Shown: one piece after another, positions 1 through 46,001 of the stretch
Layout: every line of letters starts with the position of its first letter
How positions within the stretch are numbered: position 1 is the stretch's first letter
Assembly (NCBI GenBank): GCA_021163505.1
Contig: JAGGVE010000004.1
Span: 1 to 46,001, forward strand
DNA from: Candidatus Iainarchaeum sp.
Lineage (GTDB): Archaea > Iainarchaeota > Iainarchaeia > Iainarchaeales > DTGL01
Reading direction: 5' to 3'
Length of the DNA stretch: 46,001 nucleotides
Position numbers and translations under genes: made by a program
Notes under the pieces: model-generated
Seen by the model: only the letters and a program-made list of their open reading frames with translations
What the model was told of the DNA's origin: nothing
The model's database searches: none

Positions 1-723
1 CCAACAAGCGGAACACAGCTTGACACCACCACTCCAACAGTGAGGTTTATAGCTGAGGATAATGTTGGTGGCTCGGGCATTAACTTAGGTGCCCTAACAG
101 TAAATATAAACGGCAGCAATGCAACAGTAACGCTTGATTGCAACAGCTCGGACAATAACAGGATACAGACATGTGCGTTCGATGTGCCTTCGGCAAATGC
201 ATTCAATGATCCATCATCTGGAAACTCCATCACCATAACAGTGCAGGACTTTGCAGGGACTACAGGCAGTGCAACAGCAAGCAATTTGAGCGTGGATACA
301 AACGATTACATAAGAGTTCACAACGTAACTGCAGCTAAGACTAAAGGCATAGCGGATAATAGCTACGCTAACGGCTGGCGCTTTGATTTCAATGTTACAT
401 TTGGCACATCAGCGAGCGGAGATAAGAACAAGCTGAGGATAAAGCTTGATGACTGGGTGAATTCGAGCAACTCCAGCTATACTATTGAGGTAGAAGGCAA
501 CGCTCGCATGGTGTATGATGCAAATGTGAACGGAGTAAAGACTACAAAGATATACTACATAGCGAACGATTATAACACAGATGCTACGGTGTATGCGTTC
601 TGGGATCATAACCCGAACACAACAGCGATAGATGCAAACTTCTACATTGAGCAGAAGATTCCAAGCAGTACTGCGGCAGGAACATACTATACAACCTACT
701 ACATCAAAAACTATAGCAGCTGA
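1..723 (+). CDS. Secreted/cell-surface beta-rich glycoprotein, C-terminal part (5'-truncated); Ig-like domain followed by a terminal beta domain
   Basis: Frame is open from base 1 (PTSGTQLDTTTPTVRFI...), so the track start at 40 is internal. N/T/S/D-rich. Ig-like signature (ITITVQDFAG). About 10 N-x-S/T sequons. No C-terminal membrane anchor. Confidence 0.75.
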   Translation, partial: PTSGTQLDTTTPTVRFIAEDNVGGSGINLGALTVNINGSNATVTLDCNSSDNNRIQTCAFDVPSANAFNDPSSGNSITITVQDFAGTTGSATASNLSVDTNDYIRVHNVTAAKTKGIADNSYANGWRFDFNVTFGTSASGDKNKLRIKLDDWVNSSNSSYTIEVEGNARMVYDANVNGVKTTKIYYIANDYNTDATVYAFWDHNPNTTAIDANFYIEQKIPSSTAAGTYYTTYYIKNYSS

Positions 724-745
724 TAGCCAAAAAATTTGAGGTGTA

Positions 746-2365
746 ATGATGTATGCGGAGAGGGCTTTTGCCCCTTTATTTATTATTTTATATTCAATTC
801 TCTTAGCATCGCTAGTTTTGGGTGCTGAAGTTAGTGGTACAATTGGAGATGAAAATGCACACGCTGGAGCAAGCGGAGATGTGAAAATAGGTGGAGATGC
901 TTATTTAGCGAATGGTTACGCTTGCACTGCTGATTGGGAGTGTTATTCTGGGCATTGTGCGAGCGATTTTGATGGAAGTGGCTCTTGGTGTGCGCCAGCA
1001 ACAAGCTGTGCGCATGATGGGACTATTTACGCAGATGGGGAATCTACTTGTTACGGAACTCGAATAAAGGAAACCTGCACAAGTGGCTCGTGGGTGGCTG
1101 AAGCATGTTCTGGCTCCTGCGAAAATGGTGTTTGCGTTGGTGGGGCTACGCCAACTCCAACACCACCAACAGGTGGTGGAGGCGCTCCAGGCGGTGGCGC
1201 TGGCGGTGCTGGTCCAGGAGCAAGCCCAACACCAACTCCTGAAACTCCAACAAGCGAGGAAGTGTTCCACACAAGCACAACGTATGTGCCAAGTGCAGAG
1301 GAGCTGGAGGAATTGCTTACAGAAGCGGGTTTCTCGCAGGAGGAGATTGAGGAGGCGACTCAGCAGGCAGAGAATGTTGAAATAACTAAGGAGCTAAGCG
1401 TTGTAAAAGAGATAGTGGATGGTGAAGAAAAATATACTAGCACATTTGAAGTTAGGGTACTCAATAAAAGCGCCAATAGATTCAGCGATATAACGATTGT
1501 GGAGAGCATTCCAAAGAATGTTGCGGAGCATGCAAGTGAAATACACTCGCTAAGCGATTTCAGGGTGCTTGAAGCAGACCCGGTAATTGCTTGGGATATT
1601 GCAAAGCTTGAGCCTAATGAAGTGGTTGTTATAGAGTATTGGGTTGAGAAAGAATTGCCTGAAGAAACCCTGAACGAGGTAAAAACTGCATTCTTTGCAG
1701 AAAAAGCAGAAATAGTGGAAGAAAAAACTGGTTCCCTTACTGTAACTCTAAAGGACGAACAGGGGAATATAATAAAAGAACCGGTTGCTGTTGAACTAAC
1801 TAATTTGGAAGGAAATGTGATAATTTCAAAAAGCAGCATTGATGGAAGGGCCGTATTTGAAAATATCCTTGAAGGAAAATATTACGTAGTAGTTGAGGAG
1901 AGTGCAAACTTTAAAGGAAGCAAAATGCTTGTTTATGTTGTCGCTGGCAAGGAAAAAACAGTGGAAATTACTTTAGAGAGTAAAATCGCCATAACGCCAA
2001 CGGTAACGCCAACAGCTACGCCTGCGGTGCCACCAAAAAAGCCAGATTATACGGGACTGATAATACTCATAATACTTGCCTGTCTTGCGTATTTAGGCTA
2101 CTACTTCTGGAAAAAGAAAGCTAAACCAGCGAAGGCAAAGAGAGCTAAGAGAAGAAGGTGGGCTGTTGAAGAAAAAGAGCATGAAGAGAAGCCTGCTGAA
2201 GAAAAACCGGCTGTTAGGGAAGAGGCGGCGAAGGAAAAGCCTGCTGAAGTAGTGCCAGAAGAGAAAGAAGAGGAAGAGAAACCAGTGGAAGAAGTACCTA
2301 AAGAAGAGCCTAAACCTCCGAGGAAAAAGAGGAAGAAAAGGGTAAGCAAATTTAGGCGCCCGTAG
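746..2365 (+). CDS. Type I membrane-anchored surface protein: signal peptide, Cys-rich domain, Pro/Gly linker, acidic beta domain, carboxypeptidase-regulatory-like domain, TM helix, long charged cytoplasmic tail
   Basis: GAGGTG RBS at about 738 (start may be the second ATG at 749). Hydrophobic N-terminus ending VLGA. Cys cluster at residues about 59-128. PTPTPPTGGGG linker. TGSLTVTLKDEQGN...EGKYYVVV repeat-domain signature. TM GLIILIILACLAYLGYYFW followed by KKKAK. Confidence 0.8.
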   Translation: MMYAERAFAPLFIILYSILLASLVLGAEVSGTIGDENAHAGASGDVKIGGDAYLANGYACTADWECYSGHCASDFDGSGSWCAPATSCAHDGTIYADGESTCYGTRIKETCTSGSWVAEACSGSCENGVCVGGATPTPTPPTGGGGAPGGGAGGAGPGASPTPTPETPTSEEVFHTSTTYVPSAEELEELLTEAGFSQEEIEEATQQAENVEITKELSVVKEIVDGEEKYTSTFEVRVLNKSANRFSDITIVESIPKNVAEHASEIHSLSDFRVLEADPVIAWDIAKLEPNEVVVIEYWVEKELPEETLNEVKTAFFAEKAEIVEEKTGSLTVTLKDEQGNIIKEPVAVELTNLEGNVIISKSSIDGRAVFENILEGKYYVVVEESANFKGSKMLVYVVAGKEKTVEITLESKIAITPTVTPTATPAVPPKKPDYTGLIILIILACLAYLGYYFWKKKAKPAKAKRAKRRRWAVEEKEHEEKPAEEKPAVREEAAKEKPAEVVPEEKEEEEKPVEEVPKEEPKPPRKKRKKRVSKFRRP

Positions 2366-2444
2366 CTTCATTTTGATTGGGAAGCCACTTTTTAGAGGAA
2401 GGTTTAAAAGAAAATTTGGGATTATTTTAATAGAGGCGAGGGAA

Positions 2445-2636
2445 ATGAGCAGGGTTATTGAAGTGATTTATAAGAACGGCGTATTCAAACCCTTTGGAAA
2501 GGTAAGATTGAAGGAAGGGGAAAGGTTTAAAATCATGTTAAAAAGGATTGATCTAAAGAAATTTGTGATGAGCAAGCTTGCAGAGAAGGAGATAAACAAA
2601 TTGGAAAAAAGGTTTGAAAATGAGAATATTTATTGA
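2445..2636 (+). CDS. AF2212/DUF104-like antitoxin (VapB-type)
   Basis: MSRVIEVIYKNGVFKP..KVRLKEGE is the typical AF2212-family N-terminus. ATG 2445 follows GAGGCGAGGG and is preferred to the track TTG at 2373. Overlaps the PIN gene start. Confidence 0.85.
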   Translation: MSRVIEVIYKNGVFKPFGKVRLKEGERFKIMLKRIDLKKFVMSKLAEKEINKLEKRFENENIY

Positions 2637-3088
2637 TAGCTCTGTTTTTATAAGACATTACTATGGAGTTGAAACTGCACTAACTCTTTTGGATACTGCA
2701 ATAAATAAAAACGATGCAGCTATTTCTCAAAATGTGGTTGAAGAGGTGTTTTTCAAGCTGTTATATATGGAAACCAAAAGAATCTACGGTAAAACAGGCA
2801 AATACAGAACTAAGAAAAATTTTATACGGAACCCTGAAAAATTTGGCCTTGTAAAAGAATATATTGAGGGGTTTTTTAATAGAAAGTATAGAACAGGATA
2901 TTATTGAGCTGTTGGAGGTAAATGAAGATATTTTAAGAGATTCTGTAAAAGTGTCCTTCACATACCGCTTGCTCCCAAACGATGCCCTGATTGCTGCTAC
3001 GTGCAAATATTATGGAATTAGGAAGATTGCTACATTTGATGAAGATTTTGATAGGGCAAGGTTTCTGGAAAGAGTGAATGTTCGCTGA
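2620..3088 (+). pseudogene. vapC: PIN-domain (VapC) toxin split by a +1 frameshift
   Basis: N-half MRIFIDSSVF...EEV (2620-2907) and C-half LLPNDALIAATC...IATFDEDF (to 3088) lie in different frames. They join at GAGGGGTTTTTTAAT (about 2866-2880). Deleting one G or T restores ...YIEGFLIESIEQ... and a protein of about 155 aa. Confidence 0.85.
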
Positions 3089-3135
3089 GCGCTTGCAGTT
3101 CAATTTAGCTCTAATTTTTAAAATTATTTCAGCAA

Positions 3136-3148
3136 AATTTATTTATAG
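3136..3148 (+). promoter_or_regulatory. Putative TATA box of the pilus ATPase operon
   Basis: TTTATTTATA about 22-30 nt upstream of ATG 3169, with no clear SD. This is compatible with a leaderless or short-leader transcript. Confidence 0.4.
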
Positions 3149-3168
3149 CTGCTGAGAGAGTTGGTTGC

Positions 3169-4923
3169 ATGCACCTAAAGCTTGATGCCGATTTGTGCGA
3201 ACAGTGCAAAGAAAAGCTATGTATGAAAGGCTGCCCCAATGGCTTGGATTTGAATGCTCTAAAGTGTGTGCATTGCGATCCTGATAAGGCACCGTGCGCA
3301 TTGGCGTGCAAGCAGGATGCGTTTTACAAGGTTACTGAACAGGTGCTTGCGATAGATGAGAGCAAATGCAATGGTTGCGGTGATTGCGTACTGGCATGTC
3401 CTTATGGGGCAATAACAATAAAGAATGGAAAAGCAAAGAAATGCGATCTGTGCGCAAGCTACAATTTTGAAATTGCATGCATAAATAACTGCAAGTATGG
3501 GGCTATAAAGGTAGAGAAAACCGAGCGGGAGATGAAAGAGATAGAAAGAGCGCTTGGTTGGTTTTGTTTTGAAGTAAAAGAAGGTGTGCAGAGGATTTAT
3601 AGGGAAAAACCAAAAATAATTGAAGCAAACAATGAGCTTTGGTACTTATTAGAATTACCTGAGCTTTCACTTGAGGAAGCAAAGCTTGTAAAATTTGCTC
3701 TTGAAGAATTCCAAAACAATGGCTACAAAGAAAAGGAGATTGAAAAAGCGCTTGCAAACTACTGCAGGAAGAACCTCATCGTGCTTGAAAAAGAGCAGAA
3801 GGATTATATAAAGCGCCTGCTGAAAAACCTAACTCAGTGCTACGGTCCTCTAAGCGAGCTCATCGCTGATGATGAGCTTGAGGAAATTGCTCTTATTGGG
3901 CTTGGCAGAGAGAAACCAGTAAAGGTTTTTCATCAGTGCTTTGGCTGGTGCAACTGCAACCTTTACTTTGCAACTGAGCAAGCGGTTAGAGCGCTTGTAA
4001 ATAGGATGCTCCAAAAAACAGAAAGAAGACTAACGCTGAACGCACCGCGAGTGAACGGCACGCTGCCAGATGGCTCAAGAATAAATGCAACACTGCCACC
4101 AGTGTCATTAGGTGAGCCTACCTTTACAATAAGGAAGTTCAATGTAAAGCGCTTTACGCCAGCTGAACTTATAAGAAATAAAACTTTTAGCTTGGAGCTC
4201 ATGGCATTTTTATGGTGCGTTATGCAGGCAGATTGCTCGCTGGTAATAGCTGGAAACACAGGCAGTGGAAAAACCACAAGCTTGAATGCAATATTCTCCT
4301 TCGTACCATTAAACGAGCGTATAGTGGTTATTGAAGAAACCCCGGAGCTTAAAATCCCACATAAGCATGTTGTGAAGCTAACAGTGTGCAGGGAAAAGGG
4401 AATAGAAATGCATAATCTTATTGAGGATTCGCTGAGGATGCGACCGGATAGGATTATTGTAAGCGAGATAAGAAGTGCTGAAGAAACAAAGGCTTTTATA
4501 AACACCCTGCTGGCTGGCCAGGGAAAGGGCAGTTATGCAACATTCCATGCAAATTCCGCTAAAGAAGCAGTAAAAAGGCTCGAATTTCTCGGAATAAGGA
4601 GCACAGACATAGCAAGCATTGATCTGCTTTTAATACAGAGGCGATGGCCTCGGGCAATGAATAAACGAATATTCGAAGAACGAAGAATGATTGAAGTGGC
4701 TGAACTCTCGGAAAAAGCCAAGCTAAGGATGCTTTACAGATTCAATTATAAAAAGAACAGGCTGATAAAAACCAACAAAAGCAGGCGCATAGCTGAGAAG
4801 ATTGAGAGAACATTTGGAGCGAGGGCAAGCAAGGTTATAAAGGAAAGGGAAAAAGCTCTGAAAAAATATTTGCAGGCAGGGAAAAACATTGTTGATTTTT
4901 TGAGTGAGGTAAATGTCCATTGA
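3169..4923 (+). CDS. Type II/IV secretion (VirB11/TadA/FlaI-like) ATPase with fused N-terminal 4x[4Fe-4S] ferredoxin-like domain
   Basis: Residues 1-115 contain 16 Cys in four groups, including CNGCGDCVLACP and KCDLC. ATPase motifs: LPDGSRIN, TFTIRKF, Walker A GNTGSGKTT, Asp-box IEETPEL, Walker B LRMRPDRIIVSEIR, His-box ATFHANS. Confidence 0.92.
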   Translation: MHLKLDADLCEQCKEKLCMKGCPNGLDLNALKCVHCDPDKAPCALACKQDAFYKVTEQVLAIDESKCNGCGDCVLACPYGAITIKNGKAKKCDLCASYNFEIACINNCKYGAIKVEKTEREMKEIERALGWFCFEVKEGVQRIYREKPKIIEANNELWYLLELPELSLEEAKLVKFALEEFQNNGYKEKEIEKALANYCRKNLIVLEKEQKDYIKRLLKNLTQCYGPLSELIADDELEEIALIGLGREKPVKVFHQCFGWCNCNLYFATEQAVRALVNRMLQKTERRLTLNAPRVNGTLPDGSRINATLPPVSLGEPTFTIRKFNVKRFTPAELIRNKTFSLELMAFLWCVMQADCSLVIAGNTGSGKTTSLNAIFSFVPLNERIVVIEETPELKIPHKHVVKLTVCREKGIEMHNLIEDSLRMRPDRIIVSEIRSAEETKAFINTLLAGQGKGSYATFHANSAKEAVKRLEFLGIRSTDIASIDLLLIQRRWPRAMNKRIFEERRMIEVAELSEKAKLRMLYRFNYKKNRLIKTNKSRRIAEKIERTFGARASKVIKEREKALKKYLQAGKNIVDFLSEVNVH

Positions 4924-5497
4924 TAATATTATAGAAAGGTACTTTGCAGGCAGAAAAGCCAAGGAAATAGAAGCACAGCTGGTGTTTTTTCTCATGGCTC
5001 TGCGCCTAAACCTTCTCTCCGGACTAAGCCTGGAAAGCTCTCTTAAGAAGGTGAAAAGTGAAGTAAGCGGGGCACTTGCAAAGGAACTCGCAAAGATTGA
5101 AAAAGAACTTGGGAAAGGAAAAGATATTGGCGAAGCGCTCTTGAATTCCGCTTCGCGTATAGAATCGCTTGAATTCAAAAGAGCGTTAAGCCATATAAGC
5201 GAAGTTGCGAGGAGTGGCTATTCTCGGAAGAGCGATACATTAAAGTTGCTCTGTGATGAGTTAATTGAGCTAAGAAAAACAAAGATGCGCGAGTTTTCTT
5301 CGAAGCTTGCAGTACTAAGCTTAATGTTCATAGCTGCAAGCGTAATAATGCCTGCATTATGGTTAGCCTTTGTAATAATGGGCTCTGCGTTCTTCGCATT
5401 GGATATAAGCGCCCTGCAAATATGGCTAAGCGTTACAGTAATCTTTCCAACAATCGCAGTACTGCTATTGCTCTATATAAAAGAAAAGTTTCCGTGA
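4913..5497 (+). CDS. TadB/TadC-like (type II secretion system F domain) membrane platform protein
   Basis: SGLSLESSL...GALAKELAKIEKELGKGKDIGEALLNSASRIESLEFKRAL T2SSF pattern, two C-terminal TM helices, and an overlap with the ATPase stop. Confidence 0.85.
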   Translation: MSIDNIIERYFAGRKAKEIEAQLVFFLMALRLNLLSGLSLESSLKKVKSEVSGALAKELAKIEKELGKGKDIGEALLNSASRIESLEFKRALSHISEVARSGYSRKSDTLKLLCDELIELRKTKMREFSSKLAVLSLMFIAASVIMPALWLAFVIMGSAFFALDISALQIWLSVTVIFPTIAVLLLLYIKEKFP

Positions 5498-5501
5498 TAA
5501 G

Positions 5502-6419
5502 ATGTTTGAAAGTATTGCAAAAGCATTGTTTGCAGAGGAAAGGGTTGAACGATTTAAATTCTTGCTTGGGCATGAGCTTGGATTAAGCATAAAGCGCGCT
5601 GAAATGCTAGCGCTAAGTATAGCGAGCGTATCTGCACTCATATTCTCAGTATTTGCTTTCCTATCTGATTTGAATGGAATTATTATAATTTTTGGGTTTG
5701 TTTGCGCGTTTGTTATTGCATACCTATTTTCCTTCTTCTTCTTTAGTTTTTTGGCAGAGCGAAAACAGAGAGAGAAAGAAAAGAATGCTAGCGTTGCTTT
5801 AATGCAAGCAAGCTTGCTTCCGGAGGGAACAACAGCAGAGCGGATAGTGAAGGAGCTAAGCAAAATGCATAACCCACTTGCCGAAGAATTCAAAATTGTG
5901 CTAAATGAAATAGGAAAAGGTGCCGAAATAAACAATGCATTGGAAAATTTGGCGAAGCGATGCAATGGCAGAGCGATCGCAAAACTAGTGCAATTATTAA
6001 AGATGGCTGATGTTACTGGCGGAGTAACGCCCGCTATGCTGCGAGAAAGTGCTAAGGAAATAGTTGATGAGCAGACACTGGCAAGGGAACGCGCTGCTTT
6101 GCTAACGATACAAAAAGCAACGCTTGTACTCAGCAGCATGATTTTAGTTCCATTTATTCTTGGAACGCTTGCAGGCATCACTAAAAACTTTGATTTAAGC
6201 TACTTGGATGTGCTTGAGCTTGGAAAAGCAAACCAAGCGGCATTGGTAGAAACAGCAGGGCTAGCGAGCAATGTTTATATAGTTGAGCTTGCAATAATCG
6301 CTTCGTTATTTTTGGGCATGCTTGAAAACAATACAAAGAGAGCAATAGCATACTTGCTTTTAATATTGCCTGTTGCTCTTTCCATATTTTATTTTGCTGT
6401 AAGCACCAAGATAGCTTGA
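5502..6419 (+). CDS. TadC/TadB-like (type II secretion system F domain) membrane platform protein
   Basis: Two N-terminal TMs, PLAEEFKIVLNEIGKGAEINNALENLAKR...TGG, three C-terminal TMs. Lies 4 nt after the previous gene. Confidence 0.85.
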   Translation: MFESIAKALFAEERVERFKFLLGHELGLSIKRAEMLALSIASVSALIFSVFAFLSDLNGIIIIFGFVCAFVIAYLFSFFFFSFLAERKQREKEKNASVALMQASLLPEGTTAERIVKELSKMHNPLAEEFKIVLNEIGKGAEINNALENLAKRCNGRAIAKLVQLLKMADVTGGVTPAMLRESAKEIVDEQTLARERAALLTIQKATLVLSSMILVPFILGTLAGITKNFDLSYLDVLELGKANQAALVETAGLASNVYIVELAIIASLFLGMLENNTKRAIAYLLLILPVALSIFYFAVSTKIA

Positions 6420-6573
6420 CAGCAACTGGAGAAGGGCAATGTCAAGTTAATGAGGGCGAGAAATTCTTTATGCACTAAAAACCGCATATTTTTAAAAAAA
6501 TTAAAAATCATTTTCTGTATTTTTTGTCCATAAGCCCTCTATTTTAAAATCATAACCTTTTACTAATATAAAT

Positions 6574-6807
6574 ATGGAAATGCAGTTTGATGTAATAGTG
6601 ATTCAGGATAGCTCTGGCGGATTTATTGGATTTGTTCCAGAACTGCCTGGTTGTCACACCCAGGGTGATACTCTAGATGAACTTATGGAAAATATAAAAG
6701 AAGCCGCAGAGCTCTATATAGAAACTCTTTCTAAGGAAGAAAAAGAAGAACTATTAAAACATAAAACTGAATTTATGGGCATGCAAAAAGTGAAAGTCAA
6801 TGCCTAA
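6574..6807 (+). CDS. hicB: HicB-family antitoxin (short form, no DNA-binding extension)
   Basis: GGFIGFVPELPGCHTQGDTLDELMENIKEAAELYIE is the canonical HicB/UPF0150 motif. Confidence 0.92.
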   Translation: MEMQFDVIVIQDSSGGFIGFVPELPGCHTQGDTLDELMENIKEAAELYIETLSKEEKEELLKHKTEFMGMQKVKVNA

Positions 6808-7039
6808 AATACCTTCCCTAAGCGGAGTTAAGCTCATAAAAATTCTTGAAAAAGTCGGCTTTCAGCGTGTACGACAGAAAGGCTCCCATGTAATTCTGAT
6901 TAATAGCTTCGGAGTTAGAATTGTTGTTCCAATACACCCAAACAGGAAGCTCAAGCAAGGCCTAGTTAGAGTAATAATTAAAGAAGCTGGACTTACTAGG
7001 AAAGAATTTCTTAAACTGTTAAAAAATAGGAAAGCATAG
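6800..7039 (+). CDS. hicA: HicA-family mRNA interferase toxin
   Basis: LIKILEKVGF..VRQKGSHVIL...IVVPIH...GLVRVIIKEAGL with the catalytic GSH. Overlaps hicB by 8 nt. Confidence 0.92.
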   Translation: MPKIPSLSGVKLIKILEKVGFQRVRQKGSHVILINSFGVRIVVPIHPNRKLKQGLVRVIIKEAGLTRKEFLKLLKNRKA

Positions 7040-7074
7040 CGTGTTGCATAACTGATGCTTAAATATGAGTGAGT

Positions 7075-7108
7075 AGCTTGCTTTTCCCTCAGGGGAAAGC
7101 AAACTTTT
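7075..7108 (+). terminator. Hairpin followed by short T tract downstream of hicA
   Basis: TTGCTTTTCCC (7078-7088), loop TCA, GGGGAAAGCAA (7092-7102): 11-bp stem with one G.U pair, then TTTT at 7105-7108. Confidence 0.45.
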
Positions 7109-7249
7109 AAAATGCAATTCGTAAAAATAGAAATAACTAATTTTTATGCCAAATAAGTTAACAGCAACCAAAAAGGGCAAAGATTATTAAAGGGAACGAG
7201 CCACTTTTATTAGGAATTTAAAAAAGATAACGAAAGATGAGGTGATTTT

Positions 7250-7990
7250 GTGATAAAAATAGTTGAGAAAAAGCCGGAAAAGCTTGGAGATTATACTCTG
7301 CTTGAAGGCTTTCCTGGTCTGGGGCTCGTGGGCACGATAGCAGTGAGGTATCTTATAGAGAAGTTGAAATTTGAACCATACGCACATATAGAGAGCGATT
7401 TCTTTATGCCCATAGTACGTATACATAAAGGGCTGCCAATTCATCCATCAACGATCTATATAAACAGGGAGAAAAGGCTTCTAGCATTAATCTCTGAGCA
7501 GATAATACCGCGCACCGGGGTGCTACCCTTAGCTAAGGCTGTTGTTGGATGGGCTAAAAAGAAGGGAATCAAGCGAATAATATCAATCGAGGGAATAGGC
7601 ACGCATTCTGAAGATAAGCGCGAGATGTTATACGGCATAGCCTGCTCAGAAAAAGCGAAAAGAGAGCTATTAAAAAATGGTATAAAACCTGTTAGTGAGG
7701 GCATTACAAGCGGAGTTACCTCTATGATATTGCTTGAGCTTTCAAAGCAAAATAAAATAATTGCCTATTCTCTGCTTGGCAATGTAAAGGTCGCTGAGGA
7801 TTATAAAGCAGCTGCAAGCTGCCTGAATAAGCTTTCAGAGGTACTTAAACTGGATATAGATACAAAACCGCTTCTAAAAGAAGCGAAGCAATTTGAGGCT
7901 GCTTTATTGAAACAGCTTAGGCAGCTTAAAGAAGCACATGAAAACGTGCGCAAGTTTGAGGAAAGTGCACATCCGCTAATGTATACATAA
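7250..7990 (+). CDS. PAC2-family proteasome assembly chaperone (archaeal PbaA/PbaB-like)
   Basis: LLEGFPGLGLVGTIAVRYLIEKL N-terminal signature, GITSGVTSMIL, D..AAA...LDIDTKPLLKEA, and a C-terminal HbYX motif (M-Y-T). GTG start after GAGGTGA. Confidence 0.9.
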   Translation: MIKIVEKKPEKLGDYTLLEGFPGLGLVGTIAVRYLIEKLKFEPYAHIESDFFMPIVRIHKGLPIHPSTIYINREKRLLALISEQIIPRTGVLPLAKAVVGWAKKKGIKRIISIEGIGTHSEDKREMLYGIACSEKAKRELLKNGIKPVSEGITSGVTSMILLELSKQNKIIAYSLLGNVKVAEDYKAAASCLNKLSEVLKLDIDTKPLLKEAKQFEAALLKQLRQLKEAHENVRKFEESAHPLMYT

Positions 7991-8002
7991 CAAGGTGGCG
8001 AA

Positions 8003-8335
8003 ATGGTAAGAAGAATCTTAAATACCGTGAAACGCCGCAGAAGAACCCAGAAAAAAAGTGGCAAGTCCCCTATTGTGAGAGGCATAAAGGAAACGAGGCA
8101 CGCAGGGGTGAAAAAAGTAACAAGAGGGCAGGTAATAGAAGAGCTTGACAGGATCATCCATACTAGAAGTGTTAAATACACGAGACTCCCAACAGAAGTA
8201 TTGATCAGAAGACTTACAAGGGAAGGTCGCGAGGTGTTTAAACGGATAGAAAGGAAGGAGGCTTCCGCCCAAGATTTACAGCAATTAAAGGCAGAGATAC
8301 AAAGGATAAAAGAAGAAGCTGGCGCACAGGGGTAA
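8003..8335 (+). CDS. Basic hypothetical protein, 110 aa
   Basis: AAGGTGG RBS before the ATG. Arg/Lys-rich. Shares a 39-aa motif with the next gene, which supports real coding. Confidence 0.7.
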   Translation: MVRRILNTVKRRRRTQKKSGKSPIVRGIKETRHAGVKKVTRGQVIEELDRIIHTRSVKYTRLPTEVLIRRLTREGREVFKRIERKEASAQDLQQLKAEIQRIKEEAGAQG

Positions 8336-8413
8336 CATCAAAATGTTAAACCAAAAGCATTTTATTCTCCTTTTGCTATTTTCTACTATACACCGTTCTG
8401 AGATGTGGGTGAA

Positions 8414-9340
8414 ATGCCAATAAGAAGAAAAAGGCCCTGGAAAGGGGTTAAAGAAACCAAGAGGGCGCAGGTAAGTAAAGTAAACGTAGACCATGTTATA
8501 GAGGAAAAGCACAGAGTGTACCATACAAAAGAAATTAATGTTACGCGGTTGCCGCCGGAAATAAGGGAAAAGGTTTTGGAAAGCCCCGAGGAAATAACTG
8601 AGGCTTTGAGAAAGGTAATGGCCGAAAAAGAGCAGCCAAAAAAGGAAAAGGAAAAACCAAAGCATGAGTTTGCAGATATTCCCTTTCCACCTGGAAAGGT
8701 GTATACTGGCAAGGGAAAAGATGTTCACACTCTTTACAACTTATGGAGCAAGGCGCTGAATAATCAGCTAAAAATGGTAAAAACCTCAATAGAAAGCGCA
8801 CAAAAAACTTTGAAAACAATGGAGGATGAATTAAGAGAAAAAAGGCATGGTAAATACGTAGCAAAAACCCTTGGTACTCTGTTTAAGATTTGGAGCCCCT
8901 CTGAAATTAGAGAGATTGCCGAACATCCAATAAGAACTATGAGCGAAGGGGCCATCGGAACAAGGTGGAAGATAAGAAGATTAAGGGCGGAACTAGAAAT
9001 AATAGCTCGGCATAGAGAAGAATGGGTCAAACTCTATGAAAGGGAACTGCAATTACTGAAAGAGGCGTATGAAAAATACAAAGAAGATCCGACCAAAGAA
9101 AATGCAGAAAGGTTTGCAAAGGTATTGAGAAAGATTATAGAAATGAATGCTGAATTACAACAGGCTTGCACAGCTGAAGCTTTTACCAGATGGAAGCATT
9201 GGAGATTTTTTAAGGACGGATTTGTTGATAAACAGTACTACAAAAGAGTTATAGCCTATGGTAAAAGGTTAAGAAAAGATCCGAAATATATCCCAAGGTT
9301 ATTTGCAGCTGCGTTTGCGGAATTAGACAGAAGACGCTAA
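8414..9340 (+). CDS. Basic alpha-helical/coiled-coil hypothetical protein, 308 aa
   Basis: GGGTGA RBS before ATG 8414 (MPIRRKRPW...), preferred to the track GTG at 8405. Long open frame. Stop overlaps the convergent gene by 4 nt. Confidence 0.8.
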   Translation: MPIRRKRPWKGVKETKRAQVSKVNVDHVIEEKHRVYHTKEINVTRLPPEIREKVLESPEEITEALRKVMAEKEQPKKEKEKPKHEFADIPFPPGKVYTGKGKDVHTLYNLWSKALNNQLKMVKTSIESAQKTLKTMEDELREKRHGKYVAKTLGTLFKIWSPSEIREIAEHPIRTMSEGAIGTRWKIRRLRAELEIIARHREEWVKLYERELQLLKEAYEKYKEDPTKENAERFAKVLRKIIEMNAELQQACTAEAFTRWKHWRFFKDGFVDKQYYKRVIAYGKRLRKDPKYIPRLFAAAFAELDRRR

Positions 9341-12300
9341 CATCGCTTTTTTATGAAATATATGCGCACGCTGACAAAGGAAAGCACAAGCAGCCCTATA
9401 TAAATTATAAGCAGTAATGGTTGCTCTGGCAGCGAAGGCAGATTGAATGGACCACCTCCCAAACCAGCCTGAATGTTCATTATATTATCGCCTGGCTTTG
9501 TTATTATTTGGCCGCCTGGTGTTGCCTGTGTTAGAGCACCGCTTCTAAACGCTTCAAGAAGAGGTAAAAGTTGAGCATTTTCTACATGCCACATTCCCTT
9601 TTCAGGGTCATACCAGAACGAGCCATTGGGTCCTTGAGCGCTTACAAGCGGCTCTGGAGGATAATTATTATAAACAACCATTGGTCTGCCATCCTCGGCA
9701 GTAACCCCTATATTATGCTCACGGCCATTAGCATCCTTTATGTGTATCCCTTCTGGAGTAACTTCAAAGGATTCTATAGGTGCTTCATACACCTCGCCTG
9801 TTTCCTTATTTATTATTCGTATATAGTCTTTGCAACATTCTATTCCAACACACTTGCCATCTGGTTCATATCTGGAAAAGAAAATAAAGCGCCTTGTCGG
9901 AGTTTCGAGAACAGTAAAGGGCCCTGCATTTTGTAGGGCCTGATTAAAACTATTAACCTTATATGCTTCATAGCCACCTGATGCTGATGGGAGAGCCTCT
10001 ATGGAAAATGCTGGTTCTGGACACATTGTTTCTGGGTTTATAACTTCCTCAGGTTTTAAGCGGATCCCGCCAATGAAATCCTGCGGAACATCCACGGCTT
10101 TACTGCGCTTTAGCCATATTATCAGTTCGTGAGTGTCGGGCTTATATATTATAACGCCATTTTCAAAAATAATTGATTCGAGCAGGCCTGCCTCTTTCCG
10201 CACACTGTTGGTTAAAGCAGTATTGCGGTTGGCTTGTATAATCACTTTTGCATTCTCCCCTTCAACCATTCTCCTTGGTGTACCCTCCGCAACTATCCTC
10301 TTCTGATCGTTTAAGGCATGGATGCTATACATATCAGTGTTTATGGAAAGAACCTTTCCAAATACTGGCTCGAGGTTTAGCCTTTCCCTGTTTGGGTTCT
10401 CATACGGAACGCCGATCTGATATTCTATTCCCTGCAGTATGCAATCAGAAACCTCGGGAACAAGAACGAAAAGCTCAGAATCAATGTTCATTTCAAACAA
10501 TGGCTCGTTCGAATCAGGCAGCCCAACTAAAGTGTAGCGCTTTGGAATCTCTTCTGCGGGAATGTTTGTATTTGTGGATGTCAGGCGAGAAGCAATATTA
10601 TTATCAACAATAGTGTCAAGAATGTTTCCATTTTGATCTATAAGGAAGATTTTGCCCGCGTTAAAATCTACGAGCAATGCAGTATTCTTATCAGCTGAGC
10701 TTATTATTTTATGACCCGATGTTTTGTATTTCATTGGCGAAGTTTCACCTTTAAACCAGAAAGAGAACAGTTGTTCACCCTCAAGCGTTCCGACAGTTGA
10801 ACCTTCCATATGAACATTGGCTTGCACAATGTTGTCCTGCCTTGCACCATGAACAAACTGTTCAACCATTGAGTTTAATTTTTCTGCTGCCTGAGTGGTA
10901 TAGCTATTTTTATCAGAAACGAACATTGATGTTAGGGCATTGGCAAATGCATCTATGGAATTCAGGGCAGCTTCTGTAGAGAGCTGATTTGCCGCTTCCG
11001 TTTTATTACTCTGCTCTTCAGGAGCAGGTACAAATATATGTGTGTAGTAGCCACCGTCTACGTCTACACAGTCTTGAAGCTTTGGAGCAATAACAAGTTG
11101 CTGGAAAGTACTTCCAAATACGCCTGCAAACCCAAAAAGCCAATACCCTGCATTTTCTGCAAAAGCAAGGCCCCCGCCAATAAGTGCTGGATTCATCCAT
11201 TTGGGTAATGAGCCCAGCGTTACTTTCTCCACAGCATCTCTGCAGGTTTCTTTCTTGCGTATCGCTTCTTCCAAGGAAATCCTGGTGCTTCCTGAAACAC
11301 CCTGTTCTTTCCCTTCAAGATCTGTGTGGTGTGTGAATGTTATAAGAGTGCTACCCTTTTTCTTCGCTTTTTCCGAAACAATATCTTCAAGTATATAGGC
11401 GTCAAGCTTTCTGCCAGAATAAAAGCTTGAAAGGAAGTAGGAATAATCCCTGCCTGCACGGATTGAAACTCCGCAGCTTTCACAGCTCTCTGGAGTTGTG
11501 GCATAAAATGCAAGGTTTTCAACAGTATTTCTAATCTGATTGTTTTTGAGTTTATTATATATTTCCTGCAGTGGTTTGAAATTTGCAAACAGGTTTTTGG
11601 CGATGAATTCCCAAGGCATAACTTGAAGCATTCGGTTGAACATATCGCCTTGGTCAGAGCCTTCGTGTGAAAAAAAGTCTATAAATGCATCATTATAGAG
11701 CTCGCTTGAGCCAAGAGGCCAGCGCACCTCTCGCCAAGTATCTGGGAGCATATATGCGGAAGCCCACCTTTGATTTGCACCGCGTTTGCCAATCCAGTAA
11801 AGGTTAAAGAGAGCAGTCCATTTTATTCCGCCTTTTGGCCTCATATAGTTGTGGAAGAATTTATCTTGGTAAGAGATCGCTCTATCGAGCAAACTTAAAT
11901 AGCGCCTCTTCATAAATCCCTGAGCTTCCAAAGTATGCCTCATATAATCTGTATTCAAAGGAGCAAATAGCTTGAGATTCAGCAGGTTCCTTTCTTCGAG
12001 AAGCTTTGAAGCGAAATCTTCTGGGCTGAGCTCAGCAGCAAGGGTTTTTCCTTCTGAATATAAAGGAATTGAACCTGTAGCATGTTTTTTTATTTGGGGC
12101 AGGCTCCAATCTGCAACAGGTACAACATTTCCGCTGTCAAGCTTAACAAACATATCTCTGTATCTGTACCAGTTGGTTTCAAGGTCCTCAACAGTAACAT
12201 CACGTATGTGCCTCCCCGCAGGTTCCAAACGCCAGAGCTTTAGATTCCTGCCTGTTGTTTCATATATGGAGCCTGCAAAATGTCCGTCCTTTCTGAATTT

Positions 12301-13872
12301 ATCAAGCAAATCATACATATATGTTGAATCTCCTGCCAGCCAAGGTGGCGAGGTTGCGCCCTTCTGCTTCACGCTGTACGTCCATAGCCCTGTTGGGCTG
12401 CTCCTTGCAAACCATCCTGGAAGATCGGGTATAACCATAGAATCGGAGTAATCTATTATAACATTGCTCACAACCTTGCCGGTATCTATGCGTGCACCAA
12501 TTTCAGCCGGTGACCCAAATCCGTAAACTTTACGTATAGCGCTGTAACGCTTTTCAGCATGTTTTATCAAATCTGCTTGGGTTTTTGTATAGATGTCCAG
12601 GTCCTTTACAAATTTGTAAAGCTCTCTCTGAGTAATCGGATCATCTATTTTTCTCAGCCATCCATCTGGGGCAAGCCATTCCTTAACAAGCTTGTCTCTG
12701 GTTCCTGGATTTAGAAGAGCATAGCCCTTTGTCCAGCCCTGGCCTTCACTGAGCAATGCTCGAAGCTTCCCCACCTCTGGGTACTGTGTGGCTCTTAACT
12801 TCAATCTTGCTCTGAGACGTCTACCGAAAAAACTATTTGGATTAGCATAAAGCTTCCTTCGCATATAGCTCGCTATGCTGCTATCAGAGAAGCGCCAGGG
12901 AAATACCTTGCTCATTCCAAGATGCTTAAATAATAGGCGTCCCTTTCCAAGCAGGGTCGGCATAACTGTGGAAAACGTCATATCAAACGAAAACCACTGG
13001 TTATAGTATTTGTCGAAAAGCGAATATATAGAAATTACACAATCCGCACTGTTGCAGGTTGTTTGCCCATATGCATAGAAGTTGTATGTGAGAATTGAAT
13101 TTGGAATAACCTTCCCTGGAACCCTAACATAGGTTTCTATATTCGCATCATTGACATCGGTAAAAGCCAAACGCATTTTGAGGTCTTCTTCTGCACTTTC
13201 AGGCAGGCCAAGCTGTTCCCTTATGTGCCTGTAATCCTCATCTGTGAGATCTTCCTGATTTTTATCCTTAAGGGCAGGTACAGAATCTTTAAGCACCTTC
13301 CATAGATTCTTAAAGTCGCCTGTTATTCCAGTGCCAGAATTGCGCAGAGAAAGCTGCTTGCCGGCAAGCGGGCATGGAATATTCTTATCCTTTAAATTTA
13401 CGCATCGTCCAACGCGAAGCGTATCGGTGAGCACTATACCAAAAGCGTATGGGCCATTTATCCAGTTATCCGATAGGTGGATTGCACTATTTAGATCAAA
13501 CTTCTGGTCTGCAAGCTCAACCTTTTGCGCCTGCCCAGACTCTTTACCCAGAGGGATTATCACAACAGGGTTCTCAAGCTTATCCTGTTCCCGTGTTTTG
13601 CCATTGCTTCCAAACTCAGAACCAGTAAAACCATCTGAAAGAAGCTTTAAAATATTAAAAGAGTCCTCTGTGCTAAGCTGTCCAATATCACAGGTAAAGT
13701 GAGCTCTCTTCTCTGCTGCACTTTTTTGACCCTGTAGGAATAAGCTTTTACTTTCAACCAGACCATATGTGTAATTGGCATTGAATAGCAGAGCAATAAT
13801 AACAGCTACAAAAAAATCATAGATAAGTGAGCGCACACCTTTACTGCCCTTCCTTGTATCGTTTTTCAGCAT
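9337..13872 (-). CDS. Large (1511 aa) membrane protein of unknown function with N-terminal signal/TM, internal hydrophobic segments and C-terminal TM
   Basis: AAGGAG RBS upstream on the minus strand. Hydrophobic FFVAVIIALLF N-terminus. Paired cysteines in the acidic flanking regions. C-terminal LLLIIYIGLLVLSFVSVRIYFIKKR anchor. Confidence 0.9.
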   Translation of the reverse strand: MLKNDTRKGSKGVRSLIYDFFVAVIIALLFNANYTYGLVESKSLFLQGQKSAAEKRAHFTCDIGQLSTEDSFNILKLLSDGFTGSEFGSNGKTREQDKLENPVVIIPLGKESGQAQKVELADQKFDLNSAIHLSDNWINGPYAFGIVLTDTLRVGRCVNLKDKNIPCPLAGKQLSLRNSGTGITGDFKNLWKVLKDSVPALKDKNQEDLTDEDYRHIREQLGLPESAEEDLKMRLAFTDVNDANIETYVRVPGKVIPNSILTYNFYAYGQTTCNSADCVISIYSLFDKYYNQWFSFDMTFSTVMPTLLGKGRLLFKHLGMSKVFPWRFSDSSIASYMRRKLYANPNSFFGRRLRARLKLRATQYPEVGKLRALLSEGQGWTKGYALLNPGTRDKLVKEWLAPDGWLRKIDDPITQRELYKFVKDLDIYTKTQADLIKHAEKRYSAIRKVYGFGSPAEIGARIDTGKVVSNVIIDYSDSMVIPDLPGWFARSSPTGLWTYSVKQKGATSPPWLAGDSTYMYDLLDKFRKDGHFAGSIYETTGRNLKLWRLEPAGRHIRDVTVEDLETNWYRYRDMFVKLDSGNVVPVADWSLPQIKKHATGSIPLYSEGKTLAAELSPEDFASKLLEERNLLNLKLFAPLNTDYMRHTLEAQGFMKRRYLSLLDRAISYQDKFFHNYMRPKGGIKWTALFNLYWIGKRGANQRWASAYMLPDTWREVRWPLGSSELYNDAFIDFFSHEGSDQGDMFNRMLQVMPWEFIAKNLFANFKPLQEIYNKLKNNQIRNTVENLAFYATTPESCESCGVSIRAGRDYSYFLSSFYSGRKLDAYILEDIVSEKAKKKGSTLITFTHHTDLEGKEQGVSGSTRISLEEAIRKKETCRDAVEKVTLGSLPKWMNPALIGGGLAFAENAGYWLFGFAGVFGSTFQQLVIAPKLQDCVDVDGGYYTHIFVPAPEEQSNKTEAANQLSTEAALNSIDAFANALTSMFVSDKNSYTTQAAEKLNSMVEQFVHGARQDNIVQANVHMEGSTVGTLEGEQLFSFWFKGETSPMKYKTSGHKIISSADKNTALLVDFNAGKIFLIDQNGNILDTIVDNNIASRLTSTNTNIPAEEIPKRYTLVGLPDSNEPLFEMNIDSELFVLVPEVSDCILQGIEYQIGVPYENPNRERLNLEPVFGKVLSINTDMYSIHALNDQKRIVAEGTPRRMVEGENAKVIIQANRNTALTNSVRKEAGLLESIIFENGVIIYKPDTHELIIWLKRSKAVDVPQDFIGGIRLKPEEVINPETMCPEPAFSIEALPSASGGYEAYKVNSFNQALQNAGPFTVLETPTRRFIFFSRYEPDGKCVGIECCKDYIRIINKETGEVYEAPIESFEVTPEGIHIKDANGREHNIGVTAEDGRPMVVYNNYPPEPLVSAQGPNGSFWYDPEKGMWHVENAQLLPLLEAFRSGALTQATPGGQIITKPGDNIMNIQAGLGGGPFNLPSLPEQPLLLIIYIGLLVLSFVSVRIYFIKKRC

Positions 13873-13897
13873 AGAGACTCCTTTTGGTATATTATAT

Positions 13898-14434
13898 TTA
13901 AGAGGAATAAAGAAAAAAAATCACCCCTATAAAAACCCACTTAAAGAAAAAAATAAACATTCCAAATGCAATCATGCAGCAAATATAGGTTGAAACAAAA
14001 AGGCAGAGGTTTCTGTTGAATTTGTGTTTTTGCAAATATTTAAACATAAGGCTGCCTAAAACTATAAACGGAACTGAAAAGAGTGAAAAGAATGCCGAAA
14101 CCAGTAGCACCTTTACAACACCTATAGCAAAAATTCTCAAAAAATCAAAAAGCCCAAGAGTAAGCTCATCTGGCTTTACCCCAAGGGATTCGCGAAAGAT
14201 TGCCGAGAAGAAAGGAGCAAAGTATACAAAGGCAAAAAAGATGAAGGAAAAAAAGAATGCAACTGTTGCAACGCTAATGATCCAGGAAACCCCTGTCTTT
14301 TTGACAAACCTGCGATGAATGTAGCCGCCCAAGATCGATAAAAGAAAGAAAATGATGGAAAGAGCAAACGCTCCTCTAAGGATATCCCATATAGAAAACA
14401 TTAAATTTAAGAATTCCCCTATTGGTATAGACAT
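13898..14434 (-). CDS. Small polytopic membrane protein (4-5 TM, Phe-rich)
   Basis: Continuous hydrophobic helices. Probable start ATG 14434 (or 14401), because the track extension to 14632 runs into the divergent gene. Ends 25 nt upstream of the 1511-aa gene, so the two are probably co-transcribed. Confidence 0.75.
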   Translation of the reverse strand: MSIPIGEFLNLMFSIWDILRGAFALSIIFFLLSILGGYIHRRFVKKTGVSWIISVATVAFFFSFIFFAFVYFAPFFSAIFRESLGVKPDELTLGLFDFLRIFAIGVVKVLLVSAFFSLFSVPFIVLGSLMFKYLQKHKFNRNLCLFVSTYICCMIAFGMFIFFFKWVFIGVIFFLYSS

Positions 14435-14489
14435 CAATGAAATAAAATGTGTGTTCCTATATAAATATATTTTGCTAATGGTGAAAAGA
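14435..14489. promoter_or_regulatory. Short divergent promoter region with central TATA element
   Basis: TATATAAATATAT at about 14458-14470 sits midway between the two divergent start codons. GGTGA RBS at 14480-14484. Confidence 0.55.
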
Positions 14490-15257
14490 ATGGAGGAAGA
14501 ACTTGATATGGGAAAAATAGATGAAGAATTTGGTGCAAAAGAGGCAGAAGAAGAGATAGATCTAAGCAAAATACCAAGAAGGAAACGAAGATTCTTCAGA
14601 AACAATAAAATATTATTAAAAGCCTTAAGCAAACATATTCAGAAAACACCCGATGTAAAGGAAATCGAAAAAAGGAAAATTATAGAAAAACTGAGATGGC
14701 AGCTAAGCATGATAGAAAAGAAGGAGCTTCTGAACCTTGCAGATGTGCTATTTGAACAACTTAACGATAAAGAAGCCGCAAGCATAGTGCGCGCAAATAT
14801 AAGGGCAAAGAAGGCAGTAAGGCCAGAGCTTTCTGAAGAAGATTGTAAAGAAATTGTGGAGAATATTTACGAACAACTCAGGGAGGCTGCAGAGGAAGAA
14901 AGGCGCTTAAAGCACAAAGAAAAGAAAAAGAAGAAGGAAGTGGAAAAAATAAAGAAAACACTTAAGAGAGCAATAAGGACAACATCAGGTGCGAAAAGAG
15001 AAAAACGAAACATAGGGAAAAGAAAGCGTGAGGAAATAAAGCCTAAAAAACCAGCTGTAAAAGAGCCTGCAGGAGAAGAGTTACCGGCTGACAGTGAGGA
15101 TATATTGAGCATGCTAAAAGAGGAAAGCGCTGGACCTGGCGAAGCAATGTTAGAAACAGAGATTGGCGGGGGCTCAGAGGACGCTGAGCTGGATGTATTT
15201 AAGGAGCTGGAAGAACTAACTGAAGAAAAACCAAAGAAAAAAAGCAATAAAACGTAA
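14490..15257 (+). CDS. Highly charged soluble hypothetical protein (about 255 aa), helical/disordered
   Basis: GGTGA RBS then ATG 14490 (MEEELDMGKIDEEFG). No hydrophobic segment. Alternating acidic and basic blocks. Confidence 0.75.
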   Translation: MEEELDMGKIDEEFGAKEAEEEIDLSKIPRRKRRFFRNNKILLKALSKHIQKTPDVKEIEKRKIIEKLRWQLSMIEKKELLNLADVLFEQLNDKEAASIVRANIRAKKAVRPELSEEDCKEIVENIYEQLREAAEEERRLKHKEKKKKKEVEKIKKTLKRAIRTTSGAKREKRNIGKRKREEIKPKKPAVKEPAGEELPADSEDILSMLKEESAGPGEAMLETEIGGGSEDAELDVFKELEELTEEKPKKKSNKT

Positions 15258-15298
15258 AAGACCATGCGCAACTTGCAACGGCACAAGAAAGAAGTAAT

Positions 15299-15336
15299 CA
15301 AAAATTATATAAAGCACTAAATTTATTAAATTATAA
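15299..15336 (+). promoter_or_regulatory. Putative TATA elements upstream of giant protein 1
   Basis: TTATATAAA (15305-15313) and TTTATTAAA (15322-15330) in an AT-rich intergenic spacer. Confidence 0.4.
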
Positions 15337-15402
15337 AAATATAGGAAAGATAAAGCTGAGCGGTGATCTGGAAAAGGCTGAAATATTATAGCGTGGTATT
15401 GT

Positions 15403-18400
15403 ATGCTTCTGGATTATTTAAAAGATTTTTATTCAAGGATTGAAGATAAATGGTATGCGCTTTTGGATTTCTTAAGTGCGCGTGGCTTGCCAGCAAATGC
15501 ATATGCTGATTTTTTGGAAAAGAGAGGGATACCATCACTTCCAACAACTTTGGCAATCTTCGTCCTTATTTTCCTCCTGATATTTGCACTTGCCACTCCT
15601 AACACGCTTGATGTTTCTTTAAATATTAGCATAAAGGATGATTATGGGCAGGCACTTCGAAACGTTTATCTAAAAATAGAAACAGTTGAAGGGCAGACAA
15701 TAAAAACAAAGGCGTCTTCTTACAATGGGGATATAATAAAACTTGAGAATGTTCCACTAAACACAAAGCTGATTATCACTGCATCAAAGAAAGGATACAG
15801 TAATGCAAGCACTGAAGTGGAGGTAAATTCCAAAAGACTAAGCGCAGAGCTTGTGCTTGCTAGAGAGATAGAGCTTATAACAGCAAGACTTCAGGTGCTT
15901 GACACCGAGTCTCAAACTGCAGTAACCATGCCCAAATGCCATGTTGAATTTGAGGGCAGTAAAATAGCAGGACATGCAATAGGTTCTGGGATTGTGGAGT
16001 TTGTAGGAGTGCCCGCAAACATGGAACTGCACCTACAATGTGAAGCTGACGGTTACGAATCCGTGGATACATTCATAAAATTCTCTTCAGATGAAACACA
16101 AAAGATTGAGCTTGTACCAAAAACAGCAGAGCTTGCCGATGTTAAGTCACTCCTTATAATAGTAAAAGATTATGAAACAAAGGAACTTATCAGAGGAGCA
16201 AGGATTCTGATAACCAAAGCAAAAAGTGAAGAAGTGATTGCAGATGAAAACGTGGATAACGGACAGTACGTAGCTAAAATAGCTAGCGGTAGCATTATAA
16301 CTATAAGTGTCAGCAAAGAAGGGTACCTTCCATACACAAGCGGTTCAATAACAGTAAGGAGTGATGGTGAATTCCCAGTGCTTCTTAAAAGAGGAGGGAA
16401 AACGCTCCTTGTAAGGGTGCTCAACAAAGACCATGTGCAACTCGTAAACGTTAGCGTTAAGCTATTTGATGAGGTTCAGAACCTCATAAGAGAGGCAAAA
16501 ACAGATTTCACCGGCAGTGCGGTATTTGAAGGGATCGATGCGAGTAAAAAGCATATTGTAACCGCATACTACGCAGGCTTTCTACCAGGCTTTAAAGAAC
16601 TGACTCCAGAAGAACTCAGTAAATCAAACGAGGTAACAATTATACTTGCAAAGGCAACACTGGAGAATTCAGGCATGGCAACATTCAGAATAAAGGGCGA
16701 GAATGGTGAAGAGCTTGCGAACGCTTCAATTGAAATATACAGGATTATAAATGGAAAGAAGGTACCTTTGGGGATGGGGACATTGAAAACAAATTATCGC
16801 GGAGAGCTCACAACAATGCTGCCTGCCGGCGACTATATAGCAAAAATTGAAACACCATTGTATGCAAAAGAATATGAATTTAGCATAGAGGCTGGTGAAG
16901 AGAAAACCTTTGAGGTCACAGCAAGCAAAATTCCTTCTGTTAAAATAATACGTCTTGTAGATAAGGAAGGGAACCCAATCAAAGGTAGGGCGGTGGTAAC
17001 CACCCTTTCCGGAGAAGAACTCTACAATGGGCCTATAAGAAATGGGCAGGTGGAGTTTGATTCCAAGGGGAATGAAACTGTAAGAATAAATGTAATAAGC
17101 GAGGATGGAAAAACCTTTGAAGGGGAGGTAAGGCTTGGTAAAGAAAAAATAACAGAGGTAGAGGTTGCCAACGAAGAGGGGCCTGCAACATTGGAACCGA
17201 AAATAGAATTCCTTGGCATTACAAACGCGAACAATGAGGTCCTTGAAGGAGCGATAAAGGATCAATATGTATGGGCGAAATTCAGGGTAACATTCCCAAG
17301 CTGCGAAGAAGGCGGCGTGCATATAAGAGTGGGCCGCGATGATATCAGATTTGCAGATTCGCAGGCAGTTGGTATTTATGGGTTTGATGGAAGAGCAAGT
17401 TCATTCACCTATGGGCTCAGTTACCATGCGCCCTTAGGGCAGGTAACGGATCTTGCAAATAGAGGAAGGGCTGGAATAAAGAACAAGTGGATCAATATTA
17501 ATTTTAAAAACCCCGCAAACGAAGTGTTATTCGCTGTTAAAATAAAGGCGGACAAGGCATTCTCTGCGGAAAGCTTTGAGCTGCATTACAGGGCATGGGC
17601 AAAGGTTGCAGGGTCTATTTACCGCGATCCTGCTGATGAGGTATTGCTTTTGCAACCTTACAACGACCAGAAACACGGATTGTATGCAGAAACATACAAG
17701 GAGAATATAAGGGTTTTGGAAAGCGCGGCTGAATGCGAAGAAGGCATATGCCTTAAAATGGAATTCTTTGATGGGAGCGAGCGCATACCTGCTGAGCAGT
17801 TTAGGCCAAGAGTTGGAAAAGACTATATGCTTATAGTGGAGATAACCTCTATGCAAGATGGCCAGGGAAAGATAACGGTCGCTACACAAAATGAGCCAAT
17901 GACGCTGCTTTTCTCACAGATTAGAGATCCAAAGATTGGTTTGCTTCCAAGGGATAATTATACAAATATAGAGGTGTATGCGCCGATAGCCCTGGCAAAG
18001 GGAATTAGCAGAGAGGTAGGTGCAGCGTTTCAGACTATGAGCGAGGGTGGTGCAAAAATAACTGTGACAATAGAAATTGGTGAGAAAACAGTTAGCAGAG
18101 AGCTTTATTTCAACATATATGGGCCAAAGAGGCTTGGTGTAACTCTCTCCGAACCGGAGAATGTTCCTCTCGGCAATAACCTTGAAGTATTTGTGAAAGA
18201 TCAAGAAACAGGCGAGCCTGTAACAAATGCAAGGATTGTACTATCGAAAGCAGCAAGGCCGATTATAGAAACTTTAGGAGACGGAACCCAAGACAACGGC
18301 GCTAACGGCAGGTATGTTTTAAAAACCTCTGAGCTTTCCCCCGGAAAGTATGAGCTAACAATAGAAGCTGAAGACTCTGAACCATACAATCAAGAGCTGG

Positions 18401-21400
18401 TAATAGGTGCGGAGAAGATAATTGAGATAGAATCACCTATAGAAATAGTTCTGGAAAAGGGCGAAGCGGAAAAAACCATAGTAAAAACTATACATAACAA
18501 CTCAGATGAAACCATAAGAAACCTGATGTATGAATTTGTACCTGCAGGAAACTGGCCTGAAGAGCTTGCAATAAATATAACTCTCCCGCCAGAAATAAGG
18601 CCAAGAAGTTCTGCAACGATACAGATAATAGCAACATATAGCGGTGATGAAGAAGCAACGATAACCGCCACAGGAACGCTTACGGTTTATGGTACACTGG
18701 ATGTTGCAATCCAGGGAAGTGCAGATGTCATCATAAAATACAATCAGAAACTCCCAGAAGAATGCATAGAAATAGAACCCGATGAAGTTGCACTTGAGAT
18801 GATAGGTAAGGCAAATCAGAGAGAAGAGCTTGCTTTCAGCATAAAATATAACGAAGCAGAGGGCTGCATAGGAACTCTTAGGTTTACGGAGAGACTTGAG
18901 ATCGATGACCCAAATCTGCAATTGATTCCAAAGGAATTTGAAATCTCCCCAGGAGAAACTAAAGAAGTAACATTGGTTCTTGTAAACGGCATTGATCGTA
19001 CAGGCACTCTGGAAATGCCACTTGCAGGTGTTTTGCTTTTTGATGCAACAAGCTTAACAAAAGCCATGAAAGTTAGATTAAGTTTCACTGACCCAAGATT
19101 TTTGCTACAGACAAACGATAATATAGCGCTCTATATGAGCTACAATGAGCAAAGCGGGCTACTTGAAGGCTTCGCACCTCTCTATATGAAAAATATTGGC
19201 ACAAAACCGATAGAAAATATAAGGTGGAGCGTTGCTCCACCTTCGGGCATAGAGCTATACGTAACCGAAACACCACAGGCTGCAACGCTTCCCGGGCCTA
19301 CTGCTGTTGGCCCTGTAAATCTTGAACCAAGTCAGGAGCTTCCGCATCCGCTGACGCTCTATGCAAAAAGTTCCAACCGCTCGTTAGAAAGGGGACCGCA
19401 TAGAGCAGAGATACGCATAACAGCGCAGGTAGAGGGTACACAGTTTGAAAAGGTCGTTACTGTCTGGGTATTCGTTTCGCCTGCAGAGTGCCTCAAGATA
19501 ACTCCGAAAGAGGAACTTATATTTGCAAGTGAAGATGCAAGCCAGGGGGTGATAACAAAAACTGTAGAGATATTCAACGGATGCGGTGAGATAATTAGAG
19601 ATATTATGCTTGAGCCAGAATATCTCGGTCCGAATCAGATAAGCCTGTTTGTACCAGCTGGCCCCTATCTATACCCGGATCAGCGCGTTGAAGCACAGAT
19701 TATGCTAAATAAGGCAGGGGACTATTTCAATAGTGAAAGGCCTGATGCTATTAAAGTAAAAGGCCTTCTTGTGAACAGCCAGCACTTCACAGAGTCAAAT
19801 CCGCTTATGGTAATAGCTGAGATCGGACTGCGTCCCGAAACAGAGGCAGGACCAAGCTATACAGAAATAAGCCTCCCTCTATGCGAAGATGAAACTGTAT
19901 TCAAAACAGTGAGATTTCCGATGCAGAGCGCAGATACCGATTGTGAAGTAGCATATTGCGATGCACTTCAGCTCTCTCAGTATATAGCGGATAAAATAAA
20001 GGAAAATATAAATATGGTGAAGGAGAAGATTCAGGACAATGGTGCTGATGTGAGAAACTACCCTTTCTGTCAGGAAGGTTCGCAATTCTGTACATTCACT
20101 GCAATAGGCGTCATCTCACAGCCCTATAAAGTTTATATGAACCACGATAACCTTACAACGGATGTTCTCCAAAACGTGGTGAAAAACACCGATGGATTAA
20201 ACAACATGGTTGTGAGGTATGCCTCTGGCACCCTTAATGAGATTCTACAAACAGCAACTGGTTTTACAGCAAACCAGATCTACCTTGAGAAACCTTTGAA
20301 AGGATGTGGCCGTTACTACATTTCCATCCAAGGAGCAGTGCAACAGGTCCAGGGAGAACTCGAAGAGGATAGCATTATAATATTCATCAAGCTCATCAGC
20401 GATCGTGCAATAACACCTGAATGTACCCTAAAGGTGCAAAACTTCCTTAACTTCCTACCTGAAGATCGCGGACTTACGCTCACATCCTCAATGAACACGT
20501 GGCTTGGCATAGTGCAGGCAGATCCAGAGCTTAGTGAATTAGGAAGAGGTATTGCGGAGGCGCTGTTTAGCACCCCTGAACGGGTTGCTCCAAACACCAG
20601 TTCAAATAAATTGAAACTTATACTTGAACAGATCCCAAATGGCTCAATAGTTGAACTGAAAATAGATCAACACTCAACGGTTGAAGCAAATCCAGCAACC
20701 ATCTTACTTCTGATAAACTGGCTCTATGGAGAAGAGAATGAAAAATTCCGATCAGAAGTTGCCAAGAAGGCAAAGTATGCATTGCAGCAGCTGAAACAGG
20801 GCTCATTTGAAATTGAAGCATGTATAAGCAATGATGAAACATACATGAGAATAATGAAGCTTGAAAGCGTTGGGGAATTGAAAATCGAACATGAGAAGTA
20901 TATAGAGCTATATTATGATGCTGAAACATGCACAGATATTAATGTTGTGAGCAACATTCCAGAAAATGTTGCACTGCGAACAAACTGGAGTGCTCTTAAT
21001 CCAACCGAAAAATCAGGTATAAAAGACGTTTACTTCAAGCTCGATGGCTCAAGGATCGAGGAGTACTCAAACGAGCAAGGAATTCGTGGAACACCCATTG
21101 CCCTTGAAGAAGTGCCTGGATTTAAGGGCCTTTACAAAAAGAGCCTGCAGCTCTGTGTTGTTGGCGATGACGGCTTAATCACACAGGCAGCAGGCAAGAA
21201 GATAAAGATCAAGGCAAAAAGCCTAAGCATAGCAACCAAGGAAATGAAAGAGTGGGAGGAAATTGAGTTGAGGGTCTGCGGGATACACCCGCATAGTTTA
21301 ATAGAAAGGATGGAAGGCGTAGAGGTTGAACCCGGCGAAGAGAAGGTTTTCTATACCTCACTTGGATGGAAAGGAGAGCCAGAAAGTATAAGTATTCAGG

Positions 21401-23451
21401 ATATTGAAAGAAGTCTGCGGATGAAAGACATTGTGCAACAGCTACCTGATACTAGCGGAGGTGGAGCGCCAGCAGTGGTAGATAGAGTTTCGAAGGCGTA
21501 CCAAAATGCATGGCTCTGGTACTTTGCGACCTGTGTCGGCACATCCACCCTGTGCAATAGTTTAAGAAGGGGTTTGCTTAGCGCAATGTTTGGAACATTC
21601 CTTATACCTGCAAACATTTTGCAAGCCATGGTGTTTGACTGTGGCTTGCCGGTATTGGCTGGCTCATCAAGTATGCCTGGAGCCCCAAGGTTCGTTTATA
21701 GCATTGGAAGTGCATGGCAGTGGGTTACACAACACATACCTTTTTTAAGAACGCAGGGAATAATTGCACAGCAACTGCCTATTGATGAAACTCTTCCAGA
21801 GGAAGCGCAACAAGCCTTAAGGGAAGATGTAATACCTGCAGCAATAGCTGGTTATGAAGTGAAACTTGGAACACAGGTAATCTCATACCTAACCAATCGC
21901 TTCGGTGACATCGTACTGGCAAACGATGCAATAAAACGCAAGGTTGCGGATTCAGCTGCGGATTATATAGCAAAGCAGTTCTCTTCTGATATGCTTGGGG
22001 GGGCAATGAAGAAAGAGATAAAGAGCGCGGTTAAGCCGAGAATACTAGAGATACTACAAGGCGCAAGTCCCAATGCAAGGCTTACTACAGTAATGACTGA
22101 AGATTCTGTAAAAAGTGCCTGGCGAAATGCCTCCAGCGATATAGCGGAGAGGGTAATTTCAAACTTAGATAACATCAGCGGGTCAAGAATTGCACAGGAG
22201 ATTACACAGGCTGGTGGCAGGAGAGTTAGCGAGGTGTTCAATCCCGATGAAATTGCAAATTTAGTGAGAGGAGAAGACATCTTGGGTGAAACAACAAAAG
22301 TTATTGATCCGGGTGACTTTGATAATGAAATATTGAAAATAGCACAGAATGCAAGACAGCGCGTGTTGCAGCAGGTTGAATTTGATAAGATAAGGCCCAA
22401 GCTTGGAGGCACTGCAAGAACAATAGAGCAAACGCTAGATGATACCATACAGAGAGCTTTACGATCAAGCGCTACTACTGATGCATCTGGCAGATATATA
22501 ATAAATGCAAGCAGTATAGATGATGCGATAAGACAGAGTGTCACCACAGTAAATTCCCGATTTGCTGATAGGCTGGCTAAAGCATATGGTGAAGAAATAG
22601 CTGAGAAGGTTGTAAGAGAAAGCGGCGAAGAGATTGCTGAGCGTACTGCAAAGGTATCCATAGGGAAAAGAATAAGGAGGTTATTCAGCTGGCGAAATTT
22701 GGGCAGAATATTACGAGGTGCTGCCTGCGATGCTGCGGCCAACTATGCTGGCTACAGCGTCTTCAGGGTGAAATTACAATCTGCCCTGCAAAAACTTTCA
22801 GAAGAAGGAGCATTGCCACAGCCGACAGTAGAATATGGAAAGGTAGGTCAGCACTATGAAGGTCCGGCTCAACTTTACAAATACAGGCCTTACAAAATAG
22901 TAGTGGGACGCAACCAGTATGGAACACGCTACTACAGAATTGAACCTGTTGACACTGAAGAGGAGTTTGAGGAGATGCAAAGAAGAATAGCTGAAAATCC
23001 TTCCAGCTACTGGGTTGACGATTGCAGAGAATATCGCGAAAGAGAGTTTGAAGGCTTCCTCGGCTGCCTCATGCCAGAAGCTGGGCAAGGCATAAGCGCA
23101 GAGCATGTGAGAGCTTATTACACAGACAACTCAGCATTCAGAAGATTTTCGGAAGAGTATGAAGTACCAGAAGCGCTTATTGTAGCATTCTTAATAAATA
23201 ACCCGGAAAGAATAAATGGCTGTTCCATAGAAGGCAAATGGTATGAAAAGACGGAAGAAAGCAGAATTTATGCAATCAGATGCGTCGCTGAAAAGGTTAA
23301 TGCGGCGCTTTCCTCAACACCAAATATAGAGGAAGTAATTAGGGTTGTTGGCAGCAAGAGCGGTGAACCTCCAAAAAGTTATATTGAAAATGTAATGAAC
23401 ACTTATCAACGGTGGAGCCAGTTCAATATATGCATAGCACCAGTTGCATAG
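15403..23451 (+). CDS. Giant membrane-anchored protein 1 (2682 aa): tandem carboxypeptidase-regulatory-like/Ig-like domains, conserved core, hydrophobic-helical region, C-terminal degenerate SLT-like domain
   Basis: Single N-proximal TM (TLAIFVLIFLLIFALA). Repeats of the type I.VKD...I.GA.I....S KEGY. Core motifs GVHIRVG, KWININF, YRAWA...RDPAD...LYAETY. YCDALQL motif. C-terminus EEYEVPEALIVAFL...SYIENVMNTYQRW. Confidence 0.92.
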   Translation: MLLDYLKDFYSRIEDKWYALLDFLSARGLPANAYADFLEKRGIPSLPTTLAIFVLIFLLIFALATPNTLDVSLNISIKDDYGQALRNVYLKIETVEGQTIKTKASSYNGDIIKLENVPLNTKLIITASKKGYSNASTEVEVNSKRLSAELVLAREIELITARLQVLDTESQTAVTMPKCHVEFEGSKIAGHAIGSGIVEFVGVPANMELHLQCEADGYESVDTFIKFSSDETQKIELVPKTAELADVKSLLIIVKDYETKELIRGARILITKAKSEEVIADENVDNGQYVAKIASGSIITISVSKEGYLPYTSGSITVRSDGEFPVLLKRGGKTLLVRVLNKDHVQLVNVSVKLFDEVQNLIREAKTDFTGSAVFEGIDASKKHIVTAYYAGFLPGFKELTPEELSKSNEVTIILAKATLENSGMATFRIKGENGEELANASIEIYRIINGKKVPLGMGTLKTNYRGELTTMLPAGDYIAKIETPLYAKEYEFSIEAGEEKTFEVTASKIPSVKIIRLVDKEGNPIKGRAVVTTLSGEELYNGPIRNGQVEFDSKGNETVRINVISEDGKTFEGEVRLGKEKITEVEVANEEGPATLEPKIEFLGITNANNEVLEGAIKDQYVWAKFRVTFPSCEEGGVHIRVGRDDIRFADSQAVGIYGFDGRASSFTYGLSYHAPLGQVTDLANRGRAGIKNKWININFKNPANEVLFAVKIKADKAFSAESFELHYRAWAKVAGSIYRDPADEVLLLQPYNDQKHGLYAETYKENIRVLESAAECEEGICLKMEFFDGSERIPAEQFRPRVGKDYMLIVEITSMQDGQGKITVATQNEPMTLLFSQIRDPKIGLLPRDNYTNIEVYAPIALAKGISREVGAAFQTMSEGGAKITVTIEIGEKTVSRELYFNIYGPKRLGVTLSEPENVPLGNNLEVFVKDQETGEPVTNARIVLSKAARPIIETLGDGTQDNGANGRYVLKTSELSPGKYELTIEAEDSEPYNQELVIGAEKIIEIESPIEIVLEKGEAEKTIVKTIHNNSDETIRNLMYEFVPAGNWPEELAINITLPPEIRPRSSATIQIIATYSGDEEATITATGTLTVYGTLDVAIQGSADVIIKYNQKLPEECIEIEPDEVALEMIGKANQREELAFSIKYNEAEGCIGTLRFTERLEIDDPNLQLIPKEFEISPGETKEVTLVLVNGIDRTGTLEMPLAGVLLFDATSLTKAMKVRLSFTDPRFLLQTNDNIALYMSYNEQSGLLEGFAPLYMKNIGTKPIENIRWSVAPPSGIELYVTETPQAATLPGPTAVGPVNLEPSQELPHPLTLYAKSSNRSLERGPHRAEIRITAQVEGTQFEKVVTVWVFVSPAECLKITPKEELIFASEDASQGVITKTVEIFNGCGEIIRDIMLEPEYLGPNQISLFVPAGPYLYPDQRVEAQIMLNKAGDYFNSERPDAIKVKGLLVNSQHFTESNPLMVIAEIGLRPETEAGPSYTEISLPLCEDETVFKTVRFPMQSADTDCEVAYCDALQLSQYIADKIKENINMVKEKIQDNGADVRNYPFCQEGSQFCTFTAIGVISQPYKVYMNHDNLTTDVLQNVVKNTDGLNNMVVRYASGTLNEILQTATGFTANQIYLEKPLKGCGRYYISIQGAVQQVQGELEEDSIIIFIKLISDRAITPECTLKVQNFLNFLPEDRGLTLTSSMNTWLGIVQADPELSELGRGIAEALFSTPERVAPNTSSNKLKLILEQIPNGSIVELKIDQHSTVEANPATILLLINWLYGEENEKFRSEVAKKAKYALQQLKQGSFEIEACISNDETYMRIMKLESVGELKIEHEKYIELYYDAETCTDINVVSNIPENVALRTNWSALNPTEKSGIKDVYFKLDGSRIEEYSNEQGIRGTPIALEEVPGFKGLYKKSLQLCVVGDDGLITQAAGKKIKIKAKSLSIATKEMKEWEEIELRVCGIHPHSLIERMEGVEVEPGEEKVFYTSLGWKGEPESISIQDIERSLRMKDIVQQLPDTSGGGAPAVVDRVSKAYQNAWLWYFATCVGTSTLCNSLRRGLLSAMFGTFLIPANILQAMVFDCGLPVLAGSSSMPGAPRFVYSIGSAWQWVTQHIPFLRTQGIIAQQLPIDETLPEEAQQALREDVIPAAIAGYEVKLGTQVISYLTNRFGDIVLANDAIKRKVADSAADYIAKQFSSDMLGGAMKKEIKSAVKPRILEILQGASPNARLTTVMTEDSVKSAWRNASSDIAERVISNLDNISGSRIAQEITQAGGRRVSEVFNPDEIANLVRGEDILGETTKVIDPGDFDNEILKIAQNARQRVLQQVEFDKIRPKLGGTARTIEQTLDDTIQRALRSSATTDASGRYIINASSIDDAIRQSVTTVNSRFADRLAKAYGEEIAEKVVRESGEEIAERTAKVSIGKRIRRLFSWRNLGRILRGAACDAAANYAGYSVFRVKLQSALQKLSEEGALPQPTVEYGKVGQHYEGPAQLYKYRPYKIVVGRNQYGTRYYRIEPVDTEEEFEEMQRRIAENPSSYWVDDCREYREREFEGFLGCLMPEAGQGISAEHVRAYYTDNSAFRRFSEEYEVPEALIVAFLINNPERINGCSIEGKWYEKTEESRIYAIRCVAEKVNAALSSTPNIEEVIRVVGSKSGEPPKSYIENVMNTYQRWSQFNICIAPVA

Positions 23452-23467
23452 TTAAAAAGGTGAAAAG

Positions 23468-25156
23468 TTGAACCAGAAAGCATTTAATCTTTTTACTGCA
23501 CTGCTTGCATTTATTCTGATACTCACCAGCACGATTCTCTTTCTCACGATGATTCAAACCGAAACAAACACAAGTCATCTTATAGATCACATGGCCTCAC
23601 AGGCAAGGCTCGAATCTGTTGCAAGACTTGTAAGAGCAGATATATTCCAAACTTTCAACCAAAACCTAAGAGAAGTTATAGAAGATTATTTTAGGCATAA
23701 TGAGGTGATTATTGGTGATCTCAAAGCATGGGAAGACTGGGATCAGTTAAAAGAAGAATTTTCAGAGGGTTACTTTGTTGGCAACGAGAAATTTGCAAGG
23801 GAAATAGCAAAGGCTTTGCCCGGGCTTGAGCTAGACTATGCAATCCCATATGAAGGAAAATATAAGGTTGAAATGTACAACGATGATCGCGAAAGATTTA
23901 GAGAAGTGCTGCAGAGCGCGATAGATGCAAGCGCCTCATCCGGAGATTTTATTGAAGTTGTTGAATGCGACGGCACTCCGGAAAACTGTCCGCTTGGAAC
24001 TTTTTACATAAATTTGAAGATAACAGAGCTAAGCGATGAAGAGTATGAGAGTTTGCCTATGCTCAGAGTCACAGACCTGCTAAACGGCTCATATATCGCT
24101 GATCCAATAATCCCCAGAAACGATATAAAGCTCTATGTTCCACTCAGGCTTTTCAAAGCGATGGCAATAACCAGAAAGATGATGCATTCAGATTTAGCCT
24201 ATATGAATACCCGTTATGATTTTGGTTATCTCTCGCCAAGAATACACAATGAGTTTGATTCAATGGCTTTGGGCTACTGTGATTATGGGTTCTGCTATCC
24301 GCGCGAGAATCCATACTTCCCACCGGACAAAAGGTATTCTGATGATAAAGCATGCTCAGGAACCGGGGTATCAAACTCCCTAACTGAAATAACAGGTAAT
24401 TTCAGGGGCATGAACTTTACATATAATCTTGTAGACAGACTGAGCACAAATTACATGGTTCGGAAGCTTGCTGAGCTTGCAAAAAAACGTCTTTGTGAAC
24501 TATCTAAGGAAAACATCAGCAGCTATGATAGCCCGGGGGATTTTGAAATAGAGAAAGACCCTGCAGAGCCAAACTGTTATGTAATAGTAGAAGCTGGTGA
24601 TATAAGAGCATCTGCGAAACCCTCCAAGCTTATAAAAACCGGTTCTGAGCGAAAGGTTTCACTTATAGGGACAAATCCAAAAACCGAACCAAATCAGACC
24701 CTAAGTAGCTGTCCCTTTAATTTTACTCTCGGGCAGAACAGAAGGATAGGATACTATAAAGGGCCGGGGGGTATCATGTGGCCAGATAGTAGCATAGGTA
24801 GCGAAATATGCAATGGCTTTGAAAGCATGAGTGCGCTTCTTGGGATGATTCCACCAAAGTGTGGCTATGGCACCTCCTGGGCATGTTGTACAGAAATAAC
24901 TGAAATGAACTTCAAAGTTTCGTTTATAGAGAAGAACCCGGAGTACAAAATAAACAAGGATCTGGAAACGAGGTTTGCATTTAAGATCGTTGATAGAAGC
25001 TTTACAGGATTTAATCCAAACTATGACTCTGGAGCAACCGATATTGACTGTGCGCTTGCGCATGCGCCACAGTCAAACACCTGCGTGGCAAGTGCTTGGA
25101 CGTGCATGGTAAAACCTGCAGGCGGCTATCAGGGGTGCTATCCGGAGTTCCCATAA
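23468..25156 (+). CDS. 562-aa secreted protein with prepilin-like (class III signal-like) N-terminus and 16 Cys
   Basis: TTG start after AAGGTGA. MNQKA/FNLFTALLAFILILTSTILFLTMI followed by a long amphipathic helix. Lies 16 nt downstream of giant 1. Confidence 0.8.
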   Translation: MNQKAFNLFTALLAFILILTSTILFLTMIQTETNTSHLIDHMASQARLESVARLVRADIFQTFNQNLREVIEDYFRHNEVIIGDLKAWEDWDQLKEEFSEGYFVGNEKFAREIAKALPGLELDYAIPYEGKYKVEMYNDDRERFREVLQSAIDASASSGDFIEVVECDGTPENCPLGTFYINLKITELSDEEYESLPMLRVTDLLNGSYIADPIIPRNDIKLYVPLRLFKAMAITRKMMHSDLAYMNTRYDFGYLSPRIHNEFDSMALGYCDYGFCYPRENPYFPPDKRYSDDKACSGTGVSNSLTEITGNFRGMNFTYNLVDRLSTNYMVRKLAELAKKRLCELSKENISSYDSPGDFEIEKDPAEPNCYVIVEAGDIRASAKPSKLIKTGSERKVSLIGTNPKTEPNQTLSSCPFNFTLGQNRRIGYYKGPGGIMWPDSSIGSEICNGFESMSALLGMIPPKCGYGTSWACCTEITEMNFKVSFIEKNPEYKINKDLETRFAFKIVDRSFTGFNPNYDSGATDIDCALAHAPQSNTCVASAWTCMVKPAGGYQGCYPEFP

Positions 25157-25173
25157 GAATGAAAAATATAAAG

Positions 25174-25189
25174 GGAAAATATATAAATA
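25174..25189 (+). promoter_or_regulatory. Putative BRE-TATA promoter of giant protein 2
   Basis: GGAAAA followed by TATATAAATA. GGAGG RBS at about 25233 before ATG 25246. Confidence 0.5.
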
Positions 25190-25245
25190 AGAAAAGTGCT
25201 AACTAATTAAGAAAAAATGATATTTTATACTGGAGGCTTCTGGAT

Positions 25246-28200
25246 ATGGACCTTAGAGAGAAATGGGAAGATTTCATGTTCTGGCTTGAAGACCACAATA
25301 TCCCTAAACCTGCTTTCTTTGCACTTATAATAGCCATCATTGTGGTAATATTTATTCTTTTGGGAGGCCTCGAGCTTATTATTCCGGCGCCGAGGGAAGA
25401 GGTTACTTTAAACGTTATTGTGCTTGACAGAAAAGAGAATCCTATTGAAGGGGCAAGTGTAACAATAAAGAGCGAGGAGCTAACAAAGGTAGAGGAAACA
25501 AATGAAAATGGTATTGCTACATTTCTTGTGTATAAGGATTCCGAGGTTATAATTGAGGTGAGCTACGAGGGTGAAACTGCTCGCGAAACCATCACGGTGG
25601 AGGGCTTTACAGAAAAAAGAATAATGCTTGATATCGAGCTTATAACATATGCAGATAAAAAAATAGTGTTCTTCAAAGAAGGGACGGATGAAAAATATAC
25701 TGATATTGAATCGATAGATGCTGCCTGCAGCAATGCTGACTGGCACCAAAGCAACTCGCAGGTAATTAATGGTGAGGTACTGCTTAGAAGAGTACCTAGC
25801 AATTGTGGAAAGCTTAGCATAAAAGTAAATGGGGAGTGGCACGAAGTTAGTGCTGAAGGAACTGAGCCAGTCAGAATATATCTAAAAGAAGAGGTTAAGA
25901 AGGGCAGGCTTATTGTGAAGGTTGTAGACTCCGAGGGAGTACCCATTGGAGCAAACGCTGTTGAGGTCAGAATAAAAAATTCTGTCGGCCAGTATGTGGG
26001 CTCTCAAAAGACAAATGCCAGCGACACAGTTGTTTTTGATGAGCTTCTTCCGGATCGGTATGAAATAACAGCTTCTGGCGAGCATTACAAACCATCTACA
26101 AGCAGTGCTGAAGTGAAAGGTGGCAAGGATACTGTTAAAACCATGTATGTTGAGCCCCTCGTTACTGGCTTCCCAATAAAGATAAGGGTTGTAGACACCA
26201 AAGGTTTTGGCGTAAAAAATGTTGAACTACAGCTGAGAGATTCGGAAACGCAGCAGATACTTGTAAATAAGCAGTTCACCGATGCAAAAGGAGAATACGT
26301 GTTCAATGTTCCTGAAGAAAAGGAATATCTTATAATATTAGCCCTGCCAAACGGATGGAAGAAGCAGATAAAGGCTGTACCAAAAGAGGAATTTTACGAG
26401 GTGACATACGATGAAGAAGAGCTCGAAGAAGGCGGCACTGTAGTTATTGAGGTAAAGGATCAGGAAAATGAGCCTTTGGAAAGTGCAACAGTTGAGCTTT
26501 ATACGATGGAACATAATACCTCAGGCTATGCCTGTGCCACTGGCGCAGATGGATTTTGCGAAATAGAGCATGTTGAACCTGGCAGGTATTATGCCCAAGT
26601 AAAACTTTATTCTTACTCGCCTGCAATAAGTGAAGACTTTGAAGTATTGCCGGGTGAAACCACTACGGTGGGACCAGTAACACTGGAAGTTGATAAGGGA
26701 GTATTTGAGTTTACTGTATTGAATGAGAATTCAGAGCCTATTGCGGGGGCCAAAATAGATGCTTATGATATTGATGGCGAAAGGCTTATAAAAAGCGGAA
26801 GCACAAATGAGGAAGGCATAGCAACTTTATCTATAAGAACAAATGTGCTGCCTTACTTTGTAATTTATGCGAAGGGTTATCTCCCATACATAACAGCGCC
26901 TATCGCGCCCGTAGCTAATTTAACTATTGAAAAAAAGGTCGTGCTGCAGAAAGAATTTTCAGGCATAAAGGTAGAGTTCAAAGGGCTTGAGTATGAAGGT
27001 GAAATGATTGAAGACAGCGTCAGCCCAGGCACAGAATATAAAGGAACGTTTCTACTCATAGTTGGGAAATCAGGCTATTCTAAAGCTGGCTTGCATATAA
27101 GAACAGGTAGTGACACTATTGGAAAGGTCAATAAAGTTGAATCGGACAATGGCTACATAAAACAGATAATTGTCTATGCTACAAAACTTGTGAAGGGTTC
27201 TACATATACGCCTCTTAAAGGCGAAGCCACGGATCTGAAGAGCATTGCGAAGGAAGAAAGCAAATGGGCAAATATTGAATGGAATTTATCGGATAAACTA
27301 AAGAAAGGAGTTTTTGAAGTAGAGGCAGCAATTGTTGTTAGGGACTCCGCTATAACTGGTGATATTTTCAAGTTAAGTTATAGAGGTTATGCTGTAAGCA
27401 CCGCTTACGACCGTGACCCAAGCGATGAAGTACTCGGTTCGCAAAAATCAACTGCAGAAAAGGACTCATTGTATGCAAAAACCTACGATATCGTTTACAG
27501 CATTGGCGTATCAAACCTCTGCGATGATTCCTTCTGTCAATCGTATTTTATAGAGGATTTGCAGAAAAAAACCAGATTGGCAATTATCGACACATATTCA
27601 GCACGGATAGGAAATAGGTACAAGCTTCATTTCACAATCAACAATAAGACTCTGGAACTCAGTGAAGCGGAAATGAAGCTTAAGAATGAGCAAAGGGGCT
27701 TACAATTTGGAGCATACAAGGTATATGGAACGGGCGGAAAAGAAGTCACGGGCAACATCGATTCAAGTAGCGGAACGATAAGCATCGGAACATTTACCTC
27801 AAAAAGCACAATTGCTGGCGAGGTGGAATTTGAAACCATTAAAGACGGCACCCAGGTAATTACAATCGAGTTGCAAAATGGAGCAGAAACTGTTCTGGAA
27901 AAAGAAATTACAATAGAGATTCCGGAAGGGAAGGAAATGATGTTAGAGGTAGTTCCAAAGAACATAGTAGCTATGATAGACAACGAGCTTCTGTTCAAAG
28001 TATCTGATAAAGAATCGGAAGAAGCAATTCAGGACGCAAGCATAACACTAACATTAGATGATAAGCACCTTACAACTGGAACAACAAACAGCGAAGGGGT
28101 CTTTGCATTCACTCTGGAGGCTCCAAGCGCAGGCTCAAAGCTCAAAGTAAGAGCAATGAAACCAGGTTACAGGCCAATAAGTCGTACAATTGAGATCTCG

Positions 28201-31200
28201 GAAGAGGTATTTAATATAACGCCACCAGAAGTAAAGATAGAGCTTAGCCCCATTGGTGGTGAATCACTGAGCTTCTCATTCGATGTGGAAAATATAAGCG
28301 CCATACCTATTGAGATAGAAAAAATAGAGTTTGAAAACGATGAGCTTGGCGAATACATCACAATAGAAGGTTTTGAAGATGCAAAAGGCGAAATTATAGA
28401 GCCCGGGAAGGCAATAACTGTAGAACTCAGTGCTACGCTTACAAACAAAGGCAAAAGAGTTGAAGAGATAACACAGCTTGAAAGCGCATTTACGGTTACT
28501 GTAACAAATAAAACGCTGGAAAAAAGCTGGGTAAAAAGCGCCAATCTCAGCGCAAGGATCATGCTTGAAGGTGCTTTGGAATCCACTGACTGCTTGGTAG
28601 TTGAACCCGCAAAGTGGGAAATAAACACAACAACAAAAGCGAAACAGTTAGCAGTTACTATAAAAAATATGTGTGCGGTAGGCACGCAACCTGCTCCTCT
28701 AAGAAATATTGAAATGAGAGTCTATTGGGGTGCTTCAGACGAGCTTGGAAAATTCAGTGTGACAAGCTCCGAGCTTGAGATTGAGAACGAAGAGCTTGGA
28801 AAAACATATATTGAATTGGCCCCATATGTCGAGCCAGAATTTGAGGATGAGATTATTGTTACATTTGTGCCAGATGAAGAGGTGGAAAGCGGCGAGGCAA
28901 ACGCAAAGATTCAGATAAGGGCAAAGCACGTAAGCAGTTCAGGAAAAGAAGAGGTGAAAACAGCTATTGATGTCTCCTTAACTGTTAATAATATTGCTGA
29001 ATGTGTAAAGGTAATCAAAAGGGAGCCTCTTGAGTTGCGCACCTGCGGTTATGATACTGGCTGGGGCAACTCAATGAGATACTTCGATAGAGACCCGTAT
29101 GCAAGCAGCACCCAGCCAGCAGGTTATCAGAGCCCACAACCAACAACATATATGCAACCATGGCAGATGCCCTGGCAGCCAACTTGGCCAAGCACCCAAG
29201 TACAGCAACCATGGCAAACAACCTATAGCCAAGGACCTTATAATACCCAGTGGCAATGCGAGAGTGAAAAGGCAGAAATAAGAGTAGAGAATAACTGCAC
29301 CACAGATGTCATTGTTTCTTTTGATGCTGCCTCTGCACTCACTTTAGAGCCAGAGGAGCTTGAGATAGCTTCAGGCGAAATTTCGAGCTTTGAGGTTTCT
29401 CCAACCGCTCGCATGGGAAAATATGACATAGTGGTAAGAGCTAAACCCAAAGGTTCCAAAGAGAAATGGAAAAAGATTGACAAGCTATATTTCACTGTAA
29501 TGCGATTCGATGATGTTTCGGAAAAATGCTATCCAATTATAGAGCCAACAACCCTCAGAACAAACTTCCTCGGGTGGCAGAAGGCAGCTGGTAAAATATA
29601 CAATAAATGTTACAACTTTGGGTACAGACTTGAACAAATAACAAAGGAAAATTTCCACTGCATGGACCCAGAAACAGGCGGAATGCAAATTGCACAGGGG
29701 GTCTGCCCGCTTATAAGAGAGGTATTCGTTTCGCCGCCTACTGTGCAGAAAGTATCTGATACTGAGACCTGGGAAGTTATGGAATTCAGCATATGGTACG
29801 ATCCAAACATAACCCAGCGCTGGCCGTTGCTATTAGAAGGGCCTATAGATAAGAGAATTGGGATGATAAGGGCAGCAAGCTCTTCACTATACAGCGCAGT
29901 GATCTCGCCTGGGGAAATATATGTACCCATGTATATACCGTTCCTTGGGCAGAAGAAATATTTCAAGGTGCAGGTTACATTTGAAGATCCATTCGAATGG
30001 TTCGGGGTGGCTGGAACGCTCATAGACGCTGGCGATCCCAATAAACAGCCATCTGAATGTGTAAACAAGGAAGCACTGAATGTTCCTGCAGCGGGTGAAG
30101 AATATCTTTACATTGGGGATGATCACTTCGCAAACGACATATTCACTTGGAAAGAAAATCCACCCAAAAGCGAGTGGGTAATGCCAGTCGCAACATCAAA
30201 TGAACAGATAATAGGCGTTCCTGGAGTCGAACAGGCATCAGGCTTCTGCGGAAGAAGTGACTATATAGAAAAGCTCCCATACACAACTTGGACAGATGCT
30301 GCTTCAGGCATCAAAATAACGTTTGAATTAACCCACAACAAGCATCATATTGTGATGAAAGTAGATAGAAGCGAGATGTTTACTAAATGTGCGCTTATAG
30401 ACTTCCAGTACCCAATAAAGGTAACAAGGGTGTTTAACAATCCAGGCACAGAAGAGGTTTTGCTACACGTAGCAGTAAATGTCCTGAATAAAGGTGTAAC
30501 AGAATATTATGAAGGCTGTGAATTTGAGGAAATGGAGAAAAAACCTGTGCCTGGCTGGGCAAATCTTGAGAGCTGTGATACTACTGGTGAAGCAATATAC
30601 TCACAGTACGGTTTTGATAAGTTACTATTCACATGGGAAGCCGACGAAATAACTCAAAACACATGTAGGACTAAGGAGCTTGGAGGGCAGGGATACTTCT
30701 GTGATGGAGCGCAGTTTTTGCTTTCAATATCTGGAGACTTGGTTAAGATAAAGAACAAAATAGAAGAACTGAACAATAGGATGAAAGAGGATCAATCGCT
30801 TGTGCTCACAGCAAAAGCGATACATGAAAATTCAGAGCTGGAAAGCGAGCTCATGGAACCGGGTAAGATGTATAAAATAATGAAGAAGCAAACAATAGTA
30901 AACGATAGCGTGCAGAACAAAAATTTGCTTGTATTTTTGCAGAGTCAATCGTATGGCGGGGGAATGTTACCCGCACCCTCTCTATCAGCGGATTCGTGCG
31001 ACCTCTCAGAGCTTGAAAGCGATTTATCTGGACTTGTTGAAAACCTCAGCACTGAAACGGAAGAATTCACAACCTTAAGACTGCTGGGATTCAGAAGAAG
31101 ATTTGAAGCAAAGCTTAGGGAATGTTATGGTTCAGACATAACTACTGAAAATGTGATTGGTATAATAGCGCCTGAAATGGACTATGCAGTTAGCGGCACG

Positions 31201-32694
31201 GAAGCGAGCGAAGCATGGGGCGTTCTTTCCGCTCCCGCGATAGGAGAAATGCCAATAATAGAACATAATGATAGCGTTAATGCCTATGTTATAACGTTTG
31301 AGGAATACATGGCAATTCACAACCAGATACTTCAAGGAATTTTGAGCAACATAAGAAGCGGGCAGAGAGATTCGCCAATAGTGGTTAACATTGGTGGTTT
31401 AAGCATGCAGAGCAACGAAGCCGTATGGCTCAGCTTCCTGCAGATGCTAAAAGAAAACATAGAGTTTAAACTTGTTGTTATCAATAAGCCGGGGATGAGC
31501 CCGGCTCTGGAAGAGTATGTAAAAGAGTACGCCGAAAATGCTGTTCAGGCAGAATCTAACGAAACTCCTGAGGACATAATATTCTCTGCCAATATAAAAA
31601 CAGATAACCTAAGCCCTCAATTTGTGAGCGATTTTCTCGCAGCATATCCTAAGATTCCTATAAACCCAGACCAGATAGAATTCAAACAATACATGCACCT
31701 CGAAAATTCGCTGTTCAGTGAAGAAACAAATAGCAAAAGGGTTAGCAGCGGGCAATACGCATACAGAATAGAACCAAAAATTATGTTTGATTTTAGCAAT
31801 AGCATTGCAACAGTAGCGTTAGATAAATTTATAGTAAAACTTTATCAGGAAAAGAGTTTGGAAGGCATCGATAGCGAAAAAGGAACCTCTTATGCTGAAA
31901 ACCCATTAATGTACCTTTCATTTGATGCGCCGCTTGGCAGAGGTTCTTCAAGTGCAGATTATGGAATTGCATTTTCGTCACTTCCAGAAAAGAAGCTCTA
32001 CTACAATTGGACAGACGAAGCGAGTTCTATGGCAGAAATAGCAGAGCGCTCGCCTGGAATAAGAACAATAACTATGGAGTTTAGCGACAAATTTGAAAAG
32101 ACAAGGGAGGGTAAAGTGATAGAGCTTGACCTTAGCAAGAACAAACTGAAATACTACCCTTCATATCCAGTGAGCCTAAAGGTCAGCTCCTCAAGCGGGC
32201 AAAACAACATTCTGTTCTATAGGTTTAATATTCCTTCATATTATGGAAATGTAAATGCATTATTTGCATGGTTTTCGCTCAACACAGATCAGGTACAAAC
32301 GCCTGTAGATGAATTTAAGACGTTTGAGCCTGCAGCTTTCTGTGAAGGCTGGACAGAGCCAAGTGAGATGGCAAAGTTATTCCTGCCACCTGGCGACTGG
32401 TACTCAATAACTTTTGTTCCTTACGCCACCACAGGAGAAACCTTGCAACTTGAGCTTAGCTGTGCAATGCAACCAGCGGTTATGCAGGCAAAGGTATTTG
32501 AAGGGAGTGAAACCCAAACAGAGCTTACTACTGGCTTGCCCGGTGGTTCAGTAAAGCTGAACGAACCAGGGAATCCACCATCAATAAAAGAATATTTAGA
32601 AAGGATAAAGAATGGCGAGATTTGTGTAGATACTATAAGCAAAAAGGAGCTCTTATTAAGATGGAATCCAAATGCGGTAGAGCTGCCAGGATAG
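25246..32694 (+). CDS. Giant membrane-anchored protein 2 (2482 aa), paralog with Q/P/W-rich insertion
   Basis: TM AFFALIIAIIVVIFILLGGL. V.D....PI.GA.V repeats. Core motifs AGLHIRTG, KWANIEW, YRGYA...RDPSD...LYAKTY. FCDGAQF motif. C-terminal ICV...RWNP. Confidence 0.92.
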   Translation: MDLREKWEDFMFWLEDHNIPKPAFFALIIAIIVVIFILLGGLELIIPAPREEVTLNVIVLDRKENPIEGASVTIKSEELTKVEETNENGIATFLVYKDSEVIIEVSYEGETARETITVEGFTEKRIMLDIELITYADKKIVFFKEGTDEKYTDIESIDAACSNADWHQSNSQVINGEVLLRRVPSNCGKLSIKVNGEWHEVSAEGTEPVRIYLKEEVKKGRLIVKVVDSEGVPIGANAVEVRIKNSVGQYVGSQKTNASDTVVFDELLPDRYEITASGEHYKPSTSSAEVKGGKDTVKTMYVEPLVTGFPIKIRVVDTKGFGVKNVELQLRDSETQQILVNKQFTDAKGEYVFNVPEEKEYLIILALPNGWKKQIKAVPKEEFYEVTYDEEELEEGGTVVIEVKDQENEPLESATVELYTMEHNTSGYACATGADGFCEIEHVEPGRYYAQVKLYSYSPAISEDFEVLPGETTTVGPVTLEVDKGVFEFTVLNENSEPIAGAKIDAYDIDGERLIKSGSTNEEGIATLSIRTNVLPYFVIYAKGYLPYITAPIAPVANLTIEKKVVLQKEFSGIKVEFKGLEYEGEMIEDSVSPGTEYKGTFLLIVGKSGYSKAGLHIRTGSDTIGKVNKVESDNGYIKQIIVYATKLVKGSTYTPLKGEATDLKSIAKEESKWANIEWNLSDKLKKGVFEVEAAIVVRDSAITGDIFKLSYRGYAVSTAYDRDPSDEVLGSQKSTAEKDSLYAKTYDIVYSIGVSNLCDDSFCQSYFIEDLQKKTRLAIIDTYSARIGNRYKLHFTINNKTLELSEAEMKLKNEQRGLQFGAYKVYGTGGKEVTGNIDSSSGTISIGTFTSKSTIAGEVEFETIKDGTQVITIELQNGAETVLEKEITIEIPEGKEMMLEVVPKNIVAMIDNELLFKVSDKESEEAIQDASITLTLDDKHLTTGTTNSEGVFAFTLEAPSAGSKLKVRAMKPGYRPISRTIEISEEVFNITPPEVKIELSPIGGESLSFSFDVENISAIPIEIEKIEFENDELGEYITIEGFEDAKGEIIEPGKAITVELSATLTNKGKRVEEITQLESAFTVTVTNKTLEKSWVKSANLSARIMLEGALESTDCLVVEPAKWEINTTTKAKQLAVTIKNMCAVGTQPAPLRNIEMRVYWGASDELGKFSVTSSELEIENEELGKTYIELAPYVEPEFEDEIIVTFVPDEEVESGEANAKIQIRAKHVSSSGKEEVKTAIDVSLTVNNIAECVKVIKREPLELRTCGYDTGWGNSMRYFDRDPYASSTQPAGYQSPQPTTYMQPWQMPWQPTWPSTQVQQPWQTTYSQGPYNTQWQCESEKAEIRVENNCTTDVIVSFDAASALTLEPEELEIASGEISSFEVSPTARMGKYDIVVRAKPKGSKEKWKKIDKLYFTVMRFDDVSEKCYPIIEPTTLRTNFLGWQKAAGKIYNKCYNFGYRLEQITKENFHCMDPETGGMQIAQGVCPLIREVFVSPPTVQKVSDTETWEVMEFSIWYDPNITQRWPLLLEGPIDKRIGMIRAASSSLYSAVISPGEIYVPMYIPFLGQKKYFKVQVTFEDPFEWFGVAGTLIDAGDPNKQPSECVNKEALNVPAAGEEYLYIGDDHFANDIFTWKENPPKSEWVMPVATSNEQIIGVPGVEQASGFCGRSDYIEKLPYTTWTDAASGIKITFELTHNKHHIVMKVDRSEMFTKCALIDFQYPIKVTRVFNNPGTEEVLLHVAVNVLNKGVTEYYEGCEFEEMEKKPVPGWANLESCDTTGEAIYSQYGFDKLLFTWEADEITQNTCRTKELGGQGYFCDGAQFLLSISGDLVKIKNKIEELNNRMKEDQSLVLTAKAIHENSELESELMEPGKMYKIMKKQTIVNDSVQNKNLLVFLQSQSYGGGMLPAPSLSADSCDLSELESDLSGLVENLSTETEEFTTLRLLGFRRRFEAKLRECYGSDITTENVIGIIAPEMDYAVSGTEASEAWGVLSAPAIGEMPIIEHNDSVNAYVITFEEYMAIHNQILQGILSNIRSGQRDSPIVVNIGGLSMQSNEAVWLSFLQMLKENIEFKLVVINKPGMSPALEEYVKEYAENAVQAESNETPEDIIFSANIKTDNLSPQFVSDFLAAYPKIPINPDQIEFKQYMHLENSLFSEETNSKRVSSGQYAYRIEPKIMFDFSNSIATVALDKFIVKLYQEKSLEGIDSEKGTSYAENPLMYLSFDAPLGRGSSSADYGIAFSSLPEKKLYYNWTDEASSMAEIAERSPGIRTITMEFSDKFEKTREGKVIELDLSKNKLKYYPSYPVSLKVSSSSGQNNILFYRFNIPSYYGNVNALFAWFSLNTDQVQTPVDEFKTFEPAAFCEGWTEPSEMAKLFLPPGDWYSITFVPYATTGETLQLELSCAMQPAVMQAKVFEGSETQTELTTGLPGGSVKLNEPGNPPSIKEYLERIKNGEICVDTISKKELLLRWNPNAVELPG

Positions 32695-32795
32695 AAATAT
32701 TAAATAGAATAAACAAATACATAAATTAAATAAAAACAAAAAAATAGAAAGGAATAAAATAAAAAATGATAATCAATTAATATGAGGAAGTTAAC

Positions 32796-35700
32796 ATGGG
32801 CATACTGCAGTCGCTGAAAGACCTTTATTATCACTTAGAGGATAAATATTATGACCTTATAGACCGAATAAGCACACGCATTCCTATCTACAAAGTTACA
32901 GATGCGATAGATAAGGTTGTGCCTTCCTTTGCGTTGCTTCTTCTGATAATAGCTGTTCTAATTGGTTATGTTCTCATAAGCTTCACACCAGCAATAATGC
33001 CAAAAAAAGCAGAGATAAGCGTGCTTGTTGAATACAGGGATCGATATGGCGCAAAGTACCCTCTTGAAGGCGCATCTGTAACTATCATAAACGGTGAGCT
33101 TTCTACAACAATTGACACCAATGAAGATGGAATGTTGAGCACGCCGTATTATGCAAAGATCGGCGATGTTATTCAGATAAGCATAGCGAAAGATGGTTTC
33201 AAGCCAAAACCTTATTCAACAGAGCTTGAGGTTGATAGCGAAATAGAACACATACATGTTGTTCTTGATGAAATAATAAAATTCAAAGATGTTAGATTTA
33301 GGCTTGTTGATGAAGATGGCAACCCTATTGCAAACAAATTTGTTAGCTTGAGCTTTGAATGCGGCAACGATGCTGAAGCCCCAGCAGATATAGAAACAAT
33401 GACTGATTATACAGGGCTTGTGGAAGTGAACGATGTCCCTATTGAATGCGACCCGTTGCTAGTTTCTGTGAGCGCCAAGGGTTATGAAGCATTGGTGCGC
33501 GAGCCCGTTAGGGACGGCTCAGCCATTGTATTGAAACCAAAAGAAGAATTGAAACCACCGGAGGAGAAAGGCAGAATTATTGTAAGTGTACTTTTTAAAG
33601 GCGAACCTGTAACAGACCCTATTGCGGTTGAGCTCTACAAAGACACTGGCGCAGCACCGATGTTTATGGAGTATAAAACAACAGACAATGGGCAGGTTAT
33701 ATTCGAGGTGCTCGCTGGCACTTATAAAGTAAAAACTCGCGCAACTCAGAAATATGATAGCGCCGAATCCAATTTTATCACAGTGGGAGCAGACGAATAC
33801 AGAACAGTTACACTAGAGATTAGAGAAAGGATAATAGGTCACATAAAATTAAAAGTGATTGATGAAGCAAACGAAGAGCCATTAAAGGATGTCAGAGTAA
33901 CCCTGATGAAAGAATCAACGCAAGTAGCTTTCGATGAAACTGACGAAAATGGCTATGTGCAGTTCAACTTAACTAAAGATGAAAGCTTTACTGTGGTAAT
34001 AGATCACCCTGAATATTGTTTGGCACGCTTAACAGATGTGCGGAAGTCAGATAGCGTAATAGAAGTGAAGCTTAAGAAATACACAGGTGATTGTGGCGGC
34101 GTGCTCATAGCGAAAGTTGTAGATGAAGATGATAACCCTATTGCAAATGCAATGGTTGGAATATTTGACGAAAAAGGCAATTCTTTAGGCTGGGCTGAGC
34201 GCATTACTGATATAAATGGTGAGGCAGAGTTTAAAGGTCTGCGTGCAGGCAAATACAAGTTCTTTGCATACAAGGGTTATGGAAGCGGTTGGAGCGATGT
34301 TGTTGAATATCGTGTAAGAGAAGCGGTGGAGGAAAGAGCAACAATTGTGCTGCATATTCCAAAAGCAACAATCGAGCTAAGGGTTGTTAATTATGACTCT
34401 GAGCCCTTGCCGTTCAGTGATGTAACGCTGAAGAATGCCGACACAGATAAGCTGCTTGCAGGACCTGTAAAGGTTGAGGACCTAAACGGAAAAATAAGCT
34501 TTACTGTTGATGCTGGCATACCTTTCTACGCGTACATAACAAATCCGCAATATGCAAGCTACTCTACAGAAGCAATAACCTTAAAGCCCAATGAGCAGCG
34601 TTTTATGCAGGTTGTGCTCGAGCCAAAACGCATAAGTGGCGAAATAAAAGTAGACTTCTTGGGGCTGTTTAAAGGTGATAAAACCGCTTCGGTGGTTGCA
34701 GCAGGCAAGGAATATATCGCTAAATTCAGGCTTTCAGTACCAGAACAAGCAAACTACCAAAAGTTCGGCCTGCATATAAGGACTGGCAAATACAACATGA
34801 TGGAAAAAGACTTTATATATATTAAGGACGTTTATGCACCAGGCAAGCCAAATATTATAAGGGGCACTTCATTTAACCCGGGGCAGGGAATAACCTACGA
34901 TACGCAATTCTTAAGCGCCGATGGCTCAAAATGGGTGAATTTGGAATGGGCCAGCGGCAGAACAGGAACAATCTATGTAAATGCTAGAATAAAGATTAAA
35001 AAAACAGCGGTTGAAGAAGAACTACCAATATTCTGGCGCGCATGGGCTGTAAAAGAAAACAAGGTAATAAGAGACCCGGTTGATTATTCGCTAGGAGATA
35101 CTGCAAGCGAACAGGATCTATATGCAAGGGCCTACAAGCGCACGTTCCAAGTCGGTATGGAAAAGCTCTGTACAGATAAATGGTGCGTATCCCTGAAGAT
35201 TTTAGATATAGAGAACGACATAGCTGAATATGTGGATGAGACCTACAGTGCAAAGGTAGGCAAAGAGTATAAGCTCTCTTTCAGCATATTGAATAACAGC
35301 CCATACGAAACAGACACATTCGATAACGTGCAGCTGAAAATACTAAACAGCGAGAAAAACATAACTTTCAAAGAGTATGAAATTATAGGCGATACAATCA
35401 CACAAGGAACAGCAAATGCTAATGAAACTTCTTATATAAAAATAGGCAACCTGCCTAGGAATAAGGAAGTTCGCGGTGAAATAACATTTGTACCTAATGC
35501 AGCAATGGCGGGAACAATAATGATAAGGCTTCATGATCCGGCAAGGCATGCGCACATATTTGAGAAGGAAATTCTGGTTGATATTGCTGCTGCAAACGAG
35601 TTTATTGTTGAATTCAAAACTGCAAGCGAGGAGTTTGCAGCAGAACCTCCGCTACTGCCAAGCGGTATAGAGAACACCGTGGTTATAAGGGTGCGTGACA

Positions 35701-38700
35701 AAGCTACCGAACTAGAGGTAAGTGAGGCTAGCGTAAAGATAAAGGATAAATTTGGAGCAACTCTTGTAAGCACAAGTACTACATCGCGAGGCTTAGCAGA
35801 GATTACGTTGCCTGCATTAATGCCTGCTGATGTCATTTATTTAGTTGTTGAGAAACCAGACTATGCTGAATTCACGAAAGAAATAAGAGTTGATGAGAAG
35901 GTGCTCAAGATAGAGCCTGAAAAAATAGGCATTCAGCTCAATGTGCATACAAAACCTCTGGATTCCGTTACCGTAAGGCTTCTAAACGAAACAGAGATGG
36001 AGCTGAAGGTTGAATCTATCGAGCTTAGGGGCGACTTCTTAGGTTTAATAGATAATGAAAAGGTGCACGATTGGCTGACTTCAGAATACTTCGGGAGAAC
36101 TATTGCTGCAAGAGACAAGCTTGATATTGCTCTTAAGGTGCAGCTTAGCGATTTGGGAAAGCTCCTGAACGAAAGCAAGCAGCTATCTGGAAAGCTTATT
36201 ATCGTTGTTTCAAGTGCTGGGCAAAGCTGGCTCGCGGAGAGAGACGTTGATATAACTATTGGCTTAGGTGGTGAAGTGGACAATCCTGCCTGCCTAATTT
36301 TAAGTATAAATGAGTGGAAAGCTGCAACGAAAAGCAACGAGGTAAGAACAGATTTCACAATAGTAAACACCTGCACACTAAACGGAAAACCTATAAAGCT
36401 CCAGAATCTAAGTGCAAAGATTGAATGGCAAAGCAACCAGCTTGGCGACTATTATATAGAAATGGGCGAAAATACCATTGAGTTGCGCGGAGCATACTTC
36501 AAAGTGCTCAGGGGCACAATAAATGAAGAAGAAGAGCTGCCCGCAATGTTAACATTTGCTCCAGATGGCGGTGTGACAGGTAAAGCCCAAGCAACGATAA
36601 CTATAAGCGCTGAACACCCAACGCAGGGTGGGAAAGAAGTACTAACTGCTTCAATACAGACCGAGATAGATATTATAAGCCTTGATAACTGCGTGAGGTT
36701 TGATAAAGACCTTGTGAGAGTAAAGCCCGGTGAAGAGGGAAGCTTCACTATAGAAACTAAGGACTGTGGTGCAGCAGTTGACTTCATGTTAGACACTGAA
36801 TTGGCGCTCGCTGAGAAGGAATTTACTCTACAATCCTCAGATTCGAAACAGGTTACCATTTTAGGTGGCGAATACATTCCGGGGCAGTATCCAATCTACG
36901 TGAAGACGCGTAGTGTAGGAGAAAGCGAATACTCCATAAAGAAATTGATAAGGGTAATAATGGAACCAGAAGGCTGCCTGCGATTGAACCGCTATGAATA
37001 CGATATCTATGATGATCCAAACGACCCTTACGATGGCTTCGACGTCGGAAAGCTTATAAATGAATGCTACAAAAAGAAAGAAAACATTACAATAAGCTTC
37101 GATGAGCGCAATTGGCTTGAAGCAATGAAAACAGGTGCTGTCTGGGCAATAGTTGGTTTTATCTATGGTGGCATTCAGTCGGTAAGGCATGGCAAGGACT
37201 TCTTTGGGTTCCCGTTGCCTTCTACTGTCTGCGAGGAAGCTGGTTATGAATACTGCGGCGCAAAGATGGAGTGTAAAGGAGAGAAAATAAAGGTTGTAAA
37301 TAATGTAACGTGCTGTGCTTCTGAGTGCATAGCTGAGGAAGTAGACGTCAAAGAAAAAATCTGTGCTAAGAAAGGAGCTCGCTACTGCGGCTTCGGTAAC
37401 TGTCCAGAAGGCAAGGAAAAGATAGTTGAAGGTGTGAAGTGTTGCACAGATAAATGCATAACTGAACAGTTGTTAGAGAATAGCGATGCTAAATGTAAGG
37501 ATGTTAACGAAAACTACGACTTCTGCTCGGTGCCGCCATTTTCGGATGTAGAAGAGATATGTCCAGCGCAGTATGGTTATGAACGCGTTGGTGATATTTG
37601 GTGCTGTAGAGGACCTTGTCAGAAAGCCCAGCCGTCTTTGTTTGAAGAGATATGTAAAAATCCAGGTAGCGGCGAGGGGCCTTTCTATTATTGTAATCCA
37701 ACACTAGGGGAGAGCTGTCCTTCTGAGGATAAAATCGTGAACGTTTCGGGTGTTGCTTGCTGCACGGTAGAATGTGTCGGCGGAGCAACTGGAACAGAGA
37801 CTCCAAATGAATCCAAACTAAGCCCGGAAAATGCACTGTCAGCATGCCAGCAGGCAAACCCAACATATACTTACTGCAATCCTGCTGCAAACCTTACTTG
37901 TAAAGCGCTACCTGGCGCTGAACTCAACCCAATAGTTGAAGTCACCTATGTAAATGATGCTACTGGGGAGGAGATTCCAATAAATTGCTGTGATACTCGC
38001 TATGGTCAGTGCGTAGCTGAAACAACCCAACCTGCAAAAACTGGAGAAATGTCGCCTGCGGATACGCAAGAAAGCTTAACCTGCTATAATGAAGGAATGG
38101 GCCCATATTGCCCAAAGCGCGAAGGCATGGAAAGCTTCTGCGAGAACCAAGCTGATGGCACAACTGCATTACCGATAATGACTAATGGTGTTCCATGCTG
38201 TCCAAAAGGGTTCAACTGTGAGTATGCGCAGGCTGGAAGCAATACTTACGTTAGCGGTGATGCTGTAGTACAGATAGGCGCTCCGTGCCCAAAAGCCGGC
38301 TATGGTGTGCAATGTCCAATAGAAGGAACATGTTCAAGCACATATTGCGGAAACTGCATTAAAAACCCCAGAAAACCTTTAAAAGTGTCGACTACGTATT
38401 GCTGCCCCTACTCCAGCTACAATAAGTGCATTCTTCCAGACGGCCGCGAGGTTGTTGAAGGTCAGACTTATACACAAGCAGCAACGCAAACACAAACACC
38501 AGGAAACGCAGCGAGCACTCAATACACATATTCAAATGAACAGATCTGTGCGCAACCAAGCCTAATAGACCCGCGATGGCCGGCTGGTGTGTATAATTAC
38601 TACTATTGTCACTCTGGCGAAGAATGTAGTGGAAGTCCTGTAAAAATATATTATAACGGAGATTATTCACAAGGATACGTTGAGTGTTGCGATGGCGCTT

Positions 38701-41672
38701 GTGTTCCAAAAGGTTCAGCAAGCACCAGCTTAATGCCAAGAAGCATAACTGGCACGACCACTGGTACGCAAACAACTACCACAACAGGCACTGGCTGCCC
38801 AGAAGGCCTTATGTGTTTGCCAAAAGAGGATGGTAGCTCTGGCACGGAAATCACAATAGATCCTATAACAGGAGAATATACGATTAGCTGTGCAACTGAA
38901 TGCGTTACTCCGGAAGAATATGAGAGAAGAACAAATCCTGAATGGCAGAGTACCAAAGAGAGCGAATTAACTGACGCACAGATATGCGAGCAAAAAGGTT
39001 ATCTGTATTGTGAGCCGGGCTATAGTTGCATGTGCACCGGCGCTGTTTGTACAGCTAATCCTAACGTTACTGTTGAATATAATGGTCGCACAGTAAACTG
39101 CTGTGATCCTTTAAAGCATGGGGAATGTGTAGCCAGTGGCGCATCATCTGCTCCAGCGGCCACATTACCAAAAGCTCCAGCAGGCTTCCTAGCTATAACC
39201 GATATAGGCAGTTTACTTGGCAAATCGTTCGATATATTTGGGGAAATAACGAATATTGAAGACCCATGGACAGGAGCTTTGATTGGCTTTGTTGCAGGAA
39301 CGCTCTTCAAGTACTGGGAACAGAGCAAGAATGTTGGTGAATTTCCAGTGACTGTTGCAGTGAAAGACCTTGTGATAAATTCAGTGAAGATAATAATGCC
39401 AAAAGGCCTTGAAGAGGAAGAGGAAACGCTAATAAGCGTTGAGATGCGCGAATCCAAGGTAGAAAGCACTACAGAGAATCCATTAGGCATAGAGGAAACT
39501 GAGCTCATATTCAAGAACAATGGAATAAGTCAGGAAGAGCCCTATAAGCCTATCTATAGGGTGCTTAAGGTTGAGGGTGAGCGCTTAGATTATAACACGG
39601 AGTACTTTATAGACAGCAAGAAAAAAGCGCAGAAGATGCGCGAAATGGAGCCTACTGTCAAGAGTCGTGAGCCCTTCACGCAAAAATTCCATCTGCAGTT
39701 TAACGCTTACAAGCCGAAGCCAACGGATATTGTTGTAAGGCCTGAAACGAGCTGCAAGATTGGTAACTTGATAGGTTCTACGGGCAAAAATGCTTTGCCT
39801 AAAGTTAAGTTCAAGTGGAACTGGCGCGATATAGAGATCAATGAATGTGATGAAGGAGGCAACGAAACATATTGTGATGCAGTACAATTCAGCATAGAGC
39901 TCCTCAAGAAGATACATAAAGTTGATGAGCTGCTAAGAGGGCAGCAGGTTAACTGCCCGTCTGCAGAGGGCATACTCAGCGAAAAAACACAAAGTCTAGA
40001 TGAACTAAAGCTTGATGTTGCTCTAACCAGAATAAAGATTGAAAAGAGCGGAAAGAATGCAAAGGTAATAGGCACTATCGAGAGCAATAACAACAAAGAG
40101 ATGACTGTCAATGTAGTAATAACTCTGCAAAAGGATGGAAGCACTGAAACAATTGCCTGCCCGGAAGGAGCGGAAAAAGCGGTGAAGGTTATAAGCAAAG
40201 AAGAGGTTTCCTGTACATTCAACGATTTGAGTGATGGTTTATACACTGCCAGAATAACAATCTATCCACAGCTCAATACTTGCGAATCAGAATGTAAGAA
40301 TGAAAATACTGGCAATGATGTGCTGTTCACAAAGCTTCTTGTTGGTGGCGCAGCAGGCGTATTCGAAAAGTGCGAACCTTACAGCACAGATCGCCTGGAA
40401 GAGTTTATAGCAGCTAACCCGAACAACACCAACCTTAAGAAAGCCTTGGAGCTCGTAAGCTTCAATGCTTATCTTATAAAAGATGGCTATACTCTGGACT
40501 TCAGAAAAGACTTCCATGAGTTCAGCGAGGCTAAAGACTTCTTCAATGCACCAACATGGTATAAAGGCGAATCAGGTCTGGGCAAATACTTTGTAAACCC
40601 GGAGTTGCTTGAGTTTAAGTCGCCATTCTTAAGGCCTGAGTTTGGTTATCTGCCAGCAGGCAAATACCATGTGAGAATAAATATCACTTATGATAACGAC
40701 AGCTGGTGCTTGTTTGATGAGACCACACCAGATGCAAAGATTGAGATTTATTTAGAGCGTTTAGCAACGCCGGAGCCTGATTCGGTATTCTATTATCTGC
40801 CATTTGATGGTTTAATCGGCGTTGATAGCGAGAACGGCAGGCAAGGGTATGGAATAAACTTCAGACAGGAGTCAGAGCAAAGCATATTAATAAATGAAGA
40901 TATTTCGCAGCCTGTTAGAACAACTACAATCGCAAACTCAACCCCAATTCCAGGCGGCTGGCTTTACGCAAAAGAAGTTCAAAACTTTAAGACTCTGAAC
41001 AACGATATGCGCGGCGTGCTCTTAGATATAGAGAGGGGCTCAGAAGATACTTATATGGTGTTCAGTCCAAGCAGAGCAACGCCGGTGATATTGCATATCA
41101 CTGGTGGAAATAGAAGAAAGGCCTATGCGTTCTACCAAGTTACTGTAGATGGACAACCGCAACAAGGCTCAAGCTATTTAGCTACATGGACCGGCATAGG
41201 AAAAGGCTGTAGAGACTTCAGTGATGCAGAGGTCACAGAAACGTTCAATAATAGGCGCGATGTTAGAGGCGGCACAGGTAGAGTGAAATGTGCGGGCAGC
41301 TTCGGTACGCATCAATATGGCATAGAATGGTGCGATGTGAAGAGAAGGGGCAGCGTATTCCTTAAAACAGTGTTCTTCACGCCTCTGCGAAGCGCAAGCA
41401 TACTTGAGCTTGTAGAAGCTGCTGACGATGCCACATTCATAGCGCCAAATGGTACTGGAAAGCAGATAGAGTTAAGCGGTATAACAGGCCTGAACATTAC
41501 CTCTGTGGAGAAGATCTTGGAGCTTGTTGAGCAAGAAAAAGTTTGTGTTGCGGGTGTAGGCAACAGCGTTAAAGCCACATTCTTCTGGAACCCAAAGAAT
41601 TTAATAGATTCAACGCTTTCTAATATAGTGGAAAGCGTACCACAGCAGTGCATAGCGCCAGAAGCCAGCTGA
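32796..41672 (+). CDS. Giant membrane-anchored protein 3 (2958 aa), paralog with Cys-rich repeat array between glycine-zipper helices
   Basis: TM FALLLLIIAVLIGYVLISF. Same repeats and core motifs (FGLHIRTG, KWVNLEW, WRAWA...RDPVD...LYARAY). YCDAVQF and YLPFDG motifs. C-terminal VCV...FWNP. GAGGA RBS. Confidence 0.92.
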   Translation: MGILQSLKDLYYHLEDKYYDLIDRISTRIPIYKVTDAIDKVVPSFALLLLIIAVLIGYVLISFTPAIMPKKAEISVLVEYRDRYGAKYPLEGASVTIINGELSTTIDTNEDGMLSTPYYAKIGDVIQISIAKDGFKPKPYSTELEVDSEIEHIHVVLDEIIKFKDVRFRLVDEDGNPIANKFVSLSFECGNDAEAPADIETMTDYTGLVEVNDVPIECDPLLVSVSAKGYEALVREPVRDGSAIVLKPKEELKPPEEKGRIIVSVLFKGEPVTDPIAVELYKDTGAAPMFMEYKTTDNGQVIFEVLAGTYKVKTRATQKYDSAESNFITVGADEYRTVTLEIRERIIGHIKLKVIDEANEEPLKDVRVTLMKESTQVAFDETDENGYVQFNLTKDESFTVVIDHPEYCLARLTDVRKSDSVIEVKLKKYTGDCGGVLIAKVVDEDDNPIANAMVGIFDEKGNSLGWAERITDINGEAEFKGLRAGKYKFFAYKGYGSGWSDVVEYRVREAVEERATIVLHIPKATIELRVVNYDSEPLPFSDVTLKNADTDKLLAGPVKVEDLNGKISFTVDAGIPFYAYITNPQYASYSTEAITLKPNEQRFMQVVLEPKRISGEIKVDFLGLFKGDKTASVVAAGKEYIAKFRLSVPEQANYQKFGLHIRTGKYNMMEKDFIYIKDVYAPGKPNIIRGTSFNPGQGITYDTQFLSADGSKWVNLEWASGRTGTIYVNARIKIKKTAVEEELPIFWRAWAVKENKVIRDPVDYSLGDTASEQDLYARAYKRTFQVGMEKLCTDKWCVSLKILDIENDIAEYVDETYSAKVGKEYKLSFSILNNSPYETDTFDNVQLKILNSEKNITFKEYEIIGDTITQGTANANETSYIKIGNLPRNKEVRGEITFVPNAAMAGTIMIRLHDPARHAHIFEKEILVDIAAANEFIVEFKTASEEFAAEPPLLPSGIENTVVIRVRDKATELEVSEASVKIKDKFGATLVSTSTTSRGLAEITLPALMPADVIYLVVEKPDYAEFTKEIRVDEKVLKIEPEKIGIQLNVHTKPLDSVTVRLLNETEMELKVESIELRGDFLGLIDNEKVHDWLTSEYFGRTIAARDKLDIALKVQLSDLGKLLNESKQLSGKLIIVVSSAGQSWLAERDVDITIGLGGEVDNPACLILSINEWKAATKSNEVRTDFTIVNTCTLNGKPIKLQNLSAKIEWQSNQLGDYYIEMGENTIELRGAYFKVLRGTINEEEELPAMLTFAPDGGVTGKAQATITISAEHPTQGGKEVLTASIQTEIDIISLDNCVRFDKDLVRVKPGEEGSFTIETKDCGAAVDFMLDTELALAEKEFTLQSSDSKQVTILGGEYIPGQYPIYVKTRSVGESEYSIKKLIRVIMEPEGCLRLNRYEYDIYDDPNDPYDGFDVGKLINECYKKKENITISFDERNWLEAMKTGAVWAIVGFIYGGIQSVRHGKDFFGFPLPSTVCEEAGYEYCGAKMECKGEKIKVVNNVTCCASECIAEEVDVKEKICAKKGARYCGFGNCPEGKEKIVEGVKCCTDKCITEQLLENSDAKCKDVNENYDFCSVPPFSDVEEICPAQYGYERVGDIWCCRGPCQKAQPSLFEEICKNPGSGEGPFYYCNPTLGESCPSEDKIVNVSGVACCTVECVGGATGTETPNESKLSPENALSACQQANPTYTYCNPAANLTCKALPGAELNPIVEVTYVNDATGEEIPINCCDTRYGQCVAETTQPAKTGEMSPADTQESLTCYNEGMGPYCPKREGMESFCENQADGTTALPIMTNGVPCCPKGFNCEYAQAGSNTYVSGDAVVQIGAPCPKAGYGVQCPIEGTCSSTYCGNCIKNPRKPLKVSTTYCCPYSSYNKCILPDGREVVEGQTYTQAATQTQTPGNAASTQYTYSNEQICAQPSLIDPRWPAGVYNYYYCHSGEECSGSPVKIYYNGDYSQGYVECCDGACVPKGSASTSLMPRSITGTTTGTQTTTTTGTGCPEGLMCLPKEDGSSGTEITIDPITGEYTISCATECVTPEEYERRTNPEWQSTKESELTDAQICEQKGYLYCEPGYSCMCTGAVCTANPNVTVEYNGRTVNCCDPLKHGECVASGASSAPAATLPKAPAGFLAITDIGSLLGKSFDIFGEITNIEDPWTGALIGFVAGTLFKYWEQSKNVGEFPVTVAVKDLVINSVKIIMPKGLEEEEETLISVEMRESKVESTTENPLGIEETELIFKNNGISQEEPYKPIYRVLKVEGERLDYNTEYFIDSKKKAQKMREMEPTVKSREPFTQKFHLQFNAYKPKPTDIVVRPETSCKIGNLIGSTGKNALPKVKFKWNWRDIEINECDEGGNETYCDAVQFSIELLKKIHKVDELLRGQQVNCPSAEGILSEKTQSLDELKLDVALTRIKIEKSGKNAKVIGTIESNNNKEMTVNVVITLQKDGSTETIACPEGAEKAVKVISKEEVSCTFNDLSDGLYTARITIYPQLNTCESECKNENTGNDVLFTKLLVGGAAGVFEKCEPYSTDRLEEFIAANPNNTNLKKALELVSFNAYLIKDGYTLDFRKDFHEFSEAKDFFNAPTWYKGESGLGKYFVNPELLEFKSPFLRPEFGYLPAGKYHVRINITYDNDSWCLFDETTPDAKIEIYLERLATPEPDSVFYYLPFDGLIGVDSENGRQGYGINFRQESEQSILINEDISQPVRTTTIANSTPIPGGWLYAKEVQNFKTLNNDMRGVLLDIERGSEDTYMVFSPSRATPVILHITGGNRRKAYAFYQVTVDGQPQQGSSYLATWTGIGKGCRDFSDAEVTETFNNRRDVRGGTGRVKCAGSFGTHQYGIEWCDVKRRGSVFLKTVFFTPLRSASILELVEAADDATFIAPNGTGKQIELSGITGLNITSVEKILELVEQEKVCVAGVGNSVKATFFWNPKNLIDSTLSNIVESVPQQCIAPEAS
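37230..39128 (+). repeat. Intragenic array of about nine six-cysteine modules (C-xn-YC-xn-C-xn-CC-xn-C) plus one partial module
   Basis: Examples: CEEAGYEYCGAKMECKGEKIKVVNNVTCCASEC; CAKKGARYCGFGNCPEGKEKIVEGVKCCTDKC; CEQKGYLYCEPGYSC...NCCDPLKHGEC. Modules are separated by T/Q/P-rich linkers. The repeat is visible only at protein level. Confidence 0.85.
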
Positions 41673-41684
41673 AGGTGATAGCCT

Positions 41685-44600
41685 GTGTCCATAAAGGATA
41701 ACCTGACAGATTTTTGGGAAACGGTAAAGGAGTCTTACTATGATTTGGAAGAAAAGATTGGGTTTCCTCCCATATTGCTTCTGCTTGCGCTACTTGTGGT
41801 AGTACTGCTATATTTCTTATTTTTTGTTCCAAAAGAGCCTATTCAGCCAAAGGAGGTAGAGCTCACTGTCTTTTTTAAAGACGAGGAAGGCAACGCTTTA
41901 CCTGATTTAGAAGTAAATGTTTCTGTAGATGGTAATATTATCAAAAAGTTCACTAACTCGAGAGGCGCTGTTGTAATTGAAGTAAAACCCAACTCCGAAA
42001 TTGTTGTTTCTGTGGATAGTGCAAATTACGAAAGCATCAGCAAAACATTTTTTATTGGAGAAAATAACAGAACAGAAACAATAACGCTAAAGCTCAAAAC
42101 CAAACCCTTGGAAAAAAGAACCCTGCGCTTTGAAGATGAGAAAGGTTTAATAAAAGGAAAGAAAATAAGGGCAAAGATTAGCTGTGCCAATAAGGCGATT
42201 CCTCCGTGGTATGAAGAAGACACTGATATGGATGGCATAATAGAAGTAACGCTGCCCTTAAACTGTGGTGAAATAAGCGTTGATGCTGAAATCGAAGGTT
42301 ATGAAAGGCAGGAAGCGGCACACATGAAAGGCAGCGAGATTTTACTATTTTTCAAAAAGATTGAACCACCAAAAGGGAATCTGCGTATTAGGGTGGTTGA
42401 TGAAGAGCAAAACCTTATTTTGAATAAAAACATAAAAGTGTCTATTGAAAAAGACGGTGAGCGCGATTATAAATTCACGCAAGGGTATGGAATAGTAGAT
42501 TTTAAGAATCTTTTAGTCGGTACATACAACATCTATGTAAGCGATCCTTCTGGTGACTATGCAGCAAGTCGTATGGTAGCAGAGGTAATCGCGAAGCAAA
42601 CGGTTGAAGTTACTATAGAAATGAAAAAGGCAATAAAGGCAGTACTTAAAGTAAAGGTTATTGACCGAAACACAGGAGTTGCGATTGAAGGGGCAACAGT
42701 AAAACTAATGGAAAACTATGAAACTGTTGATGAGAGAACAACCTCTGAAAATGGGCTTGTAGAGTTTGCAATCTTTGATCTTAAAGATTATAGCGTAATC
42801 GCAAAGAAAGAAGGCGGCATTGGCACTGGCTACTTTGCAAAAAGCGTTGATGTAAACGCTGCTGACCTGAACTCGCTTATAACAATAGAGCTTGAGAAAA
42901 TAACACAAGAAAATAGTGGAAAAACAATTGTAAAGGTAATCGATGAGGATGGCAGGCCAGTCAAGGATGCAAAGGTAATGTTCCGCTATAAGGAAACAGA
43001 AGCAATTGTTGAGCTCAATTCTGAGCAGAATTATAAACTAACCGATGCGAATGGGACTGCAATATTTTATCTGGGCACGATTGAGGAAGAAATATACCCT
43101 TATGCAATAAAGTATCCTGCAACTGGCGGCTCTGCAAACCAAGCAAAGCGAATAGACCCCTATGAAGAAAATCACTTTGAGGTATTAATGCACATAGGAG
43201 AGAGCACGCTCAATATAAAGGCGCTTAAGACTGATGGCACTTTGCTTGAAGAGAGCTACTTTGAGGTATTTTCAGCTACTGATGGTAGTTCCATATCAAA
43301 TGGAAAAATACCTATGGTGGACGGCACATACAGCTACAGTATCAAAGCAGATAAGAAGATCTACGTAGTTGTGAGTAAGGAAGGCTATCTTAGCTATGAA
43401 AGTGAAGAAATTGCACTATGGCCTGGCCAAAGCTATGAAATAAACGCGATTATGCGTAAAGTTGGCGAGGTGCGCGAACCGCTAATTGAATTTTTGGGAG
43501 CATTTAAAGGAGATGTGAAAGAGGAAGCGCTCAGAGCAAACAACGAGTATGAATTCAAATTCAATCTTGTCTTCCCAGATAACAATGATCTAGATAAGGC
43601 GGGCTTCCATTTCAGAGTTGGTGATAATAATAGCGTTGAGCTAGAACCGATGTTCATAAAGGATGTAAAAACTACTGCGGATGTGATAATAAAGGGAAAA
43701 ACGTACAGACCGAAGAAAGGCCAAGCACTAGAGGAATTAACTGAAAGTGATGCGAAGTGGGTTACATTAGAATGGATAAAGCCAAAAAGTGGCACATACA
43801 AAGTAAGCGTTGTTGTAAAAATAAGGCAAGCAGTATTTCCAAAAACAAAGCTTAGCTTCTATTATAGAAGTTATAGTGTAAAGGGCTCGCGCTATATAAG
43901 AAGTCCTGTTGATGCAGAGCTTGGCGAGCAGGAAAATACGCAGAGTAAAGATGCACTATATGCTGAATGCTTCTCAGCAACATATTTTGAAGGTTCAGAG
44001 CCACTATGCAGCGAAGCATTCTGCTATAAGGGCGACTGGCTTTATGATAAGCAAGAGGATATATTCTTAGAAAAGCCGTATTCACTAACTGTGCTTGGCG
44101 ATTATAATTTCCTATTCAGTATTATGAACAATTCTGTAAATGAATACAATGAAGTAAGGCTTGTGGTGAAAAATGTAACAAACAAAAAGAAAGACAACGC
44201 GCTTGATTTCGAAAAGGTCATATTCGAAGGCCCAGCCAAGCAAACAACTGAGCTAATCCCGGAAAATTCAGAATTCACAATTGAAAATATTGAAGGCTTT
44301 ACTTACACAAAGGAAATAAGCGCCAATATCAGGTTTAAAGCAAAGAAAGAAACAACCACAGGCATAGAAATTCAGCTAATAGCAGACAAACAGGTCGTAT
44401 TCTCTAAAGAGGTTGAATTTATAGTTTATTCTAATGACTTGCTGAATGTGAAAATAGAGCCAGAACGATTCATCCCTTTCAAAAAGCACACGCTAAAGGC
44501 AACTGTAGAGGACTCACAAGGAAATAAGATAAGTGATGCCTTGGTTAGGGTCATTAGAGAAACGCCTGATAATGTAAAGCAGGTTATGCATGCATTCACA

Positions 44601-46001
44601 GATAGCGAGGGATTTGTAGAGTTTGAAATTCCAGAGTCTTACCCGGGAACCAGATTAACTATCGAAGTGGAAAAAATTGGGTATGCGCCAGTATCTGTTG
44701 AAAGGTTTGTAGATTCAAATATAGCTCTGGTGATGCCCCGAGCAATATTTTCCTCGCTGAATACAACCTCAAAGACTGATGAAAGTTTGCCTCTTTCTAT
44801 AGAGAATCTCACTGGTACTGCTCTAATAATTAAAGAAATAAACCTTAAAGGAAACTTCAAGGGCTTGCTTAATGAAGAAGCTATGCAAGCTTATGCAAAT
44901 ACAAATGCAGGCCTGCAAGTAGATTCTAATGAAAGCTTAGATATTGTTATAAAAACTGTGCTCGCATTCAACGCAGCAAGCTTGCTTGAGAGTAACGAAT
45001 CGCTAAGCGGCAATGTTGAAATAGTGCTTTATAATCCACTCTATAACTTTGAATACGCTGTATTAGTTCCTCTAACAGTTGATATCGGCTTAGGTGGCTT
45101 GCCTGATAATGCTCCTTGCATAGTGCTTTCTGGTCCGGATATTCCAGAATGGAGCGTAACAACGCTTGATAATATTGCCAGAACAGAATTTGAAATCAGC
45201 AACCTTTGCATGAAAAACGGTCAGAAAATAGATTTAGAGAATCTGCAGGTTAAGCTTGAATGGCAGAGCGATTCAAAAAAAGCAGGCGTGTTAGAATTAA
45301 CTATTATAGCACCTGATGGAAGCTCAGTAAGTCAGGTGCTCAAGTCAGGGCAGTGGGTAAAATTCTTGGACAATTTCAAGCAGGCTGATTATGGTGGCTA
45401 TCAAGCAATCCTAACATTTACTCCAAAAACAGGGTATATGGGCGAGACTGCCAAATTTACGATCTATATAGATGGTCAAACGAGAACAGATGCCGGCCTG
45501 AAGTTTGTAGGTGCTGATAATACAATAAATGGCAATATACTCATACTAAACCTTGAAGACTGTATAAAGTATCCAAAGGAGAAGATTGAGCTATCTCCAG
45601 AGCAGGACGAAGCAACATTTAGCCTGGATGCAAGCGCGTGTGGTATTGATGTATACATAACACTCTGTATGGGTGATCCACGTTGCACCGGTGGGACCAC
45701 AGAAGGTGGTATTACCTTAATGCCGCACGATGAAATTGGATTAACGCAAGCTGATCCAGAAGAAACAATAACTGTTTATCGCGAAGATATTCCAGGCATT
45801 TATGGAATAACATTGTATGCGAGAACACCGCAAACGAGCTACAGAAAAATTGACACAATAGATGTGCTGGTCAGGCCAGAAACAAATAGCTACTTCGAGC
45901 TTAAGAGGTATGAATTTAACCTGAGCAAAGAAGCTAACTGGCAGGATTCAACAGAGCTAAAGAATAAAATGCTACTTGAAAACGTGCTTATAACATCTAC
46001 A
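41685..46001 (+). CDS. Giant membrane-anchored protein 4 (more than 1439 aa, 3'-truncated by window edge; absent from ORF track)
   Basis: AAGGTGAT RBS overlapping the previous stop, then GTG 41685: MSIKDNLTDFWETVKESYYDLEEKIGFPPILLLLALLVVVLLYFLFFVPK. The same frame gives core motifs PLIEFLG (43479), AGFHFRVG, AKWVTLEW, YYRSYSV...RSPVDAELG...KDALYAECF and is still open at the last base (...ENVLITST). Confidence 0.92.
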   Translation, partial: MSIKDNLTDFWETVKESYYDLEEKIGFPPILLLLALLVVVLLYFLFFVPKEPIQPKEVELTVFFKDEEGNALPDLEVNVSVDGNIIKKFTNSRGAVVIEVKPNSEIVVSVDSANYESISKTFFIGENNRTETITLKLKTKPLEKRTLRFEDEKGLIKGKKIRAKISCANKAIPPWYEEDTDMDGIIEVTLPLNCGEISVDAEIEGYERQEAAHMKGSEILLFFKKIEPPKGNLRIRVVDEEQNLILNKNIKVSIEKDGERDYKFTQGYGIVDFKNLLVGTYNIYVSDPSGDYAASRMVAEVIAKQTVEVTIEMKKAIKAVLKVKVIDRNTGVAIEGATVKLMENYETVDERTTSENGLVEFAIFDLKDYSVIAKKEGGIGTGYFAKSVDVNAADLNSLITIELEKITQENSGKTIVKVIDEDGRPVKDAKVMFRYKETEAIVELNSEQNYKLTDANGTAIFYLGTIEEEIYPYAIKYPATGGSANQAKRIDPYEENHFEVLMHIGESTLNIKALKTDGTLLEESYFEVFSATDGSSISNGKIPMVDGTYSYSIKADKKIYVVVSKEGYLSYESEEIALWPGQSYEINAIMRKVGEVREPLIEFLGAFKGDVKEEALRANNEYEFKFNLVFPDNNDLDKAGFHFRVGDNNSVELEPMFIKDVKTTADVIIKGKTYRPKKGQALEELTESDAKWVTLEWIKPKSGTYKVSVVVKIRQAVFPKTKLSFYYRSYSVKGSRYIRSPVDAELGEQENTQSKDALYAECFSATYFEGSEPLCSEAFCYKGDWLYDKQEDIFLEKPYSLTVLGDYNFLFSIMNNSVNEYNEVRLVVKNVTNKKKDNALDFEKVIFEGPAKQTTELIPENSEFTIENIEGFTYTKEISANIRFKAKKETTTGIEIQLIADKQVVFSKEVEFIVYSNDLLNVKIEPERFIPFKKHTLKATVEDSQGNKISDALVRVIRETPDNVKQVMHAFTDSEGFVEFEIPESYPGTRLTIEVEKIGYAPVSVERFVDSNIALVMPRAIFSSLNTTSKTDESLPLSIENLTGTALIIKEINLKGNFKGLLNEEAMQAYANTNAGLQVDSNESLDIVIKTVLAFNAASLLESNESLSGNVEIVLYNPLYNFEYAVLVPLTVDIGLGGLPDNAPCIVLSGPDIPEWSVTTLDNIARTEFEISNLCMKNGQKIDLENLQVKLEWQSDSKKAGVLELTIIAPDGSSVSQVLKSGQWVKFLDNFKQADYGGYQAILTFTPKTGYMGETAKFTIYIDGQTRTDAGLKFVGADNTINGNILILNLEDCIKYPKEKIELSPEQDEATFSLDASACGIDVYITLCMGDPRCTGGTTEGGITLMPHDEIGLTQADPEETITVYREDIPGIYGITLYARTPQTSYRKIDTIDVLVRPETNSYFELKRYEFNLSKEANWQDSTELKNKMLLENVLITST

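Follow-up and report, generated by a model that had tools for sequence, protein, structure and literature searches.

A ferredoxin module fused to a type IV filament motor ATPase in a genome-reduced archaeon

Candidatus Iainarchaeum sp., a tiny vent-dwelling archaeon and a genome-reduced member of DPANN, encodes a type IV filament motor ATPase that carries a ferredoxin module at its N-terminus. The gene (positions 3169-4923; forward strand, as are all features described below) lies in the window, i.e. the whole 46,001-nucleotide stretch of DNA that was analysed, and both its identity as a fusion of a ferredoxin module with a secretion ATPase and its reality are, in our view, practically certain. 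The fusion is genuine and old, having been inherited across many lineages of one DPANN phylum, and it hints at a putative tie between filament building and the redox state of the cell. It was described in no paper found in the searchable literature.

The fused gene and its distribution

The open reading frame runs uninterrupted from ATG to the TAA stop codon (4921-4923) and encodes 584 aa. Its residues 1-115 (3169-3513) form the ferredoxin module, with 16 cysteines arranged in four groups: group I, C10/13/18/22 (3196-3237); group II, C33/36/43/47 (3265-3309); group III, C67/70/73/77 (3367-3402), which has the canonical CxxCxxCxxxCP motif; and group IV, C92/95/104/108 (3442-3492). The module is followed by a linker (residues 116-131, 3514-3561) with a helix at residues 119-129, according to the secondary structure of the AF2 model, and an 'LGW' motif at its end, which is the point where unfused orthologues start, as seen from a comparison of N-termini; linker residue G130 is invariant in a 12-row alignment. 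The secretion-ATPase body (residues 132-584, 3562-4923) comprises an N-terminal domain and a RecA-like C-terminal domain, with a match to Pfam T2SSE at residues 262-492 (3952-4644; 1.8e-37, 129.3 bits versus the cut-off of 24.9). It contains the motifs GNTGSGKT (residues 362-369, 4252-4275) and RMRPDRIIVSEIR (residues 423-435, 4435-4473), which we take to be Walker A and the Walker B region with the catalytic Glu, respectively, as well as H460, presumably the His-box histidine; Walker A and residues R423-R428, E433, R435 and H460 are invariant in an 84-row alignment. The AF2 model of the full-length protein is confident across the whole chain (pLDDT 92.1, pTM 0.81). As residues 1-140 carry 17 of the 25 cysteines of the protein, the clustering of cysteines is not a matter of chance. 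The reading frame, the cysteine spacings and the Pfam T2SSE match all agree with the original prediction of a 16-Cys, four-group module in frame with a VirB11/TadA-like ATPase.

The original prediction had also called for a read check across the junction (3500-3560). Logan contigs from all four runs, belonging to four studies, cross this segment with no inserted or deleted letters (one of the runs may be the source of the window), and an assembly fusion is excluded. Relatives encode both parts as one protein: the fused architecture was observed in 69 of the 120 homologues listed, and the module was detected in 55 of the 201 sampled genomes of the phylum (Iainarchaeota by database names), covering 24 of 76 genera, while it was not found in the remaining 146 sampled genomes. 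Almost all of these matches (50 of 55) lie within open frames of at least 442 aa. In proteins P0004-P0008, identity in the module is 94, 85, 74, 65 and 69%, respectively, versus 96, 80, 72, 67 and 69% for the whole protein, so that, judging from sequence comparison, module and ATPase evolve at similarly slow rates.

The module is optional in this ATPase family, as orthologues without it occupy the same type of locus as the fused forms; no stand-alone copy of the module was found in five genomes with unfused orthologues. When the ATPase body and the linker were compared, the sole column specific to the fused forms was E121, in the linker. No position of the ATPase body was found to be conserved specifically in the fused forms, and the sequences hence carry no mark of an allosteric interface.

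The ferredoxin module

By sequence, fold and correlated ligand loss, the module is a compact HycB/CooF-type ferredoxin; the same three lines of evidence back the assignment of the cysteine layout, made from the letters alone, to CooF/HydN/DmsB-type subunits. Pfam Fer4-type matches span residues 30-115, with Fer4_6 at 3.3e-10; the match of Fer4_11 (PF13247) to these residues is marginal (9.8e-7, 29.3 bits versus the cut-off of 26.2). NCBIfam matches to AegA, YgfT, DmsB, TtrB and HydN are partial and fall far under the equivalog cut-offs. Groups II-IV align with four-cluster subunits, namely 9mqx_E (4e-11), PsrB/NrfC 2vpw_B (8e-10) and HycB3 (1.6e-9). In a fold search, the whole module matched 9mqx_E, WOR5 6x6u_B, HycB3 7qv7_A, PsrB 2vpw_B, FdnH 1kqf_B and HycB 7z0s_B with TM-scores on the query of 0.57-0.61; the module-only model behind this search is of middling confidence (pLDDT 71.8), the block means of the same region being 88-97 in the full-length model. 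The module is like the HycB/CooF/HydN/PsrB/NrfC/DmsB-type subunits (Fer4_11) in having sixteen cysteines, four groups and the fold of the whole module. It is unlike the HycB/CooF/DmsB-type subunits in its length (about 115 residues versus 150-290), in the gap between groups I and II, which is only 10 residues, and in being covalently joined to a motor ATPase.

The cysteines are conserved in orthologues, each of the 16 being present in 60-70 of 70 sequences, and most misses are truncated gene starts; in the 12-row alignment, the start Met and all 16 cysteines are invariant. In four-cluster proteins of the HycB/CooF type, nested ligand pairing is expected, group I with group IV and group II with group III. 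Natural variants of the module have lost cysteines in sets. First, C10/13/18 and C108 are missing jointly, with C22 kept, in six sequences (P0055, P0058, P0123, P0132, P0201 and P0203), which make up four groups sharing at most 48% identity with each other in the ATPase part. Second, P0203 also lacks C33/36/43 together with C77, while C47 is retained. Finally, C108 is lost alone in no sequence after curation. P0147 departs from joint loss in part, and P0273 is ambiguous in this respect. From these correlated losses we infer the ligand sets {10,13,18,108}, {33,36,43,77}, {67,70,73,47} and {92,95,104,22}. The module is predicted to bind [4Fe-4S] clusters in a nested topology, which we consider very probable, and the predicted number of clusters differs by lineage, being four, three or two.

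The motor and its locus

The ATPase is the motor of an archaeal Epd/Tad-like 'system 1' type IV filament and is neither FlaI nor bacterial PilB. The original label 'pilus-type' was correct in pointing to a type IV filament ATPase and too broad beyond that. By sequence, the ATPase body is closest to 2oap (GspE2 of A. fulgidus; 1.8e-47), followed by CpaF (1.3e-41) and FlaI (4e-39); Foldseek gave E-values of 2.5e-35 for 2oap, 2e-33 for FlaI and 2e-30 for CpaF, and TM-scores to solved secretion ATPases are 0.53-0.62 on the query and 0.60-0.72 on the target. FlaI/ArlI (4ihq, 4ii7), GspE2 (2oap) and TadA/CpaF (8rjf, 9e24) have the same two-domain body, and all are without the Cys-rich N-terminal module. 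In both sequence and fold searches, no solved secretion ATPase covered the residues of the module, as expected from the earlier statement that characterised ATPases do not carry one. Two candidate families were rejected: the archaellum motor FlaI/ArlI (NCBIfam NF058587), with 211.1 bits versus the equivalog cut-off of 550, and the TadA family (TIGR03819), with 182.4 bits versus the cut-off of 373.15. As both scores are far under the cut-offs, the protein belongs to a paralogous family that is neither the archaellum motor nor bacterial TadA.

The two T2SS-F genes that had been noted after the ATPase were recovered with one T2SSF domain each. Platform protein 1 (4913-5497, 194 aa; T2SSF 1.3e-11) is half-size and TadB/TadC- or EpdJ/K-like; its gene shares its first 11 nt with the end of the ATPase gene, and 10 of 11 related loci retain it after the ATPase. 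Platform protein 2 (5502-6419, 305 aa; T2SSF 9.6e-8), also half-size, is kept in 8 of the 11 loci, the remaining three stopping before its possible position. This arrangement, one ATPase gene with two adjacent single-T2SSF-domain genes after it, resembles system 1, which in the available part of its description has two platform genes and occurs in Nanobdellati (PMC13705601), and the Epd pilus of Methanococcus, for which MMP0040 is listed alongside MMP0038 and MMP0039 in the part of the publication consulted (PMC4187195). A system 1 locus should also contain pilins and a dedicated prepilin peptidase, and neither a pilin with a class III signal (DUF361, PF04021) nor an A24 prepilin peptidase (PF01478) was matched on C10, the contig that holds the window. 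The PF04021 matches of the genome are on contigs C30 and C39 and those of PF01478 on C34, C30 and C5; C30 also carries another ATPase paralogue. Scattered pilins are usual in Nanobdellati, according to the available part of the system 1 paper (PMC13705601), in whose text the words 'ferredoxin' and '4Fe-4S' are absent.

In total, five T2SSE paralogues are encoded in the genome. The module is found on one of them, the other four filament ATPases being without it, and every one of the five has its own N-terminal extension, with 140-410 residues ahead of the T2SSE domain and no Pfam family.

Upstream of the ATPase lies a gene for a surface protein, P0124 (746-2365, 539 aa), with a signal peptide, a Cys-rich region, Pro/Thr linkers, a conserved middle domain (approximately residues 130-325), a C-terminal membrane anchor and a charged tail; P0124 has no Pfam match. 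It is a conserved upstream neighbour of the ATPase family: 6 of 11 related loci have a homologue of it immediately before the fused ATPase, and, by comparison of coordinates, homologues also adjoin unfused orthologues (e.g., in genomes G001, G032, G041, G053 and G190). The AF2212-like gene and PIN-domain ORFs at 2373-3088 (Pfam AF2212-like 1.2e-14, PIN 1.6e-12) look like a toxin-antitoxin pair that has been inserted between the surface-protein and ATPase genes, and are part of the context rather than of the machine. In the related loci L006-L009, the surface-protein gene ends less than 110 nt from the ATPase start, leaving no space for such a pair. Neither the 18 neighbouring ORFs in the window nor the conserved related loci yielded a catalytic redox partner (hydrogenase, molybdo- or tungsto-enzyme, CODH).

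Possible roles and comparison with known systems

The reading that we put first, though tentatively, sees the module as an accessory input domain for redox state or Fe-S integrity, with a putative gating function, on an Epd-like motor; gating by redox state or oxygen had been suggested in the original prediction. It would be a plug-in domain that holds four [4Fe-4S] clusters (in some lineages three or two) and trades electrons with the low-potential ferredoxin pool of the cell; the alpha subunit of pyruvate:ferredoxin oxidoreductase (PFOR), a 72-aa ferredoxin and a PFOR delta-like ORF are encoded in the genome. Alternatively, the clusters may be lost upon exposure to oxidants or Fe-S shortage. 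Up to 24 clusters would lie on the N-terminal face of the hexamer, their redox or occupancy state being the signal, and cluster state would decide motor oligomerisation, platform engagement and the assembly of this one filament; the other four filament ATPases lack the module. Several observations weaken a role in the core mechanism: roughly three in four of the sampled genomes lack the module while their loci are otherwise the same, no residue of the ATPase core is specific to the fused forms, and cluster number varies between lineages. Moreover, several unfused orthologues keep the surface-protein/ATPase neighbourhood, so the machine works without the module. Further points against this reading are that SufBD, of the cluster-assembly route, was not found in the 93.6%-complete genome, that linear four-cluster modules as a rule wire electrons from one catalytic partner to another, and that known Fe-S sensors usually have one cluster.

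Less probable, in our assessment, is a structural or docking role, in which constitutive clusters would make a small, rigid N-terminal knob as a system-specific interface to the platform, the tail of the surface protein or an accessory protein and carry no redox signal. Structural Fe-S cases of a comparable kind are the N-terminal di-cluster domain of ABCE1 and the cluster domain of subunit D of archaeal RNA polymerase. Such a role would fit the N-terminal extensions present on all five paralogues, the unchanged ATPase core upon gain or loss of the module, and the lack of a redox partner gene in the locus. However, 16 cysteines and four clusters are a costly means of making a knob, and unfused orthologues have the same neighbours, so the interface is not needed there; oxygen-labile clusters would also be redox-sensitive in practice, which blurs this explanation with the input-domain one.

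It is rather improbable that the module is an electron-transfer wire, leading from reduced ferredoxin or PFOR to a partner in the membrane machine and acting within the ATPase in an AapX-like manner, e.g. by reducing a filament, platform or envelope component. Every one of the module's nearest relatives, whether judged from sequence or from fold, is an electron-transfer subunit (HycB, PsrB, FdnH and the small subunits of AOR/WOR5), the nested four-cluster chain is preserved, and another archaeal pilus system cannot do without its redox protein, AapX. However, no acceptor is apparent: the conserved locus has no oxidoreductase, haem protein or Cys-rich platform, the platform proteins having one cysteine each in their first 140 residues. 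Moreover, some lineages cut the chain to three or two clusters, and the module is dispensable in most relatives.

Binding of zinc or another metal by the cysteine groups, or a Cys-rich fold without Fe-S, is very unlikely. Bacterial GspE/PilB do have a tetracysteine zinc site; however, the canonical motif of group III, Fer4 family matches reaching 3e-10, the alignment of groups II-IV with solved [4Fe-4S] proteins and the agreeing fold all speak against zinc, as does the loss of ligands in sets that cross motifs in the manner typical of ferredoxin folds. The chance of an assembly or gene-calling artefact, or of a decaying relic, is negligible, given the independent contigs that span the junction, dozens of full-length homologues from separate sources, the invariant start Met and cysteines, the intact and invariant ATPase motifs and the confident AF2 model.

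Few molecular machines have been studied as thoroughly as type IV filament motors, whose known inputs are nucleotides, c-di-GMP, zinc and partner proteins. If the input-domain reading is true, a four-cluster ferredoxin would be a new kind of motor input and would link filament assembly to redox or Fe-S status; for DPANN biology, it would mark one among several filament systems as specially regulated. The module's small size and separability, together with the existence of natural four-, three-, two- and no-cluster versions, make the idea testable in vitro although the organisms are uncultured.

The fused ATPase is like ABCE1/RLI in carrying a ferredoxin-like Fe-S domain N-terminally on an NTPase, a likeness by analogy only: matches of the module to ABCE1 (3bk7_A, 3j15_B) are marginal, with E-values of 0.06-0.07 across one motif. 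ABCE1 has two clusters and an ABC fold, versus the four predicted clusters and RecA-like hexamer here. The genome has an ABCE1-like ORF on contig C28, identified by reading the sequence.

AapX (arCOG07320) of the Sulfolobus Aap pilus is annotated as an Fe-S oxidoreductase and is required for pilus assembly, its function being unknown, as stated in the available parts of its description (PMC11178785; bioRxiv 10.1101/2023.08.07.552258); in our view, it sets a precedent for archaeal pilus machines that include a redox protein. As far as that description goes, AapX is like the module in being a redox protein encoded with pilus ATPase and platform genes, and unlike it in being separate and membrane-anchored, in belonging to a different pilus subsystem and in having homologues elsewhere that carry an FAD-binding domain. 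Because the fusion is covalent, it offers a Rosetta-stone hint on AapX: redox modules may act at the ATPase itself. A bolder idea, which we consider a long shot, is that up to 24 [4Fe-4S] clusters, arranged in a ring on the hexamer, could serve as a redox clutch or electron entry port linking the fermentative ferredoxin pool to one filament, perhaps for contact, and that, taken with AapX, redox control at the motor could be a general, overlooked principle of archaeal type IV filaments.

Inputs to bacterial T4P and T2SS ATPases include the c-di-GMP-binding N-domain of MshE (PMC4624772) and the zinc site of GspE (PMC5061722), as given in the parts of these papers that were available. The idea of an accessory regulatory or metal-binding domain is common to them and to the fusion, but ligands, folds and positions differ, and none is Fe-S.

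Architecture of the fused gene

The ATPase gene (3169-4923, + strand, ATG to TAA) encodes 584 residues, 16 cysteines of which lie within residues 1-108: C10/13/18/22 followed by proline, C33/36/43/47, C67/70/73/77, again followed by proline, and C92/95/104/108. Pfam analysis revealed several Fer4-type families on residues 30-115, among them Fer4_6 (3.3e-10) and the CooF/DmsB-type dicluster family Fer4_11 (9.8e-7, slightly over the cut-off), and T2SSE on residues 262-492 (1.8e-37). The top NCBIfam matches were FlaI, TadA, VirB11 and TrbB, every one well under its equivalog cut-off. Two genes (4913-5497, whose first 11 nt overlap the ATPase gene, and 5502-6419) encode one T2SSF domain each (Pfam). 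The four-group cysteine layout in frame with a full secretion ATPase and followed by two T2SSF genes, as described in the original prediction, was thereby confirmed, together with its spacings.

Contigs from four public sequencing runs, each of a different study and independently assembled, were used to check for an assembly fusion at 3500-3560; one of the runs may be the source of the window. All the contigs bridge the junction (one over 3100-5000, the others over 3100-3781, 3231-4616 and 3394-5000), with base substitutions only and 0 inserted or deleted letters. More weight against an artefact is carried by the relatives, which do not always encode the two parts separately: among the best 120 proteins in the whole-protein search, 69 are fused, with at least 10 cysteines in the first 150 residues and a length of about 550-620 aa. 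Fused relatives come from NCBI, JGI, ENA and Logan assemblies, and one JGI protein is named 'Flp pilus assembly CpaF family ATPase/Fe-S-cluster-containing hydrogenase component 2'. In one ESM Atlas cluster of 184 members, T2SSE is present in 100% and Fer4 is found in 83%; every member is archaeal, most commonly Candidatus Iainarchaeota.

Predicted cluster ligands of the ferredoxin module

The N-terminal module (residues 1-115) keeps its cysteines in orthologs, each of the 16 being present in 60-70 of 70 fused sequences, with truncated gene starts accounting for most misses; all 16, like the start methionine, are invariant across the 12 rows of an alignment from related genomes. Among solved structures, residues 30-110 align with the four-cluster subunits 9mqx_E (4e-11), PsrB/NrfC 2vpw_B (8e-10) and HycB3 (1.6e-9) and, at about 1e-7, with FdnH and HycB. 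The best fold matches of a module-only model (pLDDT 71.8) are four-cluster subunits, matched over the full length with a TM-score of about 0.6; in the full-length AF2 model (pLDDT 92.1, pTM 0.81), block means of pLDDT in the module are 88-97. Sequence alignment, fold match and correlated ligand loss agree with the CooF/HydN/DmsB-type layout proposed initially.

Natural variants provide the most telling evidence that the cysteines would act as cluster ligands. Six proteins (P0055, P0058, P0123, P0132, P0201 and P0203) lack the first three cysteines of group I together with C108, while C22 is kept; P0203 also lacks C33/36/43 and C77, with C47 kept. Such losses would be expected of the nested ligand sets {10,13,18,108}, {33,36,43,77}, {67,70,73,47} and {92,95,104,22}, in which group I pairs with group IV and group II with group III, the pairing that defines HycB/CooF/DmsB-type proteins. 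The six variants form four groups, with identity of the ATPase part between groups not exceeding 48%, and C108 was lost alone in 0 of 63 complete two-part sequences (regex table, hand-curated). P0147, with two group I cysteines lost and the last group IV cysteine retained, is a partial exception, and P0273 is ambiguous. Judged from the sequences, loss in such sets argues for cysteines that ligate clusters, and shows entire lineages predicted to operate with three or two clusters.

Distribution of fused and unfused ATPases

The genome of the window (0.96 Mb, 52 contigs, 93.6% complete) and the named homologues, which are assigned to 'Candidatus Diapherotrites' or 'Iainarchaeum' archaea, represent a DPANN/Nanobdellati phylum. 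A query of the 131 N-terminal residues matched 55 of 201 sampled genomes of the phylum at E <= 1e-8; 50 of the matches lie in frames that stay open for 442 aa or more, two are other ferredoxins, and three fall in short frames, perhaps cut at contig ends. In this sample the query matched in 14/58 high-quality genomes and in 24/76 genera, with a spread that tracks lineage: matches were found in 9/12 genomes of family f1 and 18/20 of f6, compared with 0/22 of f5, 1/34 of f7, 0/18 of f9 and 1/21 of f13. An orthologous or paralogous ATPase is present in all 201 genomes.

A HMMER search with the module against 1.8 billion representatives gave 5167 matches at E <= 0.001, 85 of them at <= 1e-10. Of 17 longer matches scanned with Pfam, 13 were T2SSE fusions, the remaining four being a molybdopterin oxidoreductase, an AegA-like protein, a polyferredoxin and a 363-aa Fer4 protein. 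The homologue search with residues 1-131 yielded 12 proteins, namely nine with T2SSE (eight already in the whole-protein list and the new P0273) and three molybdopterin oxidoreductases. Genome contigs were scanned with patterns from the module alignment, which are too generic to define a taxonomic range: among the 80 loci listed, 79 were ordinary ferredoxins of bacteria and archaea, and only L017, from an uncultured archaeon, had an in-frame ATPase downstream. Four proteins (P0146, P0178, P0192 and P0208) are stand-alone ferredoxins of 128-142 aa that match module residues 6-119, including the compact group I; they may be the free-living source form of the module, or fragments. Sequencing runs with at least half of the sampled words carry hydrothermal vent metagenome labels or a coded organism label; in X9, a run with a sediment metagenome label and a share of 0.43, contigs span most of the ATPase stretch.

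The four-cluster-type ferredoxin module at the N-terminus of the filament-assembly ATPase is genuine and strongly constrained, and has been gained or lost while the rest of the machine stayed the same. Unfused orthologues are about 470-500 aa long and start at 'LGW' (residues 129-131 of the fused ATPase). A search of five genomes (92-99% complete) with an unfused orthologue yielded no separate copy of the module, four of them giving no match and one a partial match to another ferredoxin. The ATPase body (residues 132-584) has no conserved columns specific to fused proteins, the sole such residue, E121, being in the linker. In a quick tree of 120 rows, picked by score to the fused query and thus favouring distant fused forms (P0060 was left out as too short), at least 12 switches between the fused and the unfused state are required, four of them forced by well-supported branches, with two 'unfused' rows, P0064 and P0072, looking like truncated gene calls. 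When this tree is rooted on own-genome paralogues, fused lineages are basal; an ancestral fusion followed by repeated loss, which this order would suggest, was not adopted in view of the sampling bias towards fused forms.

Filament locus and possible role of the module

In both sequence and fold, the body is nearest to A. fulgidus GspE2 (2oap), CpaF/TadA and FlaI; an alignment of 84 rows shows no variation in Walker A, the Walker B region or other motif residues. Sequence and fold searches of solved structures revealed no secretion ATPase covering the module, in line with the earlier statement that characterised PilB/FlaI/TadA ATPases do not carry one. The locus fits system 1, an Epd-like archaeal type IV filament system that a recent census characterises by two platform genes and records in Nanobdellati, whose pilins are usually scattered (PMC13705601). 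Five T2SSE paralogues are encoded in the genome, and the module is on this one only; pilins with class III signals and a prepilin peptidase are located on another contig (C30), where another T2SSE paralogue is also encoded. A bacterial promoter/terminator scan, with archaeal promoters outside its scope, found sites no more numerous than in shuffled sequence.

The conserved upstream neighbour of the ATPase is a 539-aa anchored surface protein (P0124, 746-2365). Its link to the module was rejected because homologues, found in 87/201 genomes including those of module-less families (e.g., 19/21 in f13), also adjoin unfused orthologues. The middle domain of P0124 (residues about 130-325), apparently a surface domain without a name that is spread across the phylum, belongs to no Pfam family; in 87/201 genomes it is part of many large surface proteins, the longest open frame reaching 3263 aa. 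Between the surface-protein and ATPase genes of the window lies a toxin-antitoxin-like pair. Overlapping ORFs 2614-2907 and 2864-3088 (+) apparently split a PIN domain, the Pfam PIN profile being matched only by the second and only at profile positions 61-119, and 2614-3088 may be a frameshifted VapC-like gene adjoining an AF2212-like partner. As a HicB/HicA toxin-antitoxin pair (6574-7039, +) directly follows the platform genes, the filament locus has toxin-antitoxin-like pairs on both flanks.

Most of the window is occupied by giant genes, probably for surface adhesins: 15403-23451 (2682 aa), 25246-32694 (2482 aa), 32796-41672 (2958 aa) and 41685-46001 (>1439 aa, running off the window end) on the + strand, and 9337-13872 (1511 aa) on the - strand. 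The four + strand ORFs have CarboxypepD_reg, Big_1 and macroglobulin-like repeats, and the three giant ORFs whose starts were read have a short N-terminal helix, then a membrane segment. Between the giant genes, the 562-aa ORF 23468-25156 (+) has no Pfam match and starts with MNQKAFNLFTALLAFILIL, resembling a class III (prepilin-type) signal; it could encode a large pilin-like protein.

Elsewhere in the genome, on contig C6, two adjacent genes (9454-10296 and 10293-11180, +) encode MinD/ParA-like P-loop ATPases, each with an inserted di-cluster ferredoxin segment, which, on reading of the sequence alone, looks like a second case of an NTPase with a ferredoxin module. The SufBD core (PF01458), present in 14/14 control genomes, was not found in this 93.6% complete genome, in which PFOR and several ORFs bearing cysteine motifs of the Fe-S type are nevertheless present.

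The module may be an accessory input domain of the motor ATPase. It would sense the state of a low-potential electron pool, or whether its own oxygen-labile clusters are intact, and would thereby control how this one motor oligomerises, engages its platform or works; we hold this reading tentatively, as the likeliest of those considered but at somewhat less than even odds. Such a pool would be available, as PFOR and small ferredoxins are encoded in the genome, and run labels point to redox-stratified habitats, e.g., vents and sediments. Complex prediction for residues 1-118 against 132-584 with four 4Fe-4S clusters had a score of 0.00, 'no answer', and counts neither for nor against contact between them. 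A purely structural docking knob, rather unlikely in our estimate, would match the view of N-terminal extensions as subsystem-specific interfaces found in the census text (PMC13705601). A true electron wire to a further partner fits the relatives of the module; however, no acceptor was found in the locus, and we regard this role as improbable. With cysteines lost in sets expected of cluster ligands, a metal site other than Fe-S is very hard to credit, and, given the fused relatives and bridging contigs, an artefact can practically be dismissed.

The family already has database entries with automatically assigned names, and its sequences are therefore not new; as a recognised and analysed feature, the architecture appears to be. 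Literature searches, together with targeted reading of the two archaeal T4P censuses PMC4858521 and PMC13705601, brought no account of a secretion ATPase fused to a ferredoxin; the supplementary tables of the latter are a place where such genes could be listed. The nearest biological precedent for the module, likened by description only, is AapX, a protein of its own with an Fe-S oxidoreductase annotation, which is essential for Aap pili of Sulfolobus (PMC11178785; bioRxiv 10.1101/2023.08.07.552258).

What the first reader, a model, noticed from the sequence alone, without database searches (positions are those of the whole stretch)
9337..46001. Cluster of at least 36 kb: four paralogous giant anchored proteins, a pilin-like protein and membrane partners, a candidate undescribed cell-contact or membrane-engaging machine
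Seen: four co-oriented giants (2682, 2482, 2958, more than 1439 aa) share one plan: amphipathic N-tail, single TM, tandem beta-sandwich stalk, shared core domain and more Ig-like domains. The three complete ones add a shared distal domain plus a paralog-specific module. Interleaved or divergently linked are a prepilin-like 562-aa protein, a 1511-aa double-anchored protein, a 4-5 TM protein and a charged soluble protein. The paralogs look deeply diverged yet intact. Established: many DPANN archaea depend on contact with host cells, and the proteins mediating this are largely unassigned. Inference: these are non-redundant subunits of a hetero-oligomeric surface apparatus for attachment, envelope penetration or bridge formation, rather than independent adhesins.
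Basis: partly seen in the sequence, partly recalled or inferred. Interest (0 to 1): 0.9.

Follow-up and report, generated by a model that had tools for sequence, protein, structure and literature searches.

The report
Conserved giant surface-protein operon, Iainarchaeota
A whole order of tiny DPANN archaea keeps the same 33-kb operon of four giant membrane-anchored surface proteins plus a pilin-like protein, near pilus-type motor genes; it is probably an undescribed cell-contact apparatus.

Summary
The genes are real and the paralogy is real. The window is a whole contig of a 0.96-Mb Diapherotrites/Iainarchaeota genome. Four co-oriented giants (2682, 2482, 2958, >1439 aa) and a 562-aa protein with a prepilin-type N-terminus lie 12-101 bp apart and take up 3.4% of the genome.

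The key new result is conservation. The order giant1-pilin-giant2-giant3-giant4 held in 10 of 10 relatives I fetched. Coordinates fit it in 29 more. A tree gives four position-specific clades with matching internal topology, so the quadruplication predates the order and each paralog has been kept.

The distal-module profile hit 190 of 215 genomes of the phylum sample, all in one order. The distinctive 45-aa cytoplasmic leader, giant-pilin pairing, a dedicated T2SSE/T2SSF pair and the 1511-aa protein also occur in sister orders.

Distal module, pilin head, giant-1 C-terminus and the 1511-aa protein have no Pfam, NCBIfam or PDB match. Confident AF2 models found no fold match beyond Ig-like subdomains.

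Best reading (about 0.5): a pilus-machinery-linked, multi-giant apparatus for contact with other cells. A peptidoglycan-hydrolase link exists but is patchy (12 of 41). Hetero-oligomerisation is not shown. An envelope-scaffold role remains a serious rival.

The parts
3169..4923 (+). Secretion/pilus-type ATPase (T2SSE) with an N-terminal 4Fe-4S domain. It belongs to a class-wide syntenic block with the 1511-aa protein.
   Evidence: Pfam T2SSE E 1.8e-37 and Fer4 families. In sister-order genomes G198 and G208 the homologue (36-40% identity) lies in the mirrored order ATPase, T2SSF, T2SSF, PAC2, P0005-like.
4913..6419 (+). Two T2SSF-domain platform proteins (4913-5497 and 5502-6419).
   Evidence: Pfam T2SSF E 1.3e-11 and 9.6e-08. 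Synteny is kept in G198 and G208.
9337..13872 (-). 1511-aa protein with a hydrophobic segment at each end (P0005). It is a single-copy core gene of the order and is loosely linked to the operon.
   Evidence: Hydrophobic segments at residues 12-30 and 1486-1504. No Pfam, NCBIfam or Atlas hit. Found in 41 of 41 order genomes. On the same contig as the pilin gene in 16 genomes, and within 49 kb on the giant-1 side in 15 of them. Weak homologues (23-27% identity) in 5 of 5 sister-order genomes.
13898..14434 (-). Small polytopic membrane protein (P0007). The conserved part starts at Met67 of the listed ORF.
   Evidence: Hydrophobic segments. Among the 10 fetched neighbourhoods only G003 has a homologue, aligning to residues 60-244.
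14478..15257 (+). Lys/Glu-rich soluble protein (P0008). The start is probably Met43 of the listed ORF.
   Evidence: 21% acidic and 24% basic residues, with no hydrophobic segment. Homologues lie upstream of giant 1 in G003 and G002 only, of 10 neighbourhoods.
15403..23451 (+). Giant 1 (2682 aa). It has a cytoplasmic leader (aa 1-45), a TM (46-64), a beta-sandwich array with a 'core' domain (to about aa 1400), then a unique C-terminal module of about 1280 aa.
   Evidence: The C-terminal module has no Pfam or PDB hit in G000. It carries Amidase_2 (E 1e-28) and a GH73-like domain in the G027 orthologue, and a GH73-like domain in the G030 orthologue.
23468..25156 (+). 562-aa pilin-like protein (P0006). 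It has a class-III-type signal (M-N-x-[KR]-[AG] then F-N-L-F-T-A-L-L-A), a long N-terminal helix, and a Cys-rich head of unknown fold.
   Evidence: Alignments A1 and A7: F6, F9, A11 and L12 invariant, and 5 invariant Cys, in 32 sequences. AF2 gives pLDDT 86.0, pTM 0.82, helix 4-77. Foldseek against PDB gives 0 hits at E<=1e-3. Found in 39 of 41 order genomes and 171 of 215 of the phylum sample.
25246..32694 (+). Giant 2 (2482 aa). The leader is shortened in this genus. It has a TM, a beta-sandwich array, and a distal module homologous to that of giant 3.
   Evidence: Its last 370 aa recur in a separate secreted protein on contig C11 that also carries a GH73-like domain (hhalign 99.7%, E 1.2e-25).
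32796..41672 (+). Giant 3 (2958 aa). It has a canonical leader and TM, a beta-sandwich array, a variable Cys-rich insert (about 37134-39317) and a distal module (39363-41669).
   Evidence: The insert has 62 Cys in 750 aa, at least 7 C..C..CC..C repeats, and 17-28% column identity against 44-56% elsewhere. It is Cys-rich only in family f1. The distal module gives AF2 pLDDT 84.5 and pTM 0.66.
41685..46001 (+). Giant 4, N-terminal 1439 aa, cut by the contig end. The C-terminal 794 aa are on contig C45.
   Evidence: Orthologues are 2255-2691 aa, and 9 of 10 carry one or two hydrophobic Gly/Ala-rich segments at the junction before the distal module.

Best explanation
The window holds the core of a conserved surface apparatus of the order Iainarchaeales (DPANN, Diapherotrites).

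Shown:
- Five tightly spaced co-oriented genes encode four ancient, co-diverging paralogous giants and one protein with a prepilin-type N-terminus.
- Each giant has a conserved cytoplasmic leader of about 45 aa (LKDLYYxLEDKYYxLLDKLDxxIPVYKVVDPIDKxxPSF), one TM, a rod of beta-sandwich domains of about 1350 aa, and a large C-terminal module with no detectable relatives outside the group.
- The operon lies in a super-locus with two T2SSE/T2SSF (type-IV-filament) motor sets and a 1511-aa double-anchored protein.
- Leader-bearing giants next to pilin-like genes also occur in sister orders.

Inferred mechanism:
- The giants insert N-in/C-out and project their distal modules beyond the envelope.
- The shared leader docks all four to one cytoplasmic or membrane partner, most plausibly the dedicated 777-aa ATPase and 784-aa platform.
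- The pilin-like protein is cleaved by one of the three A24 peptidases. It then acts like a large minor pilin that nucleates or couples the assembly.
- The distal modules bind another cell's surface.
- In some lineages peptidoglycan hydrolase domains sit at the tip of giant 1, or are fused to a giant-2-type distal subdomain, which points to bacterial envelopes as one target.
- The Gly/Ala-rich hydrophobic pair in giants 3 and 4 may engage a membrane.
For: Operon structure: gaps are 16, 89, 101 and 12 bp, and the cluster is 3.4% of the genome.

Synteny: the same order with best-hit orthology per position holds in 10 of 10 fetched genomes. In 29 further genomes, distal-module hits lie 14-28 kb downstream of the pilin gene on the same strand.

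Tree of 45 rows: giant 1 clade support 100, giant 2 96, giant 3 93, and giant 4 10 of 11 in one clade. The genome topology is the same inside each clade.

Distribution: the distal profile hit 190 of 215 genomes of the phylum sample, all in one order. The pilin gene hit 171 of 215.

Leader: it is conserved in all four families. In G000 a strict pattern found it only on giants 1 and 3 and the C51 fragment. 1053 representative proteins carry it at E<=0.001, and in the 150 listed it lies at or near the N-terminus (start residue 1-53), with full-length proteins about 2000-4500 aa.

Motor link: the 777-aa ATPase orthologue is in 41 of 41 genomes. It shares a contig with the pilin gene in 20. It is within 14 kb in 12, 15-36 kb away in 7, and 468 kb away in 1.

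Sister orders (5 of 5 genomes): ATPase orthologue, P0005-like protein, 2-3 leader-bearing giants each, and a pilin-like gene with [KR]G followed by F-N/S-L-F. The pilin-like gene is adjacent to giants in 4 of 5. The mirrored order of the window's 3169-13872 block is seen in G198 and G208.

Genome context: three A24 peptidases and five T2SSE ATPases in G000.

Peptidoglycan-hydrolase link.
Against: - There is no expression or protein evidence; no RNA run was listed.
- No physical contact between any two components is shown.
- In G000 and G003 the 777-aa ATPase is on another contig.
- That ATPase and the P0005-like protein also exist in sister orders that lack the distal module. The motors could therefore serve something else.
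- The GH73-like module is present in only 12 of 41 genomes, or 7 of 31 genera. In G000 its Pfam score is below the curated cut-off (23.7 against 30.2 bits).
- P0006 matches no curated pilin profile and no pilin structure.
- The Gly before 'IPSF' that would suit a prepilin peptidase is kept in giant 1 but lost in giants 3 and 4, so processing of the giants is doubtful.
- Strict universality next to housekeeping genes such as PolB fits a constitutive envelope role equally well.
Confidence: 0.5

Rival explanations
1. Constitutive envelope scaffold. The four giants, with or without the 1511-aa protein, form the S-layer-like pillars and canopy of these cells. The pilin-like protein and the motors are only neighbours.
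For: The genes are core, near single-copy, syntenic and co-diverging across the order. They lie next to housekeeping genes such as PolB. S-layer-like large proteins are commonly encoded in archaeal type IV pilus loci (passage in PMC4858521). N-x-S/T sequon density is 6.0-8.3 per 1000 aa in the giants against 4.4 in the background.
Against: - The anchoring is an N-terminal signal-anchor with a conserved cytoplasmic leader. As I recall, archaeal S-layer proteins usually have a Sec signal plus a C-terminal anchor.
- There is no match to any S-layer family.
- The giants carry hypervariable inserts and, in some lineages, enzyme domains at the tips.
- Giant-pilin pairing is kept even in sister orders whose giants differ.
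Confidence: 0.25
2. Independent adhesins. Each giant binds its own substrate (mineral, polymer, biofilm or cell). They are co-transcribed but do not assemble together.
For: The architecture, an Ig-like repeat rod plus a distal head, is that of many stand-alone adhesins. Extra paralogues exist outside the operon: C51/C12 in G000, a fifth giant in G014, and G027 C1:176261.
Against: Independent adhesins usually vary in number and order. Here four positions are fixed with one-to-one orthology over an order. All share one conserved cytoplasmic leader. A pilin-like gene is always interleaved.
Confidence: 0.15
3. Polymorphic toxin or effector delivery proteins. The rods deliver variable C-terminal or inserted toxic modules to competitors.
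For: There are variable inserts between conserved parts. Muralytic domains occur at the end of giant 1 in G027 and G030.
Against: The C-terminal distal modules are among the best conserved parts, at 42-56% column identity in giant 3. No immunity-like small genes follow. No toxin family was found in 43 orthologues scanned.
Confidence: 0.05

Closest known systems
Large minor pilins and tip adhesins of type IV pili (CofB/TcpB, PilY1; recalled, not searched by sequence here), and the DUF2341 'PilY-like' large proteins in Methanococcus pilus loci (passage in PMC4858521)
   Same: A large protein with a prepilin-type N-terminus is encoded with very large surface proteins and with T2SSE/T2SSF genes. 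A prepilin peptidase is present.
   Different: - The giants here are not Sec-secreted tip proteins. They carry their own N-terminal TM and a 45-aa cytoplasmic leader.
- There are four fixed paralogues.
- I identified no major pilin.
- There is no sequence or fold match.
Giant1-5 cluster of Apilactobacillus kunkeei (PMC12863079, abstract read)
   Same: Consecutive genes for very large extracellular proteins take up several percent of a small genome, and neighbours co-diverge.
   Different: That cluster is bacterial. Its proteins have beta-solenoid heads, it is limited to a few genera, and it recombines. Here the set is fixed across an archaeal order and includes a pilin-like gene.
VARTIG modules and other archaeal multi-Ig loci (PMC8416519, abstract and sections 13-14 read)
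   Same: These are large archaeal Ig-domain proteins in multigene loci, with MG-like domains.
   Different: VARTIG is hypervariable, is confined to Thermococcales, and has variable downstream genes. The present operon is conserved. The thioester motif CxEQ is absent or not conserved.
SPEARE proteins of Nanohaloarchaeum antarcticus (recalled from memory, not read here) and Omnitrophota Archaeovorins (10.1101/2023.11.21.568195, passages read)
   Same: These are giant surface proteins of ultra-small cells that are thought to mediate contact with, or degradation of, another cell's envelope.
   Different: They are single multi-enzyme giants with no paralogue quartet, no pilin partner, and unrelated domains.

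Membership tests
Type IV pilin / class III signal peptide protein (for the 562-aa protein) | Short basic leader ending in G/A, followed by about 20 hydrophobic residues | tested here: met
   The motif is M-N-x-[KR]-[AG] then F-N-L-F-T-A-L-L-A. F6, F9, A11 and L12 are invariant in 32 sequences.
Type IV pilin / class III signal peptide protein (for the 562-aa protein) | Match to curated pilin N-terminal profiles | tested here: not met
   There is no Pfam or NCBIfam family at E<=0.01.
Type IV pilin / class III signal peptide protein (for the 562-aa protein) | Long N-terminal helix carrying a globular head similar to solved pilins | tested here: inconclusive
   The AF2 model has a helix at residues 4-77. 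The head has no PDB match: 0 hits at E<=1e-3.
Type IV pilin / class III signal peptide protein (for the 562-aa protein) | Cleavage by a prepilin peptidase and incorporation into a filament | not testable with these tools
   Three Peptidase_A24 genes are present in G000. Cleavage itself is untested.
Type IV filament system (pilus, T2SS or archaellum kind) for the locus | T2SSE ATPase and T2SSF platform encoded with the structural genes | tested here: met
   The window's 3169-6419 block. The 777-aa ATPase lies within 14 kb of the pilin gene in 12 of the 20 genomes where both share a contig.
Type IV filament system (pilus, T2SS or archaellum kind) for the locus | A small, abundant major pilin gene | tested here: not met
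   I recognised none in the operon or the 10 neighbourhoods. A strict pattern for the P0006-type N-terminus hits only P0006 in G000. Other pilin types were not searched.
Archaeal S-layer proteins | Match to a described S-layer family, or signal peptide plus C-terminal anchor | tested here: not met
   No family matched. The giants have an N-terminal anchor only. P0005 does have a C-terminal TM.
Archaeal S-layer proteins | Abundant lattice covering the cell | not testable with these tools
   This needs proteomics or cryo-ET.
Alpha-2-macroglobulin / thioester proteins | Thioester motif CxEQ and a TED domain | tested here: not met
   CxEQ occurs in 0 of 11, 0 of 11, 2 of 11 (at non-aligned places) and 0 of 11 members of the four families. 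Only MG-type beta-sandwich hits were found.
GH73/lysozyme-like peptidoglycan hydrolase (accessory module on contig C11 and in some giant-1 orthologues) | Profile match to known muramidases or glucosaminidases | tested here: inconclusive
   Pfam Glucosaminidase scores 23.7 bits against a cut-off of 30.2 in G000. The profile of 5 sequences hits phage Gp29 (E 7e-7), a phage cell wall hydrolase (E 7.7e-4) and FlgJ (E 0.04) in the PDB. Amidase_2 scores E 1e-28 in the G027 giant 1.

The most novel reading that the evidence does not exclude
A class-wide archaeal organelle of a new kind. Proteins of about 2500 aa carry a long leader that ends in an ancestral prepilin-like site ([KR]G followed by IPSFP and a hydrophobic helix). 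They are loaded by a dedicated type-IV-filament ATPase and platform and are primed by a large minor-pilin-like protein. Together they form a four-giant extendable structure that grips and breaches the envelope of another cell, in some lineages a bacterium. This would be the first host- or prey-contact machine of Iainarchaeota, a group so far discussed as possibly free-living.
Probability: 0.22. Interest if true: 0.92.

Novelty: new variant of a known kind. Interest (0 to 1): 0.75.

Why it matters
Iainarchaeota (Diapherotrites) are the least understood 'D' of DPANN. No culture was mentioned in what I read, and their lifestyle, free-living or dependent, is open (passage in PMC10936187).

A 33-kb operon takes 3.4% of a 1-Mb genome. 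It is kept gene for gene across the order and is wired to pilus-type motors. That makes it a strong candidate for how these cells touch their surroundings or partners.

It gives concrete handles for further work: antibodies or tags for cryo-ET, marker genes for metaproteomics, and a testable muralytic module.

It also defines several protein modules with confident predicted structures but no known relatives, and a new N-terminal leader seen, in the proteins I could inspect, only on giants.

In public records the named homologues (about 20 of 77) are 'hypothetical' or 'carboxypeptidase-like regulatory domain-containing' proteins, apart from one odd JGI label. Five literature searches found no description.

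Tried and rejected
- Complex prediction on the four leader+TM segments (aa 1-75, 1-55, 1-75, 1-60, with alignments) returned 'no answer', score 0.00. Controls were not run. This is no evidence either way.
- The protein-atlas search on P0005 gave no usable hit.
- Profile searches of the PDB with the pilin (A1), giant-1 C-terminus (A2) and distal module (A6) alignments gave 0 hits at E<=1.
- The look-up of sequencing runs listed no RNA holder.
- The search for related loci in genome contigs returned one locus only.
- The search for homologous proteins with the C11 module found 4 close relatives and no new fusions.
- A thioester (A2M/TEP) reading was rejected. A polymorphic-toxin reading was judged unlikely.
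- I considered prepilin-type cleavage of the giants. It is left open because the Gly is lost in giants 3 and 4.
- The contig ends of C10 and C45 do not overlap, so the join rests on orthologues.
- The representatives search carries no taxonomy. Whether the leader exists outside Iainarchaeota is not settled.
- Supplementary files of papers were closed and not asked for. The supplementary tables of PMC8416519 and PMC6393860 might list these genes.


Full report
WHAT IS THERE. The window is a complete 46,001-bp contig (C10) of a 958,664-bp, 52-contig genome that is 93.6% complete. All eight ORFs of the finding exist as described (translations). The five plus-strand genes from 15403 onward are separated by 16, 89, 101 and 12 bp. 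Together with the part on another contig they make up 3.4% of the genome.

Pfam recognises only beta-sandwich families (CarboxypepD_reg, Big_1, SpaA, SdrD_B, bMG3, MG4) in the first 1000 aa or so of the giants. It finds nothing in the 1511-aa, 562-aa, 244-aa and 301-aa proteins. NCBIfam adds nothing.

PARALOGY AND ARCHITECTURE. By BLASTP, giants 2, 3 and 4 are 23-28% identical over 1200-1300 aa, and giant 1 is more distant. With profiles built from 11 orthologues each, every pair aligns with 100% probability over residues 1 to about 1400. Giants 2 and 3 align over their whole length.

Giant 4 is cut by the contig end. Its last 794 aa are on contig C45, which is 68% identical to residues 1541-2331 of the 2331-aa G003 orthologue. 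About 95 aa are unassembled, and the contig ends do not overlap.

Giant 1 has its own C-terminal module of about 1280 aa. It shares only a stretch of about 60 aa around YCDAxQxS with the others.

Each giant has one strongly hydrophobic segment near the N-terminus. Before it lies a leader that is conserved across all four families and all genomes: LKDLYYxLEDKYYxLLDKLDxxIPVYKVVDPIDKxxPSF. The leader is shortened in giants 2 and 4 of this genus.

A strict pattern for the leader hits only giants 1 and 3 and a fragment on C51 in the whole genome. It is therefore not a general sorting signal.

Between the rod and the distal module, 9 of 10 giant-4 orthologues have one or two Gly/Ala-rich hydrophobic segments (Kyte-Doolittle score up to 3.3) flanking a variable insert. 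In giant 3 of this family the insert is a 750-aa Cys-rich repeat region. That region is poorly conserved, and it is not Cys-rich in the six orthologues from other families.

WHO CARRIES IT. Named homologues are all labelled Candidatus Diapherotrites, 'ainarchaeum' or 'archaeon', so this is Iainarchaeota.

The 562-aa protein was found in 39 of 41 genomes sampled from the order (29 families) and in 171 of 215 of the phylum sample.

I fetched 60 kb around it in ten genomes of different families. In 10 of 10 the order is giant 1, pilin-like, giant 2, giant 3, giant 4. The best hit of each position is the paralogue of the same position. In G014, giant 3 is split into two ORFs.

In 29 further genomes both searches list coordinates on one contig. 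There, distal-module hits lie 14-28 kb downstream of the pilin gene on the same strand. I saw no contrary case among the printed rows, although extra paralogues exist elsewhere.

A FastTree of the first 1450 aa of 45 giants gives one clade per position. Support is 100, 96 and 93 for giants 1, 2 and 3. Ten of 11 giant-4 sequences form one clade, and the long-branched G014 sequence pairs with that genome's extra copy. The genome branching is the same inside each clade.

The quadruplication is therefore older than the order, and each copy has been kept.

The distal-module profile hit 190 of 215 genomes, all in the order, and none of the listed genomes of the sister orders.

THE WIDER LOCUS. The 1511-aa protein is single-copy in 41 of 41 order genomes. 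Where it shares a contig with the pilin gene (16 genomes), it lies 9-49 kb away on the giant-1 side in 15, and 105 kb away in G014.

A divergent 777-aa T2SSE ATPase lies on contig C49 in G000, beside a 784-aa T2SSF protein and a 1401-aa vWA protein. It has orthologues at 54-87% identity in 41 of 41 genomes. It shares a contig with the pilin gene in 20. It is within 14 kb in 12 (that is, just upstream of giant 1), 15-36 kb away in 7, and far away in 1.

In five sister-order genomes the distal module is not found. Even so, the ATPase orthologue (5 of 5), a weak P0005 homologue (5 of 5) and 2-3 leader-bearing giants of 1500-2560 aa (5 of 5) are all present. Pilin-like genes with [KR]G then F-N/S-L-F are present in 5 of 5, and they are adjacent to giants in 4 of 5.

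In G198 the order is: giant, ATPase-777, platform, then other genes, then P0005-like, PAC2, T2SSF, T2SSF, Fer4-T2SSE. G208 shows the same order from ATPase-777 onward, with no giant upstream on that contig. The last five genes mirror the window's 3169-13872 block. The unit is thus older and larger than the finding's coordinates.

G000 has five T2SSE ATPases and three A24 prepilin peptidases.

THE PILIN-LIKE PROTEIN. In 32 sequences the N-terminus is M-N-x-[KR]-[AG]-F-N-L-F-T-A-L-L-A followed by a hydrophobic stretch, and there are several invariant cysteines. AF2 gives a confident model (pLDDT 86.0, pTM 0.82) with a helix from residue 4 to 77. Neither sequence profiles nor Foldseek find any solved relative. 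No curated pilin model matches. It therefore behaves like a prepilin by motif but is not a member of a described pilin family.

THE DISTAL MODULE. AF2 on 22 sequences gives pLDDT 84.5 and pTM 0.66. Foldseek against PDB and BFVD matches only a CARDB/Ig-like subdomain, with TMq at most 0.14. PDB sequence profiles give nothing. Pfam on all 43 orthologues of the four families gives only Ig-like families. The exceptions are Amidase_2, a cupredoxin and a weak Glucosaminidase hit in the G027 giant 1, and a few single-member hits elsewhere, such as Cupredoxin_1 in one giant 2 and fn3 in one giant 3.

A CLUE TO THE TARGET. A 1020-aa secreted protein on contig C11 combines the last 350 aa or so of the giant-2 distal module (hhalign 99.7%) with a lysozyme-like domain. 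That domain scores below the Pfam cut-off in G000. As a five-sequence profile it hits phage cell-wall hydrolases and FlgJ in the PDB.

The same domain sits at the C-terminus of giant 1 in G027 (with a clear amidase) and in G030. It also occurs in separate genes next to the locus in G027 and G028. It is patchy, however: 12 of 41 genomes and 7 of 31 genera.

READING. The data support one co-inherited system in which the four giants are not interchangeable and the pilin-like protein belongs with them. I take the most likely function to be contact with other cells, driven or assembled with a type-IV-filament motor (confidence about 0.5). A constitutive envelope scaffold is the main rival (0.25). 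Physical assembly, processing, localisation and target are all inferred.

LITERATURE. Five searches found no description of this operon. I also read passages, sections or abstracts of PMC6393860, PMC4858521, PMC8416519, PMC10936187, PMC12863079 and 10.1101/2023.11.21.568195. Of PMC8561730 and 10.1101/2024.05.20.594898 I saw only passages or the outline, and they did not bear on it. Supplements were not available.

Noticed in passing
window 1-723 and 746-2365 (+): Two further surface-type proteins. One is the C-terminal 240 aa of a protein cut by the contig start. The other is a 539-aa protein with a signal-like N-terminus, a Cys-rich part, a Pro/Thr linker, a C-terminal TM and a Lys/Glu-rich tail. 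It has a 26%-identical relative just upstream of giant 1 in G032. No Pfam hit.
   Followed up: partly
window 7250-7990 (+): A PAC2-family gene (Pfam E 2e-40) keeps its place between the T2SSF genes and the P0005-like gene even in sister orders. This is odd company for pilus and surface genes.
   Followed up: partly
G000 contig C11:13116-16175 (-) = L042:1116-4176: A 1020-aa secreted protein fuses a giant-2-type distal subdomain, a GH73-like cell-wall hydrolase domain, and a conserved 260-aa C-terminal part. That C-terminal part occurs alone in proteins of about 720 aa in other genomes of the genus.
   Followed up: partly
G000 whole genome: Five T2SSE-type ATPases and three A24 prepilin peptidases in a 0.96-Mb genome. 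This is a heavy investment in type-IV-filament systems.
   Followed up: no
G022 (L026:834-9044) and G037 (L029, upstream of giant 1): Lineage-specific extra ORFs of 2737 aa and 1887 aa lie between the ATPase and giant 1, with no similarity to the window's proteins. The G037 ORF has Pro/Thr/Val repeats and long Ala/Lys/Glu-rich stretches.
   Followed up: no
The genome search, many genomes: Matches to the 777-aa ATPase often count one TGA, TAA or TAG 'inside' and report open frames of about 1300-1600 aa (for example G002, G001, G006). In G002 the ATPase and platform ORFs lie in the same frame, separated by one stop. That may explain the G002 case, but I did not check the others.
   Followed up: no
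window 21001-31000: Near-identical DNA (0.34 or more of the sampled words) is held by 10 public runs from 5 studies, labelled hydrothermal vent or sediment metagenome or given only a coded organism label. No RNA run was listed.
   Followed up: no
G014 (L025:6798-12401 and 12436-15333; L035 region): In this one-contig, 0.84-Mb genome giant 3 is split into 1868-aa and 966-aa ORFs. A fifth leader-bearing giant (2153 aa, with a long Lys-rich N-terminal extension) follows giant 4 after an 811-aa gene.
   Followed up: partly
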